Shown: positions 1 to 64,000 of the stretch, piece after piece | How the letters are laid out: each line of letters begins with the position of its first letter | How positions within the stretch are numbered: position 1 is the stretch's first letter | Origin: an uncultured Candidatus Saccharibacteria bacterium | Lineage (GTDB): Bacteria; Patescibacteriota; Minisyncoccia; Minisyncoccales; Staskawiczbacteraceae | Assembly: GCA_964599285.1 (NCBI GenBank) | Contig: CAZREI010000003.1 | Span: 3,595 to 67,594, forward strand | Direction of reading: 5' to 3' | DNA length: 64,000 nucleotides | The notes under the pieces: model-generated | Databases searched by the model: none | What the model saw: the letters and a program-made list of their open reading frames with translations, nothing else | What the model was told of the DNA's origin: nothing | Made by a program: the position numbers and the translations under genes

Positions 1-1
1 G

Positions 2-61
2 AAAGAAAACGTGATTATTGGAAAAATTATTCCGGTGGGAACTGGCTTTCACAAAAAATAA
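2..61 (+). CDS. rpoC: RNA polymerase beta' subunit, extreme C-terminus (5' part outside window)
   Basis: Frame 2 reads KENVIIGKIIPVGTGFHKK*. The VIxGxxIPxGTG ending is typical of the bacterial RpoC C-terminus. Only 19 codons are visible. Confidence 0.5.
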   Translation, partial: KENVIIGKIIPVGTGFHKK

Positions 62-120
62 TCGGCTGATTATTTTCGCTAAACTGACGCGAAATAATAC
101 GCTAAACAGACGCGAAAAAC

Positions 121-150
121 GGCGGCGGGCAAAAAGCCCGCCGCCGCTTT
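121..150 (+). terminator. GC-rich hairpin terminator after rpoC
   Basis: GGCGGCGGGC-AAAAA-GCCCGCCGCC forms a perfect 10-bp stem, followed by GCTTTCGTT. Confidence 0.55.
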
Positions 151-172
151 CGTTGAGTCATTTTCCATTTGA

Positions 173-210
173 TATAGAGTAAAAAAGAAACGTTTCTTTT
201 TTACTCTATA
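173..210. repeat. P38 palindrome, copy 1
   Basis: TATAGAGTAAAAAAGAAACGTTTCTTTTTTACTCTATA is a perfect 38-bp palindrome. Near-identical copies lie at 55957, 57004 and 57613. Confidence 0.9.
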
Positions 211-239
211 GCGGGAAAACCAGTAATTCTATTTGCATC

Positions 240-266
240 GTCATTGCGAGCGAAGCGCGGCAATCC
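240..266 (+). repeat. CAT-core repeat (GTCATTGCGAG..GCAATC), copy 1
   Basis: GTCATTGCGAGCGAAGCGCGGCAATCC. The termini ATTGC/GCAAT are complementary, and the family recurs at least 12 times in the window. Confidence 0.85.
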
Positions 267-386
267 AGTTTTTAAAAATCCGTGAACTGAAACTATTTAC
301 ATTACTAAATTAATATGATATTCTGTATTTAGTTCTAAGCACCCAAACTCGTAGGCAGCTATGCCTTAAAATAGCAGGAGTACAGA

Positions 387-785
387 ATGCACAACATCTA
401 TAACCTCGAAAGAATCATTAAGGAATTCGCACGCCTTACTGGTAAGGACTTACCATCTGCTACTGGGCAGATTGAGGACATTCTTGATTATCTGCTCTTT
501 AATCACCCGCACGACAGTCGTCCAGGGAGCGAGGATCATTTTCGTCTCTCGGGTACTTACGAACGGCTTGCCGAATACAATCGGAAAACTGTGAACGAGG
601 ATGAGCAGCTTGCTCGGTACTTCCGAATTGCTACGAGCATAGGAAGCCACATCGTTAGCAAAGGACTGTGGATTGAGCTAGAACGGCTCCGGGGGATCGA
701 AAATGGGAGTTTGCAAGAAATTCCTGCCAAGGTTCTGAGAGCATATCTCTCGGCAAAGCACTCGCATAAGAACGATATCGTCTAG
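387..785 (+). CDS. hypothetical protein (132 aa)
   Basis: The ORF has GGAG 8 nt upstream of the ATG and a hairpin terminator directly downstream. It looks more G+C-rich than its neighbours by eye. I recognise no motif. Confidence 0.55.
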   Translation: MHNIYNLERIIKEFARLTGKDLPSATGQIEDILDYLLFNHPHDSRPGSEDHFRLSGTYERLAEYNRKTVNEDEQLARYFRIATSIGSHIVSKGLWIELERLRGIENGSLQEIPAKVLRAYLSAKHSHKNDIV

Positions 786-795
786 TTTTTGTCAG

Positions 796-836
796 GTCCT
801 GCGATTACAACTTCGGTTGTGTCGCAGGGCTTTTTT
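796..836 (+). terminator. rho-independent terminator
   Basis: An imperfect stem GTCCTGCGA..ACAAC / GTTGT..TCGCAGGGC with loop TTCG is followed by TTTTTT. Confidence 0.6.
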
Positions 837-890
837 ATTTGGAAAATTTGCATAAATGGATTAAGAAGTGATACAATTTAATAAACAATA

Positions 891-1337
891 ATGCCTGCTA
901 TGATCAAATTTTCAAAGGATAACATAAAGGAATTTAAGAAAATGGATATTCTGGCCATCTATCTTTTTGGTTCCATGGCTACCAATAAATATATTCACGA
1001 CCGTTCGGATTTTGATTTTGGCGTTGTTCTGGAAAACGCAAAAGACCTTAAAGAAAATACTTTGGATATTTATAATGAACTTTATGATATTATCATTAAA
1101 AAACTTCCCAAAGAATATTTAAAAAAACGCTTTGCGTTGAAAGCGCATGAAATGGATATTGTCTTCTTGCAGCAAGCTCCAATTAGTTTTCAGGCTCAAG
1201 CAATGCAGGATGGAAAACTTTTATATGCAAGCGATAAAGATAAACTTGATGCTTACCGAGATTATGTTTTAGAGCAGTACTGTGACCTGCAATATGTTTA
1301 TAAAATAGCGCATTATGCTTTATTAGAAAGACTATGA
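891..1337 (+). CDS. nucleotidyltransferase-domain antitoxin (MntA-like, type VII TA)
   Basis: The minimal NTase signature LFGS..x12..DFDFGVV (GS...DxD) is present. The gene overlaps the downstream HEPN/DUF86 gene by 4 bp (ATGA). Confidence 0.75.
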   Translation: MPAMIKFSKDNIKEFKKMDILAIYLFGSMATNKYIHDRSDFDFGVVLENAKDLKENTLDIYNELYDIIIKKLPKEYLKKRFALKAHEMDIVFLQQAPISFQAQAMQDGKLLYASDKDKLDAYRDYVLEQYCDLQYVYKIAHYALLERL

Positions 1338-1762
1338 AATTAGATATCAACAAGAAAACCATTGAGGAAAAAATGAAGCGCATAGAATTGCATTTAAGAC
1401 GGCTTGAAGAATTAAAGTCTCTTTCTGGGTTACAAATGGCCGATGACAAAAATTTTGCTTACGCGTCATGGAATCTACGCGGTGCGCTGGAATCGGTTTT
1501 TGGTATTTGCACCCACGTTTTATCAAGGATTCCGGGTGTGAAAATTGATGAATATAAGCAAATGGCTATTGATATGGGTAAGGAGGGAATTGTGCCCATG
1601 GATTTTGCGGAAGATCGTTTAGTAAAAATGGCCAAGTATCGGAATCGCCTGACGCATTTTTATTTTGAAGTTACCCCGGAAGAAATGCATGGCATTATCC
1701 AAAATAATTTGGGGGATTTTGATATTTTTATGAAATCTATTAAAAAATTATTGGAAGATTAA
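1334..1762 (+). CDS. HepT-like HEPN (DUF86) toxin
   Basis: The Rx4HxY motif is present as RNRLTHFY near the C-terminus. Size and pairing with an upstream NTase gene fit the family. Confidence 0.75.
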   Translation: MKLDINKKTIEEKMKRIELHLRRLEELKSLSGLQMADDKNFAYASWNLRGALESVFGICTHVLSRIPGVKIDEYKQMAIDMGKEGIVPMDFAEDRLVKMAKYRNRLTHFYFEVTPEEMHGIIQNNLGDFDIFMKSIKKLLED

Positions 1763-1763
1763 T

Positions 1764-3989
1764 ATGGCAAAAAATGGGAAGCCTCAAAAAGAAAACGGCA
1801 AAAACGGTAGCCAAAAAGATAAAAAGAAGGAATATCTTTTGACTTTGCGCACTAAAAAGTGGATCAAGGGCACACTGATGTTTTTGGTGGCAATCATCAT
1901 TGCCCTTTCTTTTTTGGATAAGGCTGGGCTGGCAGGGCAGTGGCTGGTGTGGCTACTCAAAAACTTGCTGGGCGATTCGCGCATTACCATTACCACCATT
2001 ATTTTGTCGCTGTTTGCCGCCGGATTTGTAACCGTAAAAGCGCATCATAAAAAAGTAAAAGTGTTAGCGATTGTGCTGGGGGTTTGTATTGCGGTGGTAG
2101 GGGTATCAGGCATTTCTTCAAACCAAAATTTAAACATGGCTCACACCGGCTTGGTGGGCTGGGCGGCCAAACTGCTGGTCAACGGCTTTGGGCTTTTAGT
2201 TTCCAATATTATTTTCGGGGCGATTATGCTGATTGCCCTGTTTATTTTCTTGCAATTTATCTGGCACGAATTTCCTCCCGAAGAAGCCGAAAAAAAACTG
2301 GCGCCGATGCTCAAAAGTTCCGATGCGCCCAATTTCAGGATAAAAGGAGTGGAAGAGCCAAAACCCGAACAAAAACTGCCGGCCAAAGTGTCGCTGTTTA
2401 AAAATCCTATGGGAAACCAAAAGCAAAATGTGCCGGTGGTGGTTAATGCTTCTCAGCCGACCCAAAAAGGTAAATATGCTCTGCCGCCCATTGACCTGTT
2501 AAACAAAAACGAAACGGCGCCAACCAGCGGCAACATTAAAGAAAATTCGCTGATCATTAAAAAAACGTTGGAAAATTTTGGCATCCCCGTGGAAATGGCG
2601 GAAGTCAACGTTGGTCCGGCCGTAACCCAATATGCTTTCAAACCGGCTGAAGGCGTCAAGCTTTCAAAAATCACCACGCTGTCAAATAATTTGGCGCTGG
2701 CGCTGGCGGCTCACCCCATAAGAATAGAAGCGCCCATTCCCGGCAAGTCACTGGTAGGAATTGAAGTGCCCAATAAAGTGCGAGCCACGGTGGTTTTGCG
2801 TAATTTAATTACCGACGGCGCCTACCAAAACGATCCGGCTAATTTATTAATCGCCCTTGGCAAAGATGTTTCCGGAAACCCCATTTACACCGACTTAGCC
2901 GAAATGCCTCACATGCTGGTGGCTGGCGCAACCGGAACCGGTAAAACCATCTTTTTAAACTCGCTCATTTTAAGTTTGCTGTACAAAAGTACGCCGGAAA
3001 ACTTGCGCATGATTATGGTGGACCCCAAGCGCGTGGAATTTCAAAATTACAACGACATTCCGCATTTGCTATGTCCGGTCATTTACGACGCGCCAAAAAC
3101 CATTAACGCTTTGCAGTGGCTGGCGCGCGAAATGGAACGGCGCTTTGAGGTATTTTCAGAAATTCCTACGCGTAACATTAAAAGTTACAATTCCAATAAA
3201 TCGGTCATTGCCTCCGGTTCGCAGTTGCCTTACATTGTGCTGGTAGTTGACGAACTGGCCGACTTGATGGCCGCCAAAGGCAAGGAACTGGAAGCCGGCA
3301 TTGTAAGGCTGGCGCAGATGGCTCGGGCCACCGGAATCCACTTGGTGCTGGCAACACAAAGGCCATCGGTGGAAGTCATCACGGGATTGATCAAGGCCAA
3401 CATCAGCTCGCGTATTAGTTTTCAGGTGGCATCGCAAATTGACTCGCGCACGGTTATTGATACGTCGGGCGCGGAAAAGCTTTTGGGCATGGGAGATATG
3501 CTGTTTTTGTCTTCCAAGAGTTCCAAAATTACCCGTATCCAAGGTCCGTACATTTCTGAAAAAGAAGTTAAAAAAGTTACCGACTGGTCAGCCGAGCAGG
3601 CAAAGGTAGTGGAGGATCCCCAATCAATGCTCATTGCCAGCTTAAAAGATTCCCTGGAAGCACAGCAACAAGGTGATGAAAAATCAGGTGGAGCCGATGT
3701 GTTTTTTGGCGACGACGATCCGTTATTTGAAGATGTAAAAAGGATTGTGCTAGAAACCAAAAAAGCATCGGCGTCGTTTTTACAAAGAAGATTGCGCATC
3801 GGCTATTCGCGAGCCGCGCGCCTCATTGACATGCTGGAAGATAAAGGATTTGTCGGCCCGGCCGATGGCGCCAAACCTAGGGAAGTATACGAAACTCCAA
3901 CCCAAGCAAGGACAGCAGATTTGTCAGGCGGCACGGGAATGGACGAGTCGGAGGAGGTACCGAAGGAGGAAGGGTGGGAGAAAGTGTAG
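1764..3989 (+). CDS. ftsK: DNA translocase FtsK/SpoIIIE
   Basis: N-terminal TM helices are followed by Walker A GATGTGKT, VVDELADLM (Walker B) and a C-terminal gamma winged helix (FLQRRLRIGYSRAARLIDMLE). Confidence 0.95.
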   Translation: MAKNGKPQKENGKNGSQKDKKKEYLLTLRTKKWIKGTLMFLVAIIIALSFLDKAGLAGQWLVWLLKNLLGDSRITITTIILSLFAAGFVTVKAHHKKVKVLAIVLGVCIAVVGVSGISSNQNLNMAHTGLVGWAAKLLVNGFGLLVSNIIFGAIMLIALFIFLQFIWHEFPPEEAEKKLAPMLKSSDAPNFRIKGVEEPKPEQKLPAKVSLFKNPMGNQKQNVPVVVNASQPTQKGKYALPPIDLLNKNETAPTSGNIKENSLIIKKTLENFGIPVEMAEVNVGPAVTQYAFKPAEGVKLSKITTLSNNLALALAAHPIRIEAPIPGKSLVGIEVPNKVRATVVLRNLITDGAYQNDPANLLIALGKDVSGNPIYTDLAEMPHMLVAGATGTGKTIFLNSLILSLLYKSTPENLRMIMVDPKRVEFQNYNDIPHLLCPVIYDAPKTINALQWLAREMERRFEVFSEIPTRNIKSYNSNKSVIASGSQLPYIVLVVDELADLMAAKGKELEAGIVRLAQMARATGIHLVLATQRPSVEVITGLIKANISSRISFQVASQIDSRTVIDTSGAEKLLGMGDMLFLSSKSSKITRIQGPYISEKEVKKVTDWSAEQAKVVEDPQSMLIASLKDSLEAQQQGDEKSGGADVFFGDDDPLFEDVKRIVLETKKASASFLQRRLRIGYSRAARLIDMLEDKGFVGPADGAKPREVYETPTQARTADLSGGTGMDESEEVPKEEGWEKV

Positions 3990-4013
3990 CCGCGCGCGCC
4001 GCGGCGCGCGCGG
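3990..4013. terminator. 24-bp perfect GC palindrome directly after the ftsK stop
   Basis: CCGCGCGCGCCGCGGCGCGCGCGG equals its own reverse complement. No T-tract follows, so terminator function is uncertain. Confidence 0.35.
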
Positions 4014-4051
4014 AATTCCCAAATCCCAATTTCCAATTTCCATCCCGCGCC

Positions 4052-4114
4052 GTCATTGCGGCCAGCTGAGCTGGCCAGACCCGCTAAGCGGGTCTGGCCG
4101 AAGAGCGGCAATCT
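4052..4114 (+). repeat. CAT-core repeat, long variant with internal hairpins
   Basis: GTCATTGCG...GCGGCAATCT encloses GGCCAGCTGAGCTGGCC and GGCCAGACCCGCTAAGCGGGTCTGGCC. It is preceded by CCAATTTCC word repeats (4017..4045). Confidence 0.8.
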
Positions 4115-4505
4115 TAAAATATGGAAAACAGTATCATTCCAAGCGAGAGGATAGTCAATAAAATATACATCATTCGTGGTAGAAAGGTTATGATCGATCG
4201 CGATCTATCCGAGCTTTATGGAGTTAAGACAAAAGTTTTGAATCAGGCGGTAAAAAGAAATATGAAACGGTTTCCTGAAGATTTTATGTTTAAGCTTGAT
4301 AAAGCAGAGTCTAAAAACTTGAGGTCACAAATTGTGACTTCAAGTTGGGGTGGTACAAGGAAAGAAATATTTGTCTTTACTGAGCAAGGCGTGGCGATGC
4401 TATCAAGTGTGCTCAATAGTGACCGTGCAATACAAGTGAACATTCAAATTATCAGGACGTTTACCAAAGTCAGAGAATTATTAGCTACCAACGAAGCCTT
4501 ATATA

Positions 4506-4674
4506 CTTTGAATTACGAAATGCTTTTTGAAAGGCGGGTTTCGGGTCTTTTCTCCAAATTTTGGCTATAAATTCGCTATAAATATTTTACGTAGCTTGCT
4601 ACGTAAAATATTTCTATCAAATTTCTATCTCAAAATTTGAAGAAAATACCTCGAAAGCATTTCGTAATTCAAAG
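4506..4674 (+). mobile_element. LH (long-hairpin, MITE-like) element, copy A
   Basis: Perfect 18-bp terminal inverted repeats CTTTGAATTACGAAATGC / GCATTTCGTAATTCAAAG. It carries the conserved core TTGGCTATAAATTCGC..apex hairpin..TTCTATCAAATTTCTATCTCAAAA. It has no coding capacity. Confidence 0.8.
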
Positions 4675-4766
4675 TTAGAAAGATAATGGAAATGGAAAAA
4701 AGGTACGACAGTAGTATTAAGGATATCTTTAATAAGCTGGGACTTTTGCAGTCAGATAAAAAGAAA

Positions 4767-4790
4767 CCTAAAAATAAAATAGGATTTTAA
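4767..4790 (+). repeat. 24-bp direct repeat, left copy (3' end of ORF6N including the stop codon)
   Basis: CCTAAAAATAAAATAGGATTTTAA recurs as CCCAAAAATAAAATAGGATTTTAA at 6594..6617 (23/24 identical). Confidence 0.85.
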
Positions 4791-4806
4791 TAATATAGAA
4801 AAGATT

Positions 4807-6558
4807 ATGCCAGGAGAACCAAGCGAACAGTTTAATCAAGATCGGGAGCCTGATGCAAAAATTGTTCCAGATGAAATTAAATTGTCAAAAGGACGCAATA
4901 CACAGATCATCAAACCAGAAGAGATGCAAGCAGAGATGGAAATACCCTATTCTGCTGAAGGTCGTAGTGAAGTGCGCGAAGAAGACTTATCTCCAGAGAT
5001 TATTGAAAAGATAATGGGAAAAGTTCAAGATATTGATGAGTATGGGACGGCTTACCATGTGATGACTAGTGCAGAAGATTTGCCTGGTTTTAGTAGAGAT
5101 AGAGACGAGAGGCCATGGAAAGAACGTCTGGAGGACATTTTAAAACATGGTTTACTTGGCACTGTTCACGAAAGAACAGGTACGGTTAGTAAGGTTAATT
5201 CGGAGAAATGGGTACGAGGTGTCAAGAAGGAAAAACGGGGAGAGGTGATGTTCAATATTATTGGACGAGAATTTCACGAAAGTGATTTGAGCGAAAGAGA
5301 ACGTGAAGATGAGCGCAAAGCAGGAAAAACGTGGATTGAGACAGGAACTTTTATGTGGCAAGATAGTAATAAGATTGCTATTATTTTTGATGTATCAAAA
5401 TTTAAAGAAGTTGAACCAAGAAAAGGAGAAGATTTCAAATTACCAAAACCAAAAACATTTCATGTCGATTCTAAAAAAACAAAAATGAATGAAAGAGGAG
5501 AATTAATGGCCCAATCTGATTATGGCTTTTCGCTTTATCCTCGGGTTGCGCCCAAATTATTTAAAGGATTAGTTTTTAAAGCTACGCGTAAGTATAGCGA
5601 AAAAGAAAGAGAAAAATATTTAAAAACCTGGGGCGACACTCCTAATCATAGATATGCTTTGGAAATGGCCCAAGTAGAAGAAGATGATCCTCAAAAGTTA
5701 GAAGAAAGGGCTGAAGAAATAGTTTTATTAATGAAAAAAGTTTATGAAAATAAACCAGATATTCTGATTCCTGTTTACGATGTTCGTGGTAACTTATATT
5801 GGCCTGAAAAGTTAAGTCACACAGAAATACAAAAATTGAAGTCAAAACCAATTGATACTGCCGATAATTTAAAACAGGAAAAGAAAGAAAGGTATAGTCG
5901 TACAGTTCTTGAAATTGGGTCCGGCTCACTGAAGACACCTTGGCTGGAAGATAGAAATCTTAACGATTATGCTACTGCCCATATTATTTGTACCGATATA
6001 CAACACAAAACTATAAAAGATGCCGCGAAAGAAACTGATAAAAAATTAAAAGAATTAGGCAATAAATTTATTGGCAAATTTGACTACATGGCTGCTGATG
6101 GAAAACATCTTCCATTTGACGAAAATTCAATGGATGAAATATACTTAGCAAATGTTTTGGGAGATCCAAAAACTGCCGAAAAACAAAAAATTATTAGTGA
6201 AGCCACAAGAGTTCTTGCCATTAATGGAGATCTTATTATTGTGGAGTGGGCGACCCCCGAGTATGCAATCGGTGTTCGTAGTTCGGATATTCACAAGGAG
6301 ACAGTTTGGAAAAATGCCTTAGGTTCATTTGTTGATCAATTAAAGAAGATGGGCTTGAAGGTAAAAACGATAGAATCACCAGATTATAGATCTGATTTAT
6401 CCATGAGAGGAGTTATGGAACCAGAGAAACTTAAAGAGATATTTAATAAGAGAGAAGAATATCTTAGTAATTTTCCTTACACCAAAAAGTTTATTGGTGG
6501 CTTAGGAATACCAGAAGTAGCTGAGGCACACCCCTTTATCCTTGTGCTTAAAAAGTAA
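4807..6558 (+). CDS. 583-aa protein: unknown charged N-terminal region plus C-terminal class I SAM-dependent methyltransferase fold
   Basis: The C-terminal third carries VLEIGSGS (motif I-like), an acidic loop ICTD, and DGKHLPFDENSMDEIYLANVL..VLAINGDLIIVEW (Methyltransf_11-like). I did not recognise the N-terminal roughly 370 aa. Confidence 0.6.
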   Translation: MPGEPSEQFNQDREPDAKIVPDEIKLSKGRNTQIIKPEEMQAEMEIPYSAEGRSEVREEDLSPEIIEKIMGKVQDIDEYGTAYHVMTSAEDLPGFSRDRDERPWKERLEDILKHGLLGTVHERTGTVSKVNSEKWVRGVKKEKRGEVMFNIIGREFHESDLSEREREDERKAGKTWIETGTFMWQDSNKIAIIFDVSKFKEVEPRKGEDFKLPKPKTFHVDSKKTKMNERGELMAQSDYGFSLYPRVAPKLFKGLVFKATRKYSEKEREKYLKTWGDTPNHRYALEMAQVEEDDPQKLEERAEEIVLLMKKVYENKPDILIPVYDVRGNLYWPEKLSHTEIQKLKSKPIDTADNLKQEKKERYSRTVLEIGSGSLKTPWLEDRNLNDYATAHIICTDIQHKTIKDAAKETDKKLKELGNKFIGKFDYMAADGKHLPFDENSMDEIYLANVLGDPKTAEKQKIISEATRVLAINGDLIIVEWATPEYAIGVRSSDIHKETVWKNALGSFVDQLKKMGLKVKTIESPDYRSDLSMRGVMEPEKLKEIFNKREEYLSNFPYTKKFIGGLGIPEVAEAHPFILVLKK

Positions 6559-6593
6559 GTATTAAAAATAAAAAAACAACATGGATCAGAAAG

Positions 6594-6617
6594 CCCAAAA
6601 ATAAAATAGGATTTTAA
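6594..6617 (+). repeat. 24-bp direct repeat, right copy (orphan ORF6N 3' end)
   Basis: It reads ..RKPKNKIGF* in frame, but no ORF6N body lies upstream (a stop occurs 15 codons before). Confidence 0.85.
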
Positions 6618-6620
6618 AAC

Positions 6621-6740
6621 ATGAAAATGGAATTTAATAAAGTAACGTGGTATTCTATAACCCTGGCAATTGTTTTGTATGTGGCAACATTTTGTATTGC
6701 TTTTTATTTGGGCGCACAGTTTGGAATAAATTTAAAATAA
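6621..6740 (+). CDS. possible 39-aa single-TM peptide
   Basis: MKMEFNKVTWYSITLAIVLYVATFCIAFYLGAQFGINLK* has one clear hydrophobic helix. It is too short to be in the ORF track, and no strong RBS is visible. Confidence 0.3.
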   Translation: MKMEFNKVTWYSITLAIVLYVATFCIAFYLGAQFGINLK

Positions 6741-6762
6741 AATATTTTTTACTTAAAAAGTT

Positions 6763-7038
6763 ATGGCAAAGGGGAAAATACTATTAGCTTCTGATGATGC
6801 TCAAAAAATCCAAGATGAGATTTTTAAGAAAATGGGTTTTCAAAATAAAATGAAAATATTTTTTAAAATTAACAATAGAGTTTTTAATATGGCTGTTGAT
6901 AAAATAAAATTTCAATATCCTAATCTTGATCACATATCTTTTTCAAGAAAGCTTTATAGCCACATTGGTTTAAAAAGAGAATATTACGATAATTTGTTCA
7001 ACAAATTTTTACAAGAAGAATTAAAAAATAATCATTAA
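6763..7038 (+). CDS. hypothetical protein (91 aa)
   Basis: An AT-rich, lysine-rich ORF only. I recognise no motif. Confidence 0.45.
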   Translation: MAKGKILLASDDAQKIQDEIFKKMGFQNKMKIFFKINNRVFNMAVDKIKFQYPNLDHISFSRKLYSHIGLKREYYDNLFNKFLQEELKNNH

Positions 7039-7044
7039 ACACTT

Positions 7045-7072
7045 ATTCCAACATTCTTGAGAACATTGGAAT
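7045..7072. promoter_or_regulatory. 28-bp imperfect palindrome between the 91-aa ORF and recA (operator or terminator)
   Basis: In ATTCCAACATTCTTGAGAACATTGGAAT, 7+4 bp pair around a symmetric CA/CA mismatch. It ends 12 nt before the recA ATG. Confidence 0.3.
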
Positions 7073-7083
7073 AGGGAAACATT

Positions 7084-8127
7084 ATGGCAAAAGAAAAAAA
7101 AGGACCTGCCGTCGCTAAAGCTATGGCGGGCGAGGGAAAAAAGGAAAACAAGGCGTTAAATTCTGCTATTGACGATATCAAGGCTCGGTTTGGCGAGGGG
7201 GCTATTATGAAACTTTCCGAAACCAACAAAGTCAACGTGGACGCCATTCCTACCGGATCTATTGCCATGGATGCGGCGCTTGGGGTGGGCGGAATGCCGC
7301 GAGGCCGAATTATTGAAATTTACGGAGCGGAAAGTTCCGGAAAAACTACGTTGTCTTTGCATATTGTATCTGAAGCCCAAAAAAAGGGAGGCGTGTGTGC
7401 TTACATCGACGCGGAGCACGCCATGGACCCGGACTATGCCAAACGCCTTGGCGTCAACACCGATGAACTGTTAATTTCCCAGCCAGATTCGGGCGAGCAT
7501 GCTTTGCAAATTGTGGAGACATTAGTTAATACCAAAAATGTGGATGTGATTGTGGTGGATTCGGTGGCGGCGCTAACTCCCCAGCGGGAAATAGAAGGCG
7601 AAATTGGTGACCAACACATGGGATTGCAGGCGCGCATGATGTCGCAGGCTTGTCGTAAATTATCGGCCATTGCCGCCAAGTCAAACACGATGATTATTTT
7701 TATCAACCAGACGCGCATGAAAATTGGCATGGTTTTTGGGAACCCAGAAACGACGCCCGGGGGATTGGCATTAAAATTTTATGCTTCTGTCAGGGTAAAC
7801 TTAGCTCGGACGGCGCAGATAAAATCGGGAGATGAAATTATTGGCAACCGAGTGAAAGCCAAGGTGGTCAAAAACAAAGTGGCCGCACCCTTTAGGATTG
7901 CCGAGTTTGATATTTATTATAACGAGGGAATTTCAAAGTCGGGAGACGCGCTGCGGGCGGGATTGGCCAGTGGTGCAATTAAGCAAAACGGCAACACTTT
8001 TATGTTTGGCGGCGAAAAAATGGGCGTGGGGACCGAAGTGGCAAAGCAATATTTAAAAGAGCATCCCGAAACCATAGAAAAAATAAAAGTATCTGCTGTT
8101 GCCGGCACGGCGGTGGAGGAGTCATAA
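7084..8127 (+). CDS. recA: recombinase RecA
   Basis: Carries GPESSGKTT-type Walker A (GAESSGKTT), IVVDSVAAL, and the loop L2 region [22 protein letters not shown]. Confidence 0.97.
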
Positions 8128-8129
8128 CT

Positions 8130-8307
8130 TTACCGTGAATTACGAAATGGATATATAGGAAACATATTTCTTGTCTTTTCCCCAATTTTTGGCTATAAAT
8201 TCGCAATAATTTTTATGCTTATGCGTGGCTAAGCATAAAAATTCTATCGAATTTCTATCTCAAAAATTGGGAAAAATCCAAAGAAACCATTTAGTAATTC
8301 ACGGTAA
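8130..8307 (+). mobile_element. LH element, copy B
   Basis: TIR TTACCGTGAATTACGAAATGG / CCATTTAGTAATTCACGGTAA (1 mismatch). It has the same core as copy A with apex hairpin variant TTTTTATGCTTATGCGTGGCTAAGCATAAAAA. It starts 3 nt after the recA stop. Confidence 0.8.
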
Positions 8308-8437
8308 TTTCAGAATAAAAAACGGTTTCCTGGCAACGCGAGCCGTTTTTTATTTCCTGAACTTTGAATCGCCAAATGCTCTTTTCAAAGAGGATTTGAT
8401 GATTTAAAGTTCTTGAAAAATATTGTACTATACACCA

Positions 8438-8851
8438 ATGATAGAGATTAACAATCTTACCAATTTTGCTGTGGATAACGCCTTTTTTTTGGGGGTTGCA
8501 AAAAAAGTGCTAACAGGCGAAAATAAAAGAACGCAAAACGTATCGGTTGCTTTTGTTACGCCGGAGGAAATCCAAAAACTCAATAAAACATACCGCAAAA
8601 AAGACAAGCCAACCGATGTTTTATCATTTGAAAAAGTATCGGAGTTTAAAGATGAAGCGGTGGAAATTATTATTTGCCCGTTCGTGGTGCGCCAAAATGC
8701 AAAGGAGAGTAAATTGCCACTGAAAAAAGAACTGGCAAAAATGCTCATCCACGGGCTGCTGCACACGCTTGGGTACGATCACGAGCGATCAGAAAAAGAA
8801 GCAAGGGTAATGGAGGAACTTGAAAAAAAGTATTTTGCAAAAATAAAGTAA
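8438..8851 (+). CDS. ybeY: rRNA maturation endoribonuclease YbeY
   Basis: The zinc motif HGLLHTLGYDH is present. I chose the ATG at 8438 (MIEINN..) over the upstream TTG of the track ORF. Confidence 0.9.
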   Translation: MIEINNLTNFAVDNAFFLGVAKKVLTGENKRTQNVSVAFVTPEEIQKLNKTYRKKDKPTDVLSFEKVSEFKDEAVEIIICPFVVRQNAKESKLPLKKELAKMLIHGLLHTLGYDHERSEKEARVMEELEKKYFAKIK

Positions 8852-8869
8852 TGCATCAACGGGAATCTG

Positions 8870-8969
8870 GAATCTTGTATCTGGTATCTTGAATTGAATT
8901 TAGAATTTAGAATGTAGCGCTTTGCATTCAAGATTCTTAATTCTATTCCAGCTTCAAGATACAAGATTC
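8870..8969. repeat. about 100-bp imperfect palindrome built from GAATCT/CTTGAAT words
   Basis: GAATCTTGTATC (8870) pairs with GATACAAGATTC (8958). The centre is GAATGTAGCGCTTTGCATTC. It fills the ybeY-ftsA gap. Confidence 0.7.
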
Positions 8970-8983
8970 ATAATTCAAGCGTA

Positions 8984-10228
8984 ATGGCACGCGGTCACAT
9001 CATCACGGGTTTGGACATCGGCACCAGCGCCATTAAGGTTTTGGTTGCGCAAAAAAAGGCAAATGAGTGGGAGCTTTTGGCCTACGACCAAATTCCTTCT
9101 TTTGGCCTGCGTCGCGGTGTGGTGGTCAACGCAGAAGAAACGGCCAAAAATATCCAGCTCCTGCTTTCCGGTGTTGAGCGGGACCATAACATCCGCATTA
9201 ATTCGGCTTTTGTGAACATCGGCGGCAGCCACCTGTACGTGATTCCATCTGATGGCATTATTTCGGTATCGCGCGCCGACCAGCGGATTTCCAAAGAAGA
9301 CGTAGAGCGGGTGTTGCAGGCCGCCCGGTCCATTAACATTCCATCTAACGAAGAAATTTTGGACGTTTTTCCCAAAGAATTTATCATTGACGACCAGCAC
9401 GACATCAAGCAGCCCGAAGGCCTAAGCGGCAAACGGTTGGAAGCAAAGGTGGTACTGCTTTGTTATTTTCAATCATACTTTACCAACTTGACCACGGCGG
9501 TATTAAATGCCAAACTGCAAATTAATGACCTGGTGCCTTCTCCCTTGGCCGCCGCCGAAGCGGTGCTTACTGGCCAGCAAAAAGAACTGGGGGTTGCGTT
9601 AATTGACATTGGATCCGACACCACCAGCCTTGCCGTGTTTGAAGAGGGTGACCTGGTGCACCTTGCCATTTTTCCGCTGGGATCGGCCAACATTACCAAA
9701 GATATTGCTATTGGGCTTCGGGTGGAATTTGCCACGGCCGAGAATATTAAAAAACAGCATGGGTCGCTCTTAGTTGGCGGCAACGGCATGGGCAATGGCA
9801 AAAAAGATCAAAGCAAAAAGAAAATAGAAATGTTTGAACAGGCCGATTCACTTTCTTTCACGGAAAAGGAACTGGTTAATATTATTGGTCCGCGGGTGCA
9901 AGAAATTTTGGACCTAATGCAAAAGGAACTTAAAAAAATCGGCAAACAAGAATTGCTGCCAGCCGGGATTGTTTTGACCGGCGGCGGGGCAAAGTTGCCG
10001 GGAATTAAGGAATTGGCCAAAGAGCAGTTGCGGCTTCCTTGCGAGATTGGCGTTATCAAGGGCATCGCCGGGCTGGAACAGGATCCTGCTTACGCCACGG
10101 TGGCGGGCTTGGTGCTGGGCGGCGCCAGTATTGATGAGTCAGGGGGCGAAGGGATGTCTGAATTTTTGGGATTTATGAAAAAAACTTCTTTTAAGCTCAA
10201 GAAAATGTTTCGAGTCTTCATCCCATAA
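8984..10228 (+). CDS. ftsA: cell division protein FtsA
   Basis: Actin-like ATPase start GLDIGTSAIKVLV, VLTGGGAKLPG, and a C-terminal amphipathic tail KKTSFKLKKMFRVFIP. Confidence 0.95.
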   Translation: MARGHIITGLDIGTSAIKVLVAQKKANEWELLAYDQIPSFGLRRGVVVNAEETAKNIQLLLSGVERDHNIRINSAFVNIGGSHLYVIPSDGIISVSRADQRISKEDVERVLQAARSINIPSNEEILDVFPKEFIIDDQHDIKQPEGLSGKRLEAKVVLLCYFQSYFTNLTTAVLNAKLQINDLVPSPLAAAEAVLTGQQKELGVALIDIGSDTTSLAVFEEGDLVHLAIFPLGSANITKDIAIGLRVEFATAENIKKQHGSLLVGGNGMGNGKKDQSKKKIEMFEQADSLSFTEKELVNIIGPRVQEILDLMQKELKKIGKQELLPAGIVLTGGGAKLPGIKELAKEQLRLPCEIGVIKGIAGLEQDPAYATVAGLVLGGASIDESGGEGMSEFLGFMKKTSFKLKKMFRVFIP

Positions 10229-10231
10229 CTG

Positions 10232-10316
10232 GCTACGAAATACGAATTTGTTACGAATATACCAAATCAAACGCAACGTTAATTCGTATATTGGTACTTG
10301 ATTCGTATTTCGTAGC
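10232..10316. repeat. 85-bp hairpin element built from ACGAAT/ATTCGT words
   Basis: A perfect 16-bp inverted repeat GCTACGAAATACGAAT / ATTCGTATTTCGTAGC. It ends 8 nt before the ftsZ ATG. Confidence 0.75.
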
Positions 10317-10323
10317 GAATTTC

Positions 10324-11268
10324 ATGAATCCGATTATAAAAGTGATAGGGGTCGGGGGGTCGGGGTCCAATACTATCGCGCGCATTGGCGCGGGACATCA
10401 CCCAGTGCGCAAGGACGCCACCTTTGATGGCATTGAGCTGGTGGCTGTCAATACCGACGCCCAGGCTTTGCATTTTTGCAAGGTAGAAAAAAAGATCTTG
10501 ATTGGTCAGCAAACCACCAAAGGGCTTGGCGCTGGCATGGACATCAATCTTGGCAAAGAAGCCGCCAAAGAAAGCACCAAAGAATTGGAAGCTTTTTTAA
10601 AAGGCGCCGACATGGTTTTTATTACCTGTGGTCTTGGCGGCGGAACGGGCAGCGGAGCCGGGCCGGTGATTGCCGAAATTTCCAAGGGCCTGGGAATTTT
10701 GACGGTGGCGGTGGTGACCACGCCATTTTCTTTTGAGGGCGAGCAACGAAGAGAAGTCGCCCAAACCGCGCTGAAAAATTTAAAAGGCAAAGTGGATTCA
10801 TTGCTGGTAATTTCCAACGACAACTTGCTGAAAATCATTGACCAAAAAACCACCGTGTCCAGTGCTTTTGAAATTTGCGACGACATTTTAAAGCAGGCGG
10901 TTGGAGGCATCACGGACCTTATGCTGTCTCCCGGAATCATCAGTATTGATTTTGCGTCGGTGGTTTCTATTATGAAAAATTCCGGCCAGGCACTGTTTGG
11001 CATGGGCAGAGCCACTGGAGAGCATCGCGCGGTTGAAGCGGCAACCAAGGCTATTACCTCGCCCTTGTTGGATTTTTCCATCAAAGGGTCCAAAGGAATT
11101 TTGTTTAACGCTGCGGGCGCTGATGTCACGTTGCAGGAAATAAAAGACGCGGCAAAAGTGATTACCGGGCACGTTGATTCCAAAGCCCAAATTATTTTCG
11201 GAGCGGTCAAAGACACCACGTTGAAAAAAGGGGAAATTAAGATTACGGTTATCGCCACAAAATTCTAA
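10324..11268 (+). CDS. ftsZ: cell division GTPase FtsZ (core only, no C-terminal tail)
   Basis: Carries GVGGSGSN, NTDAQAL and GLGGGTGSGAGPV (tubulin signature). The protein ends ..KITVIATKF* right after the globular core. The start at ATG 10324 is uncertain because no SD is visible. Confidence 0.93.
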   Translation: MNPIIKVIGVGGSGSNTIARIGAGHHPVRKDATFDGIELVAVNTDAQALHFCKVEKKILIGQQTTKGLGAGMDINLGKEAAKESTKELEAFLKGADMVFITCGLGGGTGSGAGPVIAEISKGLGILTVAVVTTPFSFEGEQRREVAQTALKNLKGKVDSLLVISNDNLLKIIDQKTTVSSAFEICDDILKQAVGGITDLMLSPGIISIDFASVVSIMKNSGQALFGMGRATGEHRAVEAATKAITSPLLDFSIKGSKGILFNAAGADVTLQEIKDAAKVITGHVDSKAQIIFGAVKDTTLKKGEIKITVIATKF

Positions 11269-11270
11269 AC

Positions 11271-11428
11271 GGAGTAATCACGAATATACAAATACGATCA
11301 AATATACAAATTTTACAAATATACAAATCTCGTCACCGTCATTGCGAGCCGCAGCGTGGCAATCTATCACATTCGTATATTGGTAACATTTGTATATTAT
11401 TTTAGATTTGTATATTCGTGATTACTCC
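11271..11428 (+). repeat. arm-core-arm element (TATACAAAT arms plus CAT core), copy 1
   Basis: 23-bp perfect TIR GGAGTAATCACGAATATACAAAT / ATTTGTATATTCGTGATTACTCC. The CAT core lies at 11338..11365. A paralog sits at 28800..28955 in the opposite orientation. Confidence 0.85.
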
Positions 11429-11434
11429 TCATAC

Positions 11435-12949
11435 ATGACGGCGTCCAAACTCCTTTTCTGCCTTTGCGTTTCCTTTATTGTTGGAATCGCGGTAAGTTCG
11501 CTCATCCACATTCCCCAAGGTTACATCTTGGGTTTTTTAATGTTGGCGATATTGCTGGTTATCACGTTGATGGTAATGTGCCATTATCGACGATCGTCGC
11601 TGATGGCACATCCGCAAAATACTGTTTTAGTGGCCGGGCTTTGCCTGTCCATGTTGGCGGCGGGTATGCTGCGGTTTTCTGGCGCGCAAGATACTATCAG
11701 CACCAACTCATTATCCAAATTAAACGACAAGCCCGGAACTATTACTCTGACTGGCCAAGTCGCGGACGAACCGGATATCAGGGACACGTCCCAAAAATTA
11801 AAAATAAAAATACACGACAGCCTGGTGCTGGTGACGCTGGGACGATATCCACAGTATCGCTACTTAGACACCTTGCGACTTACCGGAGAACTAAAATCGC
11901 CGCCAGTTTTTAATGATTTTAATTACCGGCAATTTTTGCAAAAAGATGGCATTTACTCGGTTATGGATTACCCAAAGGTTGCGCTGATTTCTCAAAAACC
12001 CGCTTACAACATTTTCACATACGCGTATGAAAAAATATTATTTTGCAAAGAAAAACTGCGCCAGTCCATTTACAATCATTTTTCAGGGCCGCAAAAGCTG
12101 CTATTGGAAGGCATTTTGCTTGGGGACAATTCCAACATGACCCAGGATTTGCGCGACAAGCTAAATACCGCTGGGCTTCGGTACTTAACCGCCATTTCCG
12201 GCGCGCACGTGATTGTGGTTAGCGAACTGTTAATGTTGTTATTTTTGGCGCTGGGATTTTGGCGCGGCCAGGCTTTTTATTTTTCCGTTATTTTTATTTG
12301 GCTTTACATTGCTCTGACTGGCTTTAGCGCGTCGGGCATTCGCGCGGCCACCATGGGCAGTATTTCACTTTTGGCTCAGCACCTTGGCCGGCAAAACACT
12401 AATGCCCGAAACATCACACTGGCTGGCGCCCTGATGCTCTGGCAAAATCCGATGCTACTTGCCTACGACGTGGGCTTCCAACTTTCATTCTTGGCTTCAC
12501 TGGGAATTATTTACTGCAAGCCTCTACTGGAACATTTTATGACACAATTTACCAAAGAACGCGCGGCATACTGGGTTTCCATGATTGCCGTCACCCTCAC
12601 CGCCCAGATTTTTACCCTACCCATTATGGTTTTTAACTTTGGTAGTATTTCGCTGGTAGCGCCGCTGACCAATATCCTCATTATGCCCATGTTTTACTGG
12701 CTGATGGTGGCAGGGTTTTTGGCGGCACTGGCGGGAATATTTTCCAACGTTATGGGATTTATTTTTTCCATCCCGTGTTGGTTTTTGCTAAGCTATTTTT
12801 TAAAAGTCTTAGATATTTTTTCCCGACCCTGGGCCCAAACAGCCGTGTCACATATTTGGTGGATGTGGGTGGTTCTCTATTACCTGGCGTTGGCGGCAGC
12901 CATAGCATACTGCACCAAAAAACTCAAACCCACTTTTTTGGGCTACTGA
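11435..12949 (+). CDS. comEC: ComEC/Rec2-family DNA uptake channel (no metallo-beta-lactamase domain)
   Basis: A polytopic membrane protein with an N-terminal OB-like region (TLTGQVADEPD..), then the competence-domain pattern AGLRYLTAISGAHV..SASGIRAA. It ends after the membrane domain. Confidence 0.8.
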   Translation: MTASKLLFCLCVSFIVGIAVSSLIHIPQGYILGFLMLAILLVITLMVMCHYRRSSLMAHPQNTVLVAGLCLSMLAAGMLRFSGAQDTISTNSLSKLNDKPGTITLTGQVADEPDIRDTSQKLKIKIHDSLVLVTLGRYPQYRYLDTLRLTGELKSPPVFNDFNYRQFLQKDGIYSVMDYPKVALISQKPAYNIFTYAYEKILFCKEKLRQSIYNHFSGPQKLLLEGILLGDNSNMTQDLRDKLNTAGLRYLTAISGAHVIVVSELLMLLFLALGFWRGQAFYFSVIFIWLYIALTGFSASGIRAATMGSISLLAQHLGRQNTNARNITLAGALMLWQNPMLLAYDVGFQLSFLASLGIIYCKPLLEHFMTQFTKERAAYWVSMIAVTLTAQIFTLPIMVFNFGSISLVAPLTNILIMPMFYWLMVAGFLAALAGIFSNVMGFIFSIPCWFLLSYFLKVLDIFSRPWAQTAVSHIWWMWVVLYYLALAAAIAYCTKKLKPTFLGY

Positions 12950-13008
12950 TATTAAAAACTCCTATTCTCGAGAATATGAGAATATGGAAGCATTAAAAAA
13001 ATTCCTAC

Positions 13009-13070
13009 AAAAGCCAAACCGTACTCCAAAATTAGAAGCTTCTAATTTTGGAGTACGGTTTGGCTTTTTT
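13009..13070. terminator. bidirectional terminator, about 60-bp perfect palindrome
   Basis: AAAAGCCAAACCGTACTCCAAAATTAGAAGCTTCTAATTTTGGAGTACGGTTTGGCTTTTTT has an A-tract on the left and a T-tract on the right. It lies between convergent comEC (+) and 13164..13763 (-). Confidence 0.8.
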
Positions 13071-13163
13071 GTTTGCGTGCACATTAGATAGGCGTTCGTA
13101 GGTAAAAAAAGAGCCGAGAGGGAAATCCCTTCGGCTGGGTGTGTGCCTTGCGGCTTTGATGGG

Positions 13164-13763
13164 TTAAGAGATTTCTTTGAAGGCGAAGCTTTTGCCTTTG
13201 GACGCGATGTGAAACACGTGGTCTTTTTTCCCGGGCAAAATAGACGGGGCAACGTCCTTCATTTTTTTGGCGGAATACACTTCTACCATGGTGTCTTCTT
13301 TTTCCATCTCCGGGACTTTGCCCCTGATTTCCAGGTTGCAATATCCGCAGGGACTGTGGAAAAAGTAAAAGACATCCGTGATGAGCTTCTTGAGTGCCGC
13401 AATTCGTCGTATTGACGCCTTGAGGCTCTCGCAGTCAACCGCCAAATGTCGCGAATGGACAAGAGCGAGTCCTCCGCCATCGCGCAACACAGGAAAGATA
13501 TTGCCTTCCTGGAGGTTGAAGTTTTCAAACAAAAACCTCCGGATTTCGGGGTACAAACCGTGTCCCCCTTGATCTGAATCGGGGCAGGCAACTACCAACG
13601 CGGTAGTAGGCAAGAAATATATTTCCTCCTTTCTCCCGTTAAGGACTCCTTGGGTCGGAACACGTTCTACTGCCACGCACTGCTCGATCATCGAAACCTC
13701 TCTACATCTTGTAAAGGTTCTGCCAAGGTGACGGTTGTCAGCTCCATTGCTAACATCCACCAT
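13164..13763 (-). CDS. hypothetical protein (199 aa; likely true start at Met25, 13691)
   Basis: This is the longest ORF in a visibly G+C-richer patch. GAGAGG precedes the internal ATG (MIEQC..). Cys/His clusters (ACPDSD, HSPCGYC) are present, but I recognise no family. Confidence 0.4.
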   Translation of the reverse strand: MVDVSNGADNRHLGRTFTRCREVSMIEQCVAVERVPTQGVLNGRKEEIYFLPTTALVVACPDSDQGGHGLYPEIRRFLFENFNLQEGNIFPVLRDGGGLALVHSRHLAVDCESLKASIRRIAALKKLITDVFYFFHSPCGYCNLEIRGKVPEMEKEDTMVEVYSAKKMKDVAPSILPGKKDHVFHIASKGKSFAFKEIS

Positions 13764-13818
13764 GCCACCTTAACTATCCTCATTATTACATAATTATTAA
13801 AAAATGCAACAGTCAAGC

Positions 13819-13850
13819 AAAAACCAGCCCGCTTAAGCGGGCTGGTTTTT
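13819..13850. terminator. bidirectional hairpin terminator
   Basis: AAAAACCAGCCCGCTTAAGCGGGCTGGTTTTT is a perfect palindrome flanked by A and T tracts. Confidence 0.8.
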
Positions 13851-13859
13851 GGTCAAATA

Positions 13860-14246
13860 CTAATTGATTTTTTCCACGGTTTTCCAGTCGCCTTCCACCC
13901 ACAAGCATATAATTTCCACTTCAAATCCAAACGACTCCACCGTTTTTCTTGCTTCTTGCAAGTGTTTGATTTGCTCCTCTTTTTCAACAGGATTACCCGC
14001 GCATCCAAAGTGCCCCACAATAGCAATGACCTTTGAACCATGGTGCTCAACGGAAATACCAACCCGTTTTTTGATATTTTCAATAACGGCAGTGTTTTGG
14101 TTGTCGGCTAAAATTTTGTTGGGGCCGGGTTCGGTGACCATGTCCACATAATCCACGCTGTAATTTTTTTGAATATAACTTTTAACCGCGTCCTGGATTC
14201 GGCCGTCCATGCAGTTGATAGCGCAAGCAAACGTTTTATTTTCCAT
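13860..14246 (-). CDS. small beta-carbonic-anhydrase-like protein (128 aa)
   Basis: CMDGR (the CxDxR zinc motif of beta-CA) and GHFGCAG (HxxC) are both present. The short length makes the assignment tentative. Confidence 0.45.
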   Translation of the reverse strand: MENKTFACAINCMDGRIQDAVKSYIQKNYSVDYVDMVTEPGPNKILADNQNTAVIENIKKRVGISVEHHGSKVIAIVGHFGCAGNPVEKEEQIKHLQEARKTVESFGFEVEIICLWVEGDWKTVEKIN

Positions 14247-14336
14247 AAAAATCTTTTATATAATTTTTATAATCTTTATAGCCATTATAAACATTATAAT
14301 TTCTTTTGCAACTAAGTTATAGTATAATGAAAAAAC

Positions 14337-15638
14337 ATGGAAATTAATTCTCATACAAGCCAAAAAGCCTGGGTGGTGGCGGTGGATATGGGCTATGGCC
14401 ACCAGCGCACCGCTTACCCTTTGCGTGACATTGCCTTGGGCCGGGCTATTATTAATGCCAACAATTACGACGGCGTCCCCAAAAAAGATCAGCGCATTTG
14501 GCAGACCACTCGCTCCTTTTATGAATTCATTTCGCGCTTCCGCCGAATTCCCATCATCGGTCTGTTCCTTTTTTTATTTTTAGACCGGTTCCAAAAAATT
14601 ATGGGCTATTACCCAAAGCGCGACCTGTCCAAATCAAACTTCAACGGCAAAACCATTTTTTCGTTCATCAAAAAAGGTTGGGGCAAAGATTTGATAGAAC
14701 GCCTCAAAAAAAATCCCCTGCCCATGGTCACCACTTTTTTTACGCCGGCATTCATGGCAGAAGAATTAGATTATCCCAACAACATTTACTGCGTCATTTG
14801 CGACGCCGACATCGCCCGGGTCTGGGTGCCGCTGGAGCCCAAACAAAGCCGCATCCAGTATCTTGCTTCAAACACCTGGACGCGCGACCGGCTCAAATTA
14901 TACGGTGTCAAACCGGAAAACATTACCTTAACCGGCTACCCCTTGCCCAAGGAAAACATTGGCCGCAACCAGGAAATTGTCAAAAAGGACATGGGCTACC
15001 GGCTTTTAAACCTTGACCCCAACAAAAAATATCAAAAATTATATAGTCCGCTGGTAAAAAAATATCTTGGATCGTTGCCTACGCGCCCCAACCATCCGCT
15101 GACTGTTATGTTTTCCATCGGCGGAGCCGGCGCCCAAAAAGAAATCGCCCTGCAACTTATCAATAGTTTAAAAGACCGAATCAAGGCCAAAGAATTACGG
15201 TTTATCATATCGGTGGGCGTGCGGGAAGAATTGCGCCACTATTTTGCCACCCACATTAAGGGTTTGGAACTGGACGGCTGGGTGCATATTTTATCGGGAA
15301 AAACTATGCCGGAATACTTTGACACTTTTAATCAGGCTTTGCGCACCACCGATATTTTGATGACCAAACCTTCCGAACTTTCTTTTTACGCCGGCCTTGG
15401 AATTCCCATTATCATCGAACCGTCTATCGGCTCGCAAGAAGATTTTAACCGGCGTTGGCTGATGCATATTGGGGCCGCGGTATTGCAGGAAAATCCAAAG
15501 TACACCCATCAGTGGCTGTTTGATTTGCTGGAAGCGGGGGACTTGGCGGAAGTGGCCATGCAAGGTTTTGTGGAAATAGAAAAAATGGGAACGTATCACA
15601 TCGAAAAATTAGTGCGACATAATAGCTTCCATGCGTAG
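14337..15638 (+). CDS. GT-B glycosyltransferase-like protein (MurG/MGDG-synthase-like)
   Basis: The N-terminal VAVDMGYGHQRTA resembles the GxGH loop of GT28 enzymes. The C-terminal DILMTKPSELSFYAGLGIPIII..QEDFN parallels the donor-binding segment of the clear GT28 gene at 19521. Confidence 0.5.
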   Translation: MEINSHTSQKAWVVAVDMGYGHQRTAYPLRDIALGRAIINANNYDGVPKKDQRIWQTTRSFYEFISRFRRIPIIGLFLFLFLDRFQKIMGYYPKRDLSKSNFNGKTIFSFIKKGWGKDLIERLKKNPLPMVTTFFTPAFMAEELDYPNNIYCVICDADIARVWVPLEPKQSRIQYLASNTWTRDRLKLYGVKPENITLTGYPLPKENIGRNQEIVKKDMGYRLLNLDPNKKYQKLYSPLVKKYLGSLPTRPNHPLTVMFSIGGAGAQKEIALQLINSLKDRIKAKELRFIISVGVREELRHYFATHIKGLELDGWVHILSGKTMPEYFDTFNQALRTTDILMTKPSELSFYAGLGIPIIIEPSIGSQEDFNRRWLMHIGAAVLQENPKYTHQWLFDLLEAGDLAEVAMQGFVEIEKMGTYHIEKLVRHNSFHA

Positions 15639-16644
15639 AATGATTCTTTTGTTTTTAATTATATTTTTTATACTACTTGCCTTGGCGCTGGCGTACTTTT
15701 TTGTCGGCCGAGCGCCGGAGCAAAAAAGTATTACTTGGGGAGTGAATTTTTCCCAGATGCAGGCCGAACAGCTAAAGCTTGATTGGAAAAAAACGTACCT
15801 GGCCATACTGGAAGATTTGGGCGCCACTCACGTAAAATTGCTGACCCAATGGGATTGGGTGGAAGGCAAGCAAGACGATTTTTATTTCAAAGACATTGAT
15901 TGGCAAATCAGCCAGGCCGAAAGCCACGGCGCCAAAATAACCTATGTGGTAGGCATGAAAACCGGACGCTGGCCCGAGTGTCATGTGCCAACCTGGGCCA
16001 ATGATTTGTCAAAATCCGCCCAGCAAGAAAAACTGCTGGAATATATCAAAGAAGTAGTGCAAAGGTATAAAAGTTCGTCGGCTATCATTGCTTGGCAGGC
16101 CGAAAACGAACCGTTGTTTAAATTTGGCCAGTGTCCGTGGTACGACCAGGATTTTTTGACAAAGGAAGTTGCTCTGATAAAATCATTGGACCCATCGCGC
16201 CAAGTGATTGTTTCCGATTCGGGCGAGCAGTCGCTGTGGTTTGGCGCGGCAAAAATCGGTGACGTCGTAGCCACCACTATGTATCGGAAGCTGTGGTTTC
16301 ATGTTGCGGACGGCGTTGGTTTTTATAGCAGCTTTCCCATTCCACCCGTTTTTTACTATCGCAAAGCCCAGCTGGTCAATTACTTTTTTGGCAAGCAGGT
16401 TATCTGCGGCGAATTGCAAGCCGAACCGTGGGCCTACAAAACATTTTACGACGTTCCGTTAGAAGAACAAGAAAAAACCATGAACCCAAAGCAATTTCAA
16501 GACAATATTGAGTATGCAAAAAAAACCGGCCTGCCACAATTTTACTTCTGGGGAAGCGAATGGTGGTACTGGCTCAAGGAGAAACAGAATAAGCCACAGA
16601 TTTGGGAAGAAGCCAAAACATTATTTAAACACGATAATCAGTAA
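15631..16644 (+). CDS. membrane-anchored clan GH-A (TIM-barrel) glycoside-hydrolase-like protein
   Basis: An N-terminal TM helix is followed by AWQAENEP (the NEP acid/base motif of GH5-like enzymes) and a later GELQAEPW. It overlaps the upstream gene by 8 bp. Confidence 0.5.
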   Translation: MRRMILLFLIIFFILLALALAYFFVGRAPEQKSITWGVNFSQMQAEQLKLDWKKTYLAILEDLGATHVKLLTQWDWVEGKQDDFYFKDIDWQISQAESHGAKITYVVGMKTGRWPECHVPTWANDLSKSAQQEKLLEYIKEVVQRYKSSSAIIAWQAENEPLFKFGQCPWYDQDFLTKEVALIKSLDPSRQVIVSDSGEQSLWFGAAKIGDVVATTMYRKLWFHVADGVGFYSSFPIPPVFYYRKAQLVNYFFGKQVICGELQAEPWAYKTFYDVPLEEQEKTMNPKQFQDNIEYAKKTGLPQFYFWGSEWWYWLKEKQNKPQIWEEAKTLFKHDNQ

Positions 16645-16645
16645 A

Positions 16646-16778
16646 GCCAGTACCACTATTCGAATGGAGGGGTCGGGAGGGAGGAATCCCTTCCGTGGAG
16701 GAAAACAGTCCCGCGAAGCGGAGACGTTAGAAACCGTGGGTTTCTAAGGAGCGAAGCGACAGAATGGTCGGTACTGGT
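16646..16778 (+). ncRNA. candidate structured RNA or structured repeat (unclassified)
   Basis: A 15-bp closing stem (CCAGUACCACUAUUC / GAAUGGUCGGUACUGG, one bulge) encloses three hairpins. These are GGGAGGGA-GGAA-UCCCUUCC (16675..16694), GUCCCGC-GAA-GCGGAGAC (16708..16725) and UUAGAAACC-GUG-GGUUUCUAA (16727..16747). It is a single copy in this window. Confidence 0.25.
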
Positions 16779-16946
16779 TAAAGAAGAAGCAGGGGTGGCC
16801 AGAAATATGGAACGAAGCTCGGCAATTATTTAAGTCAAAAACTTAGAGACCAAAACCACCATTCGTACAAACGCTGTGCATAAGTGGAGGTGATAATATG
16901 TAGCACATATTGTAGAATAAACGAATAGTATTAATCAGTAAAAAAT

Positions 16947-17564
16947 ATGAATAGACCGGAAAATTTAAATAATAGTGAAGATTTAAATAATAATCAGGAA
17001 TCAGAATTATCGGAAGACGCCCGCATAGAACAGGAAATACAATCAGAGCAGTCGGCGCTTGTTGAAAATGTAAAAGAGCTCGAAGGTGATGTAGATCAAT
17101 TAGAAGAATTGGAAGGAGAGGAAGATCTTTCTACAAAAGCTAAAAATGCTTTAAAAGCAGGACTTGCGGAGCTCAAGGATTTTATACTTGCAAATCCTAC
17201 GATGAATATGTTAAGCAGTGCTGGTATTGCGGGAATAGCGCTTCGCGGAGTTTTTGAGCATTTTAACCAAGGCAAAGACATTAAAGACGTCGCAACTGAA
17301 GCACTTGGTCAATTAGCCGCGTTGGGAATCATTAAATCAGTGGCATATCTTGGGTGGGGAAGAAAAGCACGAATGAAAGAAGTAGAAAAAGCTCAGAAAG
17401 AAGCCGCGGCAGAAGAAGGGGTAGCTACGCAAGAAAATCAAACAGTTTCAGACCAGTCAATAAGTGAATCGGAAGCAGAATTGCCACCAGAAGACACTGA
17501 AAGCGAAATAAAAAAATTGAAAGATGATCTTAATGAGAAATATGATGAGGAAAAAGCAGAATAA
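16947..17564 (+). CDS. hypothetical acidic protein with central hydrophobic segments (205 aa)
   Basis: ORF with E/D-rich termini and two hydrophobic stretches (MLSSAGIAGIAL.., LAALGIIKSVAYLGW). I recognise no family. Confidence 0.5.
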   Translation: MNRPENLNNSEDLNNNQESELSEDARIEQEIQSEQSALVENVKELEGDVDQLEELEGEEDLSTKAKNALKAGLAELKDFILANPTMNMLSSAGIAGIALRGVFEHFNQGKDIKDVATEALGQLAALGIIKSVAYLGWGRKARMKEVEKAQKEAAAEEGVATQENQTVSDQSISESEAELPPEDTESEIKKLKDDLNEKYDEEKAE

Positions 17565-17588
17565 ATGAAATACTAAATTATAAAAATT

Positions 17589-17762
17589 ATGGCTAAAAAA
17601 TTAACAAAAAAAGCAATAAAAGAAGTGTTAGAGAAATTAAATAGAGCAAGTGTTTCTCCAAAAGAAAAACTGAAATTACTAAAAGAAATGAATACCTTTG
17701 TTAAAAAGACAGACAAAATGGTAAAGAGCTTAATTTTAAAAGTAAACAAAGAATCTCGTTAA
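17589..17762 (+). CDS. possible 57-aa lysine-rich protein
   Basis: MAKKLTKKAIKEVLEKLNRASVSPKEKLKLLKEMNTFVKKTDKMVKSLILKVNKESR* is followed by two hairpins. It is below the ORF-track size cutoff. Confidence 0.3.
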   Translation: MAKKLTKKAIKEVLEKLNRASVSPKEKLKLLKEMNTFVKKTDKMVKSLILKVNKESR

Positions 17763-17805
17763 GGAAAAGTACAGATTTTTCCTTATGAAAGAGCATTTTC
17801 AGTTA

Positions 17806-17840
17806 CCCCAAAGAGCACTTTGCTCTCTTGGGGTCTTTTT
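17806..17840 (+). terminator. rho-independent terminator
   Basis: CCCCAAAGAGCA-CTT-TGCTCTCTTGGGG is followed by TCTTTTTC. Confidence 0.65.
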
Positions 17841-17876
17841 CTTTGCTGCTAAATAATCTATAATGACCTAACTATT

Positions 17877-18113
17877 CCTTGAATTACGAAATGCCCGCTT
17901 AAGAAGACTCTTTTTGTCTTTTCCGAGACGGGGCGAATTGGCTGCGGCCAATTGCGCCTCGCGTCTTGACCATCAACGTTGCGATAATCGGCAAAACTTT
18001 CGCCTCCAAATTCGCAATAAATATTTTACGTAGCTTGCTACGTAAAATATTTCTATCAAATTTCTATCTCAAAATTTAGGGAAAATCCTAAAAAGGCATT
18101 TCGTAATTCAAGG
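17877..18113 (+). mobile_element. LH element, copy C (carries a nested insertion of about 80 bp)
   Basis: Perfect 19-bp TIR CCTTGAATTACGAAATGCC / GGCATTTCGTAATTCAAGG. The apex hairpin is identical to copy A. An extra hairpin-rich segment (about 17925..18005) replaces part of the left core. Confidence 0.8.
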
Positions 18114-18140
18114 AACTATTATTAAAATTAATGTAATTAT

Positions 18141-19517
18141 ATGACTCATAGAGAAATGTTAGAAAATAATCCTAGCGAAGAATTAGAAGATGCCCCCGAA
18201 GTAGTATTAGAACAAGAACCTCCGCAACAAACCTTGAGGGAAAAAGCGATACGGTTTAATGAAATAGCAAAACAGGTACGGGAAGCCCGCAAAAACAAAG
18301 AATCAATAGACAAGGATCTTATCAAAGAAGGCGAAACTCTGCACGAAGAATTAATTAGTGAAGGCGTAAGAAAGAAAAAGTTAAGTGAAATGAGGGAAAA
18401 GGAGCAAGGGGTCCCTGAATTGATCGCACAAGAAAAGAAAAAAATAGAAGATATGCCAGAAAGTGAAAGTGAATCAAGCGAAACTGATGATGATTCTTCT
18501 GGGGCATCGGGAGAAAGTAAAGACGGACTTATTAGGGAATTGGCGGGCAAAAGAATTCAGGGCATTATGAATGAATCGCGACTGCCAAACGAAGAATATG
18601 AGAGTACGGTGGGAGTGTATGGCGGCAAAATGAATGTTGGCGAAGACGGAGAAATGGTTTGGGATAGGAGGGGTATTGTTTCAAAAATTGATAAAGCAGG
18701 GGACGCTGTACTAAGAACGTATGATGAGCATGTGGTAAAAGAACCGCTGAAGATGATGTGGCGGCATCCAAAATTGTTTTTGAAAGAAATGTTTGCTCCT
18801 GGAACAAAAAGATACCGGGGAAACAATGCAGAGGTTTTGGAAAATATTGAAAGACTGGGGCTTTCTGATTACTATGGGCCCCATGAAAATGGGATAGAAA
18901 TAAAACAGCCAGATATTTATAAGCACGGTTTAGACCTTCAGGATGTTTATCGGTCAGACCAAATTGAATCTGATGTATTAAAAGAAACTGATCGATTCCA
19001 AGCTTTGGCCGAAGCTTCAAAATATGTTGGCCAAATACATAAAGAGCATGGTGGCATTGGAGAATTACTGGTTTCGGATATTATTTTTTTAGAAGACAAA
19101 GACGGGAAATTGGGAAAACCGTTATTAAATTTGCCGGATATTGTTTTTAATAAAGAAAAGATAACCAGCGAAGTAGACAAAAAAACAACTGACATGTTAG
19201 ATTTTTTATGTAGCGTTTTTGGAGAAGAATACCGAAGGTCCCAAAATTTAGAAGACGTTGACAAGGCGTTAGATGCAATTGTAGAAAATTACGGAGATAA
19301 AAATATTATTTCACTGGTAGAGTCTTTTGTAAAAAGAGGCAGGCTGACGCTTCAGGGCGACGCAGAGCTTTTAAAACTGCCAAGCACCACAACTAAGCAA
19401 GCGAGAGGAATTTTTTCTCAACACAATAAAGCTAGGTTGGCTTCAAAAAAGGATATTGATGGATTAATGAAAGAGAAAATTGTGGATGCTTGCGAACGAT
19501 TTTTATCAAAAGAATAA
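18141..19517 (+). CDS. hypothetical protein (458 aa), acidic N-terminus, possible degenerate kinase-like C-terminal half
   Basis: The ORF is well separated from its neighbours. HKEHGGIGELLVSDIIFLEDKDGKLGKPLLNLPD loosely resembles the catalytic-loop region of small kinase-fold proteins but lacks the HxD..N signature. Confidence 0.5.
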   Translation: MTHREMLENNPSEELEDAPEVVLEQEPPQQTLREKAIRFNEIAKQVREARKNKESIDKDLIKEGETLHEELISEGVRKKKLSEMREKEQGVPELIAQEKKKIEDMPESESESSETDDDSSGASGESKDGLIRELAGKRIQGIMNESRLPNEEYESTVGVYGGKMNVGEDGEMVWDRRGIVSKIDKAGDAVLRTYDEHVVKEPLKMMWRHPKLFLKEMFAPGTKRYRGNNAEVLENIERLGLSDYYGPHENGIEIKQPDIYKHGLDLQDVYRSDQIESDVLKETDRFQALAEASKYVGQIHKEHGGIGELLVSDIIFLEDKDGKLGKPLLNLPDIVFNKEKITSEVDKKTTDMLDFLCSVFGEEYRRSQNLEDVDKALDAIVENYGDKNIISLVESFVKRGRLTLQGDAELLKLPSTTTKQARGIFSQHNKARLASKKDIDGLMKEKIVDACERFLSKE

Positions 19518-19520
19518 GGT

Positions 19521-20630
19521 ATGGGCTTGCGATACATGGAACCAAAAAAGAAAAAAATCCTTATTTTGTCTATGACGGCTGGATTTGGCCATGTCCGGGC
19601 AGGGGAGGCGCTTTTGGATTATGCCAAAGAACATTTGCCCGAGGCAAGCGCACAGCACGTTGATGTGCTTGACATTGACCCAACTCTTAGAAAATACTCT
19701 TTGAAAATGTATGGACTGGTAAGTAAAAAACTACCGTTGTTGTGGGGAATGTTCTATGAGTCTGGATTGTTATTTTTCGTCGTTAAGAAATTCATGAGTA
19801 TCAGAGCAGCCTTCAACGATAGCATCCCAGCCTATGTGCGCCAAAAAAATCCCGATGCCGTCATCTGCACCAACATTTTTATTTTGCATTTGCTGGGCCG
19901 GTCTGGCCGAGCTTTATTTAAAAATATCCCCTTGGGCGTTGTGGTAACCGATTACCATGGCCATTCCTTTTACCGCGTTGATTGGATTCATTACTATTTT
20001 GTGGCCACGGCCAGCGTCGGTCAGGAATTGGAAGCTATAGGTATTCCCAAAGAAAAAATTGTGGTGACGGGAATTCCCATCAATCCTAAATTTTACGTCA
20101 AAGAAAATATCGGTGAACTGAAAGCAAAATATGGCGTCCAAAACCATTTGCCGGTCGTAGTATTGATAGCTTCGTTTAGCATTTCCGGGCGCCAGTTGCA
20201 AGGTCTTGTGGAAAAATTATTAGGTCTTGATCCGCCAATATATCTGATTGCAATTACCAGCGGCAACCAAAAGTGTTATGATATGCTAAAAAATAATGTT
20301 GGCGGACACGAGCGGTTTTTGCTGGTCAACTGGACAAACGAAATAGAAGAATATATAAAAATAGCAGACGTGGTGATAAGCAAAGCCGGAGGACTGACGG
20401 TTTCTGAATGCCTTGCCCTGCAAACACCGATGATTATTTTCAATCCTATTCCCGGGCAAGAAGAACATAACGTCGAATTTTTGGAAAAAAATAATTTTGG
20501 CAAACAGGCGGCTGACGTGGATAGAATTATTAACCTGGTCCCAGGCATGATAGCAAAGGCTCATAGTAGCCCTCTACCGCTTTTTGAAGTCACAAATCCT
20601 TGCGAGAAAATATTCAGTGTATTAATTTGA
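19521..20630 (+). CDS. GT28 glycosyltransferase (MGDG synthase / UgtP-like diacylglycerol glycosyltransferase)
   Basis: ILILSMTAGFGHVRAGEAL (N-terminal G-loop) and ADVVISKAGGLTVSECLALQTPMIIFNPIPGQEEHN (C-terminal donor site). It starts 3 nt after the upstream gene. Confidence 0.8.
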   Translation: MGLRYMEPKKKKILILSMTAGFGHVRAGEALLDYAKEHLPEASAQHVDVLDIDPTLRKYSLKMYGLVSKKLPLLWGMFYESGLLFFVVKKFMSIRAAFNDSIPAYVRQKNPDAVICTNIFILHLLGRSGRALFKNIPLGVVVTDYHGHSFYRVDWIHYYFVATASVGQELEAIGIPKEKIVVTGIPINPKFYVKENIGELKAKYGVQNHLPVVVLIASFSISGRQLQGLVEKLLGLDPPIYLIAITSGNQKCYDMLKNNVGGHERFLLVNWTNEIEEYIKIADVVISKAGGLTVSECLALQTPMIIFNPIPGQEEHNVEFLEKNNFGKQAADVDRIINLVPGMIAKAHSSPLPLFEVTNPCEKIFSVLI

Positions 20631-20808
20631 AATTTACAATTTGAAATTTGAAATCAATTTGAAATGATTGAATTTGAAATTTGAAAATGTTACGTTCTCG
20701 TCATTGCGAGGAGCGTAGCGACGTGGCAATCTACAGTTTTCAAATTTAGACATTTAAATATTCACTTTTTGATTTCAAATTTAAAATTTAAAATTTCAAA
20801 TTTACAAT
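20627..20808. repeat. arm-core-arm element (AATTTGAAAT arms, CAT core at 20700..20732)
   Basis: The left arm has TTTGAAAT words and the right arm ATTTCAAA words. The centre is GTCATTGCGAGGAGCGTAGCGACGTGGCAATCT. It fills the whole gap between GT28 and htrA. Confidence 0.8.
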
Positions 20809-20810
20809 CT

Positions 20811-22169
20811 ATGTACGATCTTCCATCATTCAACTCCAAGCATTTTAAGGCCAAAACCAAAAAAGTCATCCAAAACAAGGCTTTGCAGTCGGTCGGGGCG
20901 GCAGTTGTTTTGTCAATTTTGCTTTTTTATTGGCTGCAATGGTATGCGGTTGGTTTTTGGCACAATCAAACCGATGCCATGATAAAAAGTATTCAGCATG
21001 ACTTCGCGCAAGTCCAACTGCCAACGCAGCAGCTGCCGCTGTTAAATACCGCGCCGCCTGAACAAAAGTATACTTCTCAAATTTCCTACGAGCAAGCCAT
21101 CATTGATTCGGTCAAAAGCGCATCGCCATCGGTGGTGAGTATTGTCATTTCCAAAAATTTGCCGGTCTATGAACAGCAGTATGTCAACCCATTTGAAGGT
21201 CTTCTGCCGCCCGATAACGGCTTTGGTTTTGGATCTCCGTTTAATATCCAAATTCCTCAAAATGTCCAGAAGGGAACCAAGTACCAGGAAGTCGGCGCCG
21301 GGTCGGGATTCATTGTCACCCAGGACGGCCTGGTGCTGACCAACAAGCACGTGGTTTCCGACAAAGCCGCCGATTACACCGTGGTCACCAATGACGGCAA
21401 AAAGTATTCAGCTAAAGTGTTGGCGCTGGACCCGGTGCAGGATTTGGCTATTATAAAAATTCAGATTCCTTCGACTAGTTCAGGGCAAGCAGCTATTTTT
21501 CCGGCCATCAAAATCGGTGACTCATCGGGCATCCAGATTGGCCAGGGCGCCATTGCTATTGGCAACGCGCTGGGCCAGTTTTCCAATACGGTTTCAGTGG
21601 GGGTGGTTTCCGGTTTGGGCAGGACAGTGTCGGCGTCGGGTAGCCAGGGATTTTCCGAAACACTGGAAGGCATCATCCAGACCGACGCGGCCATCAACCC
21701 CGGAAACTCTGGCGGTCCGCTGATTAACTTGAAAGGCGAAGTCATTGGCATCAACACTGCCATGGCCGACAACGCCCAATCTATTGGATTTGCCATTCCC
21801 ATTAACATTGCCAAAAAAGACATCAGTCAAATTATCAAAACCAACACCATTATTTATCCGTTTTTGGGCGTGCGCTATGTTCTGATTGATGACGCGGTAA
21901 AACAAAAGTATCACTTGTCGGTTGATGCTGGCGCGCTGGTTTTGCCCAGCGACGATGGCCAGCCGGCGGTAACAGCCGGGTCGGCTGCAGAAAAAGCCGG
22001 CATCAAAGAAAAAGACATCATTGAGGAATTTAACGGTGAAAAGATTACGCCGGACAACTCCATGCAAAAAATCATAGCCAAGTACAACCCGGGAGACAAA
22101 GTCACCCTAAAAATCCTGCGCCAAGGAAAAGAAATAACCGTGGAAGTAACCCTGGGTACTCGGAGCTAA
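20811..22169 (+). CDS. htrA: HtrA/DegP-family serine protease with PDZ domain
   Basis: Carries TNKHV (His), DLAIIKI (Asp), GNSGGPLIN (Ser) and a C-terminal PDZ (GSAAEKAGIKEKDII). The start is taken at ATG 20811 because the upstream part of the track ORF is repeat sequence. Confidence 0.9.
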   Translation: MYDLPSFNSKHFKAKTKKVIQNKALQSVGAAVVLSILLFYWLQWYAVGFWHNQTDAMIKSIQHDFAQVQLPTQQLPLLNTAPPEQKYTSQISYEQAIIDSVKSASPSVVSIVISKNLPVYEQQYVNPFEGLLPPDNGFGFGSPFNIQIPQNVQKGTKYQEVGAGSGFIVTQDGLVLTNKHVVSDKAADYTVVTNDGKKYSAKVLALDPVQDLAIIKIQIPSTSSGQAAIFPAIKIGDSSGIQIGQGAIAIGNALGQFSNTVSVGVVSGLGRTVSASGSQGFSETLEGIIQTDAAINPGNSGGPLINLKGEVIGINTAMADNAQSIGFAIPINIAKKDISQIIKTNTIIYPFLGVRYVLIDDAVKQKYHLSVDAGALVLPSDDGQPAVTAGSAAEKAGIKEKDIIEEFNGEKITPDNSMQKIIAKYNPGDKVTLKILRQGKEITVEVTLGTRS

Positions 22170-22224
22170 ACTGAAAGAAAAAGTTTTTCAGAACGTCTAA
22201 CCCATTGACAGCGGTATATCGTAT

Positions 22225-22599
22225 ATGATATATAAGAAAGAGGGAGAGTATAGAGCTAGTTTTTATAAAGACAAGAATGGGAAGAGTTCTGTTTTGGAGT
22301 ATATGTTTAATCTTCCTAAAAAAGAACGATTTAAAATTGAAAAATATATTGAGTTTTTAAGAGTGAACGAAGGTGTTTTGGATGAGCCGTATTCAAAACA
22401 TATTACAGGAAAAATAAGAGAATTGCGTGTGGATTTTGGTAAAAACCGGCATAGAATTTTTTATTTTACTTTTATCAACAGAAATATTGTTTTTCTTCAT
22501 GCTTTTCTCAAAAAAACTCCCAAAACACCTATGGGGGAAATAAAAAATGCAGAAGACGTATACTATAGTGTTATTAACAATCCAAAAGCTTATGAATAA
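22225..22599 (+). CDS. RelE/ParE-superfamily toxin (Gp49/HigB-like)
   Basis: The pattern RELRVDFGKNRHRIFYFTFINRNIVFLHAFLKKTPKTP is typical of Gp49-like toxins. It overlaps the downstream HTH gene by 8 bp. Confidence 0.75.
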   Translation: MIYKKEGEYRASFYKDKNGKSSVLEYMFNLPKKERFKIEKYIEFLRVNEGVLDEPYSKHITGKIRELRVDFGKNRHRIFYFTFINRNIVFLHAFLKKTPKTPMGEIKNAEDVYYSVINNPKAYE

Positions 22600-22891
22600 A
22601 AATAAAAAAAATAGTGTATTTATTGATTTTGACGATGTTTTGAAGGAGGAAATGAAAGACCCGGAATTTAAGAAATATTACGATTATTACGGCAAGCAAC
22701 TGGAAATTGCTTACCAGATTTTGCAGTTAAGGAAAAAGAAAAAAATTTCCCAAGCCCAGCTGGCAAAAAAGATCGGCACCAAGCAAAGCAACGTTGCCAG
22801 GATGGAAGCAGGCCAGCAAAACTTTTCTATTGATACGCTTGAAAAAATAGCGCAAGCTCTTGGTTCAGATTTAAAAATAGTGTTTTCGTAA
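22592..22891 (+). CDS. XRE-family HTH antitoxin (HigA-like)
   Basis: HTH ISQAQLAKKIGTKQSNVARMEAG. The ATG at 22592 overlaps the toxin stop. Confidence 0.8.
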   Translation: MNKNKKNSVFIDFDDVLKEEMKDPEFKKYYDYYGKQLEIAYQILQLRKKKKISQAQLAKKIGTKQSNVARMEAGQQNFSIDTLEKIAQALGSDLKIVFS

Positions 22892-22912
22892 AGCCCAACG
22901 ATCAATAAAATT

Positions 22913-22937
22913 TCCACGCCTTTATCGTGGATTTTTT
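22913..22937 (+). terminator. rho-independent terminator
   Basis: TCCACG-CCTTTAT-CGTGGA is followed by TTTTTTG. Confidence 0.55.
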
Positions 22938-22949
22938 GTTGTGTGTTAC

Positions 22950-22978
22950 TTGATTTTTGGGGTGTTTTGGCTTAGAAT
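22950..22978 (+). promoter_or_regulatory. sigma70-like promoter upstream of clpB
   Basis: TTGATT-17 nt-TAGAAT lies about 140 nt upstream of the clpB ATG. Confidence 0.4.
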
Positions 22979-23118
22979 GAAACTAAATTTACTGATTTGG
23001 CGTATGATTGGTGTATAAGCAGATACTCGCAATTGCGTCAAATATTGTAGAAAAACTTTTAACATTTTAAAATTTTTGCCGCGCACCGAATGCGTGCGGC
23101 AAAACAACATAACATTTT

Positions 23119-25818
23119 ATGAACGGAAGCGGTGCAAATTTTACTAACAAGGCGCAGGATGCCATTTTATCGGCACAATCCATCGCGCAGGACAAGGGGC
23201 AGCAGCAAATTGATGCCCTGCATTTGCTTTACGCGCTTTTGGTGCAAGAAGGGTCGCTGGTCATTACCCTATTACAAAAGTTGGGAGTAGATGTGGACGT
23301 CTTAAAAAAGAAAACCGAAAGCCAAATTTCCAAAATTTCCACTATTTTAACGCCAACCGCCTTTGGCCAATTTTACTTGACCCAGGACATGGCCAAAGTG
23401 CTGGATAAAGCGCGCCAGGAAGCCTCAAACATGCAGGACGAATTTATTTCGGTGGAGCATTTGTTCTTGGCACTGCTGGATCAAAAATCTATGGCTAGGG
23501 ATGTTTTGGAAAAAACGACGGTGTTTGGCGCGGGTTCAGATACAAAAAGTTCAAAATTAGATTACGACAGTGTGTTAAAAGTGCTCTCGCAAGTTCGCGG
23601 TGGCCAGCGCATCACTGACCCGGAGCCCGAATCCAAGTACCAGGTCATAGAAAAATATACCCGAAACTTAACCGATTTGGCGGCCAGCGGAAAAATTGAC
23701 CCGATCATCGGCCGCGATAACGAAATCCGTAGGCTGATGCAGATTATTTCCCGCCGAACCAAAAATAATCCGGTATTGATTGGCGAAGCCGGCGTGGGAA
23801 AAACTGCCATTGTGGAAGGGTTTGCCCAAAGAGTAGCGCGAGGAAATGTCCCCGAATTTTTAAAAAACAAGGAAGTCATTTCACTGGATTTGGGAGCCAT
23901 TATCGCCGGCACCAAGTACCGGGGCGAATTTGAAACCAGGATCAAGGCTTTGCTCAAAGAAATTTCCCGGTCAGCCGGCAAATACATTTTGTTTATTGAC
24001 GAACTGCACACACTGGTTGGCGCAGGAGCGGCTGAAGGCGCCATTGACGCGTCTAACTTACTAAAACCGGCGCTGGCTCGCGGGGAACTGAAAGCCATTG
24101 GCGCCACAACGCTTAAAGAATACCAAAAGCATATTGAAAAAGACCCGGCCTTGGAGCGGCGCTTCCAGCCCATTTTTGTGCAGGAGCCAACCATTGACGA
24201 TGCTATCGCCATTTTGCGGGGCATCAAAGAAAAATACGAAGTGCACCATGGCGTGCGCATCAAAGACCAGGCCATTAAGGCGGCGGTGGAACTTTCCAGC
24301 CGCTACATTGCCGATCGATTTTTGCCTGACAAGGCAGTGGATTTAATGGACGAGGCAGCTTCGGCATTAAGGTTAGAAATTGAATCCGAACCCCAAGAAC
24401 TGGAAAAATTCCAGGAGGAAATCACCAAGCTGGAAATTGAAAAACAGGCGCTTAAAAAAGAAAAGGATTCGCAAAAGCGCCTAGCAGCCATTGCCAAAGA
24501 GCTGGCCGATATTAAAGAAAGCACCAAGGGTTTGCGGGCCAAGTGGGATGCCGAAAAGGAGTTGATTAACAAAATTAAGGATATCCGCAAGCAAATTGAC
24601 CAGCTTTCTTACCAAACCGACATTGCCCAGCGTGAAGCTAATTTGGAAAAGGTGGCGGAAATAAAATACGGAAAAATCCCGATGTTGTTGAAAGAACAAA
24701 AACAGATAGAACAGAAATTGGTAAAGTTGCAAAAAACCCATCACTTTTTAAAAGAGGAAGTGACCGAAGAAGACGTGGCCCGGGTAGTTTCACGCTGGAC
24801 GGGAATCCCGGTAATGCGTTTGATTACCGAAGAAGCCAAGAAACTGGAAACCATGGAAACCACGTTCAACCGCCGTGTCATCGGCCAAGAAGAAGCTATC
24901 AGCGCCATTTCGCGGGCCATCCGCCGCGCGCGGGCTGGCATTTCTGAAGAAAATAAGCCTCTGGGATCGTTCTTGTTTTTGGGGCCCACGGGCGTTGGCA
25001 AAACCGAAACCGCAAGAGCTCTTGCCGAATTTTTGTTTGACGATGAAAAAGCCATGATTCGTTTGGATATGTCCGAATACATGGAGCGCCACACCGTTTC
25101 CAAAATTATCGGCAGCCCGCCAGGATACGTAGGCTATGAAGAAGCCGGTCAATTGACTGAAAAAGTGCGTCGTCGGCCATACTCGGTGATTTTGCTGGAT
25201 GAAATTGAAAAAGCCCATCCGGAAGTGTTTAACATTTTGCTGCAAATTTTTGAAGACGGCAGGCTGACCGATTCCAAGGGCAGGCTGGTTTCGTTTAAAA
25301 ACACCATTATCATTATGACTTCCAATGTTGGGTCCGACTACATCAGCAAAATGTCGGCTATTGGCTTTTCCACCAAGGAAGACATGCAGGAACGCGAGTC
25401 CATGAAAGACAAAATTTTAAATTCTTTGCGCGACCAGTTTCGCCCGGAATTTTTAAACCGTATTGATGAAATTGTCATTTTCAATTATTTGAAAACCGAT
25501 CAAATTAAAAAGATTGTGGATTTGGAAATGTCAAAAGTGCAAAAGCGCCTGGCTGCCAAGGAAATCAGCATTAAAATTTCGGAAAAAGCCAAGGAATTTT
25601 TGGCTAAGGAAGGTTTTGATCCGAATCTTGGAGCCCGGCCATTAAAGCGCGTTATCCAGCGGCTGATTTTGGATCCGTTGTCTATCAAAATTGTCACCAA
25701 TGAAATCAGCGAGGGCTCGCGCGTGTTGATTGATGAAAAAGGAGGCCAGGTTGTATTTGAAGTTCCGCGGCTTTTGTCCAAGATTGACATGCCAGAGAAA
25801 GTGAGTGCAAAGAAATAG
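23119..25818 (+). CDS. clpB: ATP-dependent disaggregase ClpB
   Basis: The Clp N-domain is followed by two AAA+ modules ([18 protein letters not shown]), a long coiled-coil M-domain between them, and the sensor motif [10 protein letters not shown]. Confidence 0.97.
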
Positions 25819-25897
25819 CAATCGCGGAATGACGCGGAAATTTACGCGCCCGCCTCTCCTCAACAGCGAGTCGAGGCCGGGGAAAAACGCGGAAAGC

Positions 25898-25919
25898 GGC
25901 GGCGCCCGCGGGCGCCGCC
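25898..25919. terminator. 22-bp perfect GC palindrome after clpB
   Basis: GGCGGCGCCCGCGGGCGCCGCC equals its reverse complement. No T-tract follows. Confidence 0.35.
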
Positions 25920-25937
25920 GATCAATCCACCACCACC

Positions 25938-25965
25938 GTCATTGCGAGGCGCACCGAAGCAATCT
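25938..25965 (+). repeat. CAT-core repeat
   Basis: GTCATTGCGAGGCGCACCGAAGCAATCT is identical to the copy inside secA (60114..60141). Confidence 0.85.
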
Positions 25966-25982
25966 TAGTTGTGTAAATAATA

Positions 25983-26702
25983 ATGTCAACGGTAAAATTC
26001 CTCTCTATCATGGTTTTGGCACTTATTGTCGGAGCAGCGGGAGCCGCTGTTTTTAATTTTTCTTTGATGCCTTATTTTCTGGCCAGCACGTATTTTGACA
26101 ATTACCAATTTGTCAAAGATTATAAGCAAGGCAAAATCACCGTCAACAAAACTGACCAAGTCTACATTCAGGAAAACACATCGGTTCAAAATGCTATTGA
26201 GCGGGTTAAGGCATCGGTGGTGGCAATCCAGGGCGCCGGCAAAACGGTAACATCAGGGCTGGTGATTACTTCCGATGGAAGTATTATTACGCTGGCCAGT
26301 AAAATTCCGGCTATCACAAAAGTTACCGTGTATTTGCAAGGAGTTGCTACCGACGTGAAGGTGTCAACCACCGACGTTCCCAGCAATTTGGCGCTACTGA
26401 AAGCCGACAAGCAAAATTTGCAGACAGTCCCCTTTGCCGATGCGAGCTCCATAACCTTGGGTCAAAACATATTTTTGACCGCCAGCACTAGCGCGGCTCA
26501 AGATCATTGGTTTGCCAACGAAGGGATTATTACTGAAATCAGTTCTGACGCCATAAGGACTAACATTATAGAAAGGTCTGCGGCAAATGGCGCGCCATTA
26601 TTTACCAGCGCCGGCCAACTGGTTGGCTTGGCGGTGGTTGACCAAAGTGGCAAAGTGTGGGCGATTCCAGTAAGCAAAATTCAAAAGCTACTGGGCTTGT
26701 AA
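25983..26702 (+). CDS. membrane-anchored trypsin-fold (S1C/HtrA-like) protein lacking the catalytic triad
   Basis: The N-terminal TM helix and fold landmarks align to HtrA (SGLVITSDGSIIT, NLALLKAD, ANGAPLFTSAGQLVGLAV). However His is absent, Asp is replaced by Asn, and GNSGGP becomes AANGAP. Confidence 0.55.
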   Translation: MSTVKFLSIMVLALIVGAAGAAVFNFSLMPYFLASTYFDNYQFVKDYKQGKITVNKTDQVYIQENTSVQNAIERVKASVVAIQGAGKTVTSGLVITSDGSIITLASKIPAITKVTVYLQGVATDVKVSTTDVPSNLALLKADKQNLQTVPFADASSITLGQNIFLTASTSAAQDHWFANEGIITEISSDAIRTNIIERSAANGAPLFTSAGQLVGLAVVDQSGKVWAIPVSKIQKLLGL

Positions 26703-26703
26703 A

Positions 26704-26868
26704 GAACGAATCAACACGAATTGACGAACGAATAAACACGAATCACGAATTCTCGCGTTCGTCATTGCGAGGAACGCTAAGCGTTCCGAGCCGCAGCGAA
26801 GCAATCTTTCTATTCGTGATTCGTGAAAATTCGTGGCGCCAGAGCGCCTGATTCGTGTTAATTCGTTA
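26704..26868. repeat. arm-core-arm element (ACGAAT/ATTCGT arms, CAT core at 26761..26807)
   Basis: CACGAATCACGAAT (26737) pairs perfectly with ATTCGTGATTCGTG (26812). The core encloses the GGAACGCTAAGCGTTCC hairpin. Confidence 0.8.
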
Positions 26869-26878
26869 TATCATAGCA

Positions 26879-27202
26879 ATGATATCATACGAGGATTTTA
26901 AAAAATTAGAAATAAAAATTGGGACTGTGGTTTCGGCTCAAGCCATCGAAGGGTCGGACAAGTTAGTCAAACTGATGATTGGTTTTGGCGACCACCAGCG
27001 CCAGATTGTCGCCGGCATTGCCCAAAGCTTTCCCGATGTTTCAGTGCTGGTTGGCAAACAAATGCCGGTGGTGGTAAATTTGGAACCAAAAATGCTCAAA
27101 GGCGTGGAAAGCCAGGGAATGATTTTGGCAGCAAGTAACGAAGGCCAGCCGGTGTTATTGAAACCGGAAAAAGAAGTCCCACCCGGCAGTTTAGTCAAAT
27201 AG
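26879..27202 (+). CDS. tRNA-binding domain protein (CsaA/Trbp111-like)
   Basis: The OB-fold pattern IKIGTVVSAQAIEGSDKLVKLMIGFGD..RQIVAGIA...ESQGMILAA. The ATG at 26879 is preferred to the upstream GTG that lies inside the repeat. Confidence 0.8.
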   Translation: MISYEDFKKLEIKIGTVVSAQAIEGSDKLVKLMIGFGDHQRQIVAGIAQSFPDVSVLVGKQMPVVVNLEPKMLKGVESQGMILAASNEGQPVLLKPEKEVPPGSLVK

Positions 27203-27228
27203 TTTACATATAGTCTACGTAACGAGAA

Positions 27229-27275
27229 CATACCATAATTTTCGCGATCGCGAAAATTATGGTATGTTTTTATTT
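27229..27275 (+). terminator. rho-independent terminator (hairpin family ATACCATAATT..AATTATGGTAT, copy 1)
   Basis: CATACCATAATTTTCGCGATCGCGAAAATTATGGTATG is a perfect palindrome followed by TTTTTATTT. A sister hairpin lies at 61159..61194. Confidence 0.8.
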
Positions 27276-27325
27276 ATCCACAGATGGTTAGCAAATCTTT
27301 ATGGTAACATTAAAAAATTCTATTT

Positions 27326-27354
27326 TTGACTTACCAAAATACTTTTGTTAAGAT
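27326..27354 (+). promoter_or_regulatory. sigma70-like promoter
   Basis: TTGACT-17 nt-TAAGAT ends 9 nt before the ATG at 27364. Confidence 0.35.
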
Positions 27355-27363
27355 TTTAGGATT

Positions 27364-27972
27364 ATGGAAGAAAATAAAGGCATAAAAGTAACCAACGCTG
27401 TCTATAGGATTTTGGATTGCCTGCCAGATTCTGACCCCTTAAAAAATAAGGCCAAAGAGAAAGCGTTGGCTATTTTGGAAAACCTGACGCTGGTTTTCAG
27501 TGCCCAAGACTGGGTTTCTTTTCAAAAGGAAAAAGCAGCGGCCAGCGTCATGGATGACATTGGTATTTTGCAAGGCTACCTTCAAGTCGGGCGAGACCAG
27601 GGCTGGATAGATGCCATGAACTTTTTGATTATTACCAAAGAGTACCAGTCTATTAAAAACAGCATTGTGCCGCCAAGAGGACTGATAAAGCAAAGCTTGC
27701 AGATTGCCCAGGCAACGGTTAAAGAGGCGCCAAGGGTTGCCCCAGCAATTAGCACGCAAGCCGGATATATGCAAAGTGAAAAATCTTCAAAGCGGCAGCG
27801 GAAAATTTTAGAGATACTGCAAAAAAGAGAAAAAACTCAAGTTTCAGATATCATAAAAGAGTTGCCCAATATCACCAAAAGAACGATCAGGAGAGATTTA
27901 GATGATTTGCTAAAGAGCGGTAAAGTTGCAAGGATGGGGGAATGGAATCAGATTTTTTACCAAATAAAGTAG
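27364..27972 (+). CDS. helical-domain protein with C-terminal DeoR-type winged HTH
   Basis: The C-terminal RQRKILEILQKREKTQVSDIIKELPNITKRTIRRDLDDLLKSGKV matches the DeoR-family HTH pattern. Confidence 0.6.
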   Translation: MEENKGIKVTNAVYRILDCLPDSDPLKNKAKEKALAILENLTLVFSAQDWVSFQKEKAAASVMDDIGILQGYLQVGRDQGWIDAMNFLIITKEYQSIKNSIVPPRGLIKQSLQIAQATVKEAPRVAPAISTQAGYMQSEKSSKRQRKILEILQKREKTQVSDIIKELPNITKRTIRRDLDDLLKSGKVARMGEWNQIFYQIK

Positions 27973-27973
27973 G

Positions 27974-28148
27974 CACTTTGAATCCCGAAACGGACAATAA
28001 AAAGAATATTTCTTGTCTTCCCCCAATTTTTGGCTATAAATTCGCTACAATTTTTCGGCGGAGCCGTTGGCTAAGCCGAAAAATTCTATCAAATTTCTAT
28101 CTCAAAAATTGGGGGAAATCCAAAGAAACCATTTCGGGATTCAAAGTG
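27974..28148 (+). mobile_element. LH element, copy D
   Basis: TIR CACTTTGAATCCCGAAACGG / CCATTTCGGGATTCAAAGTG. TTA->CCC on the left is compensated by TAA->GGG on the right. Apex variant TTTTTCGGCGGAGCCGTTGGCTAAGCCGAAAAA. It starts 2 nt after the upstream stop. Confidence 0.8.
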
Positions 28149-28218
28149 ATAGGACATTTCATAAATTTAAAAAATGTCCTATCAATAATAATTTGTCCTA
28201 CCATTTGTCCTATCATTT
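28149..28218 (+). promoter_or_regulatory. cluster of TGTCCTA motifs upstream of the sigma-factor gene
   Basis: The 12-bp inverted repeat GATAGGACATTT..AAATGTCCTATC is followed by tandem ATTTGTCCTACC ATTTGTCCTATC, giving four occurrences of (T)GTCCTA. Confidence 0.3.
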
Positions 28219-28295
28219 GAGTCAGTTTTCCTAACGTAATCCTATTGGTTATTGTTGCTTTTATTGCTTATTTATGGTATAGTTTAAGATTATTT

Positions 28296-28799
28296 ATGGA
28301 TTATAAACGGGAACAATTTAGCCTTATTTACGATCAATATATTGAAAAAATATATCGGTTTGTATACTTAAAGGTAAATTCAGAAGAAGTAGCACAGGAC
28401 ATTACTTCTAAGGTATTCTTAAAGGGTTGGGAATCCTACCAAAAACAGCCTGAAATTAAAAATCCTGGAGCTTTTTTATACCAGATTGCCAGGAATTCAG
28501 TCATAGACCATTACCGAGAAAAGGGTAGGACAAAAATAGTTTCTCCAGAAAGCGTCCAAGAAATGGCTGACAAAACCAATATATTTGAAAGGGCTGTTTT
28601 AAATGCGGACATTGAAGCTATAAAGTCTGCTATTTTTAAGCTTAAGAAAGAGCATCAGGATGTCCTTATCTGGTACTATTTGGAGGATATGTCCGCCGAG
28701 CAAATATCGGACATTCTGGAAAAACCAGCTGGTACGGTAAGGGTTATGATCCATCGGGGGCTGGAAGCATTGAAAAATGAACTAAATCAGCAATCCTAA
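28296..28799 (+). CDS. ECF-type RNA polymerase sigma factor (sigma-70 family)
   Basis: Region 2 (IYRFVYLKVNSEEVAQDITSKVFLKGW) and region 4 HTH (MSAEQISDILEKPAGTVRVMIHRGLEALK). The start is taken at ATG 28296. Confidence 0.85.
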   Translation: MDYKREQFSLIYDQYIEKIYRFVYLKVNSEEVAQDITSKVFLKGWESYQKQPEIKNPGAFLYQIARNSVIDHYREKGRTKIVSPESVQEMADKTNIFERAVLNADIEAIKSAIFKLKKEHQDVLIWYYLEDMSAEQISDILEKPAGTVRVMIHRGLEALKNELNQQS

Positions 28800-28955
28800 G
28801 GAGTAATCACGAATATACAAATTTACGTTAATATACCAATATACAAATGTGCTGGATTGCCACGTCGCTTCGCTCCTCGCAATGACGGACAGAACGGATT
28901 TGTATATTGGTAAAATTTGTATATTGTTCTAAATTTGTATATTCGTGATTACTCC
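28800..28955 (-). repeat. arm-core-arm element (TATACAAAT arms plus CAT core), copy 2, inverted relative to copy 1
   Basis: It has the same 23-bp TIRs as 11271..11428. The CAT core lies on the opposite strand (28854..28886, GGATTGCCACGTCGCTTCGCTCCTCGCAATGAC). It starts at the nucleotide after the sigma stop codon. Confidence 0.85.
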
Positions 28956-28994
28956 GTTATGTAACAAAAAAGTAGGTTTGGCGTCATCATCGTA

Positions 28995-29819
28995 ATGACC
29001 GAGAAAGAACTCATTTCCAAACTCCAGGAACTCAAACAAATCAAACCCAGCAAAAGCTGGGCTCTTTCGGTTAAAATGAGCATTTTGGATACTCCAGCAG
29101 TGCAAGCCAATCCTATGTCCCAGCCAACCGGCCGCTGGGCGTTTTCTGATTCGGTAAAGTTTCTCTACCAAAGAAAAATGGCTTATGCTTTCGCGGCCTT
29201 ATTGCTGGTGATTGCAGGACTGACCAGCGTTATGAACTATACGATTCCAAAACCGGCAACCGTCGCTCAAAACCAGGTCAATGGTTCAAAGCAATCAGCC
29301 TCGGCTTTGGCAGCAGAAGCGGCCTTAAAAAACAGCGTTGAAGCTTTCAAAATGAAATCGCAGAACTTGGCCCAGACCATAAAATATAATCCCAAAAATG
29401 CGCCGGTAGCGATACAAGAAATAAAAGACGCGGCTAAACATTTGACCGACGCGATCCAAAAAAATCCACAATTAGCAAAAACCGTCGCTCTGGATATTAA
29501 CAACAGCAACAAAACTTACTTGGATGTACTGGCTGGTAGCGCGAGAGATGAAGTAAAGCAAGATGTTTCCGATACCCTTGAAAAGACTCTGGTTAAACAG
29601 TTGATCGAGGACGCGAGGAATGAATCCTTAACCCCGGATCGCAAGGCTGTGGTAGATATGGCGGAAACACTTGAGGCAAAGGGTGATTATGCTAATGCAT
29701 TGGTAAATATGTTAGTATTGGAAAATGGCAGTAAACCTTCAGATAGTAAAGAAGATAATAAAGCAACTCCCAGCCCAACAGACAGTCCGGATAACAATAA
29801 CGTAAATGCGCATAATTGA
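28995..29819 (+). CDS. single-pass membrane protein, DUF5667-like / putative anti-sigma partner
   Basis: It lies immediately downstream of the ECF sigma gene. It has a short cytoplasmic N-terminus, one TM helix (AYAFAALLLVIAGLTSV) and a helical alanine/lysine-rich ectodomain. The function is inferred from context. Confidence 0.5.
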   Translation: MTEKELISKLQELKQIKPSKSWALSVKMSILDTPAVQANPMSQPTGRWAFSDSVKFLYQRKMAYAFAALLLVIAGLTSVMNYTIPKPATVAQNQVNGSKQSASALAAEAALKNSVEAFKMKSQNLAQTIKYNPKNAPVAIQEIKDAAKHLTDAIQKNPQLAKTVALDINNSNKTYLDVLAGSARDEVKQDVSDTLEKTLVKQLIEDARNESLTPDRKAVVDMAETLEAKGDYANALVNMLVLENGSKPSDSKEDNKATPSPTDSPDNNNVNAHN

Positions 29820-29848
29820 TACAATCTATCGTGCTTTTGCGCCCATCC

Positions 29849-29975
29849 GTCATTGCGCAAAGTCGCGAGCGAGGCCAGCTTTGCTGAATCGCCCGACTCA
29901 GGCGCACCGAAGCAATCTTATTTTTGTGAGATAGATTGCCGCGTGTCCGGCTTGCGAACCGGCACTCGCAATGAC
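29849..29975. repeat. inverted pair of long CAT-core repeats
   Basis: The forward copy is 29849..29918 (GTCATTGCG...GCACCGAAGCAATCT). The reverse copy is 29934..29975 (GATTGCC...CTCGCAATGAC). Confidence 0.8.
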
Positions 29976-30082
29976 GAGAGAAGAGTTACTAATTAAAAAT
30001 TGGATAAGTCGCTGGGTTGTGGTCATTACGTAAGATTGCAACCGAAAGCGCTCTTAATGGCTTTGTTTTTCTCTCGTTTAAT

Positions 30083-30255
30083 ACCTTGAATTACGAAATG
30101 CTTTCGAGGTATTTTTCCAGAATTTGGAGATAGAAATTTGATAGAATTTTTATGCTTAGCCACGCATAAGCATAAAAATTATAGCGAATTTATAGCCCAA
30201 ATTCTGGAAAAAGACCCGAAAAAAGCATTTAAATGTGCATTTTGTAATTTAAGGT
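30083..30255 (-). mobile_element. LH element, copy E (reverse orientation)
   Basis: TIR ACCTTGAATTACGAAATGC / GCATTTTGTAATTTAAGGT (2 mismatches). The reverse complement of the core matches copy B, including its apex hairpin. It is embedded in a further imperfect inverted repeat of about 32 bp per arm (30049..30290). Confidence 0.75.
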
Positions 30256-30415
30256 TTAATACGTTAGGAAAATAAGGGCATTAAGAGACAATAAGGTCGA
30301 CGCGACGAGAAAAACACATAACACAAAAAACAAAAATCCCAAGAATTACCAATCACATTGAGTTACAAATTCGTAATTCGGTAACATTCGTAATTCGTAG
30401 GATATTATATTAAAA

Positions 30416-33400
30416 ATGAATATTAAACAAACAATTATCACAGCCACGGTCGCTTTGACTATGGTTGCCATGATTGCTCCTTTGTCTGCTGGCGCCGTTA
30501 CCACGGCTGATTTGCAGGCTCAGATTGCAGCCTTACAGGCTCAATTGAATGCACAGAACCAGGTTCAAGGTTCCAGCAACGTGCCTTCAGCTTGTGTTGG
30601 CATCACCTTCACCAGAAACTTGAGAATACATTCGATTGGTGCAGATGTAAGATGCTTACAAGCAGCTATGAATGCTTTAGGCTACACAGTTTCAGCATCG
30701 GGAGCAGGCTCAGTTGGCAATGAAACAACTACCTTTGGTCCAAAAACCTTGGTAGCGGTTAATCATTGGCAAGTAGCCGTGTTAGGATCATCTGCAACAC
30801 AGTTTGGTCCTTTGTCACGAGCTAAATTAAACGCTTGGTTGGCTGGTTTGACAACCGGCAATACCGGAAATACTGGTAACACCGGAAACACTGGCAATAC
30901 CGGAAATACCGGAACCCAGGGTTCTGGTCCAGTTACCGTTGCCCTTTCTGCCGACAACCCAAATGCGGGAGTTATCGTTGGAGGTCAGGCAACTGCTGAT
31001 TTATTGCATGTTACCTTTTCGGGTAGCGGCACCGTTACTTCTTTGATGCTGACCCGCTCTGGTGTTTCAGATCAAAACACTCTGACAAATGTTTATTTGT
31101 ATGATGGAAACACCCGTATTACTGATGGGTACTCTTTCAATATAAATGGAACGCTTGTTATGAACGGTCTTAACATCACCGTAGCAGGATCTCACGAAAT
31201 TTCCGTAAAAGCCGACGTCGCTTCTCTTAACGGAAGCGCAACCGTTGCCGTTGCAGTAACCAGTTACACGGTTAATAACACAGCAACTCCGGTAACTGTT
31301 CAAGGCACCACTTTTGCAGTTATTAGCGGTTCTACGCTGGCCACAGCTTATCTTGGCGCTAATACCGTATACAACAGCAACACCCAAGTAACCGTAAATG
31401 CTGGCACATCAGGATACACATTCTGGTCAGCTCCTTTACAGATTAACACAAGAGCTATTTGGTTAAAGACCGCAGCCTTCAAAATGGTAGGCTCCGCTCC
31501 TTCAGATGCTCTTTCAAATCTGAAAGTGTTTATTGACGGCGTTGACACCGGCAAAATCGGCACCGTGGTGGCTATTAATGGCTCAAATTACGTAGTGTTT
31601 GATTTGACATCGGCCCCAATAAGTCTGGCCACCGGTTCACACACGGTTGACATGAGAGCTGATATCCAAAAAGGAACCAACAGAACCGTTCAAATATCAG
31701 TTCAGCAAGCTTCTGACTTCACTATTTTTGATCCGCAAATCGGCGTTAATATCGCTTTGTTGGGCGCCAGCGGAGCGGCTTTCAGTACCAACACCGGAGC
31801 TAACGTCATGATAGCTACTGGTTCAGCAACGGTTGTTGTAGATCCAGCCTTTAACGCTCAAACCAATATTTCTGGTGGGGCGGCAAATGCTGTAATTGGT
31901 AAATTTATCATCCATCCTTATGGAGAAGATGTTAAAGTTACCAGCTTGCAGGTTACGCCTACCTTGTCAAATTTGGCAAGCGTTGGAAGCGTTACTGTTG
32001 TTAACTCTGCCACATCGCAATCACTTACAGTTTCAAGTAATGCAGGCTTTGTAGTCGGCAATTCTGTTACTGTTACAAGTGCTACAGGGGCGGCAGTGGG
32101 AACGGTTACTGCTCTTACCGGCACAACTGGTATGACGGTTAACTTCACAACAGCACCTGGTTCAACATCTGTAACACTGTACGTAAAAGACACGGGACTA
32201 AACAACGTAACATTGTACTTCAATGGTTCACAAGTCGGTTCACAGCAAAGTACCGCTACTTCAGGCAGTGCTCTTACTTACCAGCTTGGCTCTCAAATGA
32301 TTGCTCCAGCCGGACAAGACAGTTGGATTGAAGTTAGGACAGATCTTCAGGGAAGCACCAATACTGCCTATGGAGCTGGCACCATTGTTGTAACTTTGCC
32401 TGCTGAAACTACCAATGCCCAGGGACAAAGCTCACAAAATACCGTGGGCGTTCCAACATCAGCAGTTTCAACCAACGGCCTTTCAATCCAGACTGGATTA
32501 TTGGCTGTTTCAAAGAACTCGGCATACTTGAATCAAAGTATTTCTCCAAATACGGCTGGTGTGAAAATTGGTTCATACATTATCCAGAACCAAAGCACAT
32601 CTGAATCAATCAGATTGACATCATACAGCATTGTTACCGGAACCGGTACTACTCCTACTAACAGCGGAGGAACTATCGGAGGAGGTTCTGGAGCCCCTAC
32701 TATCAATAACTTCTCTGCGTTGAGAACATCTGATACTACCGGTTCAGGAGCAACTCCAATTCAGTTTTCGGGAACAGGTACTGGATTTACTTCAACTGAT
32801 GTATTTTCAGTAAATGATACCTTGGCTCCGGGAGCTTCTATGATATTGGATATTTTTGCCAATACCAGCACAGCTACCAGTGGAGGTATTACCACCACGC
32901 TTAACGTTACGTCAATTGGTTCAGTTGATAACATTTCAACTTCCAGCGGAGCAAAGAGCGGACAGATACTTACCTTGGGCACCGGCACCATTGCTAACCC
33001 ACCAACTTTGGTAGTATCTTCAACTACTCCAGCTCAATACATTGCAACCGCGGGCGGAGCAACCAATGCCTCGCAAGCAACCTTTAACTTTGTTACTAAT
33101 GGAAGCGGATCTGCGACCATCACCGAATTGAAGTTCACAGTTTCTGGTGGCGACGCATCTCCTTCTAACACGGTTACTAATGTTTGCGTAGGTTCAGTGT
33201 GTGCTCAACCAGTTGCGGGTACCGCGGATGTAACTGGTCTTAGCCTTGCTGTTCCAAACGGAGGCGGAGGACTGACTCAAAATGTTTTGATGTCATACTC
33301 TTCAGTTGGAACCACGGGACTTCCTCAACCATACAATTCAGCTGTTTCCCTTGCGTATGTTAAGTACACTTCAGGTGGAGTGACCAATACGCTTTGTACA

Positions 33401-34012
33401 TCAACATTGGGTTGTACTGGAGGAGCTCACGATCCTATCTTGACAGCAGTTGCTGCTCCTACCTTAACCTTGGTAGGTTCTAAGCCTAGTCTAACCGTTG
33501 CCGTAGGTGGTAACGCCGGATTACAGCTTGGCCAAGAAAACAAGATTGGTGAAGTGACTGTTTCTGCTGATGCAAAAGGCAACATAAAAGTACAGCAAAT
33601 TGTATTTAACCTTTCTGCAAGCGGATACTCAGGCAGTGCTCCTTCTTGGGCGACAACAGGTATGCGTCTTGCTAATGGTTCAACCACCATTACGGGTTCA
33701 TACTGTACCGGTACTAACCCTGGCAGTGGTGCTAGCGTAGTAACTTGTATCTTTAACAGCACCGGCGCAAGCGGAGGCTCGACAGGATACCAATACGACT
33801 ACACGGTTGCCGCAGGTCAGTCACAAGTATTCAGCTTGTACGACACACCTTCTTCGGTGTCGTCAACTACCACGGTAAGCGTTTCGTCTTCAGTAACTCA
33901 AGGTTCTTTCTTGTGGGATGACACTTCAACGAATGGTGGAACTGGTTCAACTGGTTTGACTGGTACCAACATTTACAACTTCCCAACCAACAGTTACTCA
34001 ATTCACCAGTAA
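30416..34012 (+). CDS. 1198-aa secreted cell-surface protein with N-terminal peptidoglycan-binding domain
   Basis: Features in order are a signal peptide (..MIAPLSAGA), a short coiled coil (LQAQIAALQAQL), a PG_binding_1-like segment (GADVRCLQAAMNALGY..FGPKTLVAVNHWQ), a TGN repeat linker, and about 1000 aa of T/S/G/V/N-rich beta-type sequence. Confidence 0.8.
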   Translation: MNIKQTIITATVALTMVAMIAPLSAGAVTTADLQAQIAALQAQLNAQNQVQGSSNVPSACVGITFTRNLRIHSIGADVRCLQAAMNALGYTVSASGAGSVGNETTTFGPKTLVAVNHWQVAVLGSSATQFGPLSRAKLNAWLAGLTTGNTGNTGNTGNTGNTGNTGTQGSGPVTVALSADNPNAGVIVGGQATADLLHVTFSGSGTVTSLMLTRSGVSDQNTLTNVYLYDGNTRITDGYSFNINGTLVMNGLNITVAGSHEISVKADVASLNGSATVAVAVTSYTVNNTATPVTVQGTTFAVISGSTLATAYLGANTVYNSNTQVTVNAGTSGYTFWSAPLQINTRAIWLKTAAFKMVGSAPSDALSNLKVFIDGVDTGKIGTVVAINGSNYVVFDLTSAPISLATGSHTVDMRADIQKGTNRTVQISVQQASDFTIFDPQIGVNIALLGASGAAFSTNTGANVMIATGSATVVVDPAFNAQTNISGGAANAVIGKFIIHPYGEDVKVTSLQVTPTLSNLASVGSVTVVNSATSQSLTVSSNAGFVVGNSVTVTSATGAAVGTVTALTGTTGMTVNFTTAPGSTSVTLYVKDTGLNNVTLYFNGSQVGSQQSTATSGSALTYQLGSQMIAPAGQDSWIEVRTDLQGSTNTAYGAGTIVVTLPAETTNAQGQSSQNTVGVPTSAVSTNGLSIQTGLLAVSKNSAYLNQSISPNTAGVKIGSYIIQNQSTSESIRLTSYSIVTGTGTTPTNSGGTIGGGSGAPTINNFSALRTSDTTGSGATPIQFSGTGTGFTSTDVFSVNDTLAPGASMILDIFANTSTATSGGITTTLNVTSIGSVDNISTSSGAKSGQILTLGTGTIANPPTLVVSSTTPAQYIATAGGATNASQATFNFVTNGSGSATITELKFTVSGGDASPSNTVTNVCVGSVCAQPVAGTADVTGLSLAVPNGGGGLTQNVLMSYSSVGTTGLPQPYNSAVSLAYVKYTSGGVTNTLCTSTLGCTGGAHDPILTAVAAPTLTLVGSKPSLTVAVGGNAGLQLGQENKIGEVTVSADAKGNIKVQQIVFNLSASGYSGSAPSWATTGMRLANGSTTITGSYCTGTNPGSGASVVTCIFNSTGASGGSTGYQYDYTVAAGQSQVFSLYDTPSSVSSTTTVSVSSSVTQGSFLWDDTSTNGGTGSTGLTGTNIYNFPTNSYSIHQ
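30854..30913 (+). repeat. 9-bp tandem repeat encoding (TGN)x6 plus a partial unit
   Basis: ACCGGCAAT ACCGGAAAT ACTGGTAAC ACCGGAAAC ACTGGCAAT ACCGGAAAT ACCGGA. The units differ only at synonymous positions. Confidence 0.9.
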
Positions 34013-34058
34013 TCTGAATTGATTTCCCTTGCCTTTCTGGTACATTGGCTGAAGGGAT

Positions 34059-34096
34059 AAAATCAAAAAGCCGCCAATTGGCGGCTTTTTGATTTT
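34059..34096 (+). terminator. rho-independent (bidirectional-type) terminator
   Basis: AAAATCAAAAAGCCGCCAATTGGCGGCTTTTTGATTTT is a perfect palindrome. Confidence 0.85.
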
Positions 34097-34112
34097 ATGA
34101 TAGAATCAAAAA

Positions 34113-35111
34113 ATGAAGAAAATATTATTGGCTGTACTGTTTTCGATAGTATTAGTGGGCATAGGCGGTTTGATTGGATATGCCCTTGGTTTTAATTATG
34201 AACAGGAGGTTTTAAATAAAAAATTGGCGGTTATTCGGCCATTGCGTTCAAATGACTCGTCTTACAAGTTTATTAATCCCCTCCTTTTGTATATTATCCC
34301 TTCTTCTGACCAGCAGGCGGGACTTGTCTCTTTGAAAAATAAGCTTAGCGCGCTCATCAGCCAAAATAAAAAAGACGGTCTGGAAGACGCCTCAATATAT
34401 TTTTCGGATCTGAATCATGGCCGATGGATTGGCATCAACCAAAACGATGCTTATAATCCCGCCAGCATGTTAAAAGTGGCGATCATGGTGGCCTATCTTA
34501 AAGATTCGGAAAACAATCCCAAGACCTTGAATCTGATGCTGACCTACACCAAAAGCATAGATGATTTTGTCCGGCAGGACCAGTCTGACACTTTGTCTGA
34601 ATTGAAAATCGGCGGCAGTTATCAAACTGGCGACTTAATCAATAAAATGATTATTAACTCAGACAACGGCGCTGCCTATCTTTTGCTTAACAACATCAAC
34701 CAATCAAGCATAGATTCCATTTTTACCGCGCTCAATCTGCAAAATCCCAATGTCATCGGCAATAGCTACACTATTTCCCCGCGCGAATATTCATTTTTTT
34801 TCAGGATATTATATAGTGCCACTTATTTGTCTGAAACCGATTCCGAAAAGGCTTTAAAAATTCTTTCCGGAGCAACATTCAAAGAGGGGTTGAAGGGCTC
34901 AATTCCCGACACTGTTTTGGCAGCCCACAAATTCGGCGAACGCGTTATTAGTCCGCAAGAAGTTGAGCTCCACGATTGCGGCATTATTTATTATCCAAAA
35001 AATCCGTATCTACTATGCGTGATGACCAAGGGAAGTTCGCTGGATACTTTAAAAAACACTATCAAGGGCATTTCCCAAATTGTTTACCAAAATTACGCGA
35101 GTACACAGTAA
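34113..35111 (+). CDS. class A beta-lactamase-fold serine hydrolase (PBP-like)
   Basis: An N-terminal TM/signal, SMLK (SxxK), SDN, and HKFGE in place of KTG. Confidence 0.65.
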   Translation: MKKILLAVLFSIVLVGIGGLIGYALGFNYEQEVLNKKLAVIRPLRSNDSSYKFINPLLLYIIPSSDQQAGLVSLKNKLSALISQNKKDGLEDASIYFSDLNHGRWIGINQNDAYNPASMLKVAIMVAYLKDSENNPKTLNLMLTYTKSIDDFVRQDQSDTLSELKIGGSYQTGDLINKMIINSDNGAAYLLLNNINQSSIDSIFTALNLQNPNVIGNSYTISPREYSFFFRILYSATYLSETDSEKALKILSGATFKEGLKGSIPDTVLAAHKFGERVISPQEVELHDCGIIYYPKNPYLLCVMTKGSSLDTLKNTIKGISQIVYQNYASTQ

Positions 35112-37436
35112 CTATTTGGGGAGAGTCTGCAAAAATGCTTCCACGTTTTGTTTTGACTGCGGAGAAAGCCGCAAGACAGTCAGCGCTTCCTGGCGAGCTT
35201 TTGCGTATTGGCCGGTTTGGCGATAAAAAAATGCTAGCGAAGAATGGTATTGGGGATTATTTTGGTTTTTTGCAACAAGTTTTTCGTATACAGAAACCAA
35301 ATTTTGATAATCAGAAACAGACCCATAGGCATTTGATAATTCCAATAAACTTGCTTCTGTGGTAATGTCATATCCTTTTTGATTGGATTTTAGTATGGTT
35401 TTGTCGGCATCAGTGCCATCTTTTAAATATATTTTTGAAAGCCCTAAATACCACCAGCAATCTGGGAAAGCGGAATTTATGGTGATGCATTCTTGGGAAT
35501 ATTGTTTGGCACCTTGGTAGTTACCGGCGACTATTTGGAGCTTAGCGAGTCCAACTAATATTTCTTGGTGTCTTGGAGATAGTTGCAGGGCTTTGTTTAA
35601 ATAATTTTTTGCCTCTGTTAACAGGCTGTTTTTTGTTTCAATATTTTTTTCTTGTTCAGCTAAGATAGTTGCAGCGTTTCCTAAAAAAATCCAGTAGCGA
35701 GTATAAAGGGGTTGTATTTTTATGGCCTGGCTAATAACTTCTACGCCTTTTTTTAAATATGCCCTGCTATATTCCGGATAATCACCATTGCAGGATTTTA
35801 CAAAGTCACCGTATTCCAGCCTTGTGTAAGAATCCAAAAAACTATGATATTGCAATTGCATGTCCATTAAGGCAAAGGCCGCGGCGCAATTTTTCTGGTT
35901 GACAAGGTCTTGAGCTTTGTTTGCTTGGCCGTTGATGTAAAAAGGCAGAAGATTGTATTGCCAGAGAAACCATATTAGCAAAATAAATAAGAAAGCAAAT
36001 ATTGTTTTTCTTCCACCGTCATTGCGAGCGAAGCGAAGCAATCTATCAAATAGATTTAACGAGATTGCTTCGCTGCGGCTCGCAATGACGGACGTTTTGA
36101 TTCTTGAATGATCAGTAAGGTACAGACTGTAACCAATGATAAGAAAAAATATAAGATACGTGGCAAAGGAATCAAAGCCAAATAAGTTTGCAATGAAATA
36201 TCCGATTAACGTTGCCTGTATCCCGTGCGCCAATAGTTTTTGATGCTCACTTTCGCTAGCGGATTTTTGCTGATTTTTCAGTTTGTTTAGCTGCCAAAAC
36301 AAGGCGACAAAAAAAAGCAAATAAGTGATTAAAGCAAAAATTCCCGCATCGCTTATTGTTTGAAAAATGATATTATGTGCTTTGTCCCACCAACTGATGT
36401 CGGTATTTAAATAAGGGATGGCAGGATTATAATATTTATCAAATCCAACGGAAAAATTCTCCGGTCCGTAGCCCAAAAGAAGCCTATCTTTTACGATGTG
36501 CAAATCGATCTGCCAAGCGGCAAAGCGCGGGTCGCTGATTAATTTTTTGACTGACAACCTTGATATGATTGGCTCAAATAATCTACTTTGTTCTAGGAAT
36601 TTTGGATATTGATCAATGGCGCTGACATAAAAAATTACGCCACCTGCCAAAATGGCAAGGCCAACAATAATTGGCTTTATAACCTTCATTTTTTTGGGAT
36701 ACAGCAGCAAAAAATACAATAATCCCAGCGCCATGCCCAAATAAACGGCGCGGGCGCCGGATATTAACATAACGTGAAGAAATAGAATCAGAGAGAAAAA
36801 ATAAAAGATTTTTTTTGTTTTACCCGAATGAGAATGAAAGGGTTCTTTTATGCCAAGAGACAATGTGATAAAAGATAACAGCAAAAGATAGGTTGCCAAA
36901 ATATCCGGGTTTCCCATGGTTGATGGCGGCCGGTATGGCGCCGGCGCAAATAAAGAGCCCAAGAGTCCATAGTATTGAATAATAGCTATCAAAGAAACGA
37001 ATACTCCAATAATAATTGAAACGAGCCAGGCGTTTTCCCAATCGCCATTATCAAATAACATAAAGACTAAGATTGCAAAAACAAAATAAAAAGCAAAGGT
37101 GATAAATCCACCGCTTCTATACGGACTTCCCCAAAAACTAAAATACGGATCAACGGAAAAAATGCTCGCTAATAAGAATATGATAAAAAGCGCCGCCAAA
37201 AGCCAAACCAGCACGTTTTTTTTAAGAATTGGCAGGTGAAGTTCTTGTTTTCTGAAAAAATATTGATAAGCAAATAAAAACAAAAGTATTGCCAAAATAC
37301 TTCTGAAAATGATGGTTTTTCCCCAATCTGCCGGAAAAAAATAAGGTGGAAAAGTTAAGATAGGTAGCGCCAATATGATAAAAAAACCTATGGCATATAA
37401 CCAGCGGAATTTATGAGAAAATACATTGTTTTTCAT
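35112..37436 (-). CDS. O-antigen ligase/polymerase-like membrane domain fused to C-terminal TPR repeats
   Basis: About 430 aa of polytopic membrane sequence with a Wzy_C-like loop (..WWDKAHNIIFQTISDAGIFAL..) is followed by TPR-like repeats. Its stop codon abuts the stop of the convergent gene with no spacer. Confidence 0.75.
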   Translation of the reverse strand: MKNNVFSHKFRWLYAIGFFIILALPILTFPPYFFPADWGKTIIFRSILAILLFLFAYQYFFRKQELHLPILKKNVLVWLLAALFIIFLLASIFSVDPYFSFWGSPYRSGGFITFAFYFVFAILVFMLFDNGDWENAWLVSIIIGVFVSLIAIIQYYGLLGSLFAPAPYRPPSTMGNPDILATYLLLLSFITLSLGIKEPFHSHSGKTKKIFYFFSLILFLHVMLISGARAVYLGMALGLLYFLLLYPKKMKVIKPIIVGLAILAGGVIFYVSAIDQYPKFLEQSRLFEPIISRLSVKKLISDPRFAAWQIDLHIVKDRLLLGYGPENFSVGFDKYYNPAIPYLNTDISWWDKAHNIIFQTISDAGIFALITYLLFFVALFWQLNKLKNQQKSASESEHQKLLAHGIQATLIGYFIANLFGFDSFATYLIFFLIIGYSLYLTDHSRIKTSVIASRSEAISLNLFDRLLRFARNDGGRKTIFAFLFILLIWFLWQYNLLPFYINGQANKAQDLVNQKNCAAAFALMDMQLQYHSFLDSYTRLEYGDFVKSCNGDYPEYSRAYLKKGVEVISQAIKIQPLYTRYWIFLGNAATILAEQEKNIETKNSLLTEAKNYLNKALQLSPRHQEILVGLAKLQIVAGNYQGAKQYSQECITINSAFPDCWWYLGLSKIYLKDGTDADKTILKSNQKGYDITTEASLLELSNAYGSVSDYQNLVSVYEKLVAKNQNNPQYHSSLAFFYRQTGQYAKARQEALTVLRLSPQSKQNVEAFLQTLPK
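36018..36089. repeat. inverted pair of CAT cores inside the O-antigen-ligase/TPR ORF (72 bp, in frame)
   Basis: GTCATTGCGAGCGAAGCGAAGCAATCT..AGATTGCTTCGCTGCGGCTCGCAATGAC is translated on the - strand as VIASRSEAISLNLFDRLLRFARND, between the membrane and TPR parts. Confidence 0.85.
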
Positions 37437-37504
37437 TTTATTTTGTGTTATAAATCAAGGAATATACGATTACGTAATCATACAAACTAAAAACCTAAAA
37501 GGCA

Positions 37505-37942
37505 ATGAAAAAAGTAGTGATTACTTCTGGCTACTTTAATCCGCTTCACATCGGACATATGAATTTATTTAAAGAAGCTAAAGAACTCGGAGATTTTTTA
37601 GTTGTTATTGTTAACAGTGACGAGCAGGTAAAAATAAAGGGAAGTGTTCCATTTATGCCGCAAGAAGAAAGGATGGAAATAGTAAGAGCTCTAAGGTACG
37701 CTGACGATGTCGTTTTATCAATTGACAAGGACAGCACAGTTGCAAAAAGCTTGCAAATGGTTGCTAAAAAATATCCCGGCCAATTGCTGTTCGCGAAGGG
37801 TGGCGATAGAAATGCCGACAATATGCCCGAAAGCGAAAAAAAAGTCTGTAAAGAGTTTGGGATAAAAATAATTGATGGAGTAGGCGGTAGTAAAATACAA
37901 AGTTCTTCCCAATTATTAAAAAACGTAATTAAAAACAAATAA
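37505..37942 (+). CDS. cytidylyltransferase-family nucleotidyltransferase (TagD / RfaE domain II-like)
   Basis: The HxGH motif in SGYFNPLHIGH and a size of about 145 aa. Confidence 0.75.
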   Translation: MKKVVITSGYFNPLHIGHMNLFKEAKELGDFLVVIVNSDEQVKIKGSVPFMPQEERMEIVRALRYADDVVLSIDKDSTVAKSLQMVAKKYPGQLLFAKGGDRNADNMPESEKKVCKEFGIKIIDGVGGSKIQSSSQLLKNVIKNK

Positions 37943-37943
37943 C

Positions 37944-38666
37944 ATGAAAAAAGGTAACGGCGTAAACGTAGGCATATTGGGACATGGGGAAATTGGCAAA
38001 TCGGTTGCCAAGTTTTATAAAAATCCCAAAATAAAAGATTTAAACAGAGACGACGGCCTTTACGGTGTGGAAATTTTGCATATTTGCATCCCTTATAACG
38101 AAAAATTTATAGATATCGTCAAAAAAGAAATTAAAGAAGTAAAACCAAAGCTGACGATTATTCATTCAACCTTGGCCCCCGGTACCACAAAAAAAATTGG
38201 GGGAATGGTGGTGCATAGCCCCGTAAGAGGAGTGCATCCTTATTTATATGAAGGCATTAAAACGTTTGTTAAATACATTGGTGCTGACGATAAAAAAGCC
38301 GGCCAGATGGCAAAAAAACATTTAGAGAGTCTTGGTATAAAAACGAAATTAGTTTTTCCTTCAAAAACTAGCGAGCTGGCTAAGCTCCTTTGTACTACCT
38401 ATTACGGCGTTTGCATTGCCTGGCATAAAGAAATGAAAAAAATCTGCCAGCAAGAAAAAGTTAACTTTGACGATGTTGTCACGGAGCTTAACAAAACCTA
38501 CAACGAGGGTTATGTGAAGTTGGGTAAAACAAACGTGGTAAGGCCCGTTTTGTATGTGGACGATAAGCCGATCGGCGGACATTGTGTCGTGCCAAACGCC
38601 AAAATCCTCAAAAAATACTACAAGAGCAAGGCTTTTGATTTAATTTTAGAATATGAAAAGGGGTAA
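37944..38666 (+). CDS. short UDP-glucose/GDP-mannose dehydrogenase-family-like NAD-binding protein
   Basis: N-terminal GILGHGEIG (Rossmann), ELAKLLCTTYYGVCIAWHKEM, and a cysteine in IGGHCV that resembles the catalytic GGxC region. The assignment is tentative. Confidence 0.45.
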   Translation: MKKGNGVNVGILGHGEIGKSVAKFYKNPKIKDLNRDDGLYGVEILHICIPYNEKFIDIVKKEIKEVKPKLTIIHSTLAPGTTKKIGGMVVHSPVRGVHPYLYEGIKTFVKYIGADDKKAGQMAKKHLESLGIKTKLVFPSKTSELAKLLCTTYYGVCIAWHKEMKKICQQEKVNFDDVVTELNKTYNEGYVKLGKTNVVRPVLYVDDKPIGGHCVVPNAKILKKYYKSKAFDLILEYEKG

Positions 38667-39618
38667 AACATATTTGGTGACTGGCGGATCGGGATTTATT
38701 GGTTCGCATCTTTGCGAAAGTCTTTTGAGTAAGGGCAATAAGGTTATTTGTTTTGATAATTTAAGTTCCGGAAAAACGGCCAATATTGATAGTCTTAAAA
38801 AGAATGAAAATTTTGTTTTTATCAAAGGGGACGCCAATAAATTAACAGATTTGGAACCAGTTTTTAAGAAAAATAACAGTGACGGGGTATATCACTACGC
38901 GGCGGTGGTGGGAGTGAAAAGAACCTTGGAAAATCCTTTAGCGGTTTTAAAAGATATTGACGGGATAAAAAATGTGTTGGAACTGGCAGTAAAATATGGA
39001 AAACCAAAAGTGGTTTTTGCCTCAAGTTCTGAAGTGTATGGCGAACCCAAAGAATTACCAGAAAGGGAAGATGGGCCCATTGATGCCAAATTACCATACG
39101 CGTCAGTAAAATTGATAGGAGAAAATTTTTGCCAGGCCTATTGGCAAAAACACCATTTAAAAACGTGTTCATTGAGGTTTTTTAATGTGTATGGGTCAAA
39201 ACAGGAAAGCAGTGATTATGGCTTTGTTGTTGGTATTTTTATCAAGCAGGTTTTGGCAGGTTTGAGCCCGACTATTTTTGGAGACGGAAGCCAGACGCGA
39301 GATTTTGTTTACATTAAAGATAATGTAGAAGCTTCAATGCGGGCCATGGAGCAAGATGAGTCCTTGGGCCAGTCCATCAATATAGGGACTGGAAAGTCTC
39401 TTACCATTCTTGATTTGGCGCGCAGGGTTATTGATTGCGCTGGCCAAACGGGAAAGATACAACCAAAGTTTTCCAACCATGACAGAATGGACATAAAACA
39501 CCGATTGCCGGACATCAGTAAAATGACAAAACTTCTTAATTTTCATCCCACAGTATCTTTAGAAGAGGGACTTAAAAAAACCATGGATTACTACCGTGAA
39601 TCACCAAATGGACGGTAA
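38653..39618 (+). CDS. NAD-dependent nucleotide-sugar epimerase/dehydratase (UDP-glucuronate decarboxylase-like)
   Basis: VTGGSGFIGSHL, SSSEVYG and YASVK (YxxxK). The last 8 codons and the stop lie inside LH copy F. Confidence 0.85.
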   Translation: MKRGKTYLVTGGSGFIGSHLCESLLSKGNKVICFDNLSSGKTANIDSLKKNENFVFIKGDANKLTDLEPVFKKNNSDGVYHYAAVVGVKRTLENPLAVLKDIDGIKNVLELAVKYGKPKVVFASSSEVYGEPKELPEREDGPIDAKLPYASVKLIGENFCQAYWQKHHLKTCSLRFFNVYGSKQESSDYGFVVGIFIKQVLAGLSPTIFGDGSQTRDFVYIKDNVEASMRAMEQDESLGQSINIGTGKSLTILDLARRVIDCAGQTGKIQPKFSNHDRMDIKHRLPDISKMTKLLNFHPTVSLEEGLKKTMDYYRESPNGR

Positions 39619-39766
39619 AAAAAATATTTCTTGTCTTTCCCCCAATTTTTGGCTACAAATTCGCTATAATTTTTCGGCGGAGCCGTTGGCTAAGCCGAAA
39701 AATTCTATCAAATTTCTATCTCAAAAATTGAAGAAAATCCAAAGAAACCATTTTGTGATTCACGGT
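39593..39766 (+). mobile_element. LH element, copy F
   Basis: TIR ACCGTGAATCACCAAATGG / CCATTTTGTGATTCACGGT (1 mismatch). The apex hairpin is identical to copy D. It ends 17 nt before the next ATG. Confidence 0.8.
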
Positions 39767-39782
39767 TATTACAAAAAAAGTA

Positions 39783-40724
39783 ATGGATGTCATCATTGTT
39801 TGCCATACGGAATTTGGGTATGTAAAAAATAAAAAAGTGATTGGTGAAAAAAAAGCCGTTTTTGGAACCAGAGACGGCGTTTTAAATTTAATAAAAATCG
39901 CAGAACGATATAGCGCCAAGGTTTCATTTGCGGTATGCCCAGAGGTTGTAGATTATTTTCCTAAGAACATAATTCATGAAGTTGGCTTGCATGTGCATCC
40001 GGGCTGGGAGGAATTTAAAGAGAACGGAATTCCCTTTACCGTTGGCGATCAATATTTACGGGAACACTGCAAGCAATCTTCAATTTCCACGGTGCTTTGG
40101 GATTATTCTTATGACGAGCAGCTTGATATGATAAAAACCGGCAAAGAGTATATTAGCGCGAAGCTTAACGTAATTCCCAAATTTTTTGTTGCCGGCCGCT
40201 GGTGTGTTAACAACGACACGGTAAGGGCTTTAATAGCCAACGATTTTACGCACGACTGTTCGGCGACGGCTCATTCCAAACCCATGCACCATGATTGGTC
40301 GCGACTTCCAAGAATATGCATGCCCTATCATCCCCGTACGGAAGACTACCAAAAAAAAGGAGACTTGCCATTGTTGATGGTTCCGATATCCCAATCCTTT
40401 CCCAGGGGAAATGTAAATCCCGAAGTGGCTCCCATGGTTGGATTGTCGTGGCTGAAAGCCTGCTTCACCGAATACTACCGGCAAGGTGTCCCGTTGTTTC
40501 ATATTTGCCTGCATTCGCCGTCCATGACCGATAGCTATTTTATGTCAGTCATGGATAATTTACTTGGTTTTATTTCCGGCCACCAACATATCAATTTCAA
40601 ATTTGCATCGGAAATTAGAAAATATCCAGATCAGATATATGCAACAAATCTTCTGCCGTACGTGTCTGCCGTTAATTGGAACATTATAAAATCTAAATGG
40701 AAAACACTTTTAAAAATACAATAA
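39783..40724 (+). CDS. hypothetical protein in glycan locus (313 aa)
   Basis: An ORF with His-rich motifs (HTEFG, GLHVHPGW, HSPSM) that could suit a metal-dependent carbohydrate esterase/hydrolase. I did not recognise the family. Confidence 0.5.
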   Translation: MDVIIVCHTEFGYVKNKKVIGEKKAVFGTRDGVLNLIKIAERYSAKVSFAVCPEVVDYFPKNIIHEVGLHVHPGWEEFKENGIPFTVGDQYLREHCKQSSISTVLWDYSYDEQLDMIKTGKEYISAKLNVIPKFFVAGRWCVNNDTVRALIANDFTHDCSATAHSKPMHHDWSRLPRICMPYHPRTEDYQKKGDLPLLMVPISQSFPRGNVNPEVAPMVGLSWLKACFTEYYRQGVPLFHICLHSPSMTDSYFMSVMDNLLGFISGHQHINFKFASEIRKYPDQIYATNLLPYVSAVNWNIIKSKWKTLLKIQ

Positions 40725-41992
40725 GCAAGATACTGTATAAGTTTTATACGTTTATATTTAAGGAGGAACCGTCGCAAAATATCAAGGTTTTCATAGAAAA
40801 TCTTTGGTATGTCGCGATTGGTTTTGGGTTTTACGCTGTTTTTGCGTTTAGTTTTCAGGTGGCGGCCGGAAGATTCTTGGGCCCAAGCGAATATGGCAAG
40901 TACGCTTTAGTACAGGCCATTTCAATGTTTTTACTTATCCCCATGAATTTAGGCGTCAGTACTGCCCTGATAAAATATAATGCCGAAAAAGAAGATAAAA
41001 AACGACAATCAGAGATTATTTTTACTTCCTGCTTTATTGTCGTTGTCCTTTCGTTTGCATGCTCATTGATTTTTTTTGCTTTTGCTTCCTATCTGTCAAA
41101 GCTTTTTGGAATTTCGATGCCATCGTTTCAGTTGGCAATACTCTTTGCGCTGCTGGGAAACCTTTATATAACCATTATCAGTATTTTCCGAAGTTTGCAT
41201 AAAAATAAAGAATTCTCATTTTTCCAGGCGCTGTACGGATTTTTAGTGGTTTTCCTGCTTCTCTTTTTTATTGTAAATAAGTATGTTTCATTTAGAGGCG
41301 CGGTTTTTGCCACGTATCTTGCTTATGCCACGATATCTTTGCTGTCGGTCATTAGGCTCTACCAGTATTTTTCCTTTAGCCCGAGCAAACTATGGTTTAA
41401 GAAAATTTTACAATACGGATCATACGCAAGCATTGGCGTTACGGCTTTTGCTTTTTTGTCAAACTTTAACGAGCTGGTAATTAACAAATATTTGTCAGTG
41501 TCCGAAGTGGGAATTTATAACGCCTATTATTTTCCTTCGGTTGGCATCCTGTCTATTTTTTTGAGTATTTTTGTTACCGTGTTTTTCTCAACAGCATCCA
41601 AATATCCCAAAAAGGAAATGATTCTAAAAAAAATTGACCGGATATTGCCAAGATTATTTTTAATGGGAGTTCCTGTTATTTTTGTTGTAGAATTTGTCAT
41701 GTTAAAACTGTATGGAAGCAAATACCCGATAGACTACGTGTTGATGTCGGAATTTATATTGACAGGATTTATTATTTTCAGTTATGGTTTTTATGATTGG
41801 ACATTTTGTTCAGAGGGAGTTTACGGGGTGAGGTTATCGGCCCTGGTAGTTTTAGTTGTTGCCGCGGTAAATATCGCACTGGGATTGGCCATGATACCAA
41901 AAATAGGAATACATGGAGCCGTGATTTCGCTGGGAACAGGTTACTTAGCGGGAATAGCGTGTTTTCAATTTTTAAAAAAGAAAATTGCGTAA
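40697..41992 (+). CDS. polysaccharide flippase (Wzx/MOP superfamily)
   Basis: About 12 predicted TM segments, typical size and locus context. Confidence 0.7.
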   Translation: MENTFKNTISKILYKFYTFIFKEEPSQNIKVFIENLWYVAIGFGFYAVFAFSFQVAAGRFLGPSEYGKYALVQAISMFLLIPMNLGVSTALIKYNAEKEDKKRQSEIIFTSCFIVVVLSFACSLIFFAFASYLSKLFGISMPSFQLAILFALLGNLYITIISIFRSLHKNKEFSFFQALYGFLVVFLLLFFIVNKYVSFRGAVFATYLAYATISLLSVIRLYQYFSFSPSKLWFKKILQYGSYASIGVTAFAFLSNFNELVINKYLSVSEVGIYNAYYFPSVGILSIFLSIFVTVFFSTASKYPKKEMILKKIDRILPRLFLMGVPVIFVVEFVMLKLYGSKYPIDYVLMSEFILTGFIIFSYGFYDWTFCSEGVYGVRLSALVVLVVAAVNIALGLAMIPKIGIHGAVISLGTGYLAGIACFQFLKKKIA

Positions 41993-42707
41993 TATGTATA
42001 AACAAAATATATATGACAATATAGACCCGGAGAATTACGAACACCGGAGAAAAAATAACCAAAGGGAAATGTACATATACCGGCACTGGGAGCCCTTAAG
42101 GGTGGCAGCAATTAAAAAGTATTCATCGGGGCTGACTGTTTGTGATTTGGGATCTGGCTCAGGGAACCATGCCCATGAAATAAAAAAATACGCAAAAAAA
42201 GTCGTGGGGGTGGATTCTTCAAGGAACATGTTAGCCTATGCCCAAAAAAAGTATCCTGGTGTTGATTTCATTTTTGCCGACGCAGCAAGTCTGCCTTTGA
42301 AAGACGCGTCGTTTGACGCCGTATTTTCCTTTGGTCTCTTTGAATATGTGGATATAGCCAATGTGTTGGGGGAAGTAAAAAGAATATTAAAACCCAGCGG
42401 CTTTTTAATCATGACGGTGCCCAACCGTTACGGGTTTTCCAGGTTCCCTGTGCGGCTTTTTTACAAAATTTCAAAGAAAAAATATATTCCCCATGAACCA
42501 TCGTTTAAAGAAATGATGGCCCTGTTTGACCGGTTTCATTTTAATGTTATTGATTATACGATGGACGACGGCTTAGTATGGCTGCCGCATTTTCTTGACA
42601 GGTTATGTGGCCAGAAAGTATACGCGTTTGTTGAAAGATTTTTTAAAAATTTCACGAAGAATTATTTTAGCGACGGAATGATGTTTATCGTTGAAAGCAT
42701 TCTGTGA
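41985..42707 (+). CDS. class I SAM-dependent methyltransferase
   Basis: VCDLGSGSGNHA (motif I), VGVDSS, and ASLPLKDASFDAVFSFGLFEYV. Confidence 0.8.
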   Translation: MRNMYKQNIYDNIDPENYEHRRKNNQREMYIYRHWEPLRVAAIKKYSSGLTVCDLGSGSGNHAHEIKKYAKKVVGVDSSRNMLAYAQKKYPGVDFIFADAASLPLKDASFDAVFSFGLFEYVDIANVLGEVKRILKPSGFLIMTVPNRYGFSRFPVRLFYKISKKKYIPHEPSFKEMMALFDRFHFNVIDYTMDDGLVWLPHFLDRLCGQKVYAFVERFFKNFTKNYFSDGMMFIVESIL

Positions 42708-42737
42708 TCTACGGTTAAAATAAAATATAGACCTGTT

Positions 42738-43853
42738 ATGAAAATAGCTATTTTAGTTTCGGCTTTTCCGCCAGTGCATATTGGAGGGGCCGAGATTGCT
42801 GCAAAGCAGATTGCCAAAAGTTTGGCAAAAAAAGGACATAGTGTTTCTGTGATTACGTCTTCTGATAAGGGATTCCCAAGACAGCAAGCCACCGACGGAT
42901 TTTTAGTATACCGAGCTTTCCTTCCAAACATAAAGTATTTGGGGACACTTGTCTTTTGGATAAGCTCTGCATGGTTAATAAAAAAAATAAATCCAGAAAT
43001 AGTCTACGTGGAAATGATTGGAATGGGCATGCCTTGCGTCTTGGCAAAAAATTTATGTAAGATACCTTATGTCGTCCAGTGCCAGGGTTCGGACGTATAT
43101 CTTCCCTGGAAAGGCAAAAAAATTATCTCAAACATCGTTTTACGTAGCGCTGGTGCGGTGGTGGTGCTGACCCAAGACATGAAAGATACCTTGCGGGCAA
43201 CGTTTAAAGGAAATGTTGCTGTCATACCAAATGGCATTGACGGAGAGAATTTTGGCCGTGCTATCATTAAAGACATGCGTCAAGAACTTGCCATAGGTTC
43301 TGGCGAAAAAATTATTATCTTCGTTGGTGGATTAAAACCGATAAAAGGAGTAAGGTATTTAATTGAGGCGTTTGCCATGGTGGCGCAGAAGATGCCCAAT
43401 GCCAGGTTACTTTTGGTCGGAGATGGTCCAGAAAGACAAAATCTTGAGGCCATGGTTATAAAAGAAGGCTTGAAAGAAAAAGTACATTTTGTCGGCAAGA
43501 TTGAAAACGATGCTATTGTTACATACATGATGACGGGCGATATTTTTGTTTTACCCAGTTTGTCCGAGGGTTTTGGAATCGTAAATTTAGAGTCTATGGC
43601 ATGCGGATTACCGATCATAGCTACTAACGTAGGAGGAATACCGGAGATTGTGACCGATGGGGAAAATGGATTTTTGGTCAGCCCTAAAAATCCAGCCCAG
43701 ATTGCAGAAAAAATCTTGTTGCTTTTTACGGATGATAAGTTAAGGGAAAAAATATCAAAAAATAACAAAGAAAAAGTAAAAGAATACGATTGGCAAAACA
43801 TCGTCGCAAAACTTGAAAAAGTATATGGCGAAGTTTTAGAAAATAGTAAATAA
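42738..43853 (+). CDS. GT4-family glycosyltransferase
   Basis: N-terminal PPVHIGGAE and C-terminal EGFGIVNLESMACGLPIIATNVGGIPEIV. Confidence 0.85.
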   Translation: MKIAILVSAFPPVHIGGAEIAAKQIAKSLAKKGHSVSVITSSDKGFPRQQATDGFLVYRAFLPNIKYLGTLVFWISSAWLIKKINPEIVYVEMIGMGMPCVLAKNLCKIPYVVQCQGSDVYLPWKGKKIISNIVLRSAGAVVVLTQDMKDTLRATFKGNVAVIPNGIDGENFGRAIIKDMRQELAIGSGEKIIIFVGGLKPIKGVRYLIEAFAMVAQKMPNARLLLVGDGPERQNLEAMVIKEGLKEKVHFVGKIENDAIVTYMMTGDIFVLPSLSEGFGIVNLESMACGLPIIATNVGGIPEIVTDGENGFLVSPKNPAQIAEKILLLFTDDKLREKISKNNKEKVKEYDWQNIVAKLEKVYGEVLENSK

Positions 43854-43863
43854 GATAAAAATT

Positions 43864-44820
43864 ATGGCAACCTATTTAGTCACCGGGAGCGCTGGTTTTG
43901 TTGGTTTTCACACCGCAAAATATTTACTGGAACATGGCATCGATGTTGTTGGTATTGATAATTTCAATGCTTACTACGACGCCTCTTTGAAAGAAGCCAG
44001 AAATAGTATTTTAGAAACGCATGATAACTTCAAACTTTATAGGGGGGACTTTGAAGATTTGGATTTTATCAAAAAAGTATTTAAAGAAAACACCATAGAC
44101 AAAGTTTGTCACTTGGGCGCTCAGGCCGGAGTGCGTTATAGTTTGACCCATCCCCATGCGTATATTCAATCAAACTTGGTTGGTTTTACCAATATCATTG
44201 ATGAGGCAAAAAATAATAATATTAAAACATTTGTGTACGCGTCCAGCAGTTCCGTGTATGGAAACAATAAAAAAGTTCCATTTTCCATTGAAGATAGAGT
44301 CGATTCCCCAATATCTTTATACGCCGCCACAAAAAGGGCCGACGAATTAATTGCTTACAGCTACCATAGTTTGTTTGGGTTGCGGTGCACCGGACTTCGG
44401 TTTTTTACGGTATATGGACCCTATGGAAGGCCCGACTTATCGTTATTTAAATTTGTAAAAGCGATGCTGGAACACAGGCCAATTGATGTTTACAATTACG
44501 GAAACATGAAACGGGATTTTACGTATATTGATGATATTGTTTCGGGTATTGTGGTCGCCTTAGACAAATCGTATCCGTATGAAATATTTAACTTGGGAAA
44601 TAATAGTGCCGTTGCTTTGGGATATTTTATAGAATGCATAGAAAAAGAGCTTGGCATAAAAGCAGAAAAAAATATGATGCCGATGCAACCTGGCGACGTC
44701 CCTGAAACGTTGGCGGATATTGCCCATTCAACCCACATGCTGGGGTATCATCCCAAAACATCGGTTGAAATCGGAATTAAGCACTTTATTGCATGGTACA
44801 AAAACTATTATAAGGTTTAA
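43864..44820 (+). CDS. NAD-dependent nucleotide-sugar epimerase (UDP-glucuronate 4-epimerase-like)
   Basis: VTGSAGFVGFH, SSSSVYG and YAATK (YxxxK). Confidence 0.85.
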   Translation: MATYLVTGSAGFVGFHTAKYLLEHGIDVVGIDNFNAYYDASLKEARNSILETHDNFKLYRGDFEDLDFIKKVFKENTIDKVCHLGAQAGVRYSLTHPHAYIQSNLVGFTNIIDEAKNNNIKTFVYASSSSVYGNNKKVPFSIEDRVDSPISLYAATKRADELIAYSYHSLFGLRCTGLRFFTVYGPYGRPDLSLFKFVKAMLEHRPIDVYNYGNMKRDFTYIDDIVSGIVVALDKSYPYEIFNLGNNSAVALGYFIECIEKELGIKAEKNMMPMQPGDVPETLADIAHSTHMLGYHPKTSVEIGIKHFIAWYKNYYKV

Positions 44821-44825
44821 GCGAT

Positions 44826-45788
44826 ATGAACTGTAGGGTTTCAGTAATTCTTAGCACCCATAATGCGGCAGATACACTTGGCGCGGCAATCAAAAGCGTT
44901 TTAGGTCAAAGCTTTTCTGATTTTGAGTTTATCATTATTGATGACGCTTCCGACGACGCGTCGGGAAATATTTTAGCAGATGCTGCCAACCGCGACAAAA
45001 GGATAATTATTATCAGAAATGAAAGCAATATAGGACTTACCAAAAGTTTAAATAAAGGGATTAATATTGCTAGGGGCGAATATATTGCCAGAATCGACGC
45101 GGGAGACCTGTGGAATACAACAAAACTGGAAAAACAGATTGTATTTTTAGGCCAAAATCAGGATTATAGTATATGCGGGACGCAGGCCTTTTATATTGAC
45201 GGCCAAGGAAAAGTTTTGGGCAGGTCTTCTTATAGCGGTGCCAACAAAGATATTAAAATGAACTTTTTTACGCGCGAGGGAATTTTTTTCCACCCCAGTA
45301 TTGTGTTTAGAAATACGGGAATCAAGTATAGAGATTTTTTTCGATATTCCCAAGATTTAGATCTTTATATGAGATTATTTTTTAAAGGAAAATTCTATTG
45401 CTTGCCCGAGCCGCTCATATCTTCCCGGTTCAGTCTGGGGGACCTTACGATGAATAAAAGGTATTTTCAACGGCAGTATTCAAGCATCATTTACCGGCTG
45501 TTTAAAGAAAGAATGCTATCGGGGACAGACAGCCTGGACACGGGTAAACAGTATGTGTTGTATGAAACCAAATTGGGCCTGAAGCTTTGTTCTTGGTCAA
45601 AAGTTTTTATTTTTAAATACATTAAAAATAAAATTTCTAGCAGGCGATCTTTGGCATGGGTTTTTTGGCTGTCATTGGCCATGATACTATACCCGCCCTA
45701 TATAAAAGATTACGGCAGTAAACTTATGAGAGTAGTGCTTTATAAAAAGTTAAAGATACTGAAAATAAATGACCATTGGCTGGATTGA
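44826..45788 (+). CDS. GT2-family glycosyltransferase
   Basis: VSVILSTHNAADTL..FEFIIIDDASDD and the DAGD motif region (ARIDAGD). Confidence 0.85.
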   Translation: MNCRVSVILSTHNAADTLGAAIKSVLGQSFSDFEFIIIDDASDDASGNILADAANRDKRIIIIRNESNIGLTKSLNKGINIARGEYIARIDAGDLWNTTKLEKQIVFLGQNQDYSICGTQAFYIDGQGKVLGRSSYSGANKDIKMNFFTREGIFFHPSIVFRNTGIKYRDFFRYSQDLDLYMRLFFKGKFYCLPEPLISSRFSLGDLTMNKRYFQRQYSSIIYRLFKERMLSGTDSLDTGKQYVLYETKLGLKLCSWSKVFIFKYIKNKISSRRSLAWVFWLSLAMILYPPYIKDYGSKLMRVVLYKKLKILKINDHWLD

Positions 45789-46755
45789 AACAATTTTCAA
45801 AAAAAATGGCGGGATTATCTATGGCCAAAGCGCGCGGGATGCTCTTGGCAAGAATTTTGACGTAAAACTTTTGGTGCCTCAGTCTGTATATTTTGGCAGG
45901 TTTAGATATTTGAAGGTTTTGGAGCTGGTATGGGATCTGGGCAGACTTGAAGGCAAGAAAGATGTGTGGGTTCGCGATTTTTATTCAGTGCTGACCATGC
46001 CATTTGATAAAACTTCCGGAAAAAATATTGCCATGATCCACCATGATGATTTTTCCGGTTATCCCGCGCCTTCAAGGCCGATGTTTAAAATTGCACAACA
46101 GGTTTTTTATATAAATTTAAAAAAAGCAGACGCCATTGTTACCGTTTCTGAATATTGGCAGCAGTATTTTTTAAAAAAGGGGTATCGTAATGTGTACAAA
46201 ATATATAACGGTTTTATGGTAGGAGATTTTAATATTTTAGAAGAGGATGTTTTGGATTTTAAAAAAAGATATAACCTTTTAGCAAAACCCATCATCTATT
46301 TGGGAAATTGCCAGAGGGCAAAAGGCGTTGTGGAAAGTTATAAGGCTCTCAAAGATTTAGACGTTCATTTAATAACTTCCGGAAAAAGACAGGTAAAACT
46401 TCCCGCTCTGAATTTAGATTTAGATTATAAAGATTATGTAACATTATTAAAGGCATCTTCTCTTGTTGTGCTCATGTCTAAATTTAGGGAGGGATGGTGT
46501 AGAACGGCTCACGAGGCAATGTTATGCCAAACTCCCGTTATCGGGTCGGGACTTGGAGGAATGAGGGAGCTATTGGAAGGCGGCAAACAAATTATTTGTA
46601 GTAGTTTTGAAGATCTAAAAAAAGAAGTCGCATATCTTTTGGAGCACCAAGATAAAAGGAACATGATGGGTGTTGATGGTTATCATTTTGCCAAAGCGTT
46701 TACCATGGAAAGATTTAACAATGACTGGTTGCAAGTAATAAAAAAAATAATGTAA
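45769..46755 (+). CDS. GT-B (GT4-like) glycosyltransferase
   Basis: C-terminal EGWCRTAHEAMLCQTPVIGSGLGGMRELL (EX7E-like region). Confidence 0.65.
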   Translation: MTIGWIETIFKKNGGIIYGQSARDALGKNFDVKLLVPQSVYFGRFRYLKVLELVWDLGRLEGKKDVWVRDFYSVLTMPFDKTSGKNIAMIHHDDFSGYPAPSRPMFKIAQQVFYINLKKADAIVTVSEYWQQYFLKKGYRNVYKIYNGFMVGDFNILEEDVLDFKKRYNLLAKPIIYLGNCQRAKGVVESYKALKDLDVHLITSGKRQVKLPALNLDLDYKDYVTLLKASSLVVLMSKFREGWCRTAHEAMLCQTPVIGSGLGGMRELLEGGKQIICSSFEDLKKEVAYLLEHQDKRNMMGVDGYHFAKAFTMERFNNDWLQVIKKIM

Positions 46756-46759
46756 AAAT

Positions 46760-48685
46760 ATGTGTGGAATTACGGGCATTTGGGATTTTAAGGATAAAAT
46801 TTCACCAGAAGTATTAGAAAAAATGACCGATGCGTTGCATCATCGGGGTCCCGATGACTCGGGTATTTTTATTGACCAAAAAAATAATATCGGCTTTGGC
46901 CACCAACGCTTATCCATTTTAGATTTGTCGCCGGCCGGGCATCAGCCGATGGCAAATGAGGGCCAGACTATTTTCCTGACCTTCAACGGGGAGATATATA
47001 ATTTTAGAGAAATTCGTAAGGAACTGGAAGATAAGGGGCATACGTTTAAAAGTAATTCTGATACCGAAGTAGTTCTCAAATCCTACGAGCAGTGGGGGAT
47101 GGAATCCATGAAAAAATTTCGGGGAATGTTTGCGTTTGCCATCTTTGACAAAAGATCCGAGACGCTTTTTTTGGCAAGAGATAGGGCCGGAGTAAAGCCT
47201 TTGTATTACTATTCTCAAAATAACATATTGCTTTTTAGTTCAGAATTAAAAAGTTTTCATCAACATCCCAAATTCCAAAAAGAAATCAACTTTGACGCGC
47301 TGGCGCTCTTTTTGCAATTTGGTTATATTTTGGCTCCGCATACTATTTTCAAAAACACGCGCAAAGTAAACCCCGGACACTATCTTCAAATTGATAAGGC
47401 TGGCAACGTAAAAGAAATAAAATACTGGGACATCATTGATTATTACTTGGCCAAACCAATTAACAAACCGGAAGCTGAAATTGAAAAAGAGCTGGAGCAA
47501 ATCCTGGTGGAATCTTTTCAATACCGAATGGTATCGGATGTGCCAGTTGGAGTTTTTTTATCAGGCGGAATAGACTCAAGTTTGGTTACAGCCCTTTTAC
47601 AGTCAACTTCTAAAAATGCCATTAAAACATTTACCATTGGTTTTGCTGAGTCAGGATATAACGAGGCGTCTTTCGCAAAAAAAATCGCAAAGTATCTTAA
47701 AACGGATCACCATGAACTTTACTGTACCCCAAAAGATGCCCTCCAAATTATCTCAAAGCTACCAGATATTTACGACGAACCGTTCGGTGACAGTTCCGGC
47801 ATTCCCACCTACTTGGTTTCAAAATTTGCCCGGGAAAAAGTAAAAGTAGCTCTATCTGCCGATGCCGGAGACGAGCTTTTCTGCGGATACGCAAGATACG
47901 GACTGCTCAATAGGTACTACAAAGCAGTCCACAACACCCCTTCGTTTTTACTGTCTCCGGTTTCTTCGGCTTTGTCGTTATTTTCTCCGAATATTATCGC
48001 GGGCGCGTATCGTTTTTTTCCTTTTTTACCAAAGCAGACAAATCTTAGAGACAAAATGTTTAAGTTTAAAAATGTTTTGCAATATAAAAATAACAGTTTA
48101 TCTGGTATTGTTAAGGATAGTTATAGCTATTGGTCGTTGCATCAGCTAAGGGAGCTTTTAAAAAAACCTTATGCCCCGTTACGTGATAATTTTTCCGAAT
48201 TTACGAGAGTTGAAAACCTACCGGCAATATCCCAAATGCAGGCCGTGGATTTTAAAACATACCTTTGCGATGATATTTTGACCAAAGTAGATAGGGCGAC
48301 GATGGCCGTGAGCTTGGAGGCAAGAGAACCTTTTTTAGACCATACTATTGCCGAATATATAGCAAGAGTTCCCCTTGATTTAAAGTATAGAAACGGAGAG
48401 AGTAAATATATTTTGCGGAAGATATTATACAAGTATGTTCCCAAAGAATTATTACAAAGGCCTAAGCAGGGTTTTGGGGTTCCCATAGATAGTTGGCTAA
48501 AAAATGATTTAAAAGGCATTTTGCAACAGTATCTTTCGCCAGAAAATATAAAAAACCAAGGTATTTTTAATGAAACATACGTTACAGAAAGTTTAAATGG
48601 GTATTTGGCGGGAGCTTCGGATTCTGCTCACAAATTTTGGTTTTTACTGATGTTTCAAATGTGGCATGAACGGTGGATGAAATAA
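46760..48685 (+). CDS. asnB: asparagine synthase (glutamine-hydrolysing)-family amidotransferase
   Basis: N-terminal MCGI (Ntn Cys2), the GATase-2 domain, and the PP-loop SGGIDSS. Confidence 0.9.
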   Translation: MCGITGIWDFKDKISPEVLEKMTDALHHRGPDDSGIFIDQKNNIGFGHQRLSILDLSPAGHQPMANEGQTIFLTFNGEIYNFREIRKELEDKGHTFKSNSDTEVVLKSYEQWGMESMKKFRGMFAFAIFDKRSETLFLARDRAGVKPLYYYSQNNILLFSSELKSFHQHPKFQKEINFDALALFLQFGYILAPHTIFKNTRKVNPGHYLQIDKAGNVKEIKYWDIIDYYLAKPINKPEAEIEKELEQILVESFQYRMVSDVPVGVFLSGGIDSSLVTALLQSTSKNAIKTFTIGFAESGYNEASFAKKIAKYLKTDHHELYCTPKDALQIISKLPDIYDEPFGDSSGIPTYLVSKFAREKVKVALSADAGDELFCGYARYGLLNRYYKAVHNTPSFLLSPVSSALSLFSPNIIAGAYRFFPFLPKQTNLRDKMFKFKNVLQYKNNSLSGIVKDSYSYWSLHQLRELLKKPYAPLRDNFSEFTRVENLPAISQMQAVDFKTYLCDDILTKVDRATMAVSLEAREPFLDHTIAEYIARVPLDLKYRNGESKYILRKILYKYVPKELLQRPKQGFGVPIDSWLKNDLKGILQQYLSPENIKNQGIFNETYVTESLNGYLAGASDSAHKFWFLLMFQMWHERWMK

Positions 48686-50094
48686 TGGTAACCATGGAAA
48701 TTTTTTTTATAAAAAATACATTAGTATTTGTGGCGATTTTATTGGTGATGTTAATTGCGTCCTTCTTTTTTGATAGAGCCTTGTGTGTGGGGATCGTTTT
48801 GCTTATGGCGCTGTCTGGCATTACTTTTTTTGTTTTATACAAATTGGGTTTTAGGGATAAAAAACTATATTGGCTTTTTATAATTACCTTGGCGATACAT
48901 CTTGGCGCTACCTTATTTATGCACTACGATAACTTCCAGCCTTTTTCCGGAGGCATTGGAGACTATTTGGTCTATCAAAAGTCGGCGGTTGAGGCATCGG
49001 TATCTTTCCGCCAGGGAATTTTTTCAATTAGAAAAATCGCCTTACAGCATCCGGATTTTTATACGGCCCATTGCTACCCGGTTTTGGTCGGAGCGTTATA
49101 TGCCCTGACGATGCCGCAAGAGATTATCGGATTGATGCTCAACGTATGGCTTGTGGCGCTTACCGTAATTTTTGCATACCTTACCATGTTAGAAATTGGT
49201 GGTTTGAATAAAAATGCTTTTATTGTCGGTGTCATCATCGCGGTGTATCCAAGCTATCTTTTTAACTCGGGGCTTTTGCTCAAAGACCCCTTGGAGATAT
49301 GTTTTATATTTTTGGGATTGTTGTTTTTAGCAAAAGTCATCAAAAAATGTACCTGGTATCATTTTTTAGTATTCTATCTTTCAATAATCGTAGCGACGCA
49401 TTTTCGTTTTTATATCGGATACGCCTTGATTGCCACTTTTATAGTATCTTGGTTTTTATTTTCCCAAATAAACTTAAAGCGCAAAATAGCATATGGAGTG
49501 ATATTTATTATTCTACTGGGGTTTATCCCGGAACTTGCCGTCGGTCAAGGATATTATGGAATTTACTCGCTTAAAAAATACTTCAATGTTAGCACGGTTA
49601 ACTTTTATCGGCAGTCAGCCTATAATCCGGCACATTATAAAACGCCCACGCCGCCCGCGCTGGCCGTTTCAATTTCACCCACGACTTCAGTCGCGCCCGT
49701 TGTGTCAGTCGCTCCCGTAACCGGCCTGGAATCCACTTTTTTGGTAGAGAATACGCCTCTTGGTTACCTAAAATCTTTTGTGTATATAGTATTAGGCCCC
49801 TTCCCTTGGCAGATTAAAAACGCTCGCCAAGCATTTGCCCTTTTAGAAACGCTGCCATGGTATGTCCTATTGATTTTTGTAGTCAGTGGCGCGGTGGTGG
49901 TAGTTAAAAAACGTATCAAGGTTGCGATGCCGCTGTTAATTTTTAGCATACTGGTTCTTATTTTGATTGCCATATTTGATAATAATTTCGGGCTTATTGT
50001 CAGGATCAGAATCCCGGCTTTTATTTCGCTCCTGTGCGTAGCTTCGTTAAGTCCAATCGCCATAAAATATACAAAAAATAATGCAAATGCGTAA
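48673..50094 (+). CDS. polytopic membrane protein (possible glycan polymerase / GT-C-like)
   Basis: More than 10 hydrophobic segments plus one P/T/S/V-rich loop (PTPPALAVSISPTTSVAPVVSVAPV). The function is inferred from locus context only. Confidence 0.45.
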   Translation: MDEIMVTMEIFFIKNTLVFVAILLVMLIASFFFDRALCVGIVLLMALSGITFFVLYKLGFRDKKLYWLFIITLAIHLGATLFMHYDNFQPFSGGIGDYLVYQKSAVEASVSFRQGIFSIRKIALQHPDFYTAHCYPVLVGALYALTMPQEIIGLMLNVWLVALTVIFAYLTMLEIGGLNKNAFIVGVIIAVYPSYLFNSGLLLKDPLEICFIFLGLLFLAKVIKKCTWYHFLVFYLSIIVATHFRFYIGYALIATFIVSWFLFSQINLKRKIAYGVIFIILLGFIPELAVGQGYYGIYSLKKYFNVSTVNFYRQSAYNPAHYKTPTPPALAVSISPTTSVAPVVSVAPVTGLESTFLVENTPLGYLKSFVYIVLGPFPWQIKNARQAFALLETLPWYVLLIFVVSGAVVVVKKRIKVAMPLLIFSILVLILIAIFDNNFGLIVRIRIPAFISLLCVASLSPIAIKYTKNNANA

Positions 50095-51253
50095 AATAAA
50101 AATTTGCCGTGTAGCCAATAACGATAAGTTCGTGAAGTTTAATTTGCTTTCACAATTGGAATTCTTAGTTAAGGAAGGCCACGACGTGCATGTTGTTTGT
50201 TCCACGGGCCCCTGGGTGGCCGATATTGAAAAAAGGGGGATACGGGTAAAAACGATAACGATAAAAAGAAAGATAAGCCCCTTATATGATCTGCTTACCC
50301 TCTATAGATTATGGAATTATTTTAGGAAAGAAAATTTTGATATAGTCCATACTCATAACCCAAAGCCGGGTTTGTTGGGCCAGTTAGCGGCCAAAATAGC
50401 AGGGGTTTTGGTAATCATAAATACCGTTCACGGATTTTATTTTCAGAAAAATTCCTCTTTGCTGAAAAGAAAATTTTTTATTATGATTGAAAAGATTGCG
50501 GCTCGATGCTCGGATCTGATTTTTTTTGTTAACCGGGAAGACATGAAAACAGCGCTGGAAGAAAAAATATGCCGCGACGCATTGATTAGCTATCTTGGCG
50601 GCGCGATTGATATCAATAAATTCAGTCCCGATCGTTTCCCTCAATCGTTTATTGACGCTAAAAAACAAACATTAAAAATAACGTCTGATCAAAAAGTTAT
50701 CGGCATTGTTGCAAGATTAGTAAAAGAAAAAGGATATATTGAACTATTCGCAGCGATGCAAAGCATTGCCAAAAAATTTCCAAAAACTGTTCTTTTGGTC
50801 GTGGGATCAAAAGAAAAAGACAAAAAAGATTCTTTTGATTTTGCAGGTTTTCAAAAGAAATACGCACTGGACAATAATGTGTTATTTTTAGGAGAAACAG
50901 AAAATGTCGATCAAATATACAGTATAATGGATGTTTTTGTTTTACCCTCGTATAGAGAGGGTTTGGGGCTGGCTATTTTAGAGGCCTCTGCCATGGAAAA
51001 GCCGGTTGTTGCCACCAACATACGAGGATGTAGGGAAGCGGTTGACGACAGCAAAACGGGCATGCTGGTTCCGCCAGGAAACTTTGAAAAATTAGAAAAA
51101 GCCCTTATGTATTTTCTGGAAAATCCGACGGAGGCAAAAAAAATGGGTAAAAATGGCAGAATAAAAATAATCAAGGAGTTTGACCAAAGCCTGGTTTTTG
51201 ATAGGATAAAAAAGGAATATAATCTCTTGCTGCAAAAAAAATCGCGATTATGA
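50081..51253 (+). CDS. GT4-family glycosyltransferase
   Basis: REGLGLAILEASAMEKPVVATNIRGCREAV. Confidence 0.85.
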   Translation: MQMRKIKICRVANNDKFVKFNLLSQLEFLVKEGHDVHVVCSTGPWVADIEKRGIRVKTITIKRKISPLYDLLTLYRLWNYFRKENFDIVHTHNPKPGLLGQLAAKIAGVLVIINTVHGFYFQKNSSLLKRKFFIMIEKIAARCSDLIFFVNREDMKTALEEKICRDALISYLGGAIDINKFSPDRFPQSFIDAKKQTLKITSDQKVIGIVARLVKEKGYIELFAAMQSIAKKFPKTVLLVVGSKEKDKKDSFDFAGFQKKYALDNNVLFLGETENVDQIYSIMDVFVLPSYREGLGLAILEASAMEKPVVATNIRGCREAVDDSKTGMLVPPGNFEKLEKALMYFLENPTEAKKMGKNGRIKIIKEFDQSLVFDRIKKEYNLLLQKKSRL

Positions 51254-52608
51254 CAAAAATAAATTTCTTAAAAATTGCCTTATTTATCGGTGACGTCGTT
51301 ATTGCCTACGCCGCTCTTTTTCTATCACTTTTGGTTAGAAATAAGGGCCTCCTTTTGCAATTTACTGGGTTTTTATACCATATCATCGCGTTATATGCCG
51401 TTTGGATCATCGTCATTTTTATTTTACATTTATACGATCTGCATTTTTTAAAAAAGCCGATAGATCTTTTCTTTAACCTGGTTATTTTTTCCATCGTAGC
51501 TTTTTTGTCCGGCGTGGTCTATTTTTATTTCCTGCCGCTGCCTGGCATAACTCCTAAAATACTGCTACTTTTAAATATTATAGTGTTTGATACCCTCTTT
51601 TTGTTTTGGCGTTATCTATTTAACTTTTTTTTGTCAACCGATAGCGTAAAGGAAAAATTGGTTATCGTGGGATTTCATGAAAGGCTGGAAGAAATTTTGC
51701 CGCAGGTAAAAAGGATTTATGAAGTGGCGGGAATTTTTCTTCCGCCATCATACGCAGGGGATTATAAAAAATACGCAGCCGGCTTTCCAGCAACAAATAC
51801 TATTTTTGCAGTCGCGGAATTAAAACATATCGTAACCGAAAAAAAAGTTACTTCAATCGTATTCGCGCTGGATTTTTATTCAAACAAAGATTTGGTGAAA
51901 GAAATTTTCTATGCTTTGCCGCTGACCTTAAACTATATGGGGATAGACGATTTATATGAATCAACTGTAAGAAAAGTGTCCTTGGAGCATTTAAACGAGA
52001 TTTGGTTTTTAGAGAAAGTTTCAAAGTCCGAAGATATGTTTGCGAGCACGGTAAAAAGGTTTTTTGATATTGTTTTTTCTATTATTGGATCACTTTTTTT
52101 TCTTATTTTCTTGCCTTTTATCGCGCTGGCCATTGCGCTGGATTCACCCGGACACGTTTTTTACTCTCAAAAACGGCCCGGTAAAAATGGCAATGTATTT
52201 ACGCTCTACAAATTCAGGACCATGAAGCAGTTTCCTGGCGATAGTGAAGCGGTTTGGCGAGAAAAAGATAAAAGCAGCATAACTAACGTTGGAAGATTCC
52301 TGCGCAGAACCCATTTAGATGAACTGCCCCAATCCTGGAGCATTCTAAAGGGCGAGTTAAGTTTTGTGGGCCCCAGGCCCGAACCGATGAAATTGGCGAA
52401 AATGTTTGAAGCAGAGATTCCTTTTTATCGCCAGCGCTACTTGGTAAAACCCGGCATTATCGGGTGGGCGCAGATTAATTTTCCGGCATCCCAATCAATG
52501 GAAGAAGCGAAAGAGAAGTTTCAGTATGACTTATATTATATCAAGAACCGTTCGTTGTTGTTGGATTTGGAAATTATTTTAAAGGCAATAAAACTTTTTT
52601 TCTGGTAG
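51250..52608 (+). CDS. polyprenyl-phosphate sugar-1-phosphate transferase (WbaP/EpsB-type initiating enzyme)
   Basis: N-terminal TM helices and the C-terminal catalytic domain KRFFDIVFS..SPGHVFYSQKRPGKNGNVFTLYKFRTM..DELPQ..GPRP. Confidence 0.85.
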   Translation: MTKINFLKIALFIGDVVIAYAALFLSLLVRNKGLLLQFTGFLYHIIALYAVWIIVIFILHLYDLHFLKKPIDLFFNLVIFSIVAFLSGVVYFYFLPLPGITPKILLLLNIIVFDTLFLFWRYLFNFFLSTDSVKEKLVIVGFHERLEEILPQVKRIYEVAGIFLPPSYAGDYKKYAAGFPATNTIFAVAELKHIVTEKKVTSIVFALDFYSNKDLVKEIFYALPLTLNYMGIDDLYESTVRKVSLEHLNEIWFLEKVSKSEDMFASTVKRFFDIVFSIIGSLFFLIFLPFIALAIALDSPGHVFYSQKRPGKNGNVFTLYKFRTMKQFPGDSEAVWREKDKSSITNVGRFLRRTHLDELPQSWSILKGELSFVGPRPEPMKLAKMFEAEIPFYRQRYLVKPGIIGWAQINFPASQSMEEAKEKFQYDLYYIKNRSLLLDLEIILKAIKLFFW

Positions 52609-52630
52609 TTTTATGTTAATATGAAAAGCG

Positions 52631-54337
52631 ATGAATATCCAAAATAAAATTAAAATAGCTGCTTTTTTTACAGTTAGTTTTTTGGTGCTATGGTTGGCGC
52701 CAAGTGCCAAAGCCGCCAGCGTGGGGGATGTCGTCAACTTTAATGTGGATTCCGGTTACGATGCCCAAGCCCGCTTGCAGGTTCCGGCCACCCTGGTAAA
52801 AATTACCCCCAGTCTTTACTTTTACGTCCAAACCGATTGGTGGACGGCGCAATCTGGCGCAAAACAAATAGATATATTAACCCAGCTGGAAAGCCTTTCG
52901 TCTGAATTTAGCAGCCATATCTATCCCGCGCTGACCTCTCAATTCGGCTTTGACTCAAGGCCCGGCATTGATAACGATGCCCACATTGGCGTGCTGTTTG
53001 AAGCAATGAAGGAACCCAACGCCGGCTATTTTCGCCAAAATGACCAGTATCCAAAATTGCAGGTTCCTGATTCCAACGAACGGGACATGGCTTACCTTTC
53101 GCTTTCGCTGCTGTCTACTCCAAGCCAAATGAAAGTAGTGCTGGCTCACGAGTTCATGCACCTGATTATTTTTAACCAAAAAAATAAGTTACGCGGTGTG
53201 CAAGAAGAAACGTGGCTGGACGAAGCAAGGTCAGACTACACTTCAACCTTTTTGGGCTATGACGACGCTTACGAGGGCAGCAATTTGCAAGCGCGTGTCA
53301 AAGATTTTTTGGCCAGCCCCTCCGATTCAGTGCCTGAATTTTTAAACACCAAATATGATTTTGCCTCGGCGCATTTGTTTGCAGAGTACCTAGTTGAGCG
53401 CTATGGCATCGGCGTTTTGTCCGATTCTTTGCAGAGCAATTCGGTGGGCATTGAAAGTATTAACGCCGCGCTGGCCAAAAATGGCTATCGCGAAGATTTT
53501 GCCCAAGTTTTTACCAACTGGACTATTGCCCTTGCCGTTAATAACTGCGCCATTGATTCCCACTACTGCTACACCAGCGCCAACCTTTCAAATTTGCGTA
53601 TCAACCCGACGTTGCTGTTTTTGCCGTTGAGCGGCAACAGCTCGCTTTCTATTAATAATGTCACTAAAAACTGGGCGCCCAACTGGCAAAAAATTATCGG
53701 CGGCAGTGGCGACCTGACCTTGCAATTTTCCAGCCTGACCGGATTAAATTTCAAAGTGCCCTACATCACCTACGATAAAGGCAATAACGCTACCGTAAAA
53801 TTTTTGGCGCTTGACAGCAAATCAAAAGGCCAAATTTCTATTAAGGATTTTGGCAGCCAGTACAATTCATTAGTCATCATTCCAACACTGCAAACCAAAA
53901 CGTCCGGATTTTCCGGCGCGGAGCTGGCTTACCCTTATACCTTTACCATTACCATTGCCGGCAACTTGCCCCAGGAAGATCCGGCACTAATTCAGCAGTT
54001 GCTGGATAAAATTCAATCTTTACAAAAACAAATTGCGGCTCTGCGGTCGGTCAATGGCGGTCAAAGCACGCCGTCCAGCGTTTGCCAACTATCCATTGAT
54101 TTACGGGTCGGGTCATCGGGCAGCCAGGTTACCTGTTTACAAAAATTTCTAACAGCGCAAGGCCCCGCCATTTATCCGCAGGGCCTAGTTACCGGATATT
54201 TTGGCGCGCTGACCAAGGCGGCGGTTGTGCGTTTCCAGGAAAAATATAAAGCTGAAATTTTGCTTCCGCTGGGCCTGTCGCGGGGCACGGGATTTGTGGG
54301 AGCGGCCACCCGCCAGAAAATCAACAGTCTTTTATAA
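52631..54337 (+). CDS. secreted HExxH metallopeptidase-like protein with C-terminal peptidoglycan-binding domain
   Basis: A signal peptide, AHEFMHLI (HExxH) with downstream EETWLDEARSDY, a coiled coil (IQSLQKQIAALR), and a PG_binding_1-like end (GSQVTCLQKFLTAQG..GYFGALTKAAVVRFQ). Confidence 0.6.
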   Translation: MNIQNKIKIAAFFTVSFLVLWLAPSAKAASVGDVVNFNVDSGYDAQARLQVPATLVKITPSLYFYVQTDWWTAQSGAKQIDILTQLESLSSEFSSHIYPALTSQFGFDSRPGIDNDAHIGVLFEAMKEPNAGYFRQNDQYPKLQVPDSNERDMAYLSLSLLSTPSQMKVVLAHEFMHLIIFNQKNKLRGVQEETWLDEARSDYTSTFLGYDDAYEGSNLQARVKDFLASPSDSVPEFLNTKYDFASAHLFAEYLVERYGIGVLSDSLQSNSVGIESINAALAKNGYREDFAQVFTNWTIALAVNNCAIDSHYCYTSANLSNLRINPTLLFLPLSGNSSLSINNVTKNWAPNWQKIIGGSGDLTLQFSSLTGLNFKVPYITYDKGNNATVKFLALDSKSKGQISIKDFGSQYNSLVIIPTLQTKTSGFSGAELAYPYTFTITIAGNLPQEDPALIQQLLDKIQSLQKQIAALRSVNGGQSTPSSVCQLSIDLRVGSSGSQVTCLQKFLTAQGPAIYPQGLVTGYFGALTKAAVVRFQEKYKAEILLPLGLSRGTGFVGAATRQKINSLL

Positions 54338-54398
54338 TACAAGCGCTTACAAAAATCGCATTGACTTATGCGGTTTTTTGTTGTAGTAATATCAATAT

Positions 54399-55376
54399 AT
54401 GAACGATGAAGTTTTCCTTGCGCTGAAAAAATCTTTGCCGGGCATTCAGAAAAATATTTTGCTCAAAGACCACACTACCTTCCAAATTGGCGGACCGGCC
54501 AAATATTTTTTAGTTGCCCAAAAAAAAGAAGACATTATTAAAGCCTTAACGTTGGCAAAGCAATTAAACCTGCCAGTTTTTATTTTGGGGGGAGGCAGTA
54601 ATATTCTGGCTTCTGATCAAGGGTTTGATGGTTTGGTTATAAAAATCCAAAATAAAAAACCAAGCTTAAAGATACAGCAAAAAGCAGGAAATTTTTTTAT
54701 TGAAGCGCCAGCCGGCACGGCCGTAAAAGATTTGGTAACATTTTCCACCAATAACGCATTGCAGGGGCTGGAATGGGCAGGGGGATTGCCTGGCACGTTT
54801 GGCGGCGCCATCCGCGGAAATGCCGGCGCTTTTGGGGGCGAAACCAAAGACAGCATTTTTCAAGTACAGGCTTTGGATGAAAATCTGAATATAAAAATAG
54901 TGTCTAATGCCCAGTGCCAATTTTCTTACCGAAATTCCATTTTTAAGCAAAAAAATTGGATTGTCCTTTCAGCAACCATAAAACTAACAAAGGGAGATAA
55001 AAAAAATCTCAAAGCCACGGCCAAGGCTAACGCGGATTACAGAACCAATCGCCATCCGCTGAATTTTCCCAACGCCGGAAGCATTTTTAAAAATTGCGAT
55101 TTTGAATCGTTTTCCCTGTCGCACCAAAAAAATCTTTTAGCAGTGGTAAAAAAAGATCCTTTCCCGGTGGTGCCAACGGCTTATTTAATTTCTGAAGCGG
55201 GACTGAAGGGCACTACCATTGGCGGCGCAAAAGTGTCAGAAAAGCACCCTAATTTTATTGTGAATGTGGGAGGTGCCAAGGCAAAGGACGTGTTGGCAGT
55301 CATTGATATTAATAAAAAAAATATCAAAGAAAAGTATAATGTCACCTTAGAACAAGAAGTGCAATATCTATCATAG
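54399..55376 (+). CDS. murB: UDP-N-acetylenolpyruvoylglucosamine reductase
   Basis: FAD-binding start TTFQIGGPAKYF, ILGGGSN, GLPGTFGGAIRGNAGAFG, and NAGSIFKN. Confidence 0.9.
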   Translation: MNDEVFLALKKSLPGIQKNILLKDHTTFQIGGPAKYFLVAQKKEDIIKALTLAKQLNLPVFILGGGSNILASDQGFDGLVIKIQNKKPSLKIQQKAGNFFIEAPAGTAVKDLVTFSTNNALQGLEWAGGLPGTFGGAIRGNAGAFGGETKDSIFQVQALDENLNIKIVSNAQCQFSYRNSIFKQKNWIVLSATIKLTKGDKKNLKATAKANADYRTNRHPLNFPNAGSIFKNCDFESFSLSHQKNLLAVVKKDPFPVVPTAYLISEAGLKGTTIGGAKVSEKHPNFIVNVGGAKAKDVLAVIDINKKNIKEKYNVTLEQEVQYLS

Positions 55377-55378
55377 TT

Positions 55379-55477
55379 GTTAGTTTAAGGTTTCAAGTTT
55401 TAGTTAAATAGTTTATAGTTAAACCAATAACCACTAGAACTTAAACTAACAGCCACGCCGCCTTTTTGCGGCGCGGC
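55379..55477. repeat. hairpin element built from GTTTAAG/CTTAAAC words plus a GC hairpin
   Basis: GTTAGTTTAAG (55379) pairs with CTTAAACTAAC (55440). This is followed by GCCACGCCGC-CTTTTT-GCGGCGCGGC (55452..55477), a possible murB terminator. Confidence 0.6.
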
Positions 55478-55501
55478 CGGAACTTAAAACTAAAAACTAC
55501 T

Positions 55502-55846
55502 ATGCGCATCATAATTAAAACTAAAAACCTTGAACTGACCGATGCTCTTAACGCGTATGTGCAAAAACACTTTCAGGCAATTGGAAAATTGGTAAAAGAC
55601 AACGCAGACATTTTTGTGGAAATTGAAAAGGAAACTCTGCACCATCGCAAAGGCCAGGTCTTTTGCGCGGAAGCCGAAGTCATCTTGCCCGGCAAAAAAA
55701 TTATGGCCAAGGCAAAGGCAGACGACTTATTAAAAGCCATCGTCCAGGTAAAAAAAGAACTGGAAAGGGAAATAAAAAACCACAAAACCAAAACCATAGA
55801 ACTGCCGCGCCGCCAATTTAGAAAAATCAAAAAAGAAATAACATAA
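55502..55846 (+). CDS. hpf: ribosome hibernation promoting factor (short HPF/RaiA)
   Basis: MRIIIKTKNLELTDALNAYVQKHF.. is the typical S30AE-family start. Size is about 114 aa. Confidence 0.85.
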   Translation: MRIIIKTKNLELTDALNAYVQKHFQAIGKLVKDNADIFVEIEKETLHHRKGQVFCAEAEVILPGKKIMAKAKADDLLKAIVQVKKELEREIKNHKTKTIELPRRQFRKIKKEIT

Positions 55847-55860
55847 CTATAAATAACGTA

Positions 55861-55895
55861 AACCAAAATCGGCCCGAAGGCCGATTTTGGTTTAT
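55861..55895 (+). terminator. rho-independent terminator
   Basis: AACCAAAATCGGCC-CGAA-GGCCGATTTTGGTT is followed by TAT. Confidence 0.85.
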
Positions 55896-55956
55896 ATTAT
55901 TTTGTTTGCATCCCAGGGAAATACTCTTAATTTTCATTAAAAGTGCGTTAATGAAA

Positions 55957-55996
55957 GTATAGAGTAAAATAGAAACGTTTCCTTTTTACTCTATAC
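55957..55996. repeat. P38 palindrome, copy 2
   Basis: GTATAGAGTAAAATAGAAACGTTTCCTTTTTACTCTATAC. Confidence 0.9.
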
Positions 55997-56092
55997 CCAG
56001 TTTAAGTGCAGCGCTTGCTTTTTCATCATAAATTTTGTAAAGTTATCGTAGTTCGCTCAATGTTCTGAACCTTGACAAAGGAGGGTTCTTCA

Positions 56093-56914
56093 ATGAACCG
56101 CACGACCGCTCTGCTGCTCTTGGCCGATTGTCTGATTATGTTTGTTGGCCAGATATACGCGCCACTGAATGTCGGCGCGCAAGGCACGCCAACAGAAACG
56201 CAAAAAGTTGGCGAAGCGATCAAGCCGCCTGAAGTGAAAAGAGGTGATGCAGTTCGTTTGTCTCGTCGGATGTACAACCCCAAGGAGTATGTAGATAAAA
56301 CAACGGTCGCCGCCAATCTCTGGTTCGAGCTTGGAGAGCAATACTTTTGGTTTGTGGATTGGGACGCCGACCGAAAGCCATTTACCGCTCTTGTCATCCA
56401 CCACAGCGCCACCAGTCAAGACGCAACTGCGGACGAAATTGATAAAATCCAGGAAGAGCGGCTTTATGTGCCTCGATACAAAAGCGCCAGCACAATGCCT
56501 TTTGTCAAAAATCTGCCTGTTCATTCAGGTCATGTGATTAACGACAAAGAGCGCTTTATTTCTTATCACCACTTGGTCTACCATGATGGAAAAGTGACTA
56601 CCGAACTTTCACCGCTACGAAAAGTGAAAGATCAGTGGTACATTGACCATGTTGGCTGGCACGCTGGCGCCAATAAAGATCCAAAAGGAGAAAACGGCTG
56701 GAGTTTGAATTGCCGATCGATTGCCATTTGCCTTATCGGAGATTTTTCTGATAAGGACCCGTCCGATGCGCAACTAAAAGCGATTGCGGGTTTGGTCGCT
56801 CACTACCGAGGCTTCAATCCGAAGTTGACGGTCATCGGCCATCGTGATCATGCAAAAACCGTGTGTCCGGGAAACGGCTGGGAGGTCTGGCGGGAAAAAA
56901 TCGTAGGGGAGTAG
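56093..56914 (+). CDS. N-acetylmuramoyl-L-alanine amidase (Amidase_2/PGRP fold)
   Basis: AGGAGGG lies 7 nt before the ATG. A signal-like N-terminus is followed by LVIHHSAT, GWHAG, ICLIGDF and IGHRDHAKTVCPG (zinc ligands). It looks more G+C-rich than its flanks by eye. Confidence 0.85.
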   Translation: MNRTTALLLLADCLIMFVGQIYAPLNVGAQGTPTETQKVGEAIKPPEVKRGDAVRLSRRMYNPKEYVDKTTVAANLWFELGEQYFWFVDWDADRKPFTALVIHHSATSQDATADEIDKIQEERLYVPRYKSASTMPFVKNLPVHSGHVINDKERFISYHHLVYHDGKVTTELSPLRKVKDQWYIDHVGWHAGANKDPKGENGWSLNCRSIAICLIGDFSDKDPSDAQLKAIAGLVAHYRGFNPKLTVIGHRDHAKTVCPGNGWEVWREKIVGE

Positions 56915-56923
56915 CACGTTAGG

Positions 56924-56974
56924 CCCTGATTCCATGTAGTACCACATACCACATGGAATCAGGGTTTTTATTTT
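56924..56974 (+). terminator. rho-independent terminator
   Basis: CCCTGATTCCATGT..ACATGGAATCAGGG (14-bp stem) is followed by TTTTTATTTT. Confidence 0.85.
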
Positions 56975-57003
56975 CTACCGAAATCCATCAGCCATTTTAA
57001 AAG

Positions 57004-57041
57004 TATAGAGTAAAAAAGAAACGTTTCTTTTTTACTCAATA
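57004..57041. repeat. P38 palindrome, copy 3
   Basis: TATAGAGTAAAAAAGAAACGTTTCTTTTTTACTCAATA has 1 mismatch to a perfect palindrome. Confidence 0.9.
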
Positions 57042-57059
57042 GATGATATATGGTATAAT
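57031..57059 (+). promoter_or_regulatory. possible promoter partly inside P38 copy 3
   Basis: TTTACT (the right arm of P38)-17 nt-TATAAT, preceded by TGG (extended -10-like). The ATG lies 18 nt downstream. Confidence 0.35.
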
Positions 57060-57076
57060 GAGGAAAAATAAAATTC

Positions 57077-57607
57077 ATGAAGTTGCCCATTACCGATCAA
57101 TTTCTTTACGATATCTTTAATGCCATTAGCGAAGAGGAAGATACCTGGCATTTTTTAGTTCATCCACCCCGAACATTAGGACATATAGCCTGGGATACTG
57201 ATGATCCAATCTACCAGAAGTACTACAAGATAATGACCCCGCAAAAATTTTCCTGGTTAATACACTACCTAAAGAAAAATAATTTTATTAGAGTTAAAAA
57301 CCTGGAGGGCAAAAAGGGGATTGCCATTACTAAAAAGGGAATTTCTAAAGTATTGCAAGCAAGCTTTAAGCTGGAAAATAAAAAGAAAAGGAGCGACGGC
57401 AAATGGATTATGCTGATATTTGATATGCCCAAGAAATATGAAAAAGCGCGGAAATTATTAAGAAGTATTCTGGAAAATTTGGGGTATAAACTTTTGCAAC
57501 ATAGCGTATGGGTTTGCCCTTTTGACGTATTAGAAAAAACCGAAACATTATTGCAAACACATTCGCTGGACGAATATATCAGGATCTTCCTAATAGAAGA
57601 GCTTTAG
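57077..57607 (+). CDS. PaaX-like protein: winged-helix N-terminus plus Cas2-like ferredoxin-fold domain
   Basis: The C-terminal half WIMLIFDMPKKYEKARKLLRSILENLGYKLLQHSVWVCPFD follows the Cas2/PaaX-central-domain pattern (beta-strand ending in D, helix, G-Y/F-x-hhQxSVa). The N-terminal part looks wHTH-like (LIHYLKKNNFIRVKN..GIAITKKG). Confidence 0.55.
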   Translation: MKLPITDQFLYDIFNAISEEEDTWHFLVHPPRTLGHIAWDTDDPIYQKYYKIMTPQKFSWLIHYLKKNNFIRVKNLEGKKGIAITKKGISKVLQASFKLENKKKRSDGKWIMLIFDMPKKYEKARKLLRSILENLGYKLLQHSVWVCPFDVLEKTETLLQTHSLDEYIRIFLIEEL

Positions 57608-57612
57608 AAAGA

Positions 57613-57650
57613 TATAGAGTAAAATAGAAACGTTTCTTTTTTACTCTATA
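57613..57650. repeat. P38 palindrome, copy 4
   Basis: TATAGAGTAAAATAGAAACGTTTCTTTTTTACTCTATA. The pairing extends by GA/TC to 57611..57652. Confidence 0.9.
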
Positions 57651-57774
57651 TCATGGATATGGTGAATGTTATGGCCATTTCTTAATTCAGGTATGGCTTT
57701 TTATATTTTTGACGTCCTCGATTGTGGTTCTTAACCCCGTTGCTAAAATGGGATTTTTTGGTTAGAGTTACACT

Positions 57775-60267
57775 ATGAGTATATTTACCAAATTATTTGG
57801 GAATGCAAATGAAACGTATGTCAAGAATTTGCAACCCATCATAGAAAAAATCAATTCTTTTGAACCGGAACTACAGAAACTATCTGACGCGGAATTAAAA
57901 AACAAAACAAAAGAATTTAAAGATCAGCTGTCCCAAGGCCAAACATTGGACGATCTTTTACCCGAAGCTTTTGCCACCGTCAGGGAAGCTTCAAGGCGCG
58001 CTTTAAACCAGCGCCATTTTGATGTGCAGTTAATTGGCGGCATGGTTTTGCATCAGGGGAAAGTGGCTGAAATGCGCACGGGCGAAGGAAAAACCTTGTC
58101 GGCAACGCTGCCAGCTTATTTGAATGCTCTGGAAGGCAAAGGCGTGCACATTGTTACGGTCAACGATTACTTGGCCAAGCGTGACATGGTTTGGATGGGC
58201 CAAATTTACGGAGCTTTGGGGCTTAGCACCGGATGTGTCACTGGGGAATCGGGTTACGTGTACGATGCCTCTTTTGTAAATATTCCGGAAGATAAAGAAC
58301 GCGATCTTGTCGGCGGTTTTAAAGTAGTGCAGGATTTTTTAAAGCCTTCAACCAAAAAAGAAGCCTACGACGCCGACATTACCTACGGCACCAACAATGA
58401 GTTTGGGTTTGATTATTTGCGCGACAATATGGTGTATGATTTAGGCCAGCAAGCCCAGCGCGGCCACCACTATGTGATTGTGGACGAGGTGGATTCGGTG
58501 TTAATTGATGAGGCGCGCGTGCCATTGATTATTTCCGGACAAGCCGAAGACGCCAGCCAAAAATATTATCAATTTGCCAAAGTAGTGGCGCCCTTGGAAA
58601 AAGAAACCGACTACGTGCTGGATGAAAAATTAAAAGCCGTCAACTTTACCGAAGAAGGGCAAAACAAAGTGGTGGCAAGGCTGGGGTCCGACCCGTGGGC
58701 AGAAAACGACATTACCACCACCCATCAATTGGAAGCGGCGCTGAAAGCCAAAACGTTATTTTTGCGCGATCGCGATTACGTGGTTAAAGGCCAGGACATT
58801 ATGATTATTGATGAATTTACCGGTCGCATGTTGCCCGGGCGCCGATGGAGCGCCGGTTTGCATCAGGCGGTGGAGGCCAAAGAAGGCGTGCACATTCAGC
58901 CCGAGTCCATAACGCTGGCGACTATTACGTTTCAAAATTATTTTCGTTTGTACAAAAAAATTTCCGGCATGACCGGCACGGCTTTGACGTCGGCTGAGGA
59001 ATTAGACAAAGTATACAAGCTGGATGTGGTGGTTATTCCCACCCATCGGCCGATGGTGCGCCAGGATTTTTCTGACAAAATTTTTAAAACCGAGGAAGGG
59101 AAATTCAAAGCGGTGGTCAGTCAGATTAGAGAGTTAAACCAAAAAGGCCAGCCGGTTTTGGTGGGGACGCGGTCGGTGGAACGCAACGAATTTTTGGGAA
59201 AATTATTGGCCCGCGAAGGCATTGCGCACCGGATTTTAAACGCCAAAAACCATGAAAAGGAAGGAGAAATTATTGCTCAAGCCGGAAAAATGGGAGCGGT
59301 GACCATCGCCACCAACATGGCCGGCCGCGGCGTAGACATTATTTTAGGAGGGAATCCGCCAGTACCCGAAGACGCGGCAAAAGTGCGGGAACTTGGTGGC
59401 CTGTATGTTTTGGGAACCGAACGCCATGACGCGCGCAGAATTGATAATCAGTTAAGAGGCCGCGCGGGTCGGCAGGGCGACCCGGGGGCTTCGCAGTTTT
59501 TTGTTTCGCTGGAAGACGACCTGATGCGCATTTTTGGCGGCGACAAGATAAAGTCGCTGATGACGGCATTGAATGTGCCCGATGACGAACCCATTCAGGC
59601 AAAAATTATTTCGGGAGCACTGGAATCCGCCCAGCAAAAAATTGAGGGCTTCAACTTTGACGCGCGCCACCACGTCCTGGAATATGATGATGTGATGAAT
59701 AAACACCGAGAAATAATTTACAAGAAACGACGAGCGTTTCTTGAAATTTCCAATTCCCCCAGCCTCGACTCGCAGAGCTCGTCGATGCGAGGCGGGCAAT
59801 TACCAATTTCCAATGAAATCCTAAATTCTGAAGAAATGGGAAAAAAGAAACAGGAATTAGGCGAGGAACAATTTTTTCAGGTGGTAAAATTTGTTGGTTT
59901 GAAAGTGATAGACACGCTGTGGCAAGATCACTTAACTAACATGGAACACATGCGAGATTCGGTAAGGCTTCGCGCGTACGGAGGCAAAGATCCGCTAGTG
60001 GAATACAAAAACGAGGGCAGGCAATTATTCACGTGCTTGCTGGAAGAAATGGATGTGGCCATTGCAAATAATATTTTGACCGCGCACGTGCATCAAGGCG
60101 CGCCACCAAATCTGTCATTGCGAGGCGCACCGAAGCAATCTGACGAAGTCGGCCGTAACGATTTATGTCCCTGTGGTTCAGGGAAAAAATGGAAAAAATG
60201 CGGGATGTTAAACACTAAAGAGCACCAGGAATTAATGGCCACGCTTAGCGTGGCTAAACCTCACTGA
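57775..60267 (+). CDS. secA: preprotein translocase ATPase SecA
   Basis: MRTGEGKTL (Walker A), IVDEVDSVLIDEARVPLIISG, TNMAGRGVDI, and the C-terminal zinc finger CPCGSGKKWKKCG. Confidence 0.97.
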   Translation: MSIFTKLFGNANETYVKNLQPIIEKINSFEPELQKLSDAELKNKTKEFKDQLSQGQTLDDLLPEAFATVREASRRALNQRHFDVQLIGGMVLHQGKVAEMRTGEGKTLSATLPAYLNALEGKGVHIVTVNDYLAKRDMVWMGQIYGALGLSTGCVTGESGYVYDASFVNIPEDKERDLVGGFKVVQDFLKPSTKKEAYDADITYGTNNEFGFDYLRDNMVYDLGQQAQRGHHYVIVDEVDSVLIDEARVPLIISGQAEDASQKYYQFAKVVAPLEKETDYVLDEKLKAVNFTEEGQNKVVARLGSDPWAENDITTTHQLEAALKAKTLFLRDRDYVVKGQDIMIIDEFTGRMLPGRRWSAGLHQAVEAKEGVHIQPESITLATITFQNYFRLYKKISGMTGTALTSAEELDKVYKLDVVVIPTHRPMVRQDFSDKIFKTEEGKFKAVVSQIRELNQKGQPVLVGTRSVERNEFLGKLLAREGIAHRILNAKNHEKEGEIIAQAGKMGAVTIATNMAGRGVDIILGGNPPVPEDAAKVRELGGLYVLGTERHDARRIDNQLRGRAGRQGDPGASQFFVSLEDDLMRIFGGDKIKSLMTALNVPDDEPIQAKIISGALESAQQKIEGFNFDARHHVLEYDDVMNKHREIIYKKRRAFLEISNSPSLDSQSSSMRGGQLPISNEILNSEEMGKKKQELGEEQFFQVVKFVGLKVIDTLWQDHLTNMEHMRDSVRLRAYGGKDPLVEYKNEGRQLFTCLLEEMDVAIANNILTAHVHQGAPPNLSLRGAPKQSDEVGRNDLCPCGSGKKWKKCGMLNTKEHQELMATLSVAKPH
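59746..59814 (+). repeat. 9-bp direct repeats (ATTTCCAAT) bracketing a 51-bp insert inside secA
   Basis: The repeat copies lie at 59746..59754 and 59806..59814, exactly 60 bp apart and in frame. The unit encodes ISN-SPSLDSQSSSMRGGQLP-ISN. Confidence 0.8.
60114..60141 (+). repeat. CAT-core repeat inside secA
   Basis: GTCATTGCGAGGCGCACCGAAGCAATCT is 28/28 identical to the intergenic copy at 25938. It is translated as SLRGAPKQS in the linker before the zinc finger. Confidence 0.9.
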
Positions 60268-60287
60268 GCGACGTGGCAAAAATAACT

Positions 60288-60734
60288 ATGGAAAAGACGA
60301 GAAACGTTTCAATATTAATACCCTATAAAATGAAAGAAAAAGAAGTTTTTGTATTTTTACAAAAGCGGGAAAAAAATAGAAAAGTGTTGCCTGGCCACTT
60401 TGCTTTTTTTGGTGGTAAAATAGAAGAAGGAGAAAATCCAACAGAAGCCTTGGAAAGGGAAATCCAAGAAGAGATGTGTTTTACTCCAAAAAGATACGAA
60501 TTTTTAGGTAGATATAATTTTACCGATCGGTTAGTTGCTGGTTGGTTAGCAAATGTCTTTTTTTTGAAAGTGAGTGATAATTTTGAAGCAGACATCAAAG
60601 TCGTAGAAGGCGAGTACGGAAAGTTTTTTTCGGAAGATGAAGTTGCAAAAGAACCGATGCTTATTGAAGAAGATAAAAAAATTATAAAAGATTTATACAA
60701 ATTGTTGCATGATAAAAAAATAAATGGAACATGA
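60288..60734 (+). CDS. NUDIX hydrolase
   Basis: Nudix box GGKIEEGENPTEALEREIQEEMCF. The ATG at 60288 is preferred to the upstream GTG. Confidence 0.8.
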   Translation: MEKTRNVSILIPYKMKEKEVFVFLQKREKNRKVLPGHFAFFGGKIEEGENPTEALEREIQEEMCFTPKRYEFLGRYNFTDRLVAGWLANVFFLKVSDNFEADIKVVEGEYGKFFSEDEVAKEPMLIEEDKKIIKDLYKLLHDKKINGT

Positions 60735-61167
60735 TATCAAAAATTTAATTAAAGAAGTTTTAGAAAAAGGTTACCTGATGAGCTTGGGTACGGTTGACGA
60801 TGGGGGAGTTTGGGTTTGCGATGTTATTTACGTTTTTGATGATGATTTAAATATTTATTGGATGTCCAAACTACATAGAAGGCATTCAAAGGCGATAGTG
60901 AATAATCCCGTTGTGGCAGGCACTATCACAGTAAGCGGTCCAAAAGAAAATAATTTAGGAATTCAGTTCGCTGGTTTAGCGAAAAAAATTGAAGGCGCGA
61001 GATTTGATCTTGCTAAAAAACATTATGCGAAAAGAAGCAAAGCAGAGCCTAAGGAAACTGATGATGTATTGGGTGGTGGCTCGTGGTATATGATAAAGCC
61101 AAAAAAGATTGAGTTAATTTGCGAAGAATTTTTTGGGTTTGAAAAACAAAAACTAAATATACCATAA
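60724..61167 (+). CDS. pyridoxamine 5'-phosphate oxidase-fold protein (general stress protein 26-like)
   Basis: LMSLGTVDDGGVWVCDVIYVFDDDLNIYWMS..RHSKAI is the typical split-barrel start. Confidence 0.65.
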   Translation: MEHDIKNLIKEVLEKGYLMSLGTVDDGGVWVCDVIYVFDDDLNIYWMSKLHRRHSKAIVNNPVVAGTITVSGPKENNLGIQFAGLAKKIEGARFDLAKKHYAKRSKAEPKETDDVLGGGSWYMIKPKKIELICEEFFGFEKQKLNIP

Positions 61168-61194
61168 TTCTCGCGGTCGCGAGAATTATGGTAT
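61159..61194. repeat. hairpin family ATACCATAATT..AATTATGGTAT, copy 2
   Basis: ATACCATAATTCTCGCGGTCGCGAGAATTATGGTAT overlaps the stop codon of the upstream gene. No T-tract follows. Confidence 0.75.
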
Positions 61195-61205
61195 AAGTCA
61201 ACCAT

Positions 61206-62087
61206 ATGAAAAAAACAATATATGTCGTTATTTTAATCTTGGTTCTGGCGGCGCTTTGGGCGGGGCTTTATTTTAAGGACAGCCTTTTGGGTTTGTATAA
61301 CAATGCTCAAAAAAATGTTCAGCAGTTCCAAAAAAACGACTTGGGAAATATTATCAACCAAGTTACCAAACAAATCTTGGCGCCCACGCCTCTGCACATT
61401 GGCGGAAAAGAAAACAATGTAGTTTTGACCAGCGCCAAAATTATTGCTCAAACCAACATCCAGCGCTATGATAATGGCAATCTGCCTCCGCTTTTGGAAA
61501 ACGCAAAATTAGACGCGGCGGCCACGGCCAAAGCCAAAGATTTATTTAAAAACCAGTACTTTGAGCATATTTCGCCTAGTGGTGTTGACCCGGGCACGCT
61601 GGTAAAATCGTTTGGCTACGAATATATTTTGTCGGGGGAAAATTTAATTTTGGGAAATTTTGCCGATGAAAAAGAAGTGGTGCAAGATTGGATGAACTCG
61701 CCCGGGCACCGCGCCAACATTTTAAATAATCGGTTTGTGGATATTGGCGTTGCTGTGCTCAAGGGCACTTACAAAGGCCAGACGGTTTGGATTGGCGTGC
61801 AGGAATTTGGCTTGCCGCTTTCGGCTTGCTCGGCTCCCAACACCAGCTTGAAAGCAGAAATTGACACCGATAAAGCCGCGCTGGATCAACTGGCGTCAAC
61901 CATTGAAGCCAAGCGAAATGAAATTAATAATACCAATCCGCGCTCGCCCGAATACAATACACTGGTGGACCAGTACAATGCGTTGGTCGCCCAATATAAT
62001 GAACTTAACCAGGTAACCAAAAATATCATTGCCCAATATAACGCCCAGGTTAATACCTTTAATCAGTGTGTCGCAGGGCATACATAA
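61206..62087 (+). CDS. CAP/SCP-domain (YkwD-like) secreted protein with C-terminal coiled coil
   Basis: An N-terminal TM/signal, then GENLILGNF..VVQDWMNSPGHRANILNNRFVDIGVAV. Confidence 0.8.
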   Translation: MKKTIYVVILILVLAALWAGLYFKDSLLGLYNNAQKNVQQFQKNDLGNIINQVTKQILAPTPLHIGGKENNVVLTSAKIIAQTNIQRYDNGNLPPLLENAKLDAAATAKAKDLFKNQYFEHISPSGVDPGTLVKSFGYEYILSGENLILGNFADEKEVVQDWMNSPGHRANILNNRFVDIGVAVLKGTYKGQTVWIGVQEFGLPLSACSAPNTSLKAEIDTDKAALDQLASTIEAKRNEINNTNPRSPEYNTLVDQYNALVAQYNELNQVTKNIIAQYNAQVNTFNQCVAGHT

Positions 62088-62095
62088 TTAAAGCA

Positions 62096-62530
62096 ATGGA
62101 TCACGTGGCTATCATGAAAAAAGAGTGGGGATTTGTTGAGAAGATTTTGAGCGGCCAAAAAACGATTGAATCACGCTGGTACAAAAATAAGTATAGGCCG
62201 TGGGATGCAATCAAGAAGGGAGACATAGTATATTTTAAAAATTCCGGAGAACCGATAACGGCAAAAGCACAAGTAAAAAAAGTGTTGCAGTTTTCTGGAT
62301 TGAATTTTGATGGCGTAAAGAAATTACTGGAGGAATATAAGAAAGGCATCGGTATAGAAGAGAAAGATACCGCGAAATTTGAGCGCAAATTTCGCGACGC
62401 ACATTATTGCGTATTAATTTTTTTAGAAAATCCAAAAACCATAAAACCATTTTTGATTAACAAGAAAGGGTTTGGCAATATGGCTTCGTGGATAACGGTA
62501 AACAATATTCATGAAATACAACAACAATGA
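62096..62530 (+). CDS. ASCH domain protein
   Basis: KILSGQKTIESRW.. is a beta-barrel start typical of ASCH/PUA-like domains. The ATG at 62096 lies after the upstream stop. Confidence 0.7.
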   Translation: MDHVAIMKKEWGFVEKILSGQKTIESRWYKNKYRPWDAIKKGDIVYFKNSGEPITAKAQVKKVLQFSGLNFDGVKKLLEEYKKGIGIEEKDTAKFERKFRDAHYCVLIFLENPKTIKPFLINKKGFGNMASWITVNNIHEIQQQ

Positions 62531-63594
62531 ATCGTAAAATTTTAACTCTTTTAATAATTCAAAAAGATGGGCAAGTTTTGCTTGGATTAAAAAAGCGCGG
62601 ACTTGGCGTGAGTAAGTGGAACGGCTTTGGTGGAAAAGTCCAAGATGGCGAAAGCATTGAAGATGCTGCAAAAAGGGAATTGTTGGAGGAATCAGGTTTG
62701 GCAGTCCAAGTCATAGAAAAAATGGGGACGCTGGATTTTTGCTGGCAAGGAAAAGAAGAAGATATTTTAGAAGTCAATATTTTCAAAGCAACCGAATTTG
62801 CCGGCCAGTTGCAGGAAACCGAAGAAATGAAACCCCAGTGGTTTTTAATAAAAGATATTCCGTACGAAACCATGTGGTCGGACGATAAATATTGGTTGCC
62901 ATTATTTTTGGAAGGCAAAAAATTCAAAGGAAACTTTATCTTTGACCAGCACAATAATGTGGTAGGTCACGAATTAATGGTTGTTGTGCCAGAAGAATCT
63001 GAAAATCAAAAACGCATCGCCAACTTTCTATACGAACTGGGAACGATGCGAAAACTCATGCGCATTCATCGCCAGACATTGTTGACTGACGACTTGTCTG
63101 ACAGTATTACCTCTCATTCATATCGAGTTGCCATGATTGCTTGGTTTTTGGCAAAGGAAGAAGGAGCCGATCCTTATAAAACCGTTATGATGGGGCTGTT
63201 GCATGATTTGGGAGAAATCCGCAGTAATGACCATAACTGGATCCATAAAAAATACGTGAAAATTTTTAATGATGAAATCAGCCAAGAACAATTGGGATCG
63301 CTGCCGTATCCGGATTTAAAAATCTTGATAGATGAATACGAAAACCGCCAAAGCAAAGAGGCGGTTTTAGTAAAAGAAGCTGACACCTTAGACCAAATTT
63401 TATTGTTGCGGGAATACCAGTGGGCAGGCAACAAAGAAGCCGATGTGTGGTTGCATGGCAAGGGTGGTAACAAAGAAGCTACGCAGTTATCTAAATTAAA
63501 AACCGAAATTGGTCGTAAGCTCGGTCAGGCCATTTACGATGTAAATCCCTCAGACTGGTGGAATAATTTATGGACTCCGCAAAATAGGAAATAA
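62527..63594 (+). CDS. MTH1-like Nudix pyrophosphatase fused to an HD-domain phosphohydrolase
   Basis: The N-terminal LGLKKRGLGVSKWNGFGGKVQDGESIEDAAKRELLEESGL and ..MWSDDKYWLPLFLEGKKFKGNFIF closely follow the MTH1/NUDT1 pattern. The C-terminal HSYRVAMIA..LLHDLGEIRSNDHN..EADTLDQ is an HD (YfbR-like) domain. Confidence 0.8.
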   Translation: MNRKILTLLIIQKDGQVLLGLKKRGLGVSKWNGFGGKVQDGESIEDAAKRELLEESGLAVQVIEKMGTLDFCWQGKEEDILEVNIFKATEFAGQLQETEEMKPQWFLIKDIPYETMWSDDKYWLPLFLEGKKFKGNFIFDQHNNVVGHELMVVVPEESENQKRIANFLYELGTMRKLMRIHRQTLLTDDLSDSITSHSYRVAMIAWFLAKEEGADPYKTVMMGLLHDLGEIRSNDHNWIHKKYVKIFNDEISQEQLGSLPYPDLKILIDEYENRQSKEAVLVKEADTLDQILLLREYQWAGNKEADVWLHGKGGNKEATQLSKLKTEIGRKLGQAIYDVNPSDWWNNLWTPQNRK

Positions 63595-63598
63595 CGTT

Positions 63599-64000
63599 AT
63601 GAAGTTTGCAATCGTTTCCGACACTCACGATAATATGGCTAACTTTAATAAAGTGATTGATTTTTTGAACCAGGAAAAAATTACGCTGATGTTGCATTGC
63701 GGGGATATTTGCAGTCGGGAAACTATCAGTGAGGCAACAAAAAAATTCAATGGCAGAATTTATTTTGTAAGAGGTAACGGGGATTTTGATCTTGATGATG
63801 TTTCGGAAAATCTGGAACTAACATTAGGTACCAAAAAAATATTTTTCAACCACTATCCGGATGTCGCGAAAAAAGCAGCCGAATCGGGCAAATATGATAT
63901 GGTTTTTTACGGCCATACCCACAAACCCTGGGAAGAAACTATCGGCACGTGCCGCCTGGTAAATCCCGGAGAACTAGCCGGCCAGCGCTTCAAGCCGACG
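63599..64000 (+). CDS. YfcE/MJ0936-type metallophosphoesterase (3' end outside window)
   Basis: MKFAIVSDTHDN, LHCGD, VRGNGD and GHTHKP are the calcineurin-like phosphoesterase motifs in the correct order. Confidence 0.8.
   Translation, partial: MKFAIVSDTHDNMANFNKVIDFLNQEKITLMLHCGDICSRETISEATKKFNGRIYFVRGNGDFDLDDVSENLELTLGTKKIFFNHYPDVAKKAAESGKYDMVFYGHTHKPWEETIGTCRLVNPGELAGQRFKPT

Follow-up and report, generated by a model that had tools for sequence, protein, structure and literature searches.

A dispersed hairpin repeat in a candidate-phyla-radiation bacterium and its probable membership of the CGTC-tagged REP superfamily

The CGTC-tagged REP superfamily, with families CGTC-1 to CGTC-4, was described by Di Nocera, De Gregorio and Rocco (2013, BMC Genomics 14:522; PMC3733652) and was reported from five phyla. 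The tag has the common variant TGTC and also occurs as CCTC, the stem measures 8–9 bp with a 4–5 nt loop (their Table 1), and the tail consensus is CCA. Dimers are predominantly HH and rarely TT, and RPE-4 and RPE-6 were equated with CGTC-4 and CGTC-1 units (PMC3733652). The 2013 authors argued that many REPs are transcribed and found no linked transposase; neither the function nor the transposase of CGTC repeats was known (PMC3733652). In a full-text search, the only later papers on CGTC repeats to turn up were ones citing that study.

The stretch of DNA analyzed here (64 kb; hereafter the window) contains 12 complete copies of a YGTCATTGC...GCAATC repeat, against a chance expectation of ~0.6. 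This bears out the original prediction of one real repeat family with at least 12 copies, and the positions given there agree within 1 nt for all 12 (Table 1). Ten copies are exact matches to GTCATTGCGAG; 0.59 matches with at most one mismatch are expected, and ten were reached in 0/100 shuffles. The remaining two have variant 5′ boxes, GTCATTGCGGC (4052) and GTCATTGCGCA (29849). Each of the 12 YGTCATTGC 5′ halves is paired with its own GCAATC 3′ half, leaving no orphan 5′ halves, and all 12 copies are uninterrupted. The 3′ half reads CG-N-R-GCAATC in 10 of the 12, the exceptions being AGCGGCAATC (4052) and CGCGGCAATC (29965(-)). As in the superfamily, an unpaired CGTC-type tag lies directly 5′ of the stem in the window copies (CGTC in 11/12, TGTC in 1/12) and the stem starts A-T, T-A; the ATTGC and GCAAT ends pair in 12/12, as anticipated. 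Units are 26–69 nt in size. The interior, predicted to vary and to carry its own hairpins, measures 9–29 nt across the ten canonical copies, with hairpins GGAACGCTAAGCGTTCC and GGCCAGACCCGCTAAGCGGGTCTGGCC found in longer ones, and the two variant copies have total lengths of 62 and 69 nt. Tails are CCA (two copies), CTA, CTT, CTC and CTG. Copies 25938 and 60114 are indeed identical over 28 nt (GTCATTGCGAGGCGCACCGAAGCAATCT) at a distance of 34 kb; the identity stops exactly at the unit borders, where the flanks differ at once, and points to recent copying.

Both intergenic and coding copies are present as predicted, with nine of the 12 between genes and three in frame within two genes. Eight of the nine intergenic copies lie 30–165 nt past an upstream stop (seven of these 30–120 nt). 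No ORF was called upstream of the ninth, at 240, which is also the only one of the 12 with a T-run close behind. Seven of the eight single units are in sense orientation, and both window dimers have their tags outside (HH). Many dispersed, mostly intergenic copies near the 3′ end of an upstream ORF, some of them in frame, are also the pattern of the superfamily. The two composite palindromes keep similar flanks around REP interiors that differ.

These copies probably belong to the CGTC-tagged superfamily, as miniature palindromic repeats of REP type. The kind of repeat is already described, its mechanism unexplained, and it occurs here in a candidate-phyla-radiation bacterium. The original prediction could attach no family name, yet the repeat has the defining features of this superfamily (PMC3733652). 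It had also envisaged a family already described with a defined function, which turned out to be half true: PMC3733652 describes the kind but knows of neither a function nor a transposase for it. Nor are the copies fragments of one larger known mobile element, the other outcome envisaged; those at 11338 and 28876 share a ~160-nt composite palindrome.

Table 1. Copies of the probable REP-type repeat, and composite palindromes, in the window.
Feature	Position	Strand	Description
Single repeat copy	239..265	+	CGTC tag, interior CGAAGCGCG, tail CCA; intergenic, upstream of ORF 387-785
Repeat copy, variant 5′ box GTCATTGCGGC	4051..4113	+	Long interior with 12-bp hairpin GGCCAGACCCGC-TAA-GCGGGTCTGGCC; 63 nt past FtsK stop, 8 nt ahead of ORF6N gene
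Repeat copy	11337..11364	+	Apex of AT-rich composite palindrome 11271-11428; between ftsZ and comEC
Repeat copy	20699..20731	+	Interior GAGCGTAGCGACGTG; apex of palindrome 20624-20802; between MGDG-synthase-like gene and htrA
Repeat copy	25937..25964	+	28-nt identity to secA copy; 120 nt past ClpB stop
Repeat copy	26760..26806	+	Extra hairpin GGAACGC-TAA-GCGTTCC; apex of palindrome 26727-26867
Repeat copy	28855..28887	-	Apex of composite palindrome 28800-28955; 56 nt past sigma-factor stop
Repeat copy, variant 5′ box	29848..29917	+	~42-nt insert; left member of tags-outside dimer; 3′ half identical to 3′ half of 25938
Repeat copy	29934..29976	-	Interior TGCCGGTTCGCAAGCCGGACACGCG; right dimer member with 29848..29917; 16 nt between tails
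Repeat copy	36017..36043	+	Left member of tags-outside dimer, in frame in Wzy_C/TPR gene (minus strand)
Repeat copy	36063..36090	-	Right member of dimer with 36017..36043
Repeat copy in secA	60113..60140	+	TGTC tag, 27 nt = 9 codons, in frame
AT-rich composite palindrome	11271..11428	.	58-nt arms; copy 11338 at apex; paralogue of 28800-28955
Second composite palindrome copy	28800..28955	.	Homologous to 11271-11428; repeat at same position, interior different

The copy at 60114 lies within secA (57775-60267), where it encodes SLRGAPKQS in the hypervariable linker ahead of the SEC-C zinc motif. The second gene (35112-37436, minus strand) encodes a 774-aa Wzy_C plus TPR protein and houses the dimer 36017..36090 in frame, its 72 nt (24 codons) encoding VIASRSEAIS...LLRFARNDG, a peptide lacking in homologues. 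The SecA and Wzy/TPR copies are additional residues within hypervariable loops. The same variable loop of SecA and Wzy homologues in other lineages holds different REPs, with the peptides SLRSEAKQS (P0039), VIAKSEATKQS (P0135) and the CGTC-1 peptide DSRLRGND (P0149). Elsewhere in the window, only one gene (28995-29819) has repeats on either side. It comes after the sigma-factor gene, and one membrane helix is predicted in its product; a Pfam search with it gave no match. Combined with its neighbor, these properties make it a possible anti-sigma factor.

A wider set of 375 instances covers at least 12 phyla. The pattern occurs at at least 120 loci in the viral collection and likewise at at least 120 in the genome collection, so the original statement of a widespread string was an understatement. 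Its supposed restriction to uncultivated bacteria does not hold, as the repeat is carried by cultured Bradyrhizobium, Pedobacter, Hymenobacter, Flavobacterium, Novosphingobium and Methylosinus and by plasmids of isolates. The consensus was validated in at least 12 phyla, including Patescibacteria, Chloroflexota, Firmicutes and Planctomycetota, and in (pro)phages; over 17 nt it is exact across these phyla. Both the ATTGC and the GCAAT box were fixed by the search pattern, and their invariance among the 375 instances is therefore not independent evidence. GTC is preceded by C in 41% and by T in 50% of instances (a pyrimidine at position −1 in 91%). The tail has C or T at position +1 in 95%, and at position +2 it has C in 44% and A in 32%. 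Hairpin interiors range over 7–57 nt. Among dimers, 145 elements are HH (tags outside), 19 TT and 49 HT, matching the HH predominance of the superfamily. Nested and tandem forms exist, in which partial 5′ halves are followed by a full unit, and classical CGTC-1 units (YGTC-ATTCCCGC-GMAG-GCGGGAAT-CCAG) are present in the same loci. Units lie a median of 77 nt from the upstream stop codon, and the major capsid gene of phage contigs has units at its flanks. The orientation check suggested in the original prediction gave 42 sense and 39 antisense single units relative to ORFs, that is, no bias. The tagged strand is the G-rich strand in 7/8 single window units and the C-rich strand in 50/67 independent viral clusters, so placement of the tag by strand is inconsistent.

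Across the 375 instances, all six of the six variable stem pairs change on both sides. Paired cells make up 92% of the variable stem versus 73% in shuffles, and the covariation score of 0.45 (0.09 in shuffles) was reached by 0/500 shuffles and destroyed when partners were slid. Template switching inside the hairpin can, however, likewise produce fully compensated changes in a DNA palindrome, with no need for selection. Only five Watson-Crick pairs are fixed, followed by G.N, A.G, G-C, a bulged purine and the variable hairpin. Because the non-Watson-Crick oppositions are G.A/A.G (53) and G.T (10) rather than C.T/T.C (7) and A.C (1), the tagged strand appears to be the folding strand. Triloops are GNA in 76/123, and the loops are mostly of this kind in place of GNRA/UNCG tetraloops; DNA mini-hairpins of very high stability, d(GCGAAGC) for example, have GNA loops. 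Single units reach only −2 to −5 kcal/mol in nearest-neighbor folding, and their z-scores are close to 0 for either strand; the predicted RNA stability of isolated units is not above that of shuffled sequence. With such z-scores, the structural case rests on covariation and not on predicted energy. Covariation, strand asymmetry and the unbiased orientation together lead us to favor units that would fold as a single-stranded DNA hairpin rather than as an RNA element.

Two related Helicobacter canis prophages carry an orthologous unit with its hairpin loop flipped (AGG versus CCT), which likewise speaks for the DNA level over the RNA level. Turnover is indicated by the 28-nt identical pair, by the different REPs in the SecA and Wzy loops, and by related prophages that differ by one 55-nt presence/absence segment containing a unit. 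The segment takes in 10–12 nt of non-conserved sequence to either side of the unit and shows no target duplication. This segment is the only clean case, and in view of the extra flanks and the missing duplication it could equally be a deletion. A tblastn search with six RAYT/TIRYT cores, run against the window and 2.1 Mb of DNA that bears REPs, found no match. Transposase domains were absent among the 20 window proteins scanned, a small sample, in which, as in the superfamily, no transposase gene flanks the repeat. Clustering of ORFs near the repeats yielded only phage structural genes and ABC ATPases and no mobilizing enzyme.

The unit on the tagged strand comprises a G-poor leader of ~11 nt, an unpaired YGTC tag and the 5-bp foot ATTGC/GCAAT; then a purine-rich internal loop of GAG versus CG-N-R, made up of one G-C pair, mismatched A.G, G opposed to N, and a bulged purine; beyond it a hairpin free in both sequence and length, in many cases enclosed by another GA...GA layer, and finally a C-Y tail. 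From this anatomy and the observed covariation, strand asymmetry, dimer geometry, gene context, in-frame copies and spread over phyla and (pro)phages, we propose that this strand folds as single-stranded DNA and that a putative trans-acting enzyme reads the tag and foot and copies the unit to new sites. The model, by analogy, is the recognition of classical REPs by HUH/Y1 enzymes (RAYT, IS200/IS605 TnpA) through their GTAG tag and hairpin. Copies would persist at sites that tolerate a hairpin, namely just past stop codons and in flexible protein loops that can vary in length by multiples of three, and transcribed copies may serve as mRNA 3′ hairpins. The failure to find an enzyme and the inconsistent strand placement count against the proposal. 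In its full form the proposal is tentative, and we ourselves hold it rather doubtful: CGTC elements may be pan-bacterial, prophage-carried single-stranded DNA hairpin replicators read by a widespread putative non-RAYT enzyme, with the ATTGCGAG...GCAAT form the most widespread. Reading of the tag, 5-bp foot and G.A-rich internal loop by such an enzyme would explain 17 nt identical from Patescibacteria to Bradyrhizobium; classical REPs, in contrast, diverge together with their transposase.

Part of the same evidence would suit a functional RNA hairpin, such as a terminator, an mRNA 3′-end stabilizer or a processing site, kept by transcript-level selection. We judge this unlikely. Seven of the eight single window units are indeed sense and 30–120 nt past stop codons, but the balance of 42 to 39 in the wider set accompanies favored mismatches on the tagged strand only, and a T-run is close behind just one of 12 copies. 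The 77-nt median distance to the upstream stop, the units flanking the capsid gene and the argument that many REPs are transcribed (PMC3733652) agree with an RNA role, as opposed to the copies within coding regions, the mainly GNA triloops in place of GNRA/UNCG tetraloops, and an isolated-unit RNA stability no higher than that of shuffled sequence. The proposed Rfam check likewise gave 0 matches at the gathering threshold in the window, and a search of 25700-30300 (5/12 copies) at a permissive E-value gave nothing relevant, only spurious microRNA-hairpin matches to long palindromes.

Similarly improbable in our estimation is a non-mobile conserved docking or target site, for IS110/IS1111-type or filamentous-phage integration or for host DNA-protein binding. 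E. coli BIMEs bind gyrase and IHF, and Neisseria dRS3 units (ATTCCC-N8-GGGAAT, CGTC-1 type) are phage integration sites. GTAG REPs of Coxiella serve as IS1111 targets (PMC5896051). An exact 17-nt consensus over at least 12 phyla would also come more easily from a conserved partner than from lineage-specific co-evolution. Such a site would leave the multiplication of copies and the 28-nt identical pair unexplained, however, and the strand-asymmetric mismatches speak against recognition of duplex DNA. Moreover, 0/12 copies are interrupted, the 64-kb window has no IS elements, and split 5′ and 3′ halves 0.3–4 kb apart are absent across the 2.1 Mb. Least probable, to our minds, is that units are made or homogenized without a dedicated enzyme, by hairpin-templated slippage, template switching or gene conversion among dispersed copies. 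The recurrence of the same tag, foot and internal loop at new unrelated sites, genes included, and of one unit across phyla and prophages would go unexplained, even if the flipped prophage loop, the nested and tandem forms, the paralogous composite palindromes with differing interiors in similar flanks and the failure to find a transposase all sit well with it.

Several known systems share parts of this design. GTAG REPs and REPINs, which are mobilized by RAYT (TnpA_REP), a Y1 HUH transposase, are likewise imperfect palindromes of 20–40 nt. They too have a conserved tetranucleotide left unpaired at the 5′ foot, form inverted dimers, occupy intergenic post-gene sites and are active as a single strand, but are lineage-specific in sequence, whereas the present repeat is conserved across phyla. 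The GTAG REP/REPIN-RAYT system was set aside because the tag is YGTC in all copies and not GT[AG]G, and a REPtron (a RAYT gene between repeats) because neither the window nor the 2.1 Mb of loci has Y1-transposase similarity. A MITE does not fit the 26–69 nt unit or the lack of duplication at the flanks of the identical pair and at the prophage presence/absence site, nor an intrinsic terminator the T-run after copy 240 only and the unbiased orientation of the wider set. Rickettsia palindromic elements also sit in frame in coding genes at tolerant sites, but RPE-1 measures 100–150 bp and is confined to Rickettsia, while the present 26–69 nt unit occurs across bacteria. The integron attC site resembles it as a design analogy only, in conserved ends that form a single-strand hairpin foot, extrahelical bases and a terminal structure that varies in length; the R''/R' consensus (RYYYAAC / GTTRRRY), cassettes and integrase are all missing. 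Closest is the CGTC superfamily, compared here through the text descriptors and supplement peptides of PMC3733652 for CGTC-1 to CGTC-4. The strings ATTGC and GCAAT do not appear in its text or supplements, whose peptides are of the ATTCCCGC, ATTGCCGGG and ATTCCGTGG types only, and none of the REP-encoded peptides in Additional file 3 fits the repeat consensus. Shared are the unpaired CGTC/TGTC tag, the A-T/T-A stem start, less clearly the short C-rich tail, tags-outside dimers, sites just 3′ of ORFs, in-frame genic copies and the lack of a linked transposase, and CGTC-3, as deduced from the peptide VIAGLDPAIH, has the outer stem CGTC-ATTGC...GCAAT-CC. The published families have an 8–9 bp stem and a 4–5 nt loop, whereas the present repeat has five fixed bp, the GAG / CG-N-R loop, a bulged purine, tandem G.A and a 7–57 nt interior, and it extends from their five phyla to at least 12 phyla and prophages.

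The CGTC repeat family of the window is real and well observed. The 11-mer GTCATTGCGAG occurs ten times versus 0.59 expected when up to one mismatch is allowed, a number that no shuffle attains, and a relaxed scan of the window recovered two further copies with a variant 5′ box, at 4052 and 29849. A half-site scan of the window found exactly 12 YGTCATTGC 5′ halves, each followed by a GCAATC 3′ half of its own; none was an orphan. These scans bore out the coordinates at which the original prediction had placed the copies, and the internal hairpins it quoted are present as stated. Its claim of 28/28 identity between the copies at 25938 and 60114 also held; the identity ends precisely at the unit borders: GTC is preceded by C in one copy and by T in its partner, and past GCAATCT the two diverge.

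Viral and genome collections were searched with the pattern GTCATTGCGAG-N(5-35)-GCAATC, which matched at least 120 loci in each collection. Chance would be expected to yield ~2,000 matches to this 17-nt pattern in 596 Gb; it was ruled out as the source of the matches by features that the pattern leaves unspecified. Among the matches listed (375 instances with 265 distinct interiors), the box before GCAAT is CGAA, CGTG or CGCG in 89%, and a pyrimidine stands before GTC in 91% and after GCAATC in 95%, showing that the matches are genuine. Instances with all three features come, among the matches listed, from Alpha-, Beta-, Gamma- and Deltaproteobacteria, Chloroflexota, Bacteroidota, Ignavibacteriota, Firmicutes, Planctomycetota, Nitrospirota, Zixibacteria, Armatimonadota, Riflebacteria and Patescibacteria. 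Cultured carriers among these matches include Bradyrhizobium, Pedobacter, Hymenobacter and Flavobacterium, and the unit was also found on plasmids of Novosphingobium, Methylosinus, Methylocystis, Methylobacterium, Aulosira, Calothrix and Legionella. Deposited phage records with the element are limited to Helicobacter prophages and one faecal contig, and the “viral” signal is therefore mainly one of prophages and metagenomic contigs. The host range of this CGTC type thus spans at least 12 phyla, candidate-phyla-radiation bacteria and prophages, far beyond what has been published.

On the tagged strand (the strand reading the YGTC tag and then the foot ATTGC/GCAAT), the 375 instances share the order G-poor leader, Y-GTC, ATTGC, GAG, variable hairpin, CG plus a dinucleotide, GCAAT and C-Y. 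The frequency of G in the leader, positions -11 to -1, is 0.15-0.17 versus a background of 0.265, and the dinucleotide after CG is AA in 56%, TG in 21% and CG in 11%. The variable part is a plain Watson-Crick hairpin, or one inside an extra GA...GA layer such as GA-GCCC-GAA-GGGC-GA. When 23 distinct 36-nt units were aligned without gaps, each of the six variable pairs showed changes on both sides, and 92% of cells paired compared with 73% in shuffles. The covariation score of 0.45 (0.09 in shuffles) was attained by 0 of 500 shuffles, and the signal is gone when partners are slid. Non-Watson-Crick oppositions are one-sided, with G.A/A.G (53) and G.T (10) prevailing over C.T/T.C (7) and A.C (1), which identifies the tagged strand as the one whose fold is kept. 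GNA accounts for 76 of 123 triloops. C-GNA-G is the motif found in exceptionally stable mini-hairpins of DNA; in RNA, hairpins of high stability tend to have GNRA or UNCG tetraloops instead. Nearest-neighbour folding of single units gave only -2 to -5 kcal/mol, which is no improvement on shuffled sequence for either strand; standard models of this kind do not capture these features. CRISPR, attC, uptake-sequence and terminator readings are ruled out by this anatomy of tag, 5-bp foot, G.A internal loop and free hairpin, whose precise, strand-specific definition is added here.

Comparison of SecA places the source of the window in Patescibacteria, within Parcubacteria near Candidatus Staskawiczbacteria, with closest relatives ~79% identical. 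Its genes (FtsK, FtsZ, ComEC, HtrA, ClpB, a sigma factor and SecA) lie nearly all on the plus strand. Eight of the nine intergenic copies lie 30-165 nt past an upstream stop codon, seven of them at 30-120 nt, and copy 240 is without a called upstream ORF. Long AT-rich palindromes carry four copies at their apex (11338, 20700, 26761 and 28876). The palindromes at 11271-11428 and 28800-28955 are paralogous versions of a single ~160-nt composite element, and their REP interiors differ nonetheless. Across the wider loci, units are not generally enclosed by flanking palindromes (median z -0.03); this arrangement is confined to the genome of the window.

The window holds several other elements. Long AT-rich simple-repeat palindromes at 8863-8976 and 10227-10321 have no REP at the apex; the latter is similar to the arms of the composite element bearing REPs 11338 and 28876 and may be an “empty” relative of it. 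Right after the FtsK and ClpB stops lie perfect G+C-only palindromes (3990-4013 and about 25897-25920), and in both cases a G-poor spacer of 20-37 nt separates the palindrome from a REP; these palindromes may be real terminators, with the REP downstream of them. The perfect palindrome TATAGAGTAAAA.AGAAAC / GTTTCTTTTTTACTCTATA has two copies in the window, at 173-210, 30 nt upstream of REP 240, and at 57611-57652, just upstream of secA. Additionally, an unrelated second repeat family forms a MITE-like palindrome of ~100 nt (TTTTCCCCAATTTTTGGCTATAAATTCGC... and its inverted partner), and none of its six copies contains a CGTC unit. An ECF-type sigma factor gene and, downstream of it, the gene of a 274-aa protein occupy 28245-29819. 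This protein, possibly an anti-sigma factor, has one predicted membrane helix, no Pfam match and no enzyme-like features, and its gene has a REP on either side.

Dimers of the CGTC unit and copies of the MITE-like palindrome in the window
Feature	Position	Description
HH dimer	29848-29976	two copies, tags outside
HH dimer	36017-36090	two copies, tags outside
MITE-like palindrome	4548-4645	full copy
MITE-like palindrome	8176-8275	full copy
MITE-like palindrome	18008-18063	partial copy
MITE-like palindrome	28020-28114	full copy
MITE-like palindrome	30113-30212	full copy
MITE-like palindrome	39636-39736	full copy

The unit also occurs within proteins. The secA copy contributes 27 nt, or nine codons, encoding SLRGAPKQS; these residues fall in the linker that precedes the SEC-C zinc motif and that varies in length and sequence in every homologue. 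In a Wzy_C/TPR gene, a 72-nt dimer lengthens a variable loop by ~24 residues (VIASRSEAIS...LLRFARNDG), and the 29 homologues aligned have a shorter loop. Other units occupy the same sites in homologues: SLRSEAKQS in the SecA linker (P0039), a single VIAKSEATKQS in the Wzy loop (P0135), and units of other CGTC types, DSRLRGND and AGRKPGMT, in that loop of a third protein (P0149). Judged from these protein alignments, the SecA and Wzy_C/TPR copies are therefore real in-frame additions at tolerant sites, recurring across lineages, and secA clearly exemplifies such tolerance in an essential gene. A further SecA homologue (P0026) carries a repeat-like peptide, FDSAQGKQ, in the same variable region, a sign that these loops in Parcubacteria are colonised by more than one family of repeats. 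In metagenome assemblies the element gives rise to spurious ORFs and to odd inserted peptides (SLRG..KQS, VIA.SEA..QS, LLRFARND), so annotation should mask it.

An RNA terminator or stabiliser would account for the position of copies after genes and for their sense orientation in the window. It fails on the lack of U-runs, the loop type, the coding copies and the orientation in the wide sample, where single units are 42 sense and 39 antisense to ORFs; an apparent sense bias in low-GC loci under a first crude gene call vanished with better gene calls. In one orthologous unit of two related Helicobacter canis prophages, L243 and L244, the hairpin loop is flipped, AGG versus CCT, which we read as a mark of recombination within a DNA hairpin. 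Taken together, the strand-specific fold, the absence of a gene orientation preference and the flipped loop point to a fold that matters as single-stranded DNA, not RNA. Of 67 independent clusters of viral contigs (L001-L120), 50 have the tagged strand of their single units on the C-rich strand (p about 7e-5), and the coding strand was ruled out as the cause of this bias (39 same versus 51 opposite). The window is opposite to these contigs, its tagged strand being the G-rich, coding strand for seven of eight single units, and genome loci show no strand-composition bias (37 to 27).

Enzyme-free slippage or gene conversion explains local variation, as seen in nested halves and in head-to-tail arrays of 3-5 units each (L074 2670-2856, L019 11383-11520 and L129 1372-1956), where pyrimidine-rich spacers of 11-24 nt separate adjacent units that differ by compensated hairpin changes; it does not explain spread to new sites. 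A pure target site, like that of IS1111 in Coxiella REPs, is not supported, as a search of the loci for units split by an inserted element found none interrupted. The two Helicobacter canis prophages, L243 (BK070053, 33700-34020, ~20 units) and L244 (BK070056, 32150-32545, ~6 units), show one clean 55-nt presence/absence difference that holds a unit. No target duplication accompanies it, and 10-12 nt of flanking sequence that is not conserved are included on each side, so it is not polarisable as insertion or deletion; the remaining unit sites lie within non-homologous mosaic segments. A search for insertion polymorphism among plasmids turned up no close relative of the Novosphingobium replicon in the collection. 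Searches with six RAYT/TIRYT cores (tblastn) gave no match in the window or in any of the loci. When the 3,686 ORFs lying no more than 2.5 kb from a unit were clustered all-versus-all, the groups recovered were confined to phage capsid, portal and terminase genes and to ABC ATPases, the last at about the expected background rate. Neither approach found a Y1 transposase or other recurrent gene near units, in agreement with the authors of the 2013 study (PMC3733652) and with a 2018 survey of Y1 transposases, which tied REPs only to GT[AG]G types. In another Helicobacter prophage (L242, BK070154), the 3′ portion of a Mu-like transposase gene contains a unit at 2493-2522; we take it as another putative intragenic copy and not as evidence for a mobilising enzyme.

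The original prediction could attach no family name, and the CGTC REP superfamily now fits. As described in the text of PMC3733652, these repeats have an unpaired tag (CGTC, or TGTC or CCTC), a stem of 8-9 bp starting with complementary A-T residues, a loop of 4-5 nt and a short tail near CCA. They form dimers mostly with tags outside, lie near ORF 3′ ends, include in-frame intragenic units (Rickettsia RPE-4 and RPE-6 among them) and have no linked transposase. The window family shares the tag, the stem start, the HH dimers (145 elements in the loci, versus 49 HT and 19 TT), the ORF-3′-end position, the in-frame units and the lack of a linked transposase, but departs from the published stem and loop lengths; its tail resembles CCA only loosely. 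No REP-encoded peptide in the supplement of that paper fits its consensus, and CGTC-3 (VIAGLDPAIH), which reads CGTC-ATTGCCGGG-CTTGA-CCCGGCAAT-CCA, has only the outer stem in common with it. Loci with window-type units also hold classical CGTC-1 units. The window family is thus a member of the superfamily, set apart from the published families by text descriptors and supplement peptides, although the authors may have lumped it into one of them; it is possibly a new structural variant. Rfam gave no relevant match for the whole window at gathering scores or for 25700-30300 at permissive E-values, and a full-text literature search with DNA strings and encoded peptides returned unrelated primer matches only. 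A search for later literature on CGTC repeats retrieved only papers citing the 2013 study, and no mechanism.

If GTAG REPs and the ends of IS200/IS605 are a guide, the conserved tag and foot would most likely be the recognition site of an enzyme acting in trans on single-stranded DNA. If the enzyme reading the element were found, it would represent a new single-strand DNA processing system of very broad host range. Classical REPs co-diverge with their RAYT, whereas the window-type sequence is unchanged across phyla, which would imply either a very conserved partner or a system moving horizontally, with prophages as a plausible vehicle.

Follow-up and report, generated by a model that had tools for sequence, protein, structure and literature searches.

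The window analysed here is a 64-kb stretch of DNA from the Patescibacteria, probably from a Candidatus Staskawiczbacteria-like genome. Between its ftsK and recA genes lies a gene for an ORF6N protein that is interrupted by a hairpin repeat. The reading frame opens at 4121 on the forward strand and closes at 4570 with a TAA codon that lies within the inserted repeat. The resulting ORF of 149 residues contains a full-domain match to the ORF6N profile PF10543 (E 1.8e-35; 121.6 bits against a cutoff of 27.8; profile positions 1-86 of 86). The C-terminal sequence of the protein, MEMEKRYDSSIKDIFNKLGLLQSDKKKPKNKIGF followed by a stop, is encoded downstream in a different frame at 4686..4790 and can be extended upstream to 4675 (34-38 codons open). 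Inside this C-terminal part, an ATG at 4686 preceded by AGAAAG opens an ORF of 34 residues. A preliminary description of this DNA had held that the ORF6N frame from 4121 enters the repeat at 4506 and ends at 4570, and that the ORF6N C-terminus follows in another frame; all of these features were located at just those positions. The parts of the locus are as follows.

1764..3989: FtsK
4121..4570, + strand: truncated ORF of today; ORF6N residues 1-128, a 21-residue tail (TLNYEMLFERRVSGLFSKFWL) and a stop, the tail and the stop coming from the element
4121..4505, + strand: ancestral N-terminal part of the ORF6N gene; codons 1-128 and base 1 of codon 129, with the complete ORF6N domain at residues 13-97
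4499..4505: putative left target-site duplicate, TTATATA, which fits TWWWWWA
4506..4674, + strand: MITE core; 169 bp, non-coding, a near-complete hairpin with termini C..G as set by the family's 7-bp duplications
4506..4526, + strand: left terminal inverted repeat, whose first 18 nt (CTTTGAATTACGAAATGC) are the inverted repeat of autonomous IS982-family elements
4654..4674, - strand: right terminal inverted repeat, perfect complement of 4506-4526
4675..4677: putative remnant of the right duplicate, TTA; TTATATA would be expected, and TATA is missing
4678..4790, + strand: orphaned C-terminal part of the ORF6N gene; residues 129-165 and the stop, out of frame with the start
4121..4505 joined to 4678..4790, + strand: in-silico empty site, in which ..GCCTTATATA is joined to GAAAGATAATGG
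7084..8127: RecA ORF (tblastn match 7156..8109)

As predicted from this arrangement, the current product keeps the ORF6N domain, has lost a conserved C-terminus of 37 residues and has gained 21 residues encoded by the element. The function of the ORF6N gene has probably been lost or altered.

Empty sites and the size of the insertion

Deletion of 4506..4674 (169 bp) leaves an open frame of 166 residues that reads ..NEALYIRKIMEMEK.. across the junction, and removal of 172 bp yields a protein of 165 residues whose length at the junction equals that of its homologs. A search with the repaired protein returned at least 8000 homologs, the best of which were Patescibacteria proteins of 166-170 residues with 75-80% identity and 98-100% query coverage. 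Several of the best-matching ORF6N homologs are named Candidatus Staskawiczbacteria. The preliminary description had proposed an alignment of the repaired protein with intact ORF6N homologs, and this proved colinear across the junction in all 26 homologs aligned. Every one of the 26, however, is one residue shorter at the junction than the product of the 169-bp repair, with NEAL[Q/H/Y]-[R/H/K]K.. in place of NEALY-I-RK...

At the DNA level, three genome loci carry the uninterrupted gene in a corresponding position. An intact ORF6N gene lies downstream of FtsK (79% identical to that of the window) and upstream of RecA (89% identical) in locus L040, and in L043 and L044 the intact gene has FtsK immediately upstream. 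When the window was aligned with these three loci, one uninterrupted gap of 172 columns appeared in an otherwise undisturbed alignment. Judged by gene order and alignment, L040, L043 and L044 are orthologous empty sites. Because one codon fewer is found at the junction both in the homologous proteins and in the DNA of the three positional orthologs, the net insertion is put at 172 rather than 169 bp, comprising the 169-bp element and the TTA at 4675-4677. That the frame is also restored by deleting 169 bp is due solely to the length of what is left of the target-site duplication, which happens to be 3 nt. Of the earlier proposal that exact excision of 169 bp restores the full reading frame, the frame and the element boundaries stood; for the ancestral state, 172 bp must be removed. 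Removal of 176 bp (the core and 7 bp) was rejected as the ancestral state, since it produces a frameshift and an immediate stop.

A search for an empty-site allele from the same population found none, the best intact homolog being only 80% identical. Neither the truncated product of 149 residues nor the FtsK product of the window occurs in database records, and a Logan contig is the only one of the fetched loci to match the window at 85% or more. Among the matches listed in the homolog search, no other genome has the ORF6N gene split.

The element and its family

The repeat in the ORF6N gene (copy c1) is bounded by a perfect inverted repeat that spans 21 nt within the element and 22 nt if a flanking base is counted at either end, and the pattern gave no chance matches in 100 shuffles. 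The perfect 18-bp inverted repeats described before were thus borne out and are in fact longer, and the boundaries then given, 4506..4674, coincide exactly with the family-defined termini. The element folds into one long hairpin (-45.8 kcal/mol, z = -11.3). Its sole internal ORF of at least 25 residues, a TTG-started frame of 37 codons at 4527-4640, was not taken as coding. A known structured RNA was rejected as the identity of the element, since an Rfam search gave no family at threshold; its only matches, with scores far under the gathering thresholds, were plant miRNA precursors of a generic long-hairpin kind. Scans of the element for internal promoters and terminators remained at chance level.

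Six full-length copies of the family were detected in the window by BLAST and a family HMM, together with a shorter version.

4506..4674, + strand: copy c1, inside the ORF6N gene
8133..8304, + strand: copy c2, 5 bp past the recA stop codon
near 8363-8410: version of about 50 bp consisting of the inverted repeats only
17877..18113, + strand: copy c3, with an exact 7-bp duplication, AACTATT, and a nested GC-rich hairpin at 17925-17965
27976..28146, + strand: copy c4, 3 bp past the stop of the ORF 27364..27972
30084..30254, - strand: copy c5, with an exact 7-bp duplication, TTTAATA on the + strand
39594..39765, + strand: copy c6, at the extreme 3' end of the epimerase-like ORF 38653..39618; the element now contains the stop of this ORF

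Copy c6 was considered as a mid-gene insertion and rejected, because the long fused frame there represents two adjacent genes in the same frame. A second empty site, for copy c2, was sought through the syntenic locus L040, where synteny stops just past recA.

Species-representative genomes searched with an interior 20-mer of the element yielded 38 loci, 23 of them in Candidatus Staskawiczbacteria MAGs and most of the others in MAGs labelled Candidatus Saccharibacteria; several loci per genome were common. These loci provided 38 further full-length copies with both flanks. Exact 7-bp duplications flank 11 of 44 copies, against 0.26% for mismatched flank pairs. Among the same 44, placement in the middle of a gene is clear only for c1, the rest residing in short spacers, tight against gene ends. 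The nearest sister of c1 is 85% identical. That the 20-mer (TTCTATCAAATTTCTATCTC) is an invariant, functional interior was rejected as ascertainment bias: it is present in only 5 of 35 metagenome MITEs selected by their inverted repeats, and several of these have unrelated interiors. In viral contigs a single 20-mer match was obtained (L165), and no MITE was detectable there.

A metagenome scan with the terminal repeat gave at least 120 loci, and family statistics were drawn from 116 non-redundant elements bounded by the inverted repeats among the matches listed. In this set exact 7-bp duplications flank 32 elements (null 0.39%) and exact 6-bp duplications 12; a duplication with one mismatch is seen in 16. 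The exact 7-bp class includes 4 of 10 IS copies and 3 of 20 mini copies among the matches listed, and the target consensus over the same matches is TWWWWWA. All nine exact duplications not bounded by T..A (again among the matches listed) are still identical from end to end, and therefore the termini are C..G and the duplication is 7 bp. The alternative of a 5-bp duplication with 'AC' ends was rejected, because, of 36 elements whose inner 5-mers agree, 32 agree at all 7 positions, as do the nine without T..A. The same ends also bound MITEs with unrelated interiors, as well as minis of 33-74 bp made of the inverted repeats only.

The element in the ORF6N gene, at 169 bp, is short (below 300 bp), non-coding and bounded by terminal inverted repeats, its family occupies many non-orthologous positions, and the orthologous site is empty in relatives; these are features by which a MITE is recognised. 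The preliminary description had held that the family, there called LH, is or was mobile. That view gains from the 7-bp duplications, far in excess of chance, from the non-orthologous sites in many genomes and from the 18-bp ends in common with IS982-family IS elements of about 1 kb. On the evidence of these sequences, the LH family is a MITE, presumably mobilised by an IS982-type transposase, and not a new kind of element.

Autonomous relatives and comparable systems

In metagenome contigs, 12 elements of 898-1024 bp with the same ends as the MITE were found among the matches listed; one high-coverage contig of 1022 bp (L089) consists of exactly one such element. Four of the ~1-kb elements have exact 7-bp duplications (TTGTAGA in L100, TAATTTA in L138, TTACTTT in L145 and TTTTATA in L152). 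Each element contains one transposase frame, which in ten is intact (251-292 residues) and in L084 and L145 has a frameshift. Profile searches covered the transposases of two representatives, L089 and L100. With the NCBIfam model NF033520 (IS982; cutoff 130), L100 reached 135.3 bits, above the cutoff, and L089 129.9 bits, marginally below it, over profile positions 4-241 of 243. Both matched Pfam PF13612 (DDE_Tnp_1_3), with E values of 2e-30 and 8e-34. The transposases display the motifs H-x-D-S-T, V-A-D-A-G-Y and R-M-x-I-E-x-N-F-R-N-L-K. Eight full-length copies all have D108, E232 and K239; the second D, that of VADAGY, is present in seven of them and replaced by S in L100. The assignment of these residues to the DDE catalytic set is by motif position. 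Transposase relatives numbered 1979 at E <= 1e-20, mostly on collapsed contigs of about 1 kb, and those with names belong to Patescibacteria lineages and carry the NCBI label 'IS982 family transposase'.

The inverted repeat of these IS elements measures 16-18 bp, and in L089, L084, L066, L047 and L049 it is identical at 18 of 18 positions to both ends of c1, with unrelated interiors. By the definition that the duplications provide, the IS ends begin 5'-CT or 5'-CC; the A that precedes the C in 94 of 116 elements, among the matches listed, is assigned to the target. No autonomous IS copy was found in the 64-kb window or in the 38 genome loci. Nonetheless, the common ends suggest that the MITE has been mobilised in trans by an IS982-family transposase.

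Members of the IS982 family range from 845 to 1282 bp, with inverted repeats of 11-32 bp, direct repeats of 2-10 bp and a TnpA of 240-326 residues; in the reference members the inverted repeat starts with 5'-AC in 57 of 69 and with CC in five (PMC7335449). The relatives described here, at 898-1024 bp with inverted repeats of 16-18 bp, one ORF of about 267-292 residues and direct repeats of 7 and sometimes 6 bp, are within the family ranges. Judged by the duplications, their ends would be 5'-CT/CC rather than the usual 5'-AC, with the preceding A assigned to the target TWWWWWA. Their hosts are Patescibacteria, a group missing from the 12 host groups of the IS982 review (PMC7335449), and the element in the window differs from an IS982-family IS in having no transposase.

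A closer parallel is MITECca01 of a Cardinium endosymbiont, a non-coding element of about 240 bp with the inverted repeats of the IS982-family ISCca4 (PMC9769881). Like the MITE described here, MITECca01 is multi-copy, is thought to be trans-mobilised by intact parent copies and contributes to pseudogenisation (PMC9769881). It keeps short parental stretches beside the inverted repeat, whereas our element has only the 18-bp inverted repeat in common with the IS. Moreover, MITECca01 is lineage-specific, and our element is present in several species, where it coexists with minis of 33-74 bp and with MITEs of the same ends whose interiors are unrelated.

Correia elements (NEMIS) of Neisseria and other bacterial MITEs are hairpin repeats of about 100-170 bp with terminal inverted repeats and target duplications, mostly intergenic and near gene ends, with occasional gene disruption. 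Correia elements duplicate TA and have known promoter and terminator activities; we know of no active parent identified for them. In the family described here, by contrast, the duplication is 7 bp and an IS982-type parent can be identified, and promoter or terminator signals do not rise above chance. A literature search found no paper on MITEs in CPR bacteria, and the family appears to be undescribed for the Patescibacteria/CPR.

Junctions, course of events and alternative readings

The most probable reading of the locus, to which we assign a probability of about 0.9, is that an IS982-mobilised MITE inserted recently in the ORF6N gene between ftsK and recA and thereby split it. The DDE transposase of an IS982-family IS of about 1 kb from the same bacterial group would presumably have recognised the MITE ends in trans. 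The MITE would have been cut and pasted into the AT-rich target TTATATA, with duplication of 7 bp, and later loss of 4 bp (TATA, two TA units) from the right duplicate would have produced the net 172 bp. Translation from the ORF6N start would then enter the element and stop after 21 codons, giving the protein of 149 residues.

The junctions bear on the details of this scheme. The ancestral sequence, colinear with the orthologs, reads ..GAA GCC TTA TAT AGA AAG ATA ATG.., that is, TTATATA followed by GAAAG. At the right flank of c1, TTATATAGAAAG would be expected and TTAGAAAG is observed. The flanks TTATATA and TTAGAAA match at 5 of 7 positions, and two or fewer mismatches occur by chance in about 11-13% of cases. 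Copy c1 lacks the canonical exact 7-bp duplication of the family, so the 4-bp deletion is an extra assumption. The simplest account would have the usual 7 bp duplicated and TATA then lost from the right copy.

Alternatively, the same MITE may have inserted with an atypically short duplication of 2-3 bp, either ATA/TTA with a substitution or TA with an extra T. Variable direct repeats of 2-10 bp are reported for IS982 (PMC7335449), 12 of 116 elements among the matches listed have an exact 6-bp duplication and a few a shorter one, and the two models require exactly one extra event each. Yet 7 bp is the strong mode of the family (32 exact and 16 with one mismatch, among the matches listed), TTATATA on the left fits the target consensus perfectly and has the TTA of the right flank as an exact prefix, the missing TATA corresponds to two TA-repeat units, and the 3-bp version needs a mismatch. 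We therefore consider a short duplication unlikely, though of the alternatives it deserves the most attention.

As to the age of the insertion, the C-terminal fragment has a mean identity of 64.1% to the 26 homologs, against a homolog-to-homolog baseline of 63.1% over the same columns. None of the 12 columns with 90% conservation or more has been lost from it, and it contains no stop or frameshift. Since the fragment shows no excess divergence, the insertion is recent on the scale of species divergence, in accord with the initial view that both gene halves are intact: the fragment is as conserved as its counterpart in intact homologs. The 4 bp missing from the duplicate imply that the insertion is not brand new. 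It is undatable from the divergence of the copies because the nearest sister copy is only 85% identical.

The preservation of the C-terminal part could also mean that the insertion is tolerated or useful, with the truncated ORF6N protein, or two separately translated pieces, being functional, so that the gene is remodelled rather than a pseudogene. The ORF6N domain (residues 13-97) is untouched, and the ATG at 4686 after AGAAAG could permit a C-terminal peptide of 34 residues. However, all 26 close homologs keep the C-terminus fused, the 12 C-terminal columns conserved at 90% or more argue that it is needed in cis, the split is absent from the other genomes of the homolog search (among the matches listed), and the lack of decay is explained equally well by recency. 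A functional remodelled gene is accordingly improbable.

A broader version of this idea, which we regard as a rather long shot, is that IS982-type ends serve as a general 'mobilisation cassette' in streamlined Patescibacteria, that several unrelated interiors have been captured and that some insertions, c1 included, are kept as reversible or functional modules. It draws on the full MITEs, the 33-74-bp minis with inverted repeats only and the copies with nested GC-rich hairpins. If it were true, the elements might remodel the C-termini of proteins, supply stop codons (as at 39594-39765) or set stable RNA hairpins at gene ends, and compensatory substitutions in the central stem among copies would signify selection on structure. 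Compensatory substitutions in the central stem are seen among the MITE copies.

Misplacement of a dispersed repeat into an intact gene during assembly is very improbable. The element is multi-copy, the independent assembly from Logan breaks off within it, at 4646, and an independent contig for the left junction was looked for and not found. Against an artefact, both flanks come from one gene and abut the exact family-defined termini, with the consensus 7-mer target on the left and its prefix on the right, a pattern that an assembler would not create, and the Logan contig contains the right junction at 100% identity over 2920 bp (4646..7565). A break inside the element is what would be expected for a repeat.

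Least credible of all is removal of the element after transcription, by an intron-like process or translational bypass, with the full-length ORF6N protein still made: both gene halves are intact with no C-terminal decay and the element is a very stable hairpin, but no Rfam family was matched at threshold, the family to which the element belongs is one of DNA transposons, with duplicated targets and a parent that encodes a DDE transposase, nearly all relatives of the element lie between genes, the junctions lack matching take-off and landing codons with an adjacent stop, and 172 nt far exceeds any known ribosomal bypass. The gap bypassed in T4 gene 60 is 50 nt, and we know of no ribosomal bypass near 172 nt.

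Under the reading as a recent MITE insertion, the locus is a clean but ordinary gene disruption in which the interrupted gene, the empty sites, the target, the duplication length and an IS982-type parent are all identifiable. As a mechanism, movement of a MITE in trans by a DDE transposase, here one of the IS982 family, is well known and holds little surprise for specialists. What the locus adds is that CPR bacteria, despite streamlined genomes of about 1 Mb, harbour a dense IS982/MITE system (6 copies in 64 kb) that is active or was so until recently, and whose elements can inactivate or remodel conserved chromosomal genes. Such repeats break short-read assemblies and yield split or truncated gene calls in CPR MAGs; with the ends known (CYTTGAATTACGAAATG) and the 7-bp duplication, the elements can be annotated and pseudogenes of this kind recognised. 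One pair of copies in the window, the inverted c4 and c5, encloses genes for a sigma-factor-like and an anti-sigma-like protein.

Single and paired MITE copies at window genes

The MITE copy c6 lies at the extreme 3' end of an ORF encoding an NAD-dependent epimerase-like protein.

38653..39618, epimerase-like ORF
39594-39765, MITE copy c6
39783..40724, next ORF after c6

The element now supplies the final eight codons and the stop of the epimerase-like ORF. When the c6 core (the sequence between the family-defined C..G termini) was deleted in silico together with 7 bp, a TAA stop was restored immediately after ..KKTMDY, with the ATG of the next gene 12 nt beyond it. The flanks of c6 carry no clean 7-bp duplication; ATTAC occurs on either side, shifted by 1-2 nt.

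Copies c4 and c5 lie in opposite orientation with two genes enclosed.

27976-30254, region of c4 (+ strand) and c5 (- strand)
28245..28799, sigma-70/ECF-like gene
28995..29819, putative anti-sigma-like gene

This arrangement resembles a composite transposon. However, of the two copies only c5 is flanked by an exact 7-bp duplication of its own, which makes it more likely that they were inserted separately.

Minimal elements, nested hairpins and the central stem

Mini elements, 33-74 bp long, are made up of nothing but the two terminal repeats and a few bases linking them. One is found in the window (~8363-8410) and others in loci from elsewhere: L004 (357-403), L011 (2940-2972 and 4020-4067), L034 (561-596), L112 (1188-1260), L116 (1844-1916) and L127 (515-587). 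Three mini elements are flanked by exact 7-bp duplications; thus, even these repeat-only forms appear to have transposed.

Some of the otherwise AT-rich MITE copies contain a nested GC-rich palindromic insert of ~30-70 bp (for example, GAGACGGGGCGAATTGGCTGCGGCCAATTGCGCCTCGCGTCT). Such a palindrome occupies window positions 17925-17965 inside copy c3 (17877-18113), and others occur in copies at L158, L039, L035 (3747-3945), L053, L093 and L130. These inserts may represent a second, tiny family of mobile hairpins that targets the MITE interior.

In an alignment of 44 MITE copies, the central stem-loop (4578-4615 in c1, the copy splitting the ORF6N gene) varies by paired compensatory changes, as in CGTAGCC/GGCTACG, CGTATGC/GCATACG, CGGGCCC/GGGCAAG and TGTAGC/GCTACA. 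Either selection for the hairpin or palindrome-correcting mutation could account for this pattern.

Transposase copies and a viral-classed contig

The IS982-type IS copy at L100 (4597-5596) keeps its 267-aa ORF intact and is bounded by a perfect 7-bp duplication. The second catalytic D of its transposase is replaced by S (VASAGY versus VADAGY), and this outwardly intact copy may be inactive. Transposase P0152 shares 72% identity with the IS982-type enzyme of Patescibacteria and carries the NCBI label 'Nanoarchaeota archaeon', which reflects either a binning error among ultra-small cells or spread across domains. A 20-mer from the MITE interior is matched exactly at 4978-4997 of L165, a 244.7-kb viral-classed contig (IMGVR_UViG_3300036766_002181), and the family HMM detected no MITE at that site.

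The ftsK-recA interval

Two GC-rich perfect palindromes stand in the ftsK-ORF6N spacer of this ~40% GC genome.

3990-4013, CCGCGCGCGCCGCGGCGCGCGCGG
4073-4099, GGCCAGACCCGCT-A-AGCGGGTCTGGCC

As neither is followed by a T-run, they were not scored as terminators. Between ORF6N and recA, the window encodes a 583-aa protein (4807-6558) whose C-terminal domain is of the class I methyltransferase type. This protein is missing from L040, the syntenic locus with an intact ORF6N gene, where a glyoxalase-family gene separates ftsK from ORF6N. Gene content from ftsK to recA therefore differs among relatives.

Follow-up and report, generated by a model that had tools for sequence, protein, structure and literature searches.

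Correia elements (CREE or NEMIS) of Neisseria are non-coding repeats of about 100-160 bp with inverted ends and many intergenic copies; their transcripts form a long hairpin, promoter elements and a central IHF site have been reported within them, and we know of no autonomous parent. The ERIC/IRU and YPAL repeats of enterobacteria, imperfect palindromes 127-170 bp long, lie in transcribed regions between genes; they too have the potential to form long hairpins, and variants with internal insertions or deletions occur. The original prediction likened to Correia and ERIC elements the architecture of six repeats lying in the window, by which we mean the whole stretch of 64,000 nucleotides that was analysed, and this resemblance holds. 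The six repeats are very probably copies of a MITE, a non-autonomous DNA transposon, resident in Candidatus Staskawiczbacteria-like bacteria (Parcubacteria / CPR). The family is so far undescribed, though of a familiar kind of element.

Alignment and nhmmer find all six copies where they had been predicted, with offsets of 0-2 nt except for copy C, whose end positions depend on the placement of the terminal base and of the target duplication (Table 1). Aligning the copies also recovers the inverted ends common to all six, the covarying stems that had been quoted as examples, and the three types of apex by which A groups with C, B with E and D with F; in copy A, apex type 1 reads TTTTACGTAGC-TTGC-TACGTAAAA. 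The copies lie close against their neighbours. For instance, copy B lies between recA (7084-8127) and ybeY (8423-8851) and begins 4 nt past the recA stop codon, copy D begins 2 nt past the stop of an ORF at 27364-27972, and copy F, which is 90% identical to D, lies between an epimerase ORF (38653-39618), whose final 26 nt are inside the element, and another ORF at 39783-40724. In copy A, 66 nt of the element are overlapped by the end of the upstream ORF (4121-4570). Copy C is longer because a GC-rich, hairpin-forming sequence of about 82 nt (about 17926-17994) took the place of about 15 nt of the left arm, CCAATTTTTGGCTAT. Genes near the copies in the window are housekeeping ones, such as recA, ftsZ, clpB and secA.

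Table 1. Copies of the element in the window, with their central modules and the terminal inverted repeats (TIRs) of copy A.
Feature	Coordinates	Strand	Description
Copy A	4505-4675	+	171 bp, full-length family-1 element; apex type 1
Copy A TIRs	4505-4526 + 4654-4675		22-nt arms, 100% complementary
Copy A central module	4563-4635
Copy B	8132-8305	+	174 bp; apex type 2
Copy B central module	8191-8265
Copy C	17876-18114	+	239 bp; apex type 1; nhmmer split match 17877-17926 + 17995-18113
Copy C central module	18008-18074
Copy D	27975-28147	+	173 bp; apex type 3
Copy D central module	28032-28107	+	left box GGCTATAAATTCGCTACAAT, apical hairpin, right box TTCTATCAAATTTCTATCTC
Copy E	30083-30255	-	173 bp; sole inverted copy in the window; apex type 2
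Copy E central module	30123-30197	-
Copy F	39593-39766	+	174 bp; apex type 3
Copy F central module	39651-39726

The window, with 6 copies in 64 kb, is one part of a larger family, of which 72 full-length copies were found in 11 species-level genomes of Candidatus Staskawiczbacteria-like bacteria and in metagenomes. The element is an imperfect palindrome throughout its roughly 173 bp. Copies are 171-175 bp long, reaching 247 bp with nested inserts, and have AC(Y)(K)TGAATTACGAAATG as the general form of the inverted repeats at their ends; the terminal arms span 20-22 nt and are 95-100% complementary (I17, I25), with helix 1 paired at 94% over 35 copies. Coding capacity is nil, the sole frame being one of 16 codons with an ATG in the left arm, which is absent where the element end reads GAAACTC. 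All copies are intergenic, often filling the spacer wholly with gaps of 0-20 nt, and derivatives with internal deletions retain both ends. Insertion is into AT-rich intergenic spacers with duplication of 5 bp of target. An exact direct repeat of 5 bp borders 12 of 44 full copies, compared to a permutation mean of 0.68 (reached in 0 of 2000 permutations); among all 72 the count runs from 15 in a fixed register to 26 when a 1-nt ambiguity of the ends is allowed, with 2.9 expected (0/3000). The remaining copies have a degraded duplication, or ends set wrong by one base. Duplications include TAGTT and, within the window, ATTAA in the orientation of copy E (30078-30082 and 30256-30260) and ACTAT around copy C, read from the sequence at 17871-17875 and 18115-18119, both exact. 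Copy F has a direct repeat, ATTAC, one base outside each end (39587-39591 and 39768-39772), and copy D has GTAGG and ATAGG, also one base outside each end, which match at 4 of 5 positions and include the TAG stop of the upstream gene.

Several observations show that the element was recently active in at least two genomes. One genome holds copies that are 100% identical at separate sites (L014/L025), and another has three that are 98-99% identical with differing flanks and duplications (L020/L031/L036). An orthologous spacer measures 52 bp in one locus (L010) and 227 bp with the element in another (L024), a presence/absence polymorphism. The duplications and the near-identical dispersed copies thus add mobility to what had been predicted as a MITE-like element, and the family combines the small size of under about 300-500 bp, lack of coding sequence, terminal inverted repeats, fixed-length target duplication and dispersed recent copies by which MITEs are recognised. 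A cut-and-paste (DDE-type) transposase making 5-bp staggered cuts would presumably mobilise it in trans.

The centre of the element is laid out as AAATTYGCWATAAT-hairpin-AATTCTATCAAATTT. In the window the right core motif has 6 matches with 0.00 expected, and the left core motif GGCTATAAATTCGC, allowing at most 2 mismatches, has 6 with 0.91 expected: one in each window copy except C, which has none, and one at 45076-45089, outside all copies. The core is sequence-conserved and asymmetric, as originally predicted: among copies chosen without reference to them, conservation is highest in the columns of AATTCTATCAAATTT and AAATTYGCWATAAT, while the search patterns used account for part of the apparent invariance seen for the right box across L001-L042 and L100-L219. 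Matches to an HMM of the module alone fall inside hairpins with unrelated arms. One such type is bounded by AGACC...GGTCT. Of the 25 rows scored for it, 22 belong to this type, and 17 of the 25 show a 3-bp duplication that is exact, where 4.7 are expected (0/5000); a third type of hairpin bearing the module is flanked by CTTAG. Conversely, one family-1 copy (L034, 4942-5103) has a different centre. Since MITEs with different ends and duplications also carry it, the centre is a portable cargo module outside the transposition chassis, common to at least two other hairpin MITE types.

The core may be a recognition site for a protein or ribonucleoprotein, as had been suggested. More specifically, the boxes of the MITE could be the binding site of its transposase, of a regulator or of an IHF/HU-like protein with a nucleoid or architectural role, as in Correia elements, a reading that we consider somewhat doubtful. 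It would account for the conservation of the boxes, and is consistent with the invariant C·T and T·C mismatches retained within an otherwise self-correcting palindrome and with four directly oriented CTAT repeats at an 11-nt spacing on each side. In addition, the right box of the main subtype resembles, at 12 of 13 positions, what we take to be the IHF core, WATCAANNNNTTR. However, the 3' part of this match is not kept in the other subtypes, no candidate for the binding protein emerged, and the sharing of the module by MITEs that differ in their ends and duplications (5 bp, 3 bp, CTTAG) makes a site for one particular transposase less likely.

Our preferred reading, though tentative and drawn from sequence comparison, is that the boxes may be extended -10 promoters of the sigma-70 type, in which A2 and T6 are conserved, placed face to face and acting in both directions. 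Read inward, both match the extended -10 consensus of the host lineage, TGnTAnAAT, a point absent from the original prediction; reverse-complemented, the right box reads TGATAGAAT. Across 280 genes of the lineage, TGnTAnAAT ends 0-19 nt before a start codon in 12 cases in sense compared to 1 in antisense, and the exact 9-mer TGATAGAAT lies 6-7 nt before two start codons (the window gene at 34113, and 1511-2254 of L040), so that the motif is plausibly a genuine promoter type in these bacteria. In the window, D, E and F (3 of 6 copies) keep the full 9-mer, as do most copies outside it; the right box of copy B lacks the TG, copies A and C lack T6, and in the A/C subtype the last T of both hexamers is changed. 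The left box reads TATAAT, AATAAT or TACAAT, and TG accompanies it in about one in three family-1 copies and in almost all of the AGACC type. No conserved -35 element is present with the boxes. From (TG)CTATAAT, the putative promoter of one strand, and TGATAGAAT, that of the opposite strand, transcription would begin about 6-8 nt downstream of the hexamer, cross the apical hairpin and leave through either arm. If so, an element inserted in a tight operon would still drive the flanking genes in either orientation, and the promoter module would explain the persistence of the copies that bear it.

The original prediction also held that the complementary arms reflect selection on a folded rod, either DNA or RNA. 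The compensatory changes themselves are statistically strong and survive enlargement of the alignment to 35 copies, taken from the window and from 11 genomes. Over 59 predicted pairs, 95.6% of cells are paired, compared to at most 60% in out-of-register controls, and 39 of the pairs are altered on both sides, in 257 cells, which none of 500 shuffles match. This strong covariation would fit a structured RNA gene or cis-element, with a double-stranded rod, a protein-bound conserved internal loop and pairing kept by selection on the RNA fold. Stability fits it also. Each window copy folds into one long hairpin with an RNA folding energy of -58 to -99 kcal/mol (z = -12.0 for copy C; for copy D as DNA, -46.1 kcal/mol, z = -10.7), and folding is better by 4-15 kcal/mol on the reverse strand than on the forward, the conserved mismatches becoming A·G and G·A there. 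Moreover, the copies are almost certainly transcribed as parts of mRNAs because they are located inside operons.

The pattern of changes nevertheless makes a selected RNA quite improbable. Among 2064 cells on the forward strand there are 13 G·T, 44 A·C and 47 other mismatches, so that wobble amounts to 0.6% of cells, or 2.1% on the reverse strand, not above the 2.3% of other mismatches, though wobble-compatible cells do exceed A·C on the reverse strand by 44 to 13. Double changes are mostly transversion swaps, with one-sided intermediates almost absent. Relative to co-directional host genes the copies lie at random, 16 in the same orientation and 21 in the opposite one, the target-site duplications mark the copies as insertions, and no terminator-like site was seen in the region scanned around copies D and E (27800-30500). 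Matches in Rfam are only to generic hairpins (miRNA precursors) and far below threshold, in agreement with the original view that no named family fits. A structured ncRNA family was thus rejected on the near-absence of G·U covariation, the lack of a consistent strand and the Rfam scores, and the idea of a folded RNA or ribonucleoprotein rod under selection finds no support. Instead, strictly Watson-Crick pairing and random orientation point to a palindrome maintained at the DNA level. The excess of A·C over G·T and the better fold of the reverse strand leave room for some tolerance at the RNA level on that strand.

Quasipalindrome correction is established in E. coli, and the pattern of changes suggests this kind of template switching within the element as the most likely mechanism for the complementarity of the arms. 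Each mismatch would quickly be copied to the opposite arm or erased, which would give strictly Watson-Crick compensatory changes without wobble intermediates. In addition, the transposase may need two similar ends.

No transposase gene is recognisable among the 50 window ORFs scanned against Pfam, as had been noted. Searches for one with matching ends likewise gave none, whether in flanking genome loci (about 330 kb), in metagenome loci (about 780 kb) or in collections of viral, plasmid and phage sequences. An origin of the copies by internal deletion from a known insertion sequence, with ends palindromic by chance, is very unlikely: inverted ends with target duplications are typical of IS-derived MITEs, and AC-initial ends with a 3-9 bp duplication presumably recall the IS982 family, but plasmid and phage records have no similarity to the element at blastn sensitivity, none of 57 viral contigs sharing a 16-nt end match contains it, no copy has an ORF between its halves, and the complementarity spans the whole 173 bp and not the ends alone, a feature not expected of a simple end-to-end deletion product.

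The MITE reading can be set against the described systems in turn. REP/BIME repeats mobilised by RAYT are palindromes of 20-40 nt without duplication, and were rejected for an element of 173 bp with a 5-bp duplication; among the 50 scanned window ORFs there is no tyrosine (HUH) transposase gene. Integron attC sites, such as the VCRs of Vibrio, are alike in being imperfect palindromes of 60-140 bp between genes, with structure conserved above sequence, conserved mismatched bases and a variable apex. Such sites carry R''/R' core sites (RYYYAAC / GTTRRRY) and lie in one orientation, in a cassette array beside an integrase. An attC assignment was discarded on the ends (ACYKTGAA / TTCAMRGT, with no GTTRRRY/RYYYAAC boxes), the mixed orientation, the core housekeeping neighbours, the target duplications and the lack of an integrase. 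IS-derived MITEs such as RUP of Streptococcus pneumoniae and Nezha of cyanobacteria are likewise small, with TIRs, target duplications, subfamilies and bursts of near-identical copies. For these, however, a parent IS with the same ends has been identified, whereas none was found for the CPR family; their interiors usually lack complementarity along the full length, and they have no cargo module common to other MITE families. ERIC elements show neither clear target duplications nor evidence of recent mobility, both of which are seen in the CPR family, and ERIC and YPAL are unrelated to it in sequence, the Rfam matches being weak and generic. Correia elements share with the CPR family a small, non-coding repeat with inverted ends, a hairpin and the lack of a known parent, but they duplicate TA where the CPR family duplicates 5 bp of AT-rich target, and membership was rejected on this difference. 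The CPR family has no apparent relationship to them in sequence, and further differs from them in being palindromic over its whole length, in a centre module common to other MITE types, and in its CPR host.

Alignment of the six window stretches (copies A to F) gave a clean family with inverted ends in common, which bears out the original prediction of a six-copy family, and it sorts the apical hairpins into exactly the three groups proposed (A with C, B with E, and D with F). In this ~173-bp palindromic MITE, hereafter family 1, both the left box GGCTATAAATTCGC and the right box TTCTATCAAATTTCTATCTC are conserved. In the window the right box is found six times compared to 0.00 expected, and the left box pattern (up to 2 mismatches) six times compared to 0.91 expected, five of these matches lying in copies A, B, D, E and F and the sixth outside any copy, with copy C unmatched. 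Each copy folds into a single long hairpin with an RNA folding energy of -58 to -99 kcal/mol (z = -12.0 for copy C), and folding of copy D as DNA yields -46.1 kcal/mol (z = -10.7). The extra length of copy C is ~82 nt of GC-rich sequence in place of ~15 nt of the left arm. The window itself is ordinary core chromosome, encoding FtsK, RecA, YbeY, FtsA, FtsZ, ComEC, ClpB, HtrA and SecA together with cell-wall and polysaccharide genes and two toxin-antitoxin pairs. The copies lie within operons, 0-20 nt from the neighbouring genes, and are thus surely transcribed as passengers. Two ORFs end within copies, one for an ORF6N-domain protein (4121-4570) 66 nt inside copy A and one for an epimerase (38653-39618) 26 nt inside copy F, so that the insertions provide their C-terminal codons and stops; at copy D the duplicated target takes in the TAG stop of the upstream gene.

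Scanning one genome per bacterial species with the right box returned 42 loci (L001-L042). Real copies are present in 37 of these; the other five are chance matches without the hairpin and were dropped, as were 73 of the 120 metagenome loci fetched by patterns (L100-L219) for the same reason. The 37 genuine loci come from seven Candidatus Staskawiczbacteria and four 'uncultured Candidatus Saccharibacteria' assemblies. Syntenic genes of the latter share 66-95% amino-acid identity with the Staskawiczbacteria loci, which places these assemblies in the Staskawiczbacteria lineage, and their label looks wrong or very loose. Judged by this kinship and by the 86% identity of the window ClpB to that of one of these related genomes, the host of the window is Staskawiczbacteria-like and belongs to the candidate phyla radiation (CPR). 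An HMM built from 35 aligned copies identified 44 full-length copies in the window and genome loci and 28 in the metagenome loci, giving 72.

Evidence for transposition comes from the flanks. With the element boundary fixed at ACYKTG...CMRAGT, an exact 5-bp direct repeat flanks 12 of the 44 copies, compared to a mean of 0.68 when flanks are permuted (none of 2000 permutations reaches 12). All 72 copies give 15 exact repeats in this fixed register, and 26 if a terminal A/T may be assigned to either element or target (2.9 expected; 0/3000). Within the window, copies C (ACTAT) and E (ATTAA) have exact duplications, and the repeats of D and F are one base out. Targets are AT-rich, with TAnnnT frequent. 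One genome holds two copies that are 100% identical at separate sites, another holds three that are 98-99% identical, each with its own duplication, and internally deleted minis retain both ends. Genomes with identical copies include RIFCSPLOWO2_01_FULL_33_13 and isolate nzgw417. The element is present in some orthologous spacers of related loci and absent from others, a comparison confined to presence/absence and length differences as spacers of different species are too diverged for exact empty-site alignment. Given this evidence, the small size and the lack of a conserved reading frame, family 1 has every structural hallmark of a MITE; only an autonomous parent was not found in the window and fetched loci. 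One contig (loci L036 and L037) has a pair of copies in opposite orientation with 99% identity across a 191-nt stretch, which takes in the element and ~9 nt of each flank; this reflects either movement of a slightly larger unit or a local inverted duplication. A small peptide was considered and rejected, as two subtypes keep in frame 16 codons from a left-end ATG that other subtypes lack. The reverse complement of the right box contains TTGATA, which is too short to count as a rolling-circle nick site, and the target duplications favour a staggered-cut transposase.

The covariation predicted between the arms persists in the enlarged copy set. The consensus fold has 59 pairs, and 95.6% of its 2064 cells are standard pairs (G-C, A-U or G-U). 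Both sides have changed in 39 pairs and 257 cells, the cells being non-independent events among copies related by descent. None of 500 shuffles attains the observed pairing and double-change values, and sliding the partner columns lowers pairing to 28-60%. The original prediction favoured a selected folded rod, as DNA cruciform or RNA. The kind of change argues against selection on an RNA rod: G·T accounts for 13 of the (likewise non-independent) cells, beside 44 A·C and 47 other mismatches, states with one side changed are almost absent, and many swaps are transversional (U-A to G-C, A-U to U-A, C-G to G-C), for which a wobble intermediate is impossible. Orientation relative to co-directional neighbour genes (16 same, 21 opposite) also argues against it, the bias in the window (5/6) not generalising to the wider set. 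Given this kind of covariation and the random orientation, we place the pairing constraint at the DNA level. Two results leave slight room for an RNA-level effect of the reverse strand: A·C exceeds G·T, and the reverse-strand fold is better by 4-15 kcal/mol. At the DNA level, quasipalindrome template switching is established in E. coli and turns a mismatch into a perfect pair in a single step; the pattern of changes suggests that such switching inside the quasipalindrome keeps the family-1 arms complementary.

The centre of the element behaves differently from the arms. The fetch patterns impose part of the invariance seen for the right box in L001-L042 and for both boxes in L100-L219, and we considered only two comparisons free of this bias: bystander matches, and 15 copies unselected by the search patterns (the six of the window and nine bystanders). 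In these 15 copies the left columns AAAT(T/C)(C/T)GC(A/T)ATAAT and right columns AATTCTATCAAATTT are invariant, and the arms and apex variable. The two boxes are almost complementary and retain fixed C·T and T·C mismatches, whose persistence inside an otherwise self-correcting palindrome argues for selection on the box sequences. Moreover, matches of the HMM to the centre only lie inside other ~175-bp hairpins with unrelated arms. For instance, the AGACC...GGTCT type (~175 bp) bears the same central module, together with a conserved asymmetric internal loop of its own (TACTGCAAATTGCA / TTCAATTTTCGTAAC) and a variable, well-paired outer stem. Of 25 rows scored, 22 of them of this type, 17 have an exact 3-bp duplication (AAT, ATT, TAT or AGT) at the flanks (4.7 expected; 0/5000). 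A similar example is found in a third hairpin type, AAACCG...CGGTTT, which has the same module and CTTAG or ATTAG at both flanks, CTTAG belonging to the end itself or being a duplication specific to the target. Conversely, one family-1 copy, in locus L034, has a different, GC-rich centre. From the module in unrelated hairpins and this swapped centre we infer that the arms are a transposition chassis, and the centre cargo borne by several chassis.

Positions of family-1 copies and associated features
Feature	Window	Fetched loci
Family-1 copies A-F	A 4505-4675 (+); B 8132-8305 (+); C 17876-18114 (+); D 27975-28147 (+); E 30083-30255 (-); F 39593-39766 (+)	
Family-1 copy with GC-rich centre		L034 4942-5103
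Inverted pair of copies, one contig		L036 6561-6751; L037 4148-4338
Loci of Saccharibacteria-labelled assemblies		L001, L007, L012, L015-L017, L021, L022, L034, L035, L038-L040
AGACC...GGTCT hairpin type		L019 6240-6420; L004 1050-1225; L031 2750-2920; L135 8790-8960 and 9760-9935; many of L100-L219
AAACCG...CGGTTT hairpin type		L030 4680-4830; L032 5130-5300; L134 7320-7480; L188 8330-8500; L132 2200-2349
TGnTAnAAT upstream of start codons	869; 34098; 57051; 57741	
~80-nt insert		L005 149-223; L017 about 1928-1993; L016 about 94-175
GC-rich nested hairpins	17926-17994	L023 about 1165-1240; L041 about 4085-4125; L128 5356-5386; L034 5000-5060
~155-bp hairpin repeat	11271-11428; 28800-28955	L025 5037-5178; L214 3119-3163
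Inverted repeats of tandem motifs	8863-8976; 10227-10321; 20624-20802; 26727-26867	
GC-rich repeat CATTGCGAGG...GAAGCAATC	25940-25964; 26763-26806; 60116-60140	
21-30-nt palindromes	13009-13068; 27227-27268; 34057-34098; 55851-55902	
DnaA-box sequence	27274-27282 (+); 8470-8478 (-)	L013 about 4075; L028 about 5640; L029 about 1445

In the 5' to 3' direction towards the apex, the left box contains (T/C)GC-TATAAT, and the reverse complement of the right box TG-A-TAGAAT. We looked for the candidate promoter motif TGnTAnAAT, outside elements, near the starts of 280 predicted genes from the genome loci (simple longest-ORF calls) and the window. The motif ends 0-19 nt before the start codon in 12 cases on the sense strand compared to 1 on the antisense strand, some cases having TTGACT ~15 nt upstream, and intergenic occurrences in the window lie 15-34 nt upstream of gene starts. 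The 9-mer TGATAGAAT, the right box in reverse complement, precedes two start codons by 6-7 nt, those of window gene 34113 and a gene in a related genome (L040 1511-2254). Extended -10 promoters followed by a very short leader, or none, thus seem to be in use in the Staskawiczbacteria-like lineage, where the counts suggest that they are common, as are mRNAs without or almost without a leader.

By likeness to this motif, the two boxes may be extended -10 promoters set face to face across the apex. Transcription from each would cross the apical hairpin and leave via the opposite arm, and an insertion would drive outward transcription both ways whatever its orientation. Such an arrangement would account for the lack of orientation bias among copies, the mismatches conserved between TATAAT and TAGAAT, the recurrence of the module on different chassis, and the retention of some apex hairpin, which would form a 5'-terminal stem in both transcripts. 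We hold the reading to be doubtful because no -35 element is conserved at the module, the full right-hand 9-mer is retained only in window copies D, E and F, and the A/C subtype has lost the final T of both hexamers. A putative protein-binding site at the module is an equally live alternative; an IHF site is a weak form of it, as only one subtype matches the IHF consensus. Taking the promoter reading further, the centre as a whole would be a mobile, orientation-independent promoter cassette with a 5'-stabilising hairpin between the boxes, acquired by at least three unrelated MITE chassis, which we consider unlikely. Less likely than such a cassette is that the mismatch-bearing hairpin is a recognition structure for a structure-specific mobilisation enzyme, leaving the arm sequences free.

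Several further repeats accompany family 1. An insert of ~80 nt (ATATGCAAAGCATAT...CTATCCTCGG) with its own subterminal hairpins lies directly after CTAT in the left or right box of some copies, and such site-specific insertion 3' of a tetranucleotide recalls IS200/IS605-derived mini elements. Some family-1 copies, copy C among them, contain GC-rich imperfect hairpins (GAGACGGGGCG...CGCCTCGCGTC and relatives), nested or in place of part of the element, and the 9-mer GACGGGGCG recurs in nine loci. Another long-hairpin repeat of ~155 bp (GGAGTAATCACGAATATACAAAT...), rich in ACGAAT/ATACAAAT short repeats, has two copies in the window and others elsewhere in genomes of the lineage, and is probably a further mobile hairpin family. 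Other window spacers are occupied by long imperfect inverted repeats of short tandem motifs (GAATCT, ACGAAT, AATTTGAAATTT), and similar low-complexity hairpins occur in spacers of related loci. The third example of a GC-rich repeat in the window lies within the 3' end of the secA ORF (57775-60267). Perfect or near-perfect palindromes of 21-30 nt with no or a tiny loop and A/T-run flanks (e.g. AAAAGCCAAACCG...CGGTTTGGCTTTT) are probably bidirectional terminators at gene ends. A perfect DnaA-box sequence, TTATCCACA, recurs in element-adjoining spacers, in many cases with a TTGAC-like hexamer 10-20 nt downstream.

Few known genomes are as small and compact as those of CPR bacteria (Patescibacteria), which measure ~1 Mb, have almost no intergenic DNA and are generally thought poor in mobile elements. 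In this unusual setting, family 1 alone fills ~19% of the intergenic DNA of the window (~1.1 of 5.9 kb), with further hairpin families beside it. Such repeats will break or mis-join metagenome assemblies of the lineage, and the HMM and consensus can be used to flag them. Family 1 would also be a clean natural case of a long palindrome kept complementary via a DNA-level process, with a mismatched centre held constant by selection. The twist of interest is a promoter-like cargo common to several MITE types. Should it act as a promoter in both directions, these elements would rank among the main sources of change in gene regulation for organisms not yet grown alone, and the module would be a ready sequence with which to study CPR promoters in metatranscriptomes; if the whole cassette is real, a sizeable share of operon-internal promoters in CPR would be delivered and reshuffled by MITEs.

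We sought the parent and known relatives of family 1 widely. No transposase was found among 50 window ORFs scanned, in agreement with the original prediction, and none flanked by the same ends in the window or ~1.1 Mb of fetched loci. Searching all loci for matches to the ends (up to 2 mismatches) gave just MITE pairs, deletion minis and chance single matches. In viral contigs, the right-box-containing pattern AATTCTATCAAATTTCTATC has no matches and the end pattern 57 single chance matches, none with the element by nhmmer; blastn against plasmids and phages found no match, and Rfam at gathering thresholds found nothing in the whole window, so the earlier failure to recognise a named family still holds. 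A permissive Rfam scan returned far-sub-threshold generic hairpin families, mostly plant or animal miRNA precursors, reflecting hairpin shape. No association with tRNA or tmRNA was found. An intrinsic terminator was rejected, the apex being T-run/hairpin/A-run on either strand and hence without a U-tail after it, and a terminator scan of the region with copies D and E found none in them. The searchable literature on MITEs or hairpin repeats in CPR, Parcubacteria or Patescibacteria held nothing relevant, and family 1 is a bacterial MITE family absent from it. The architecture had been likened to ERIC or Correia-type elements. As for family 1, no parent element is known for ERIC or Correia. A TA duplication defines Correia whereas family 1 duplicates 5 bp, and family 1 is thus not a member; in function and architecture, Correia elements are nevertheless the closest to it.
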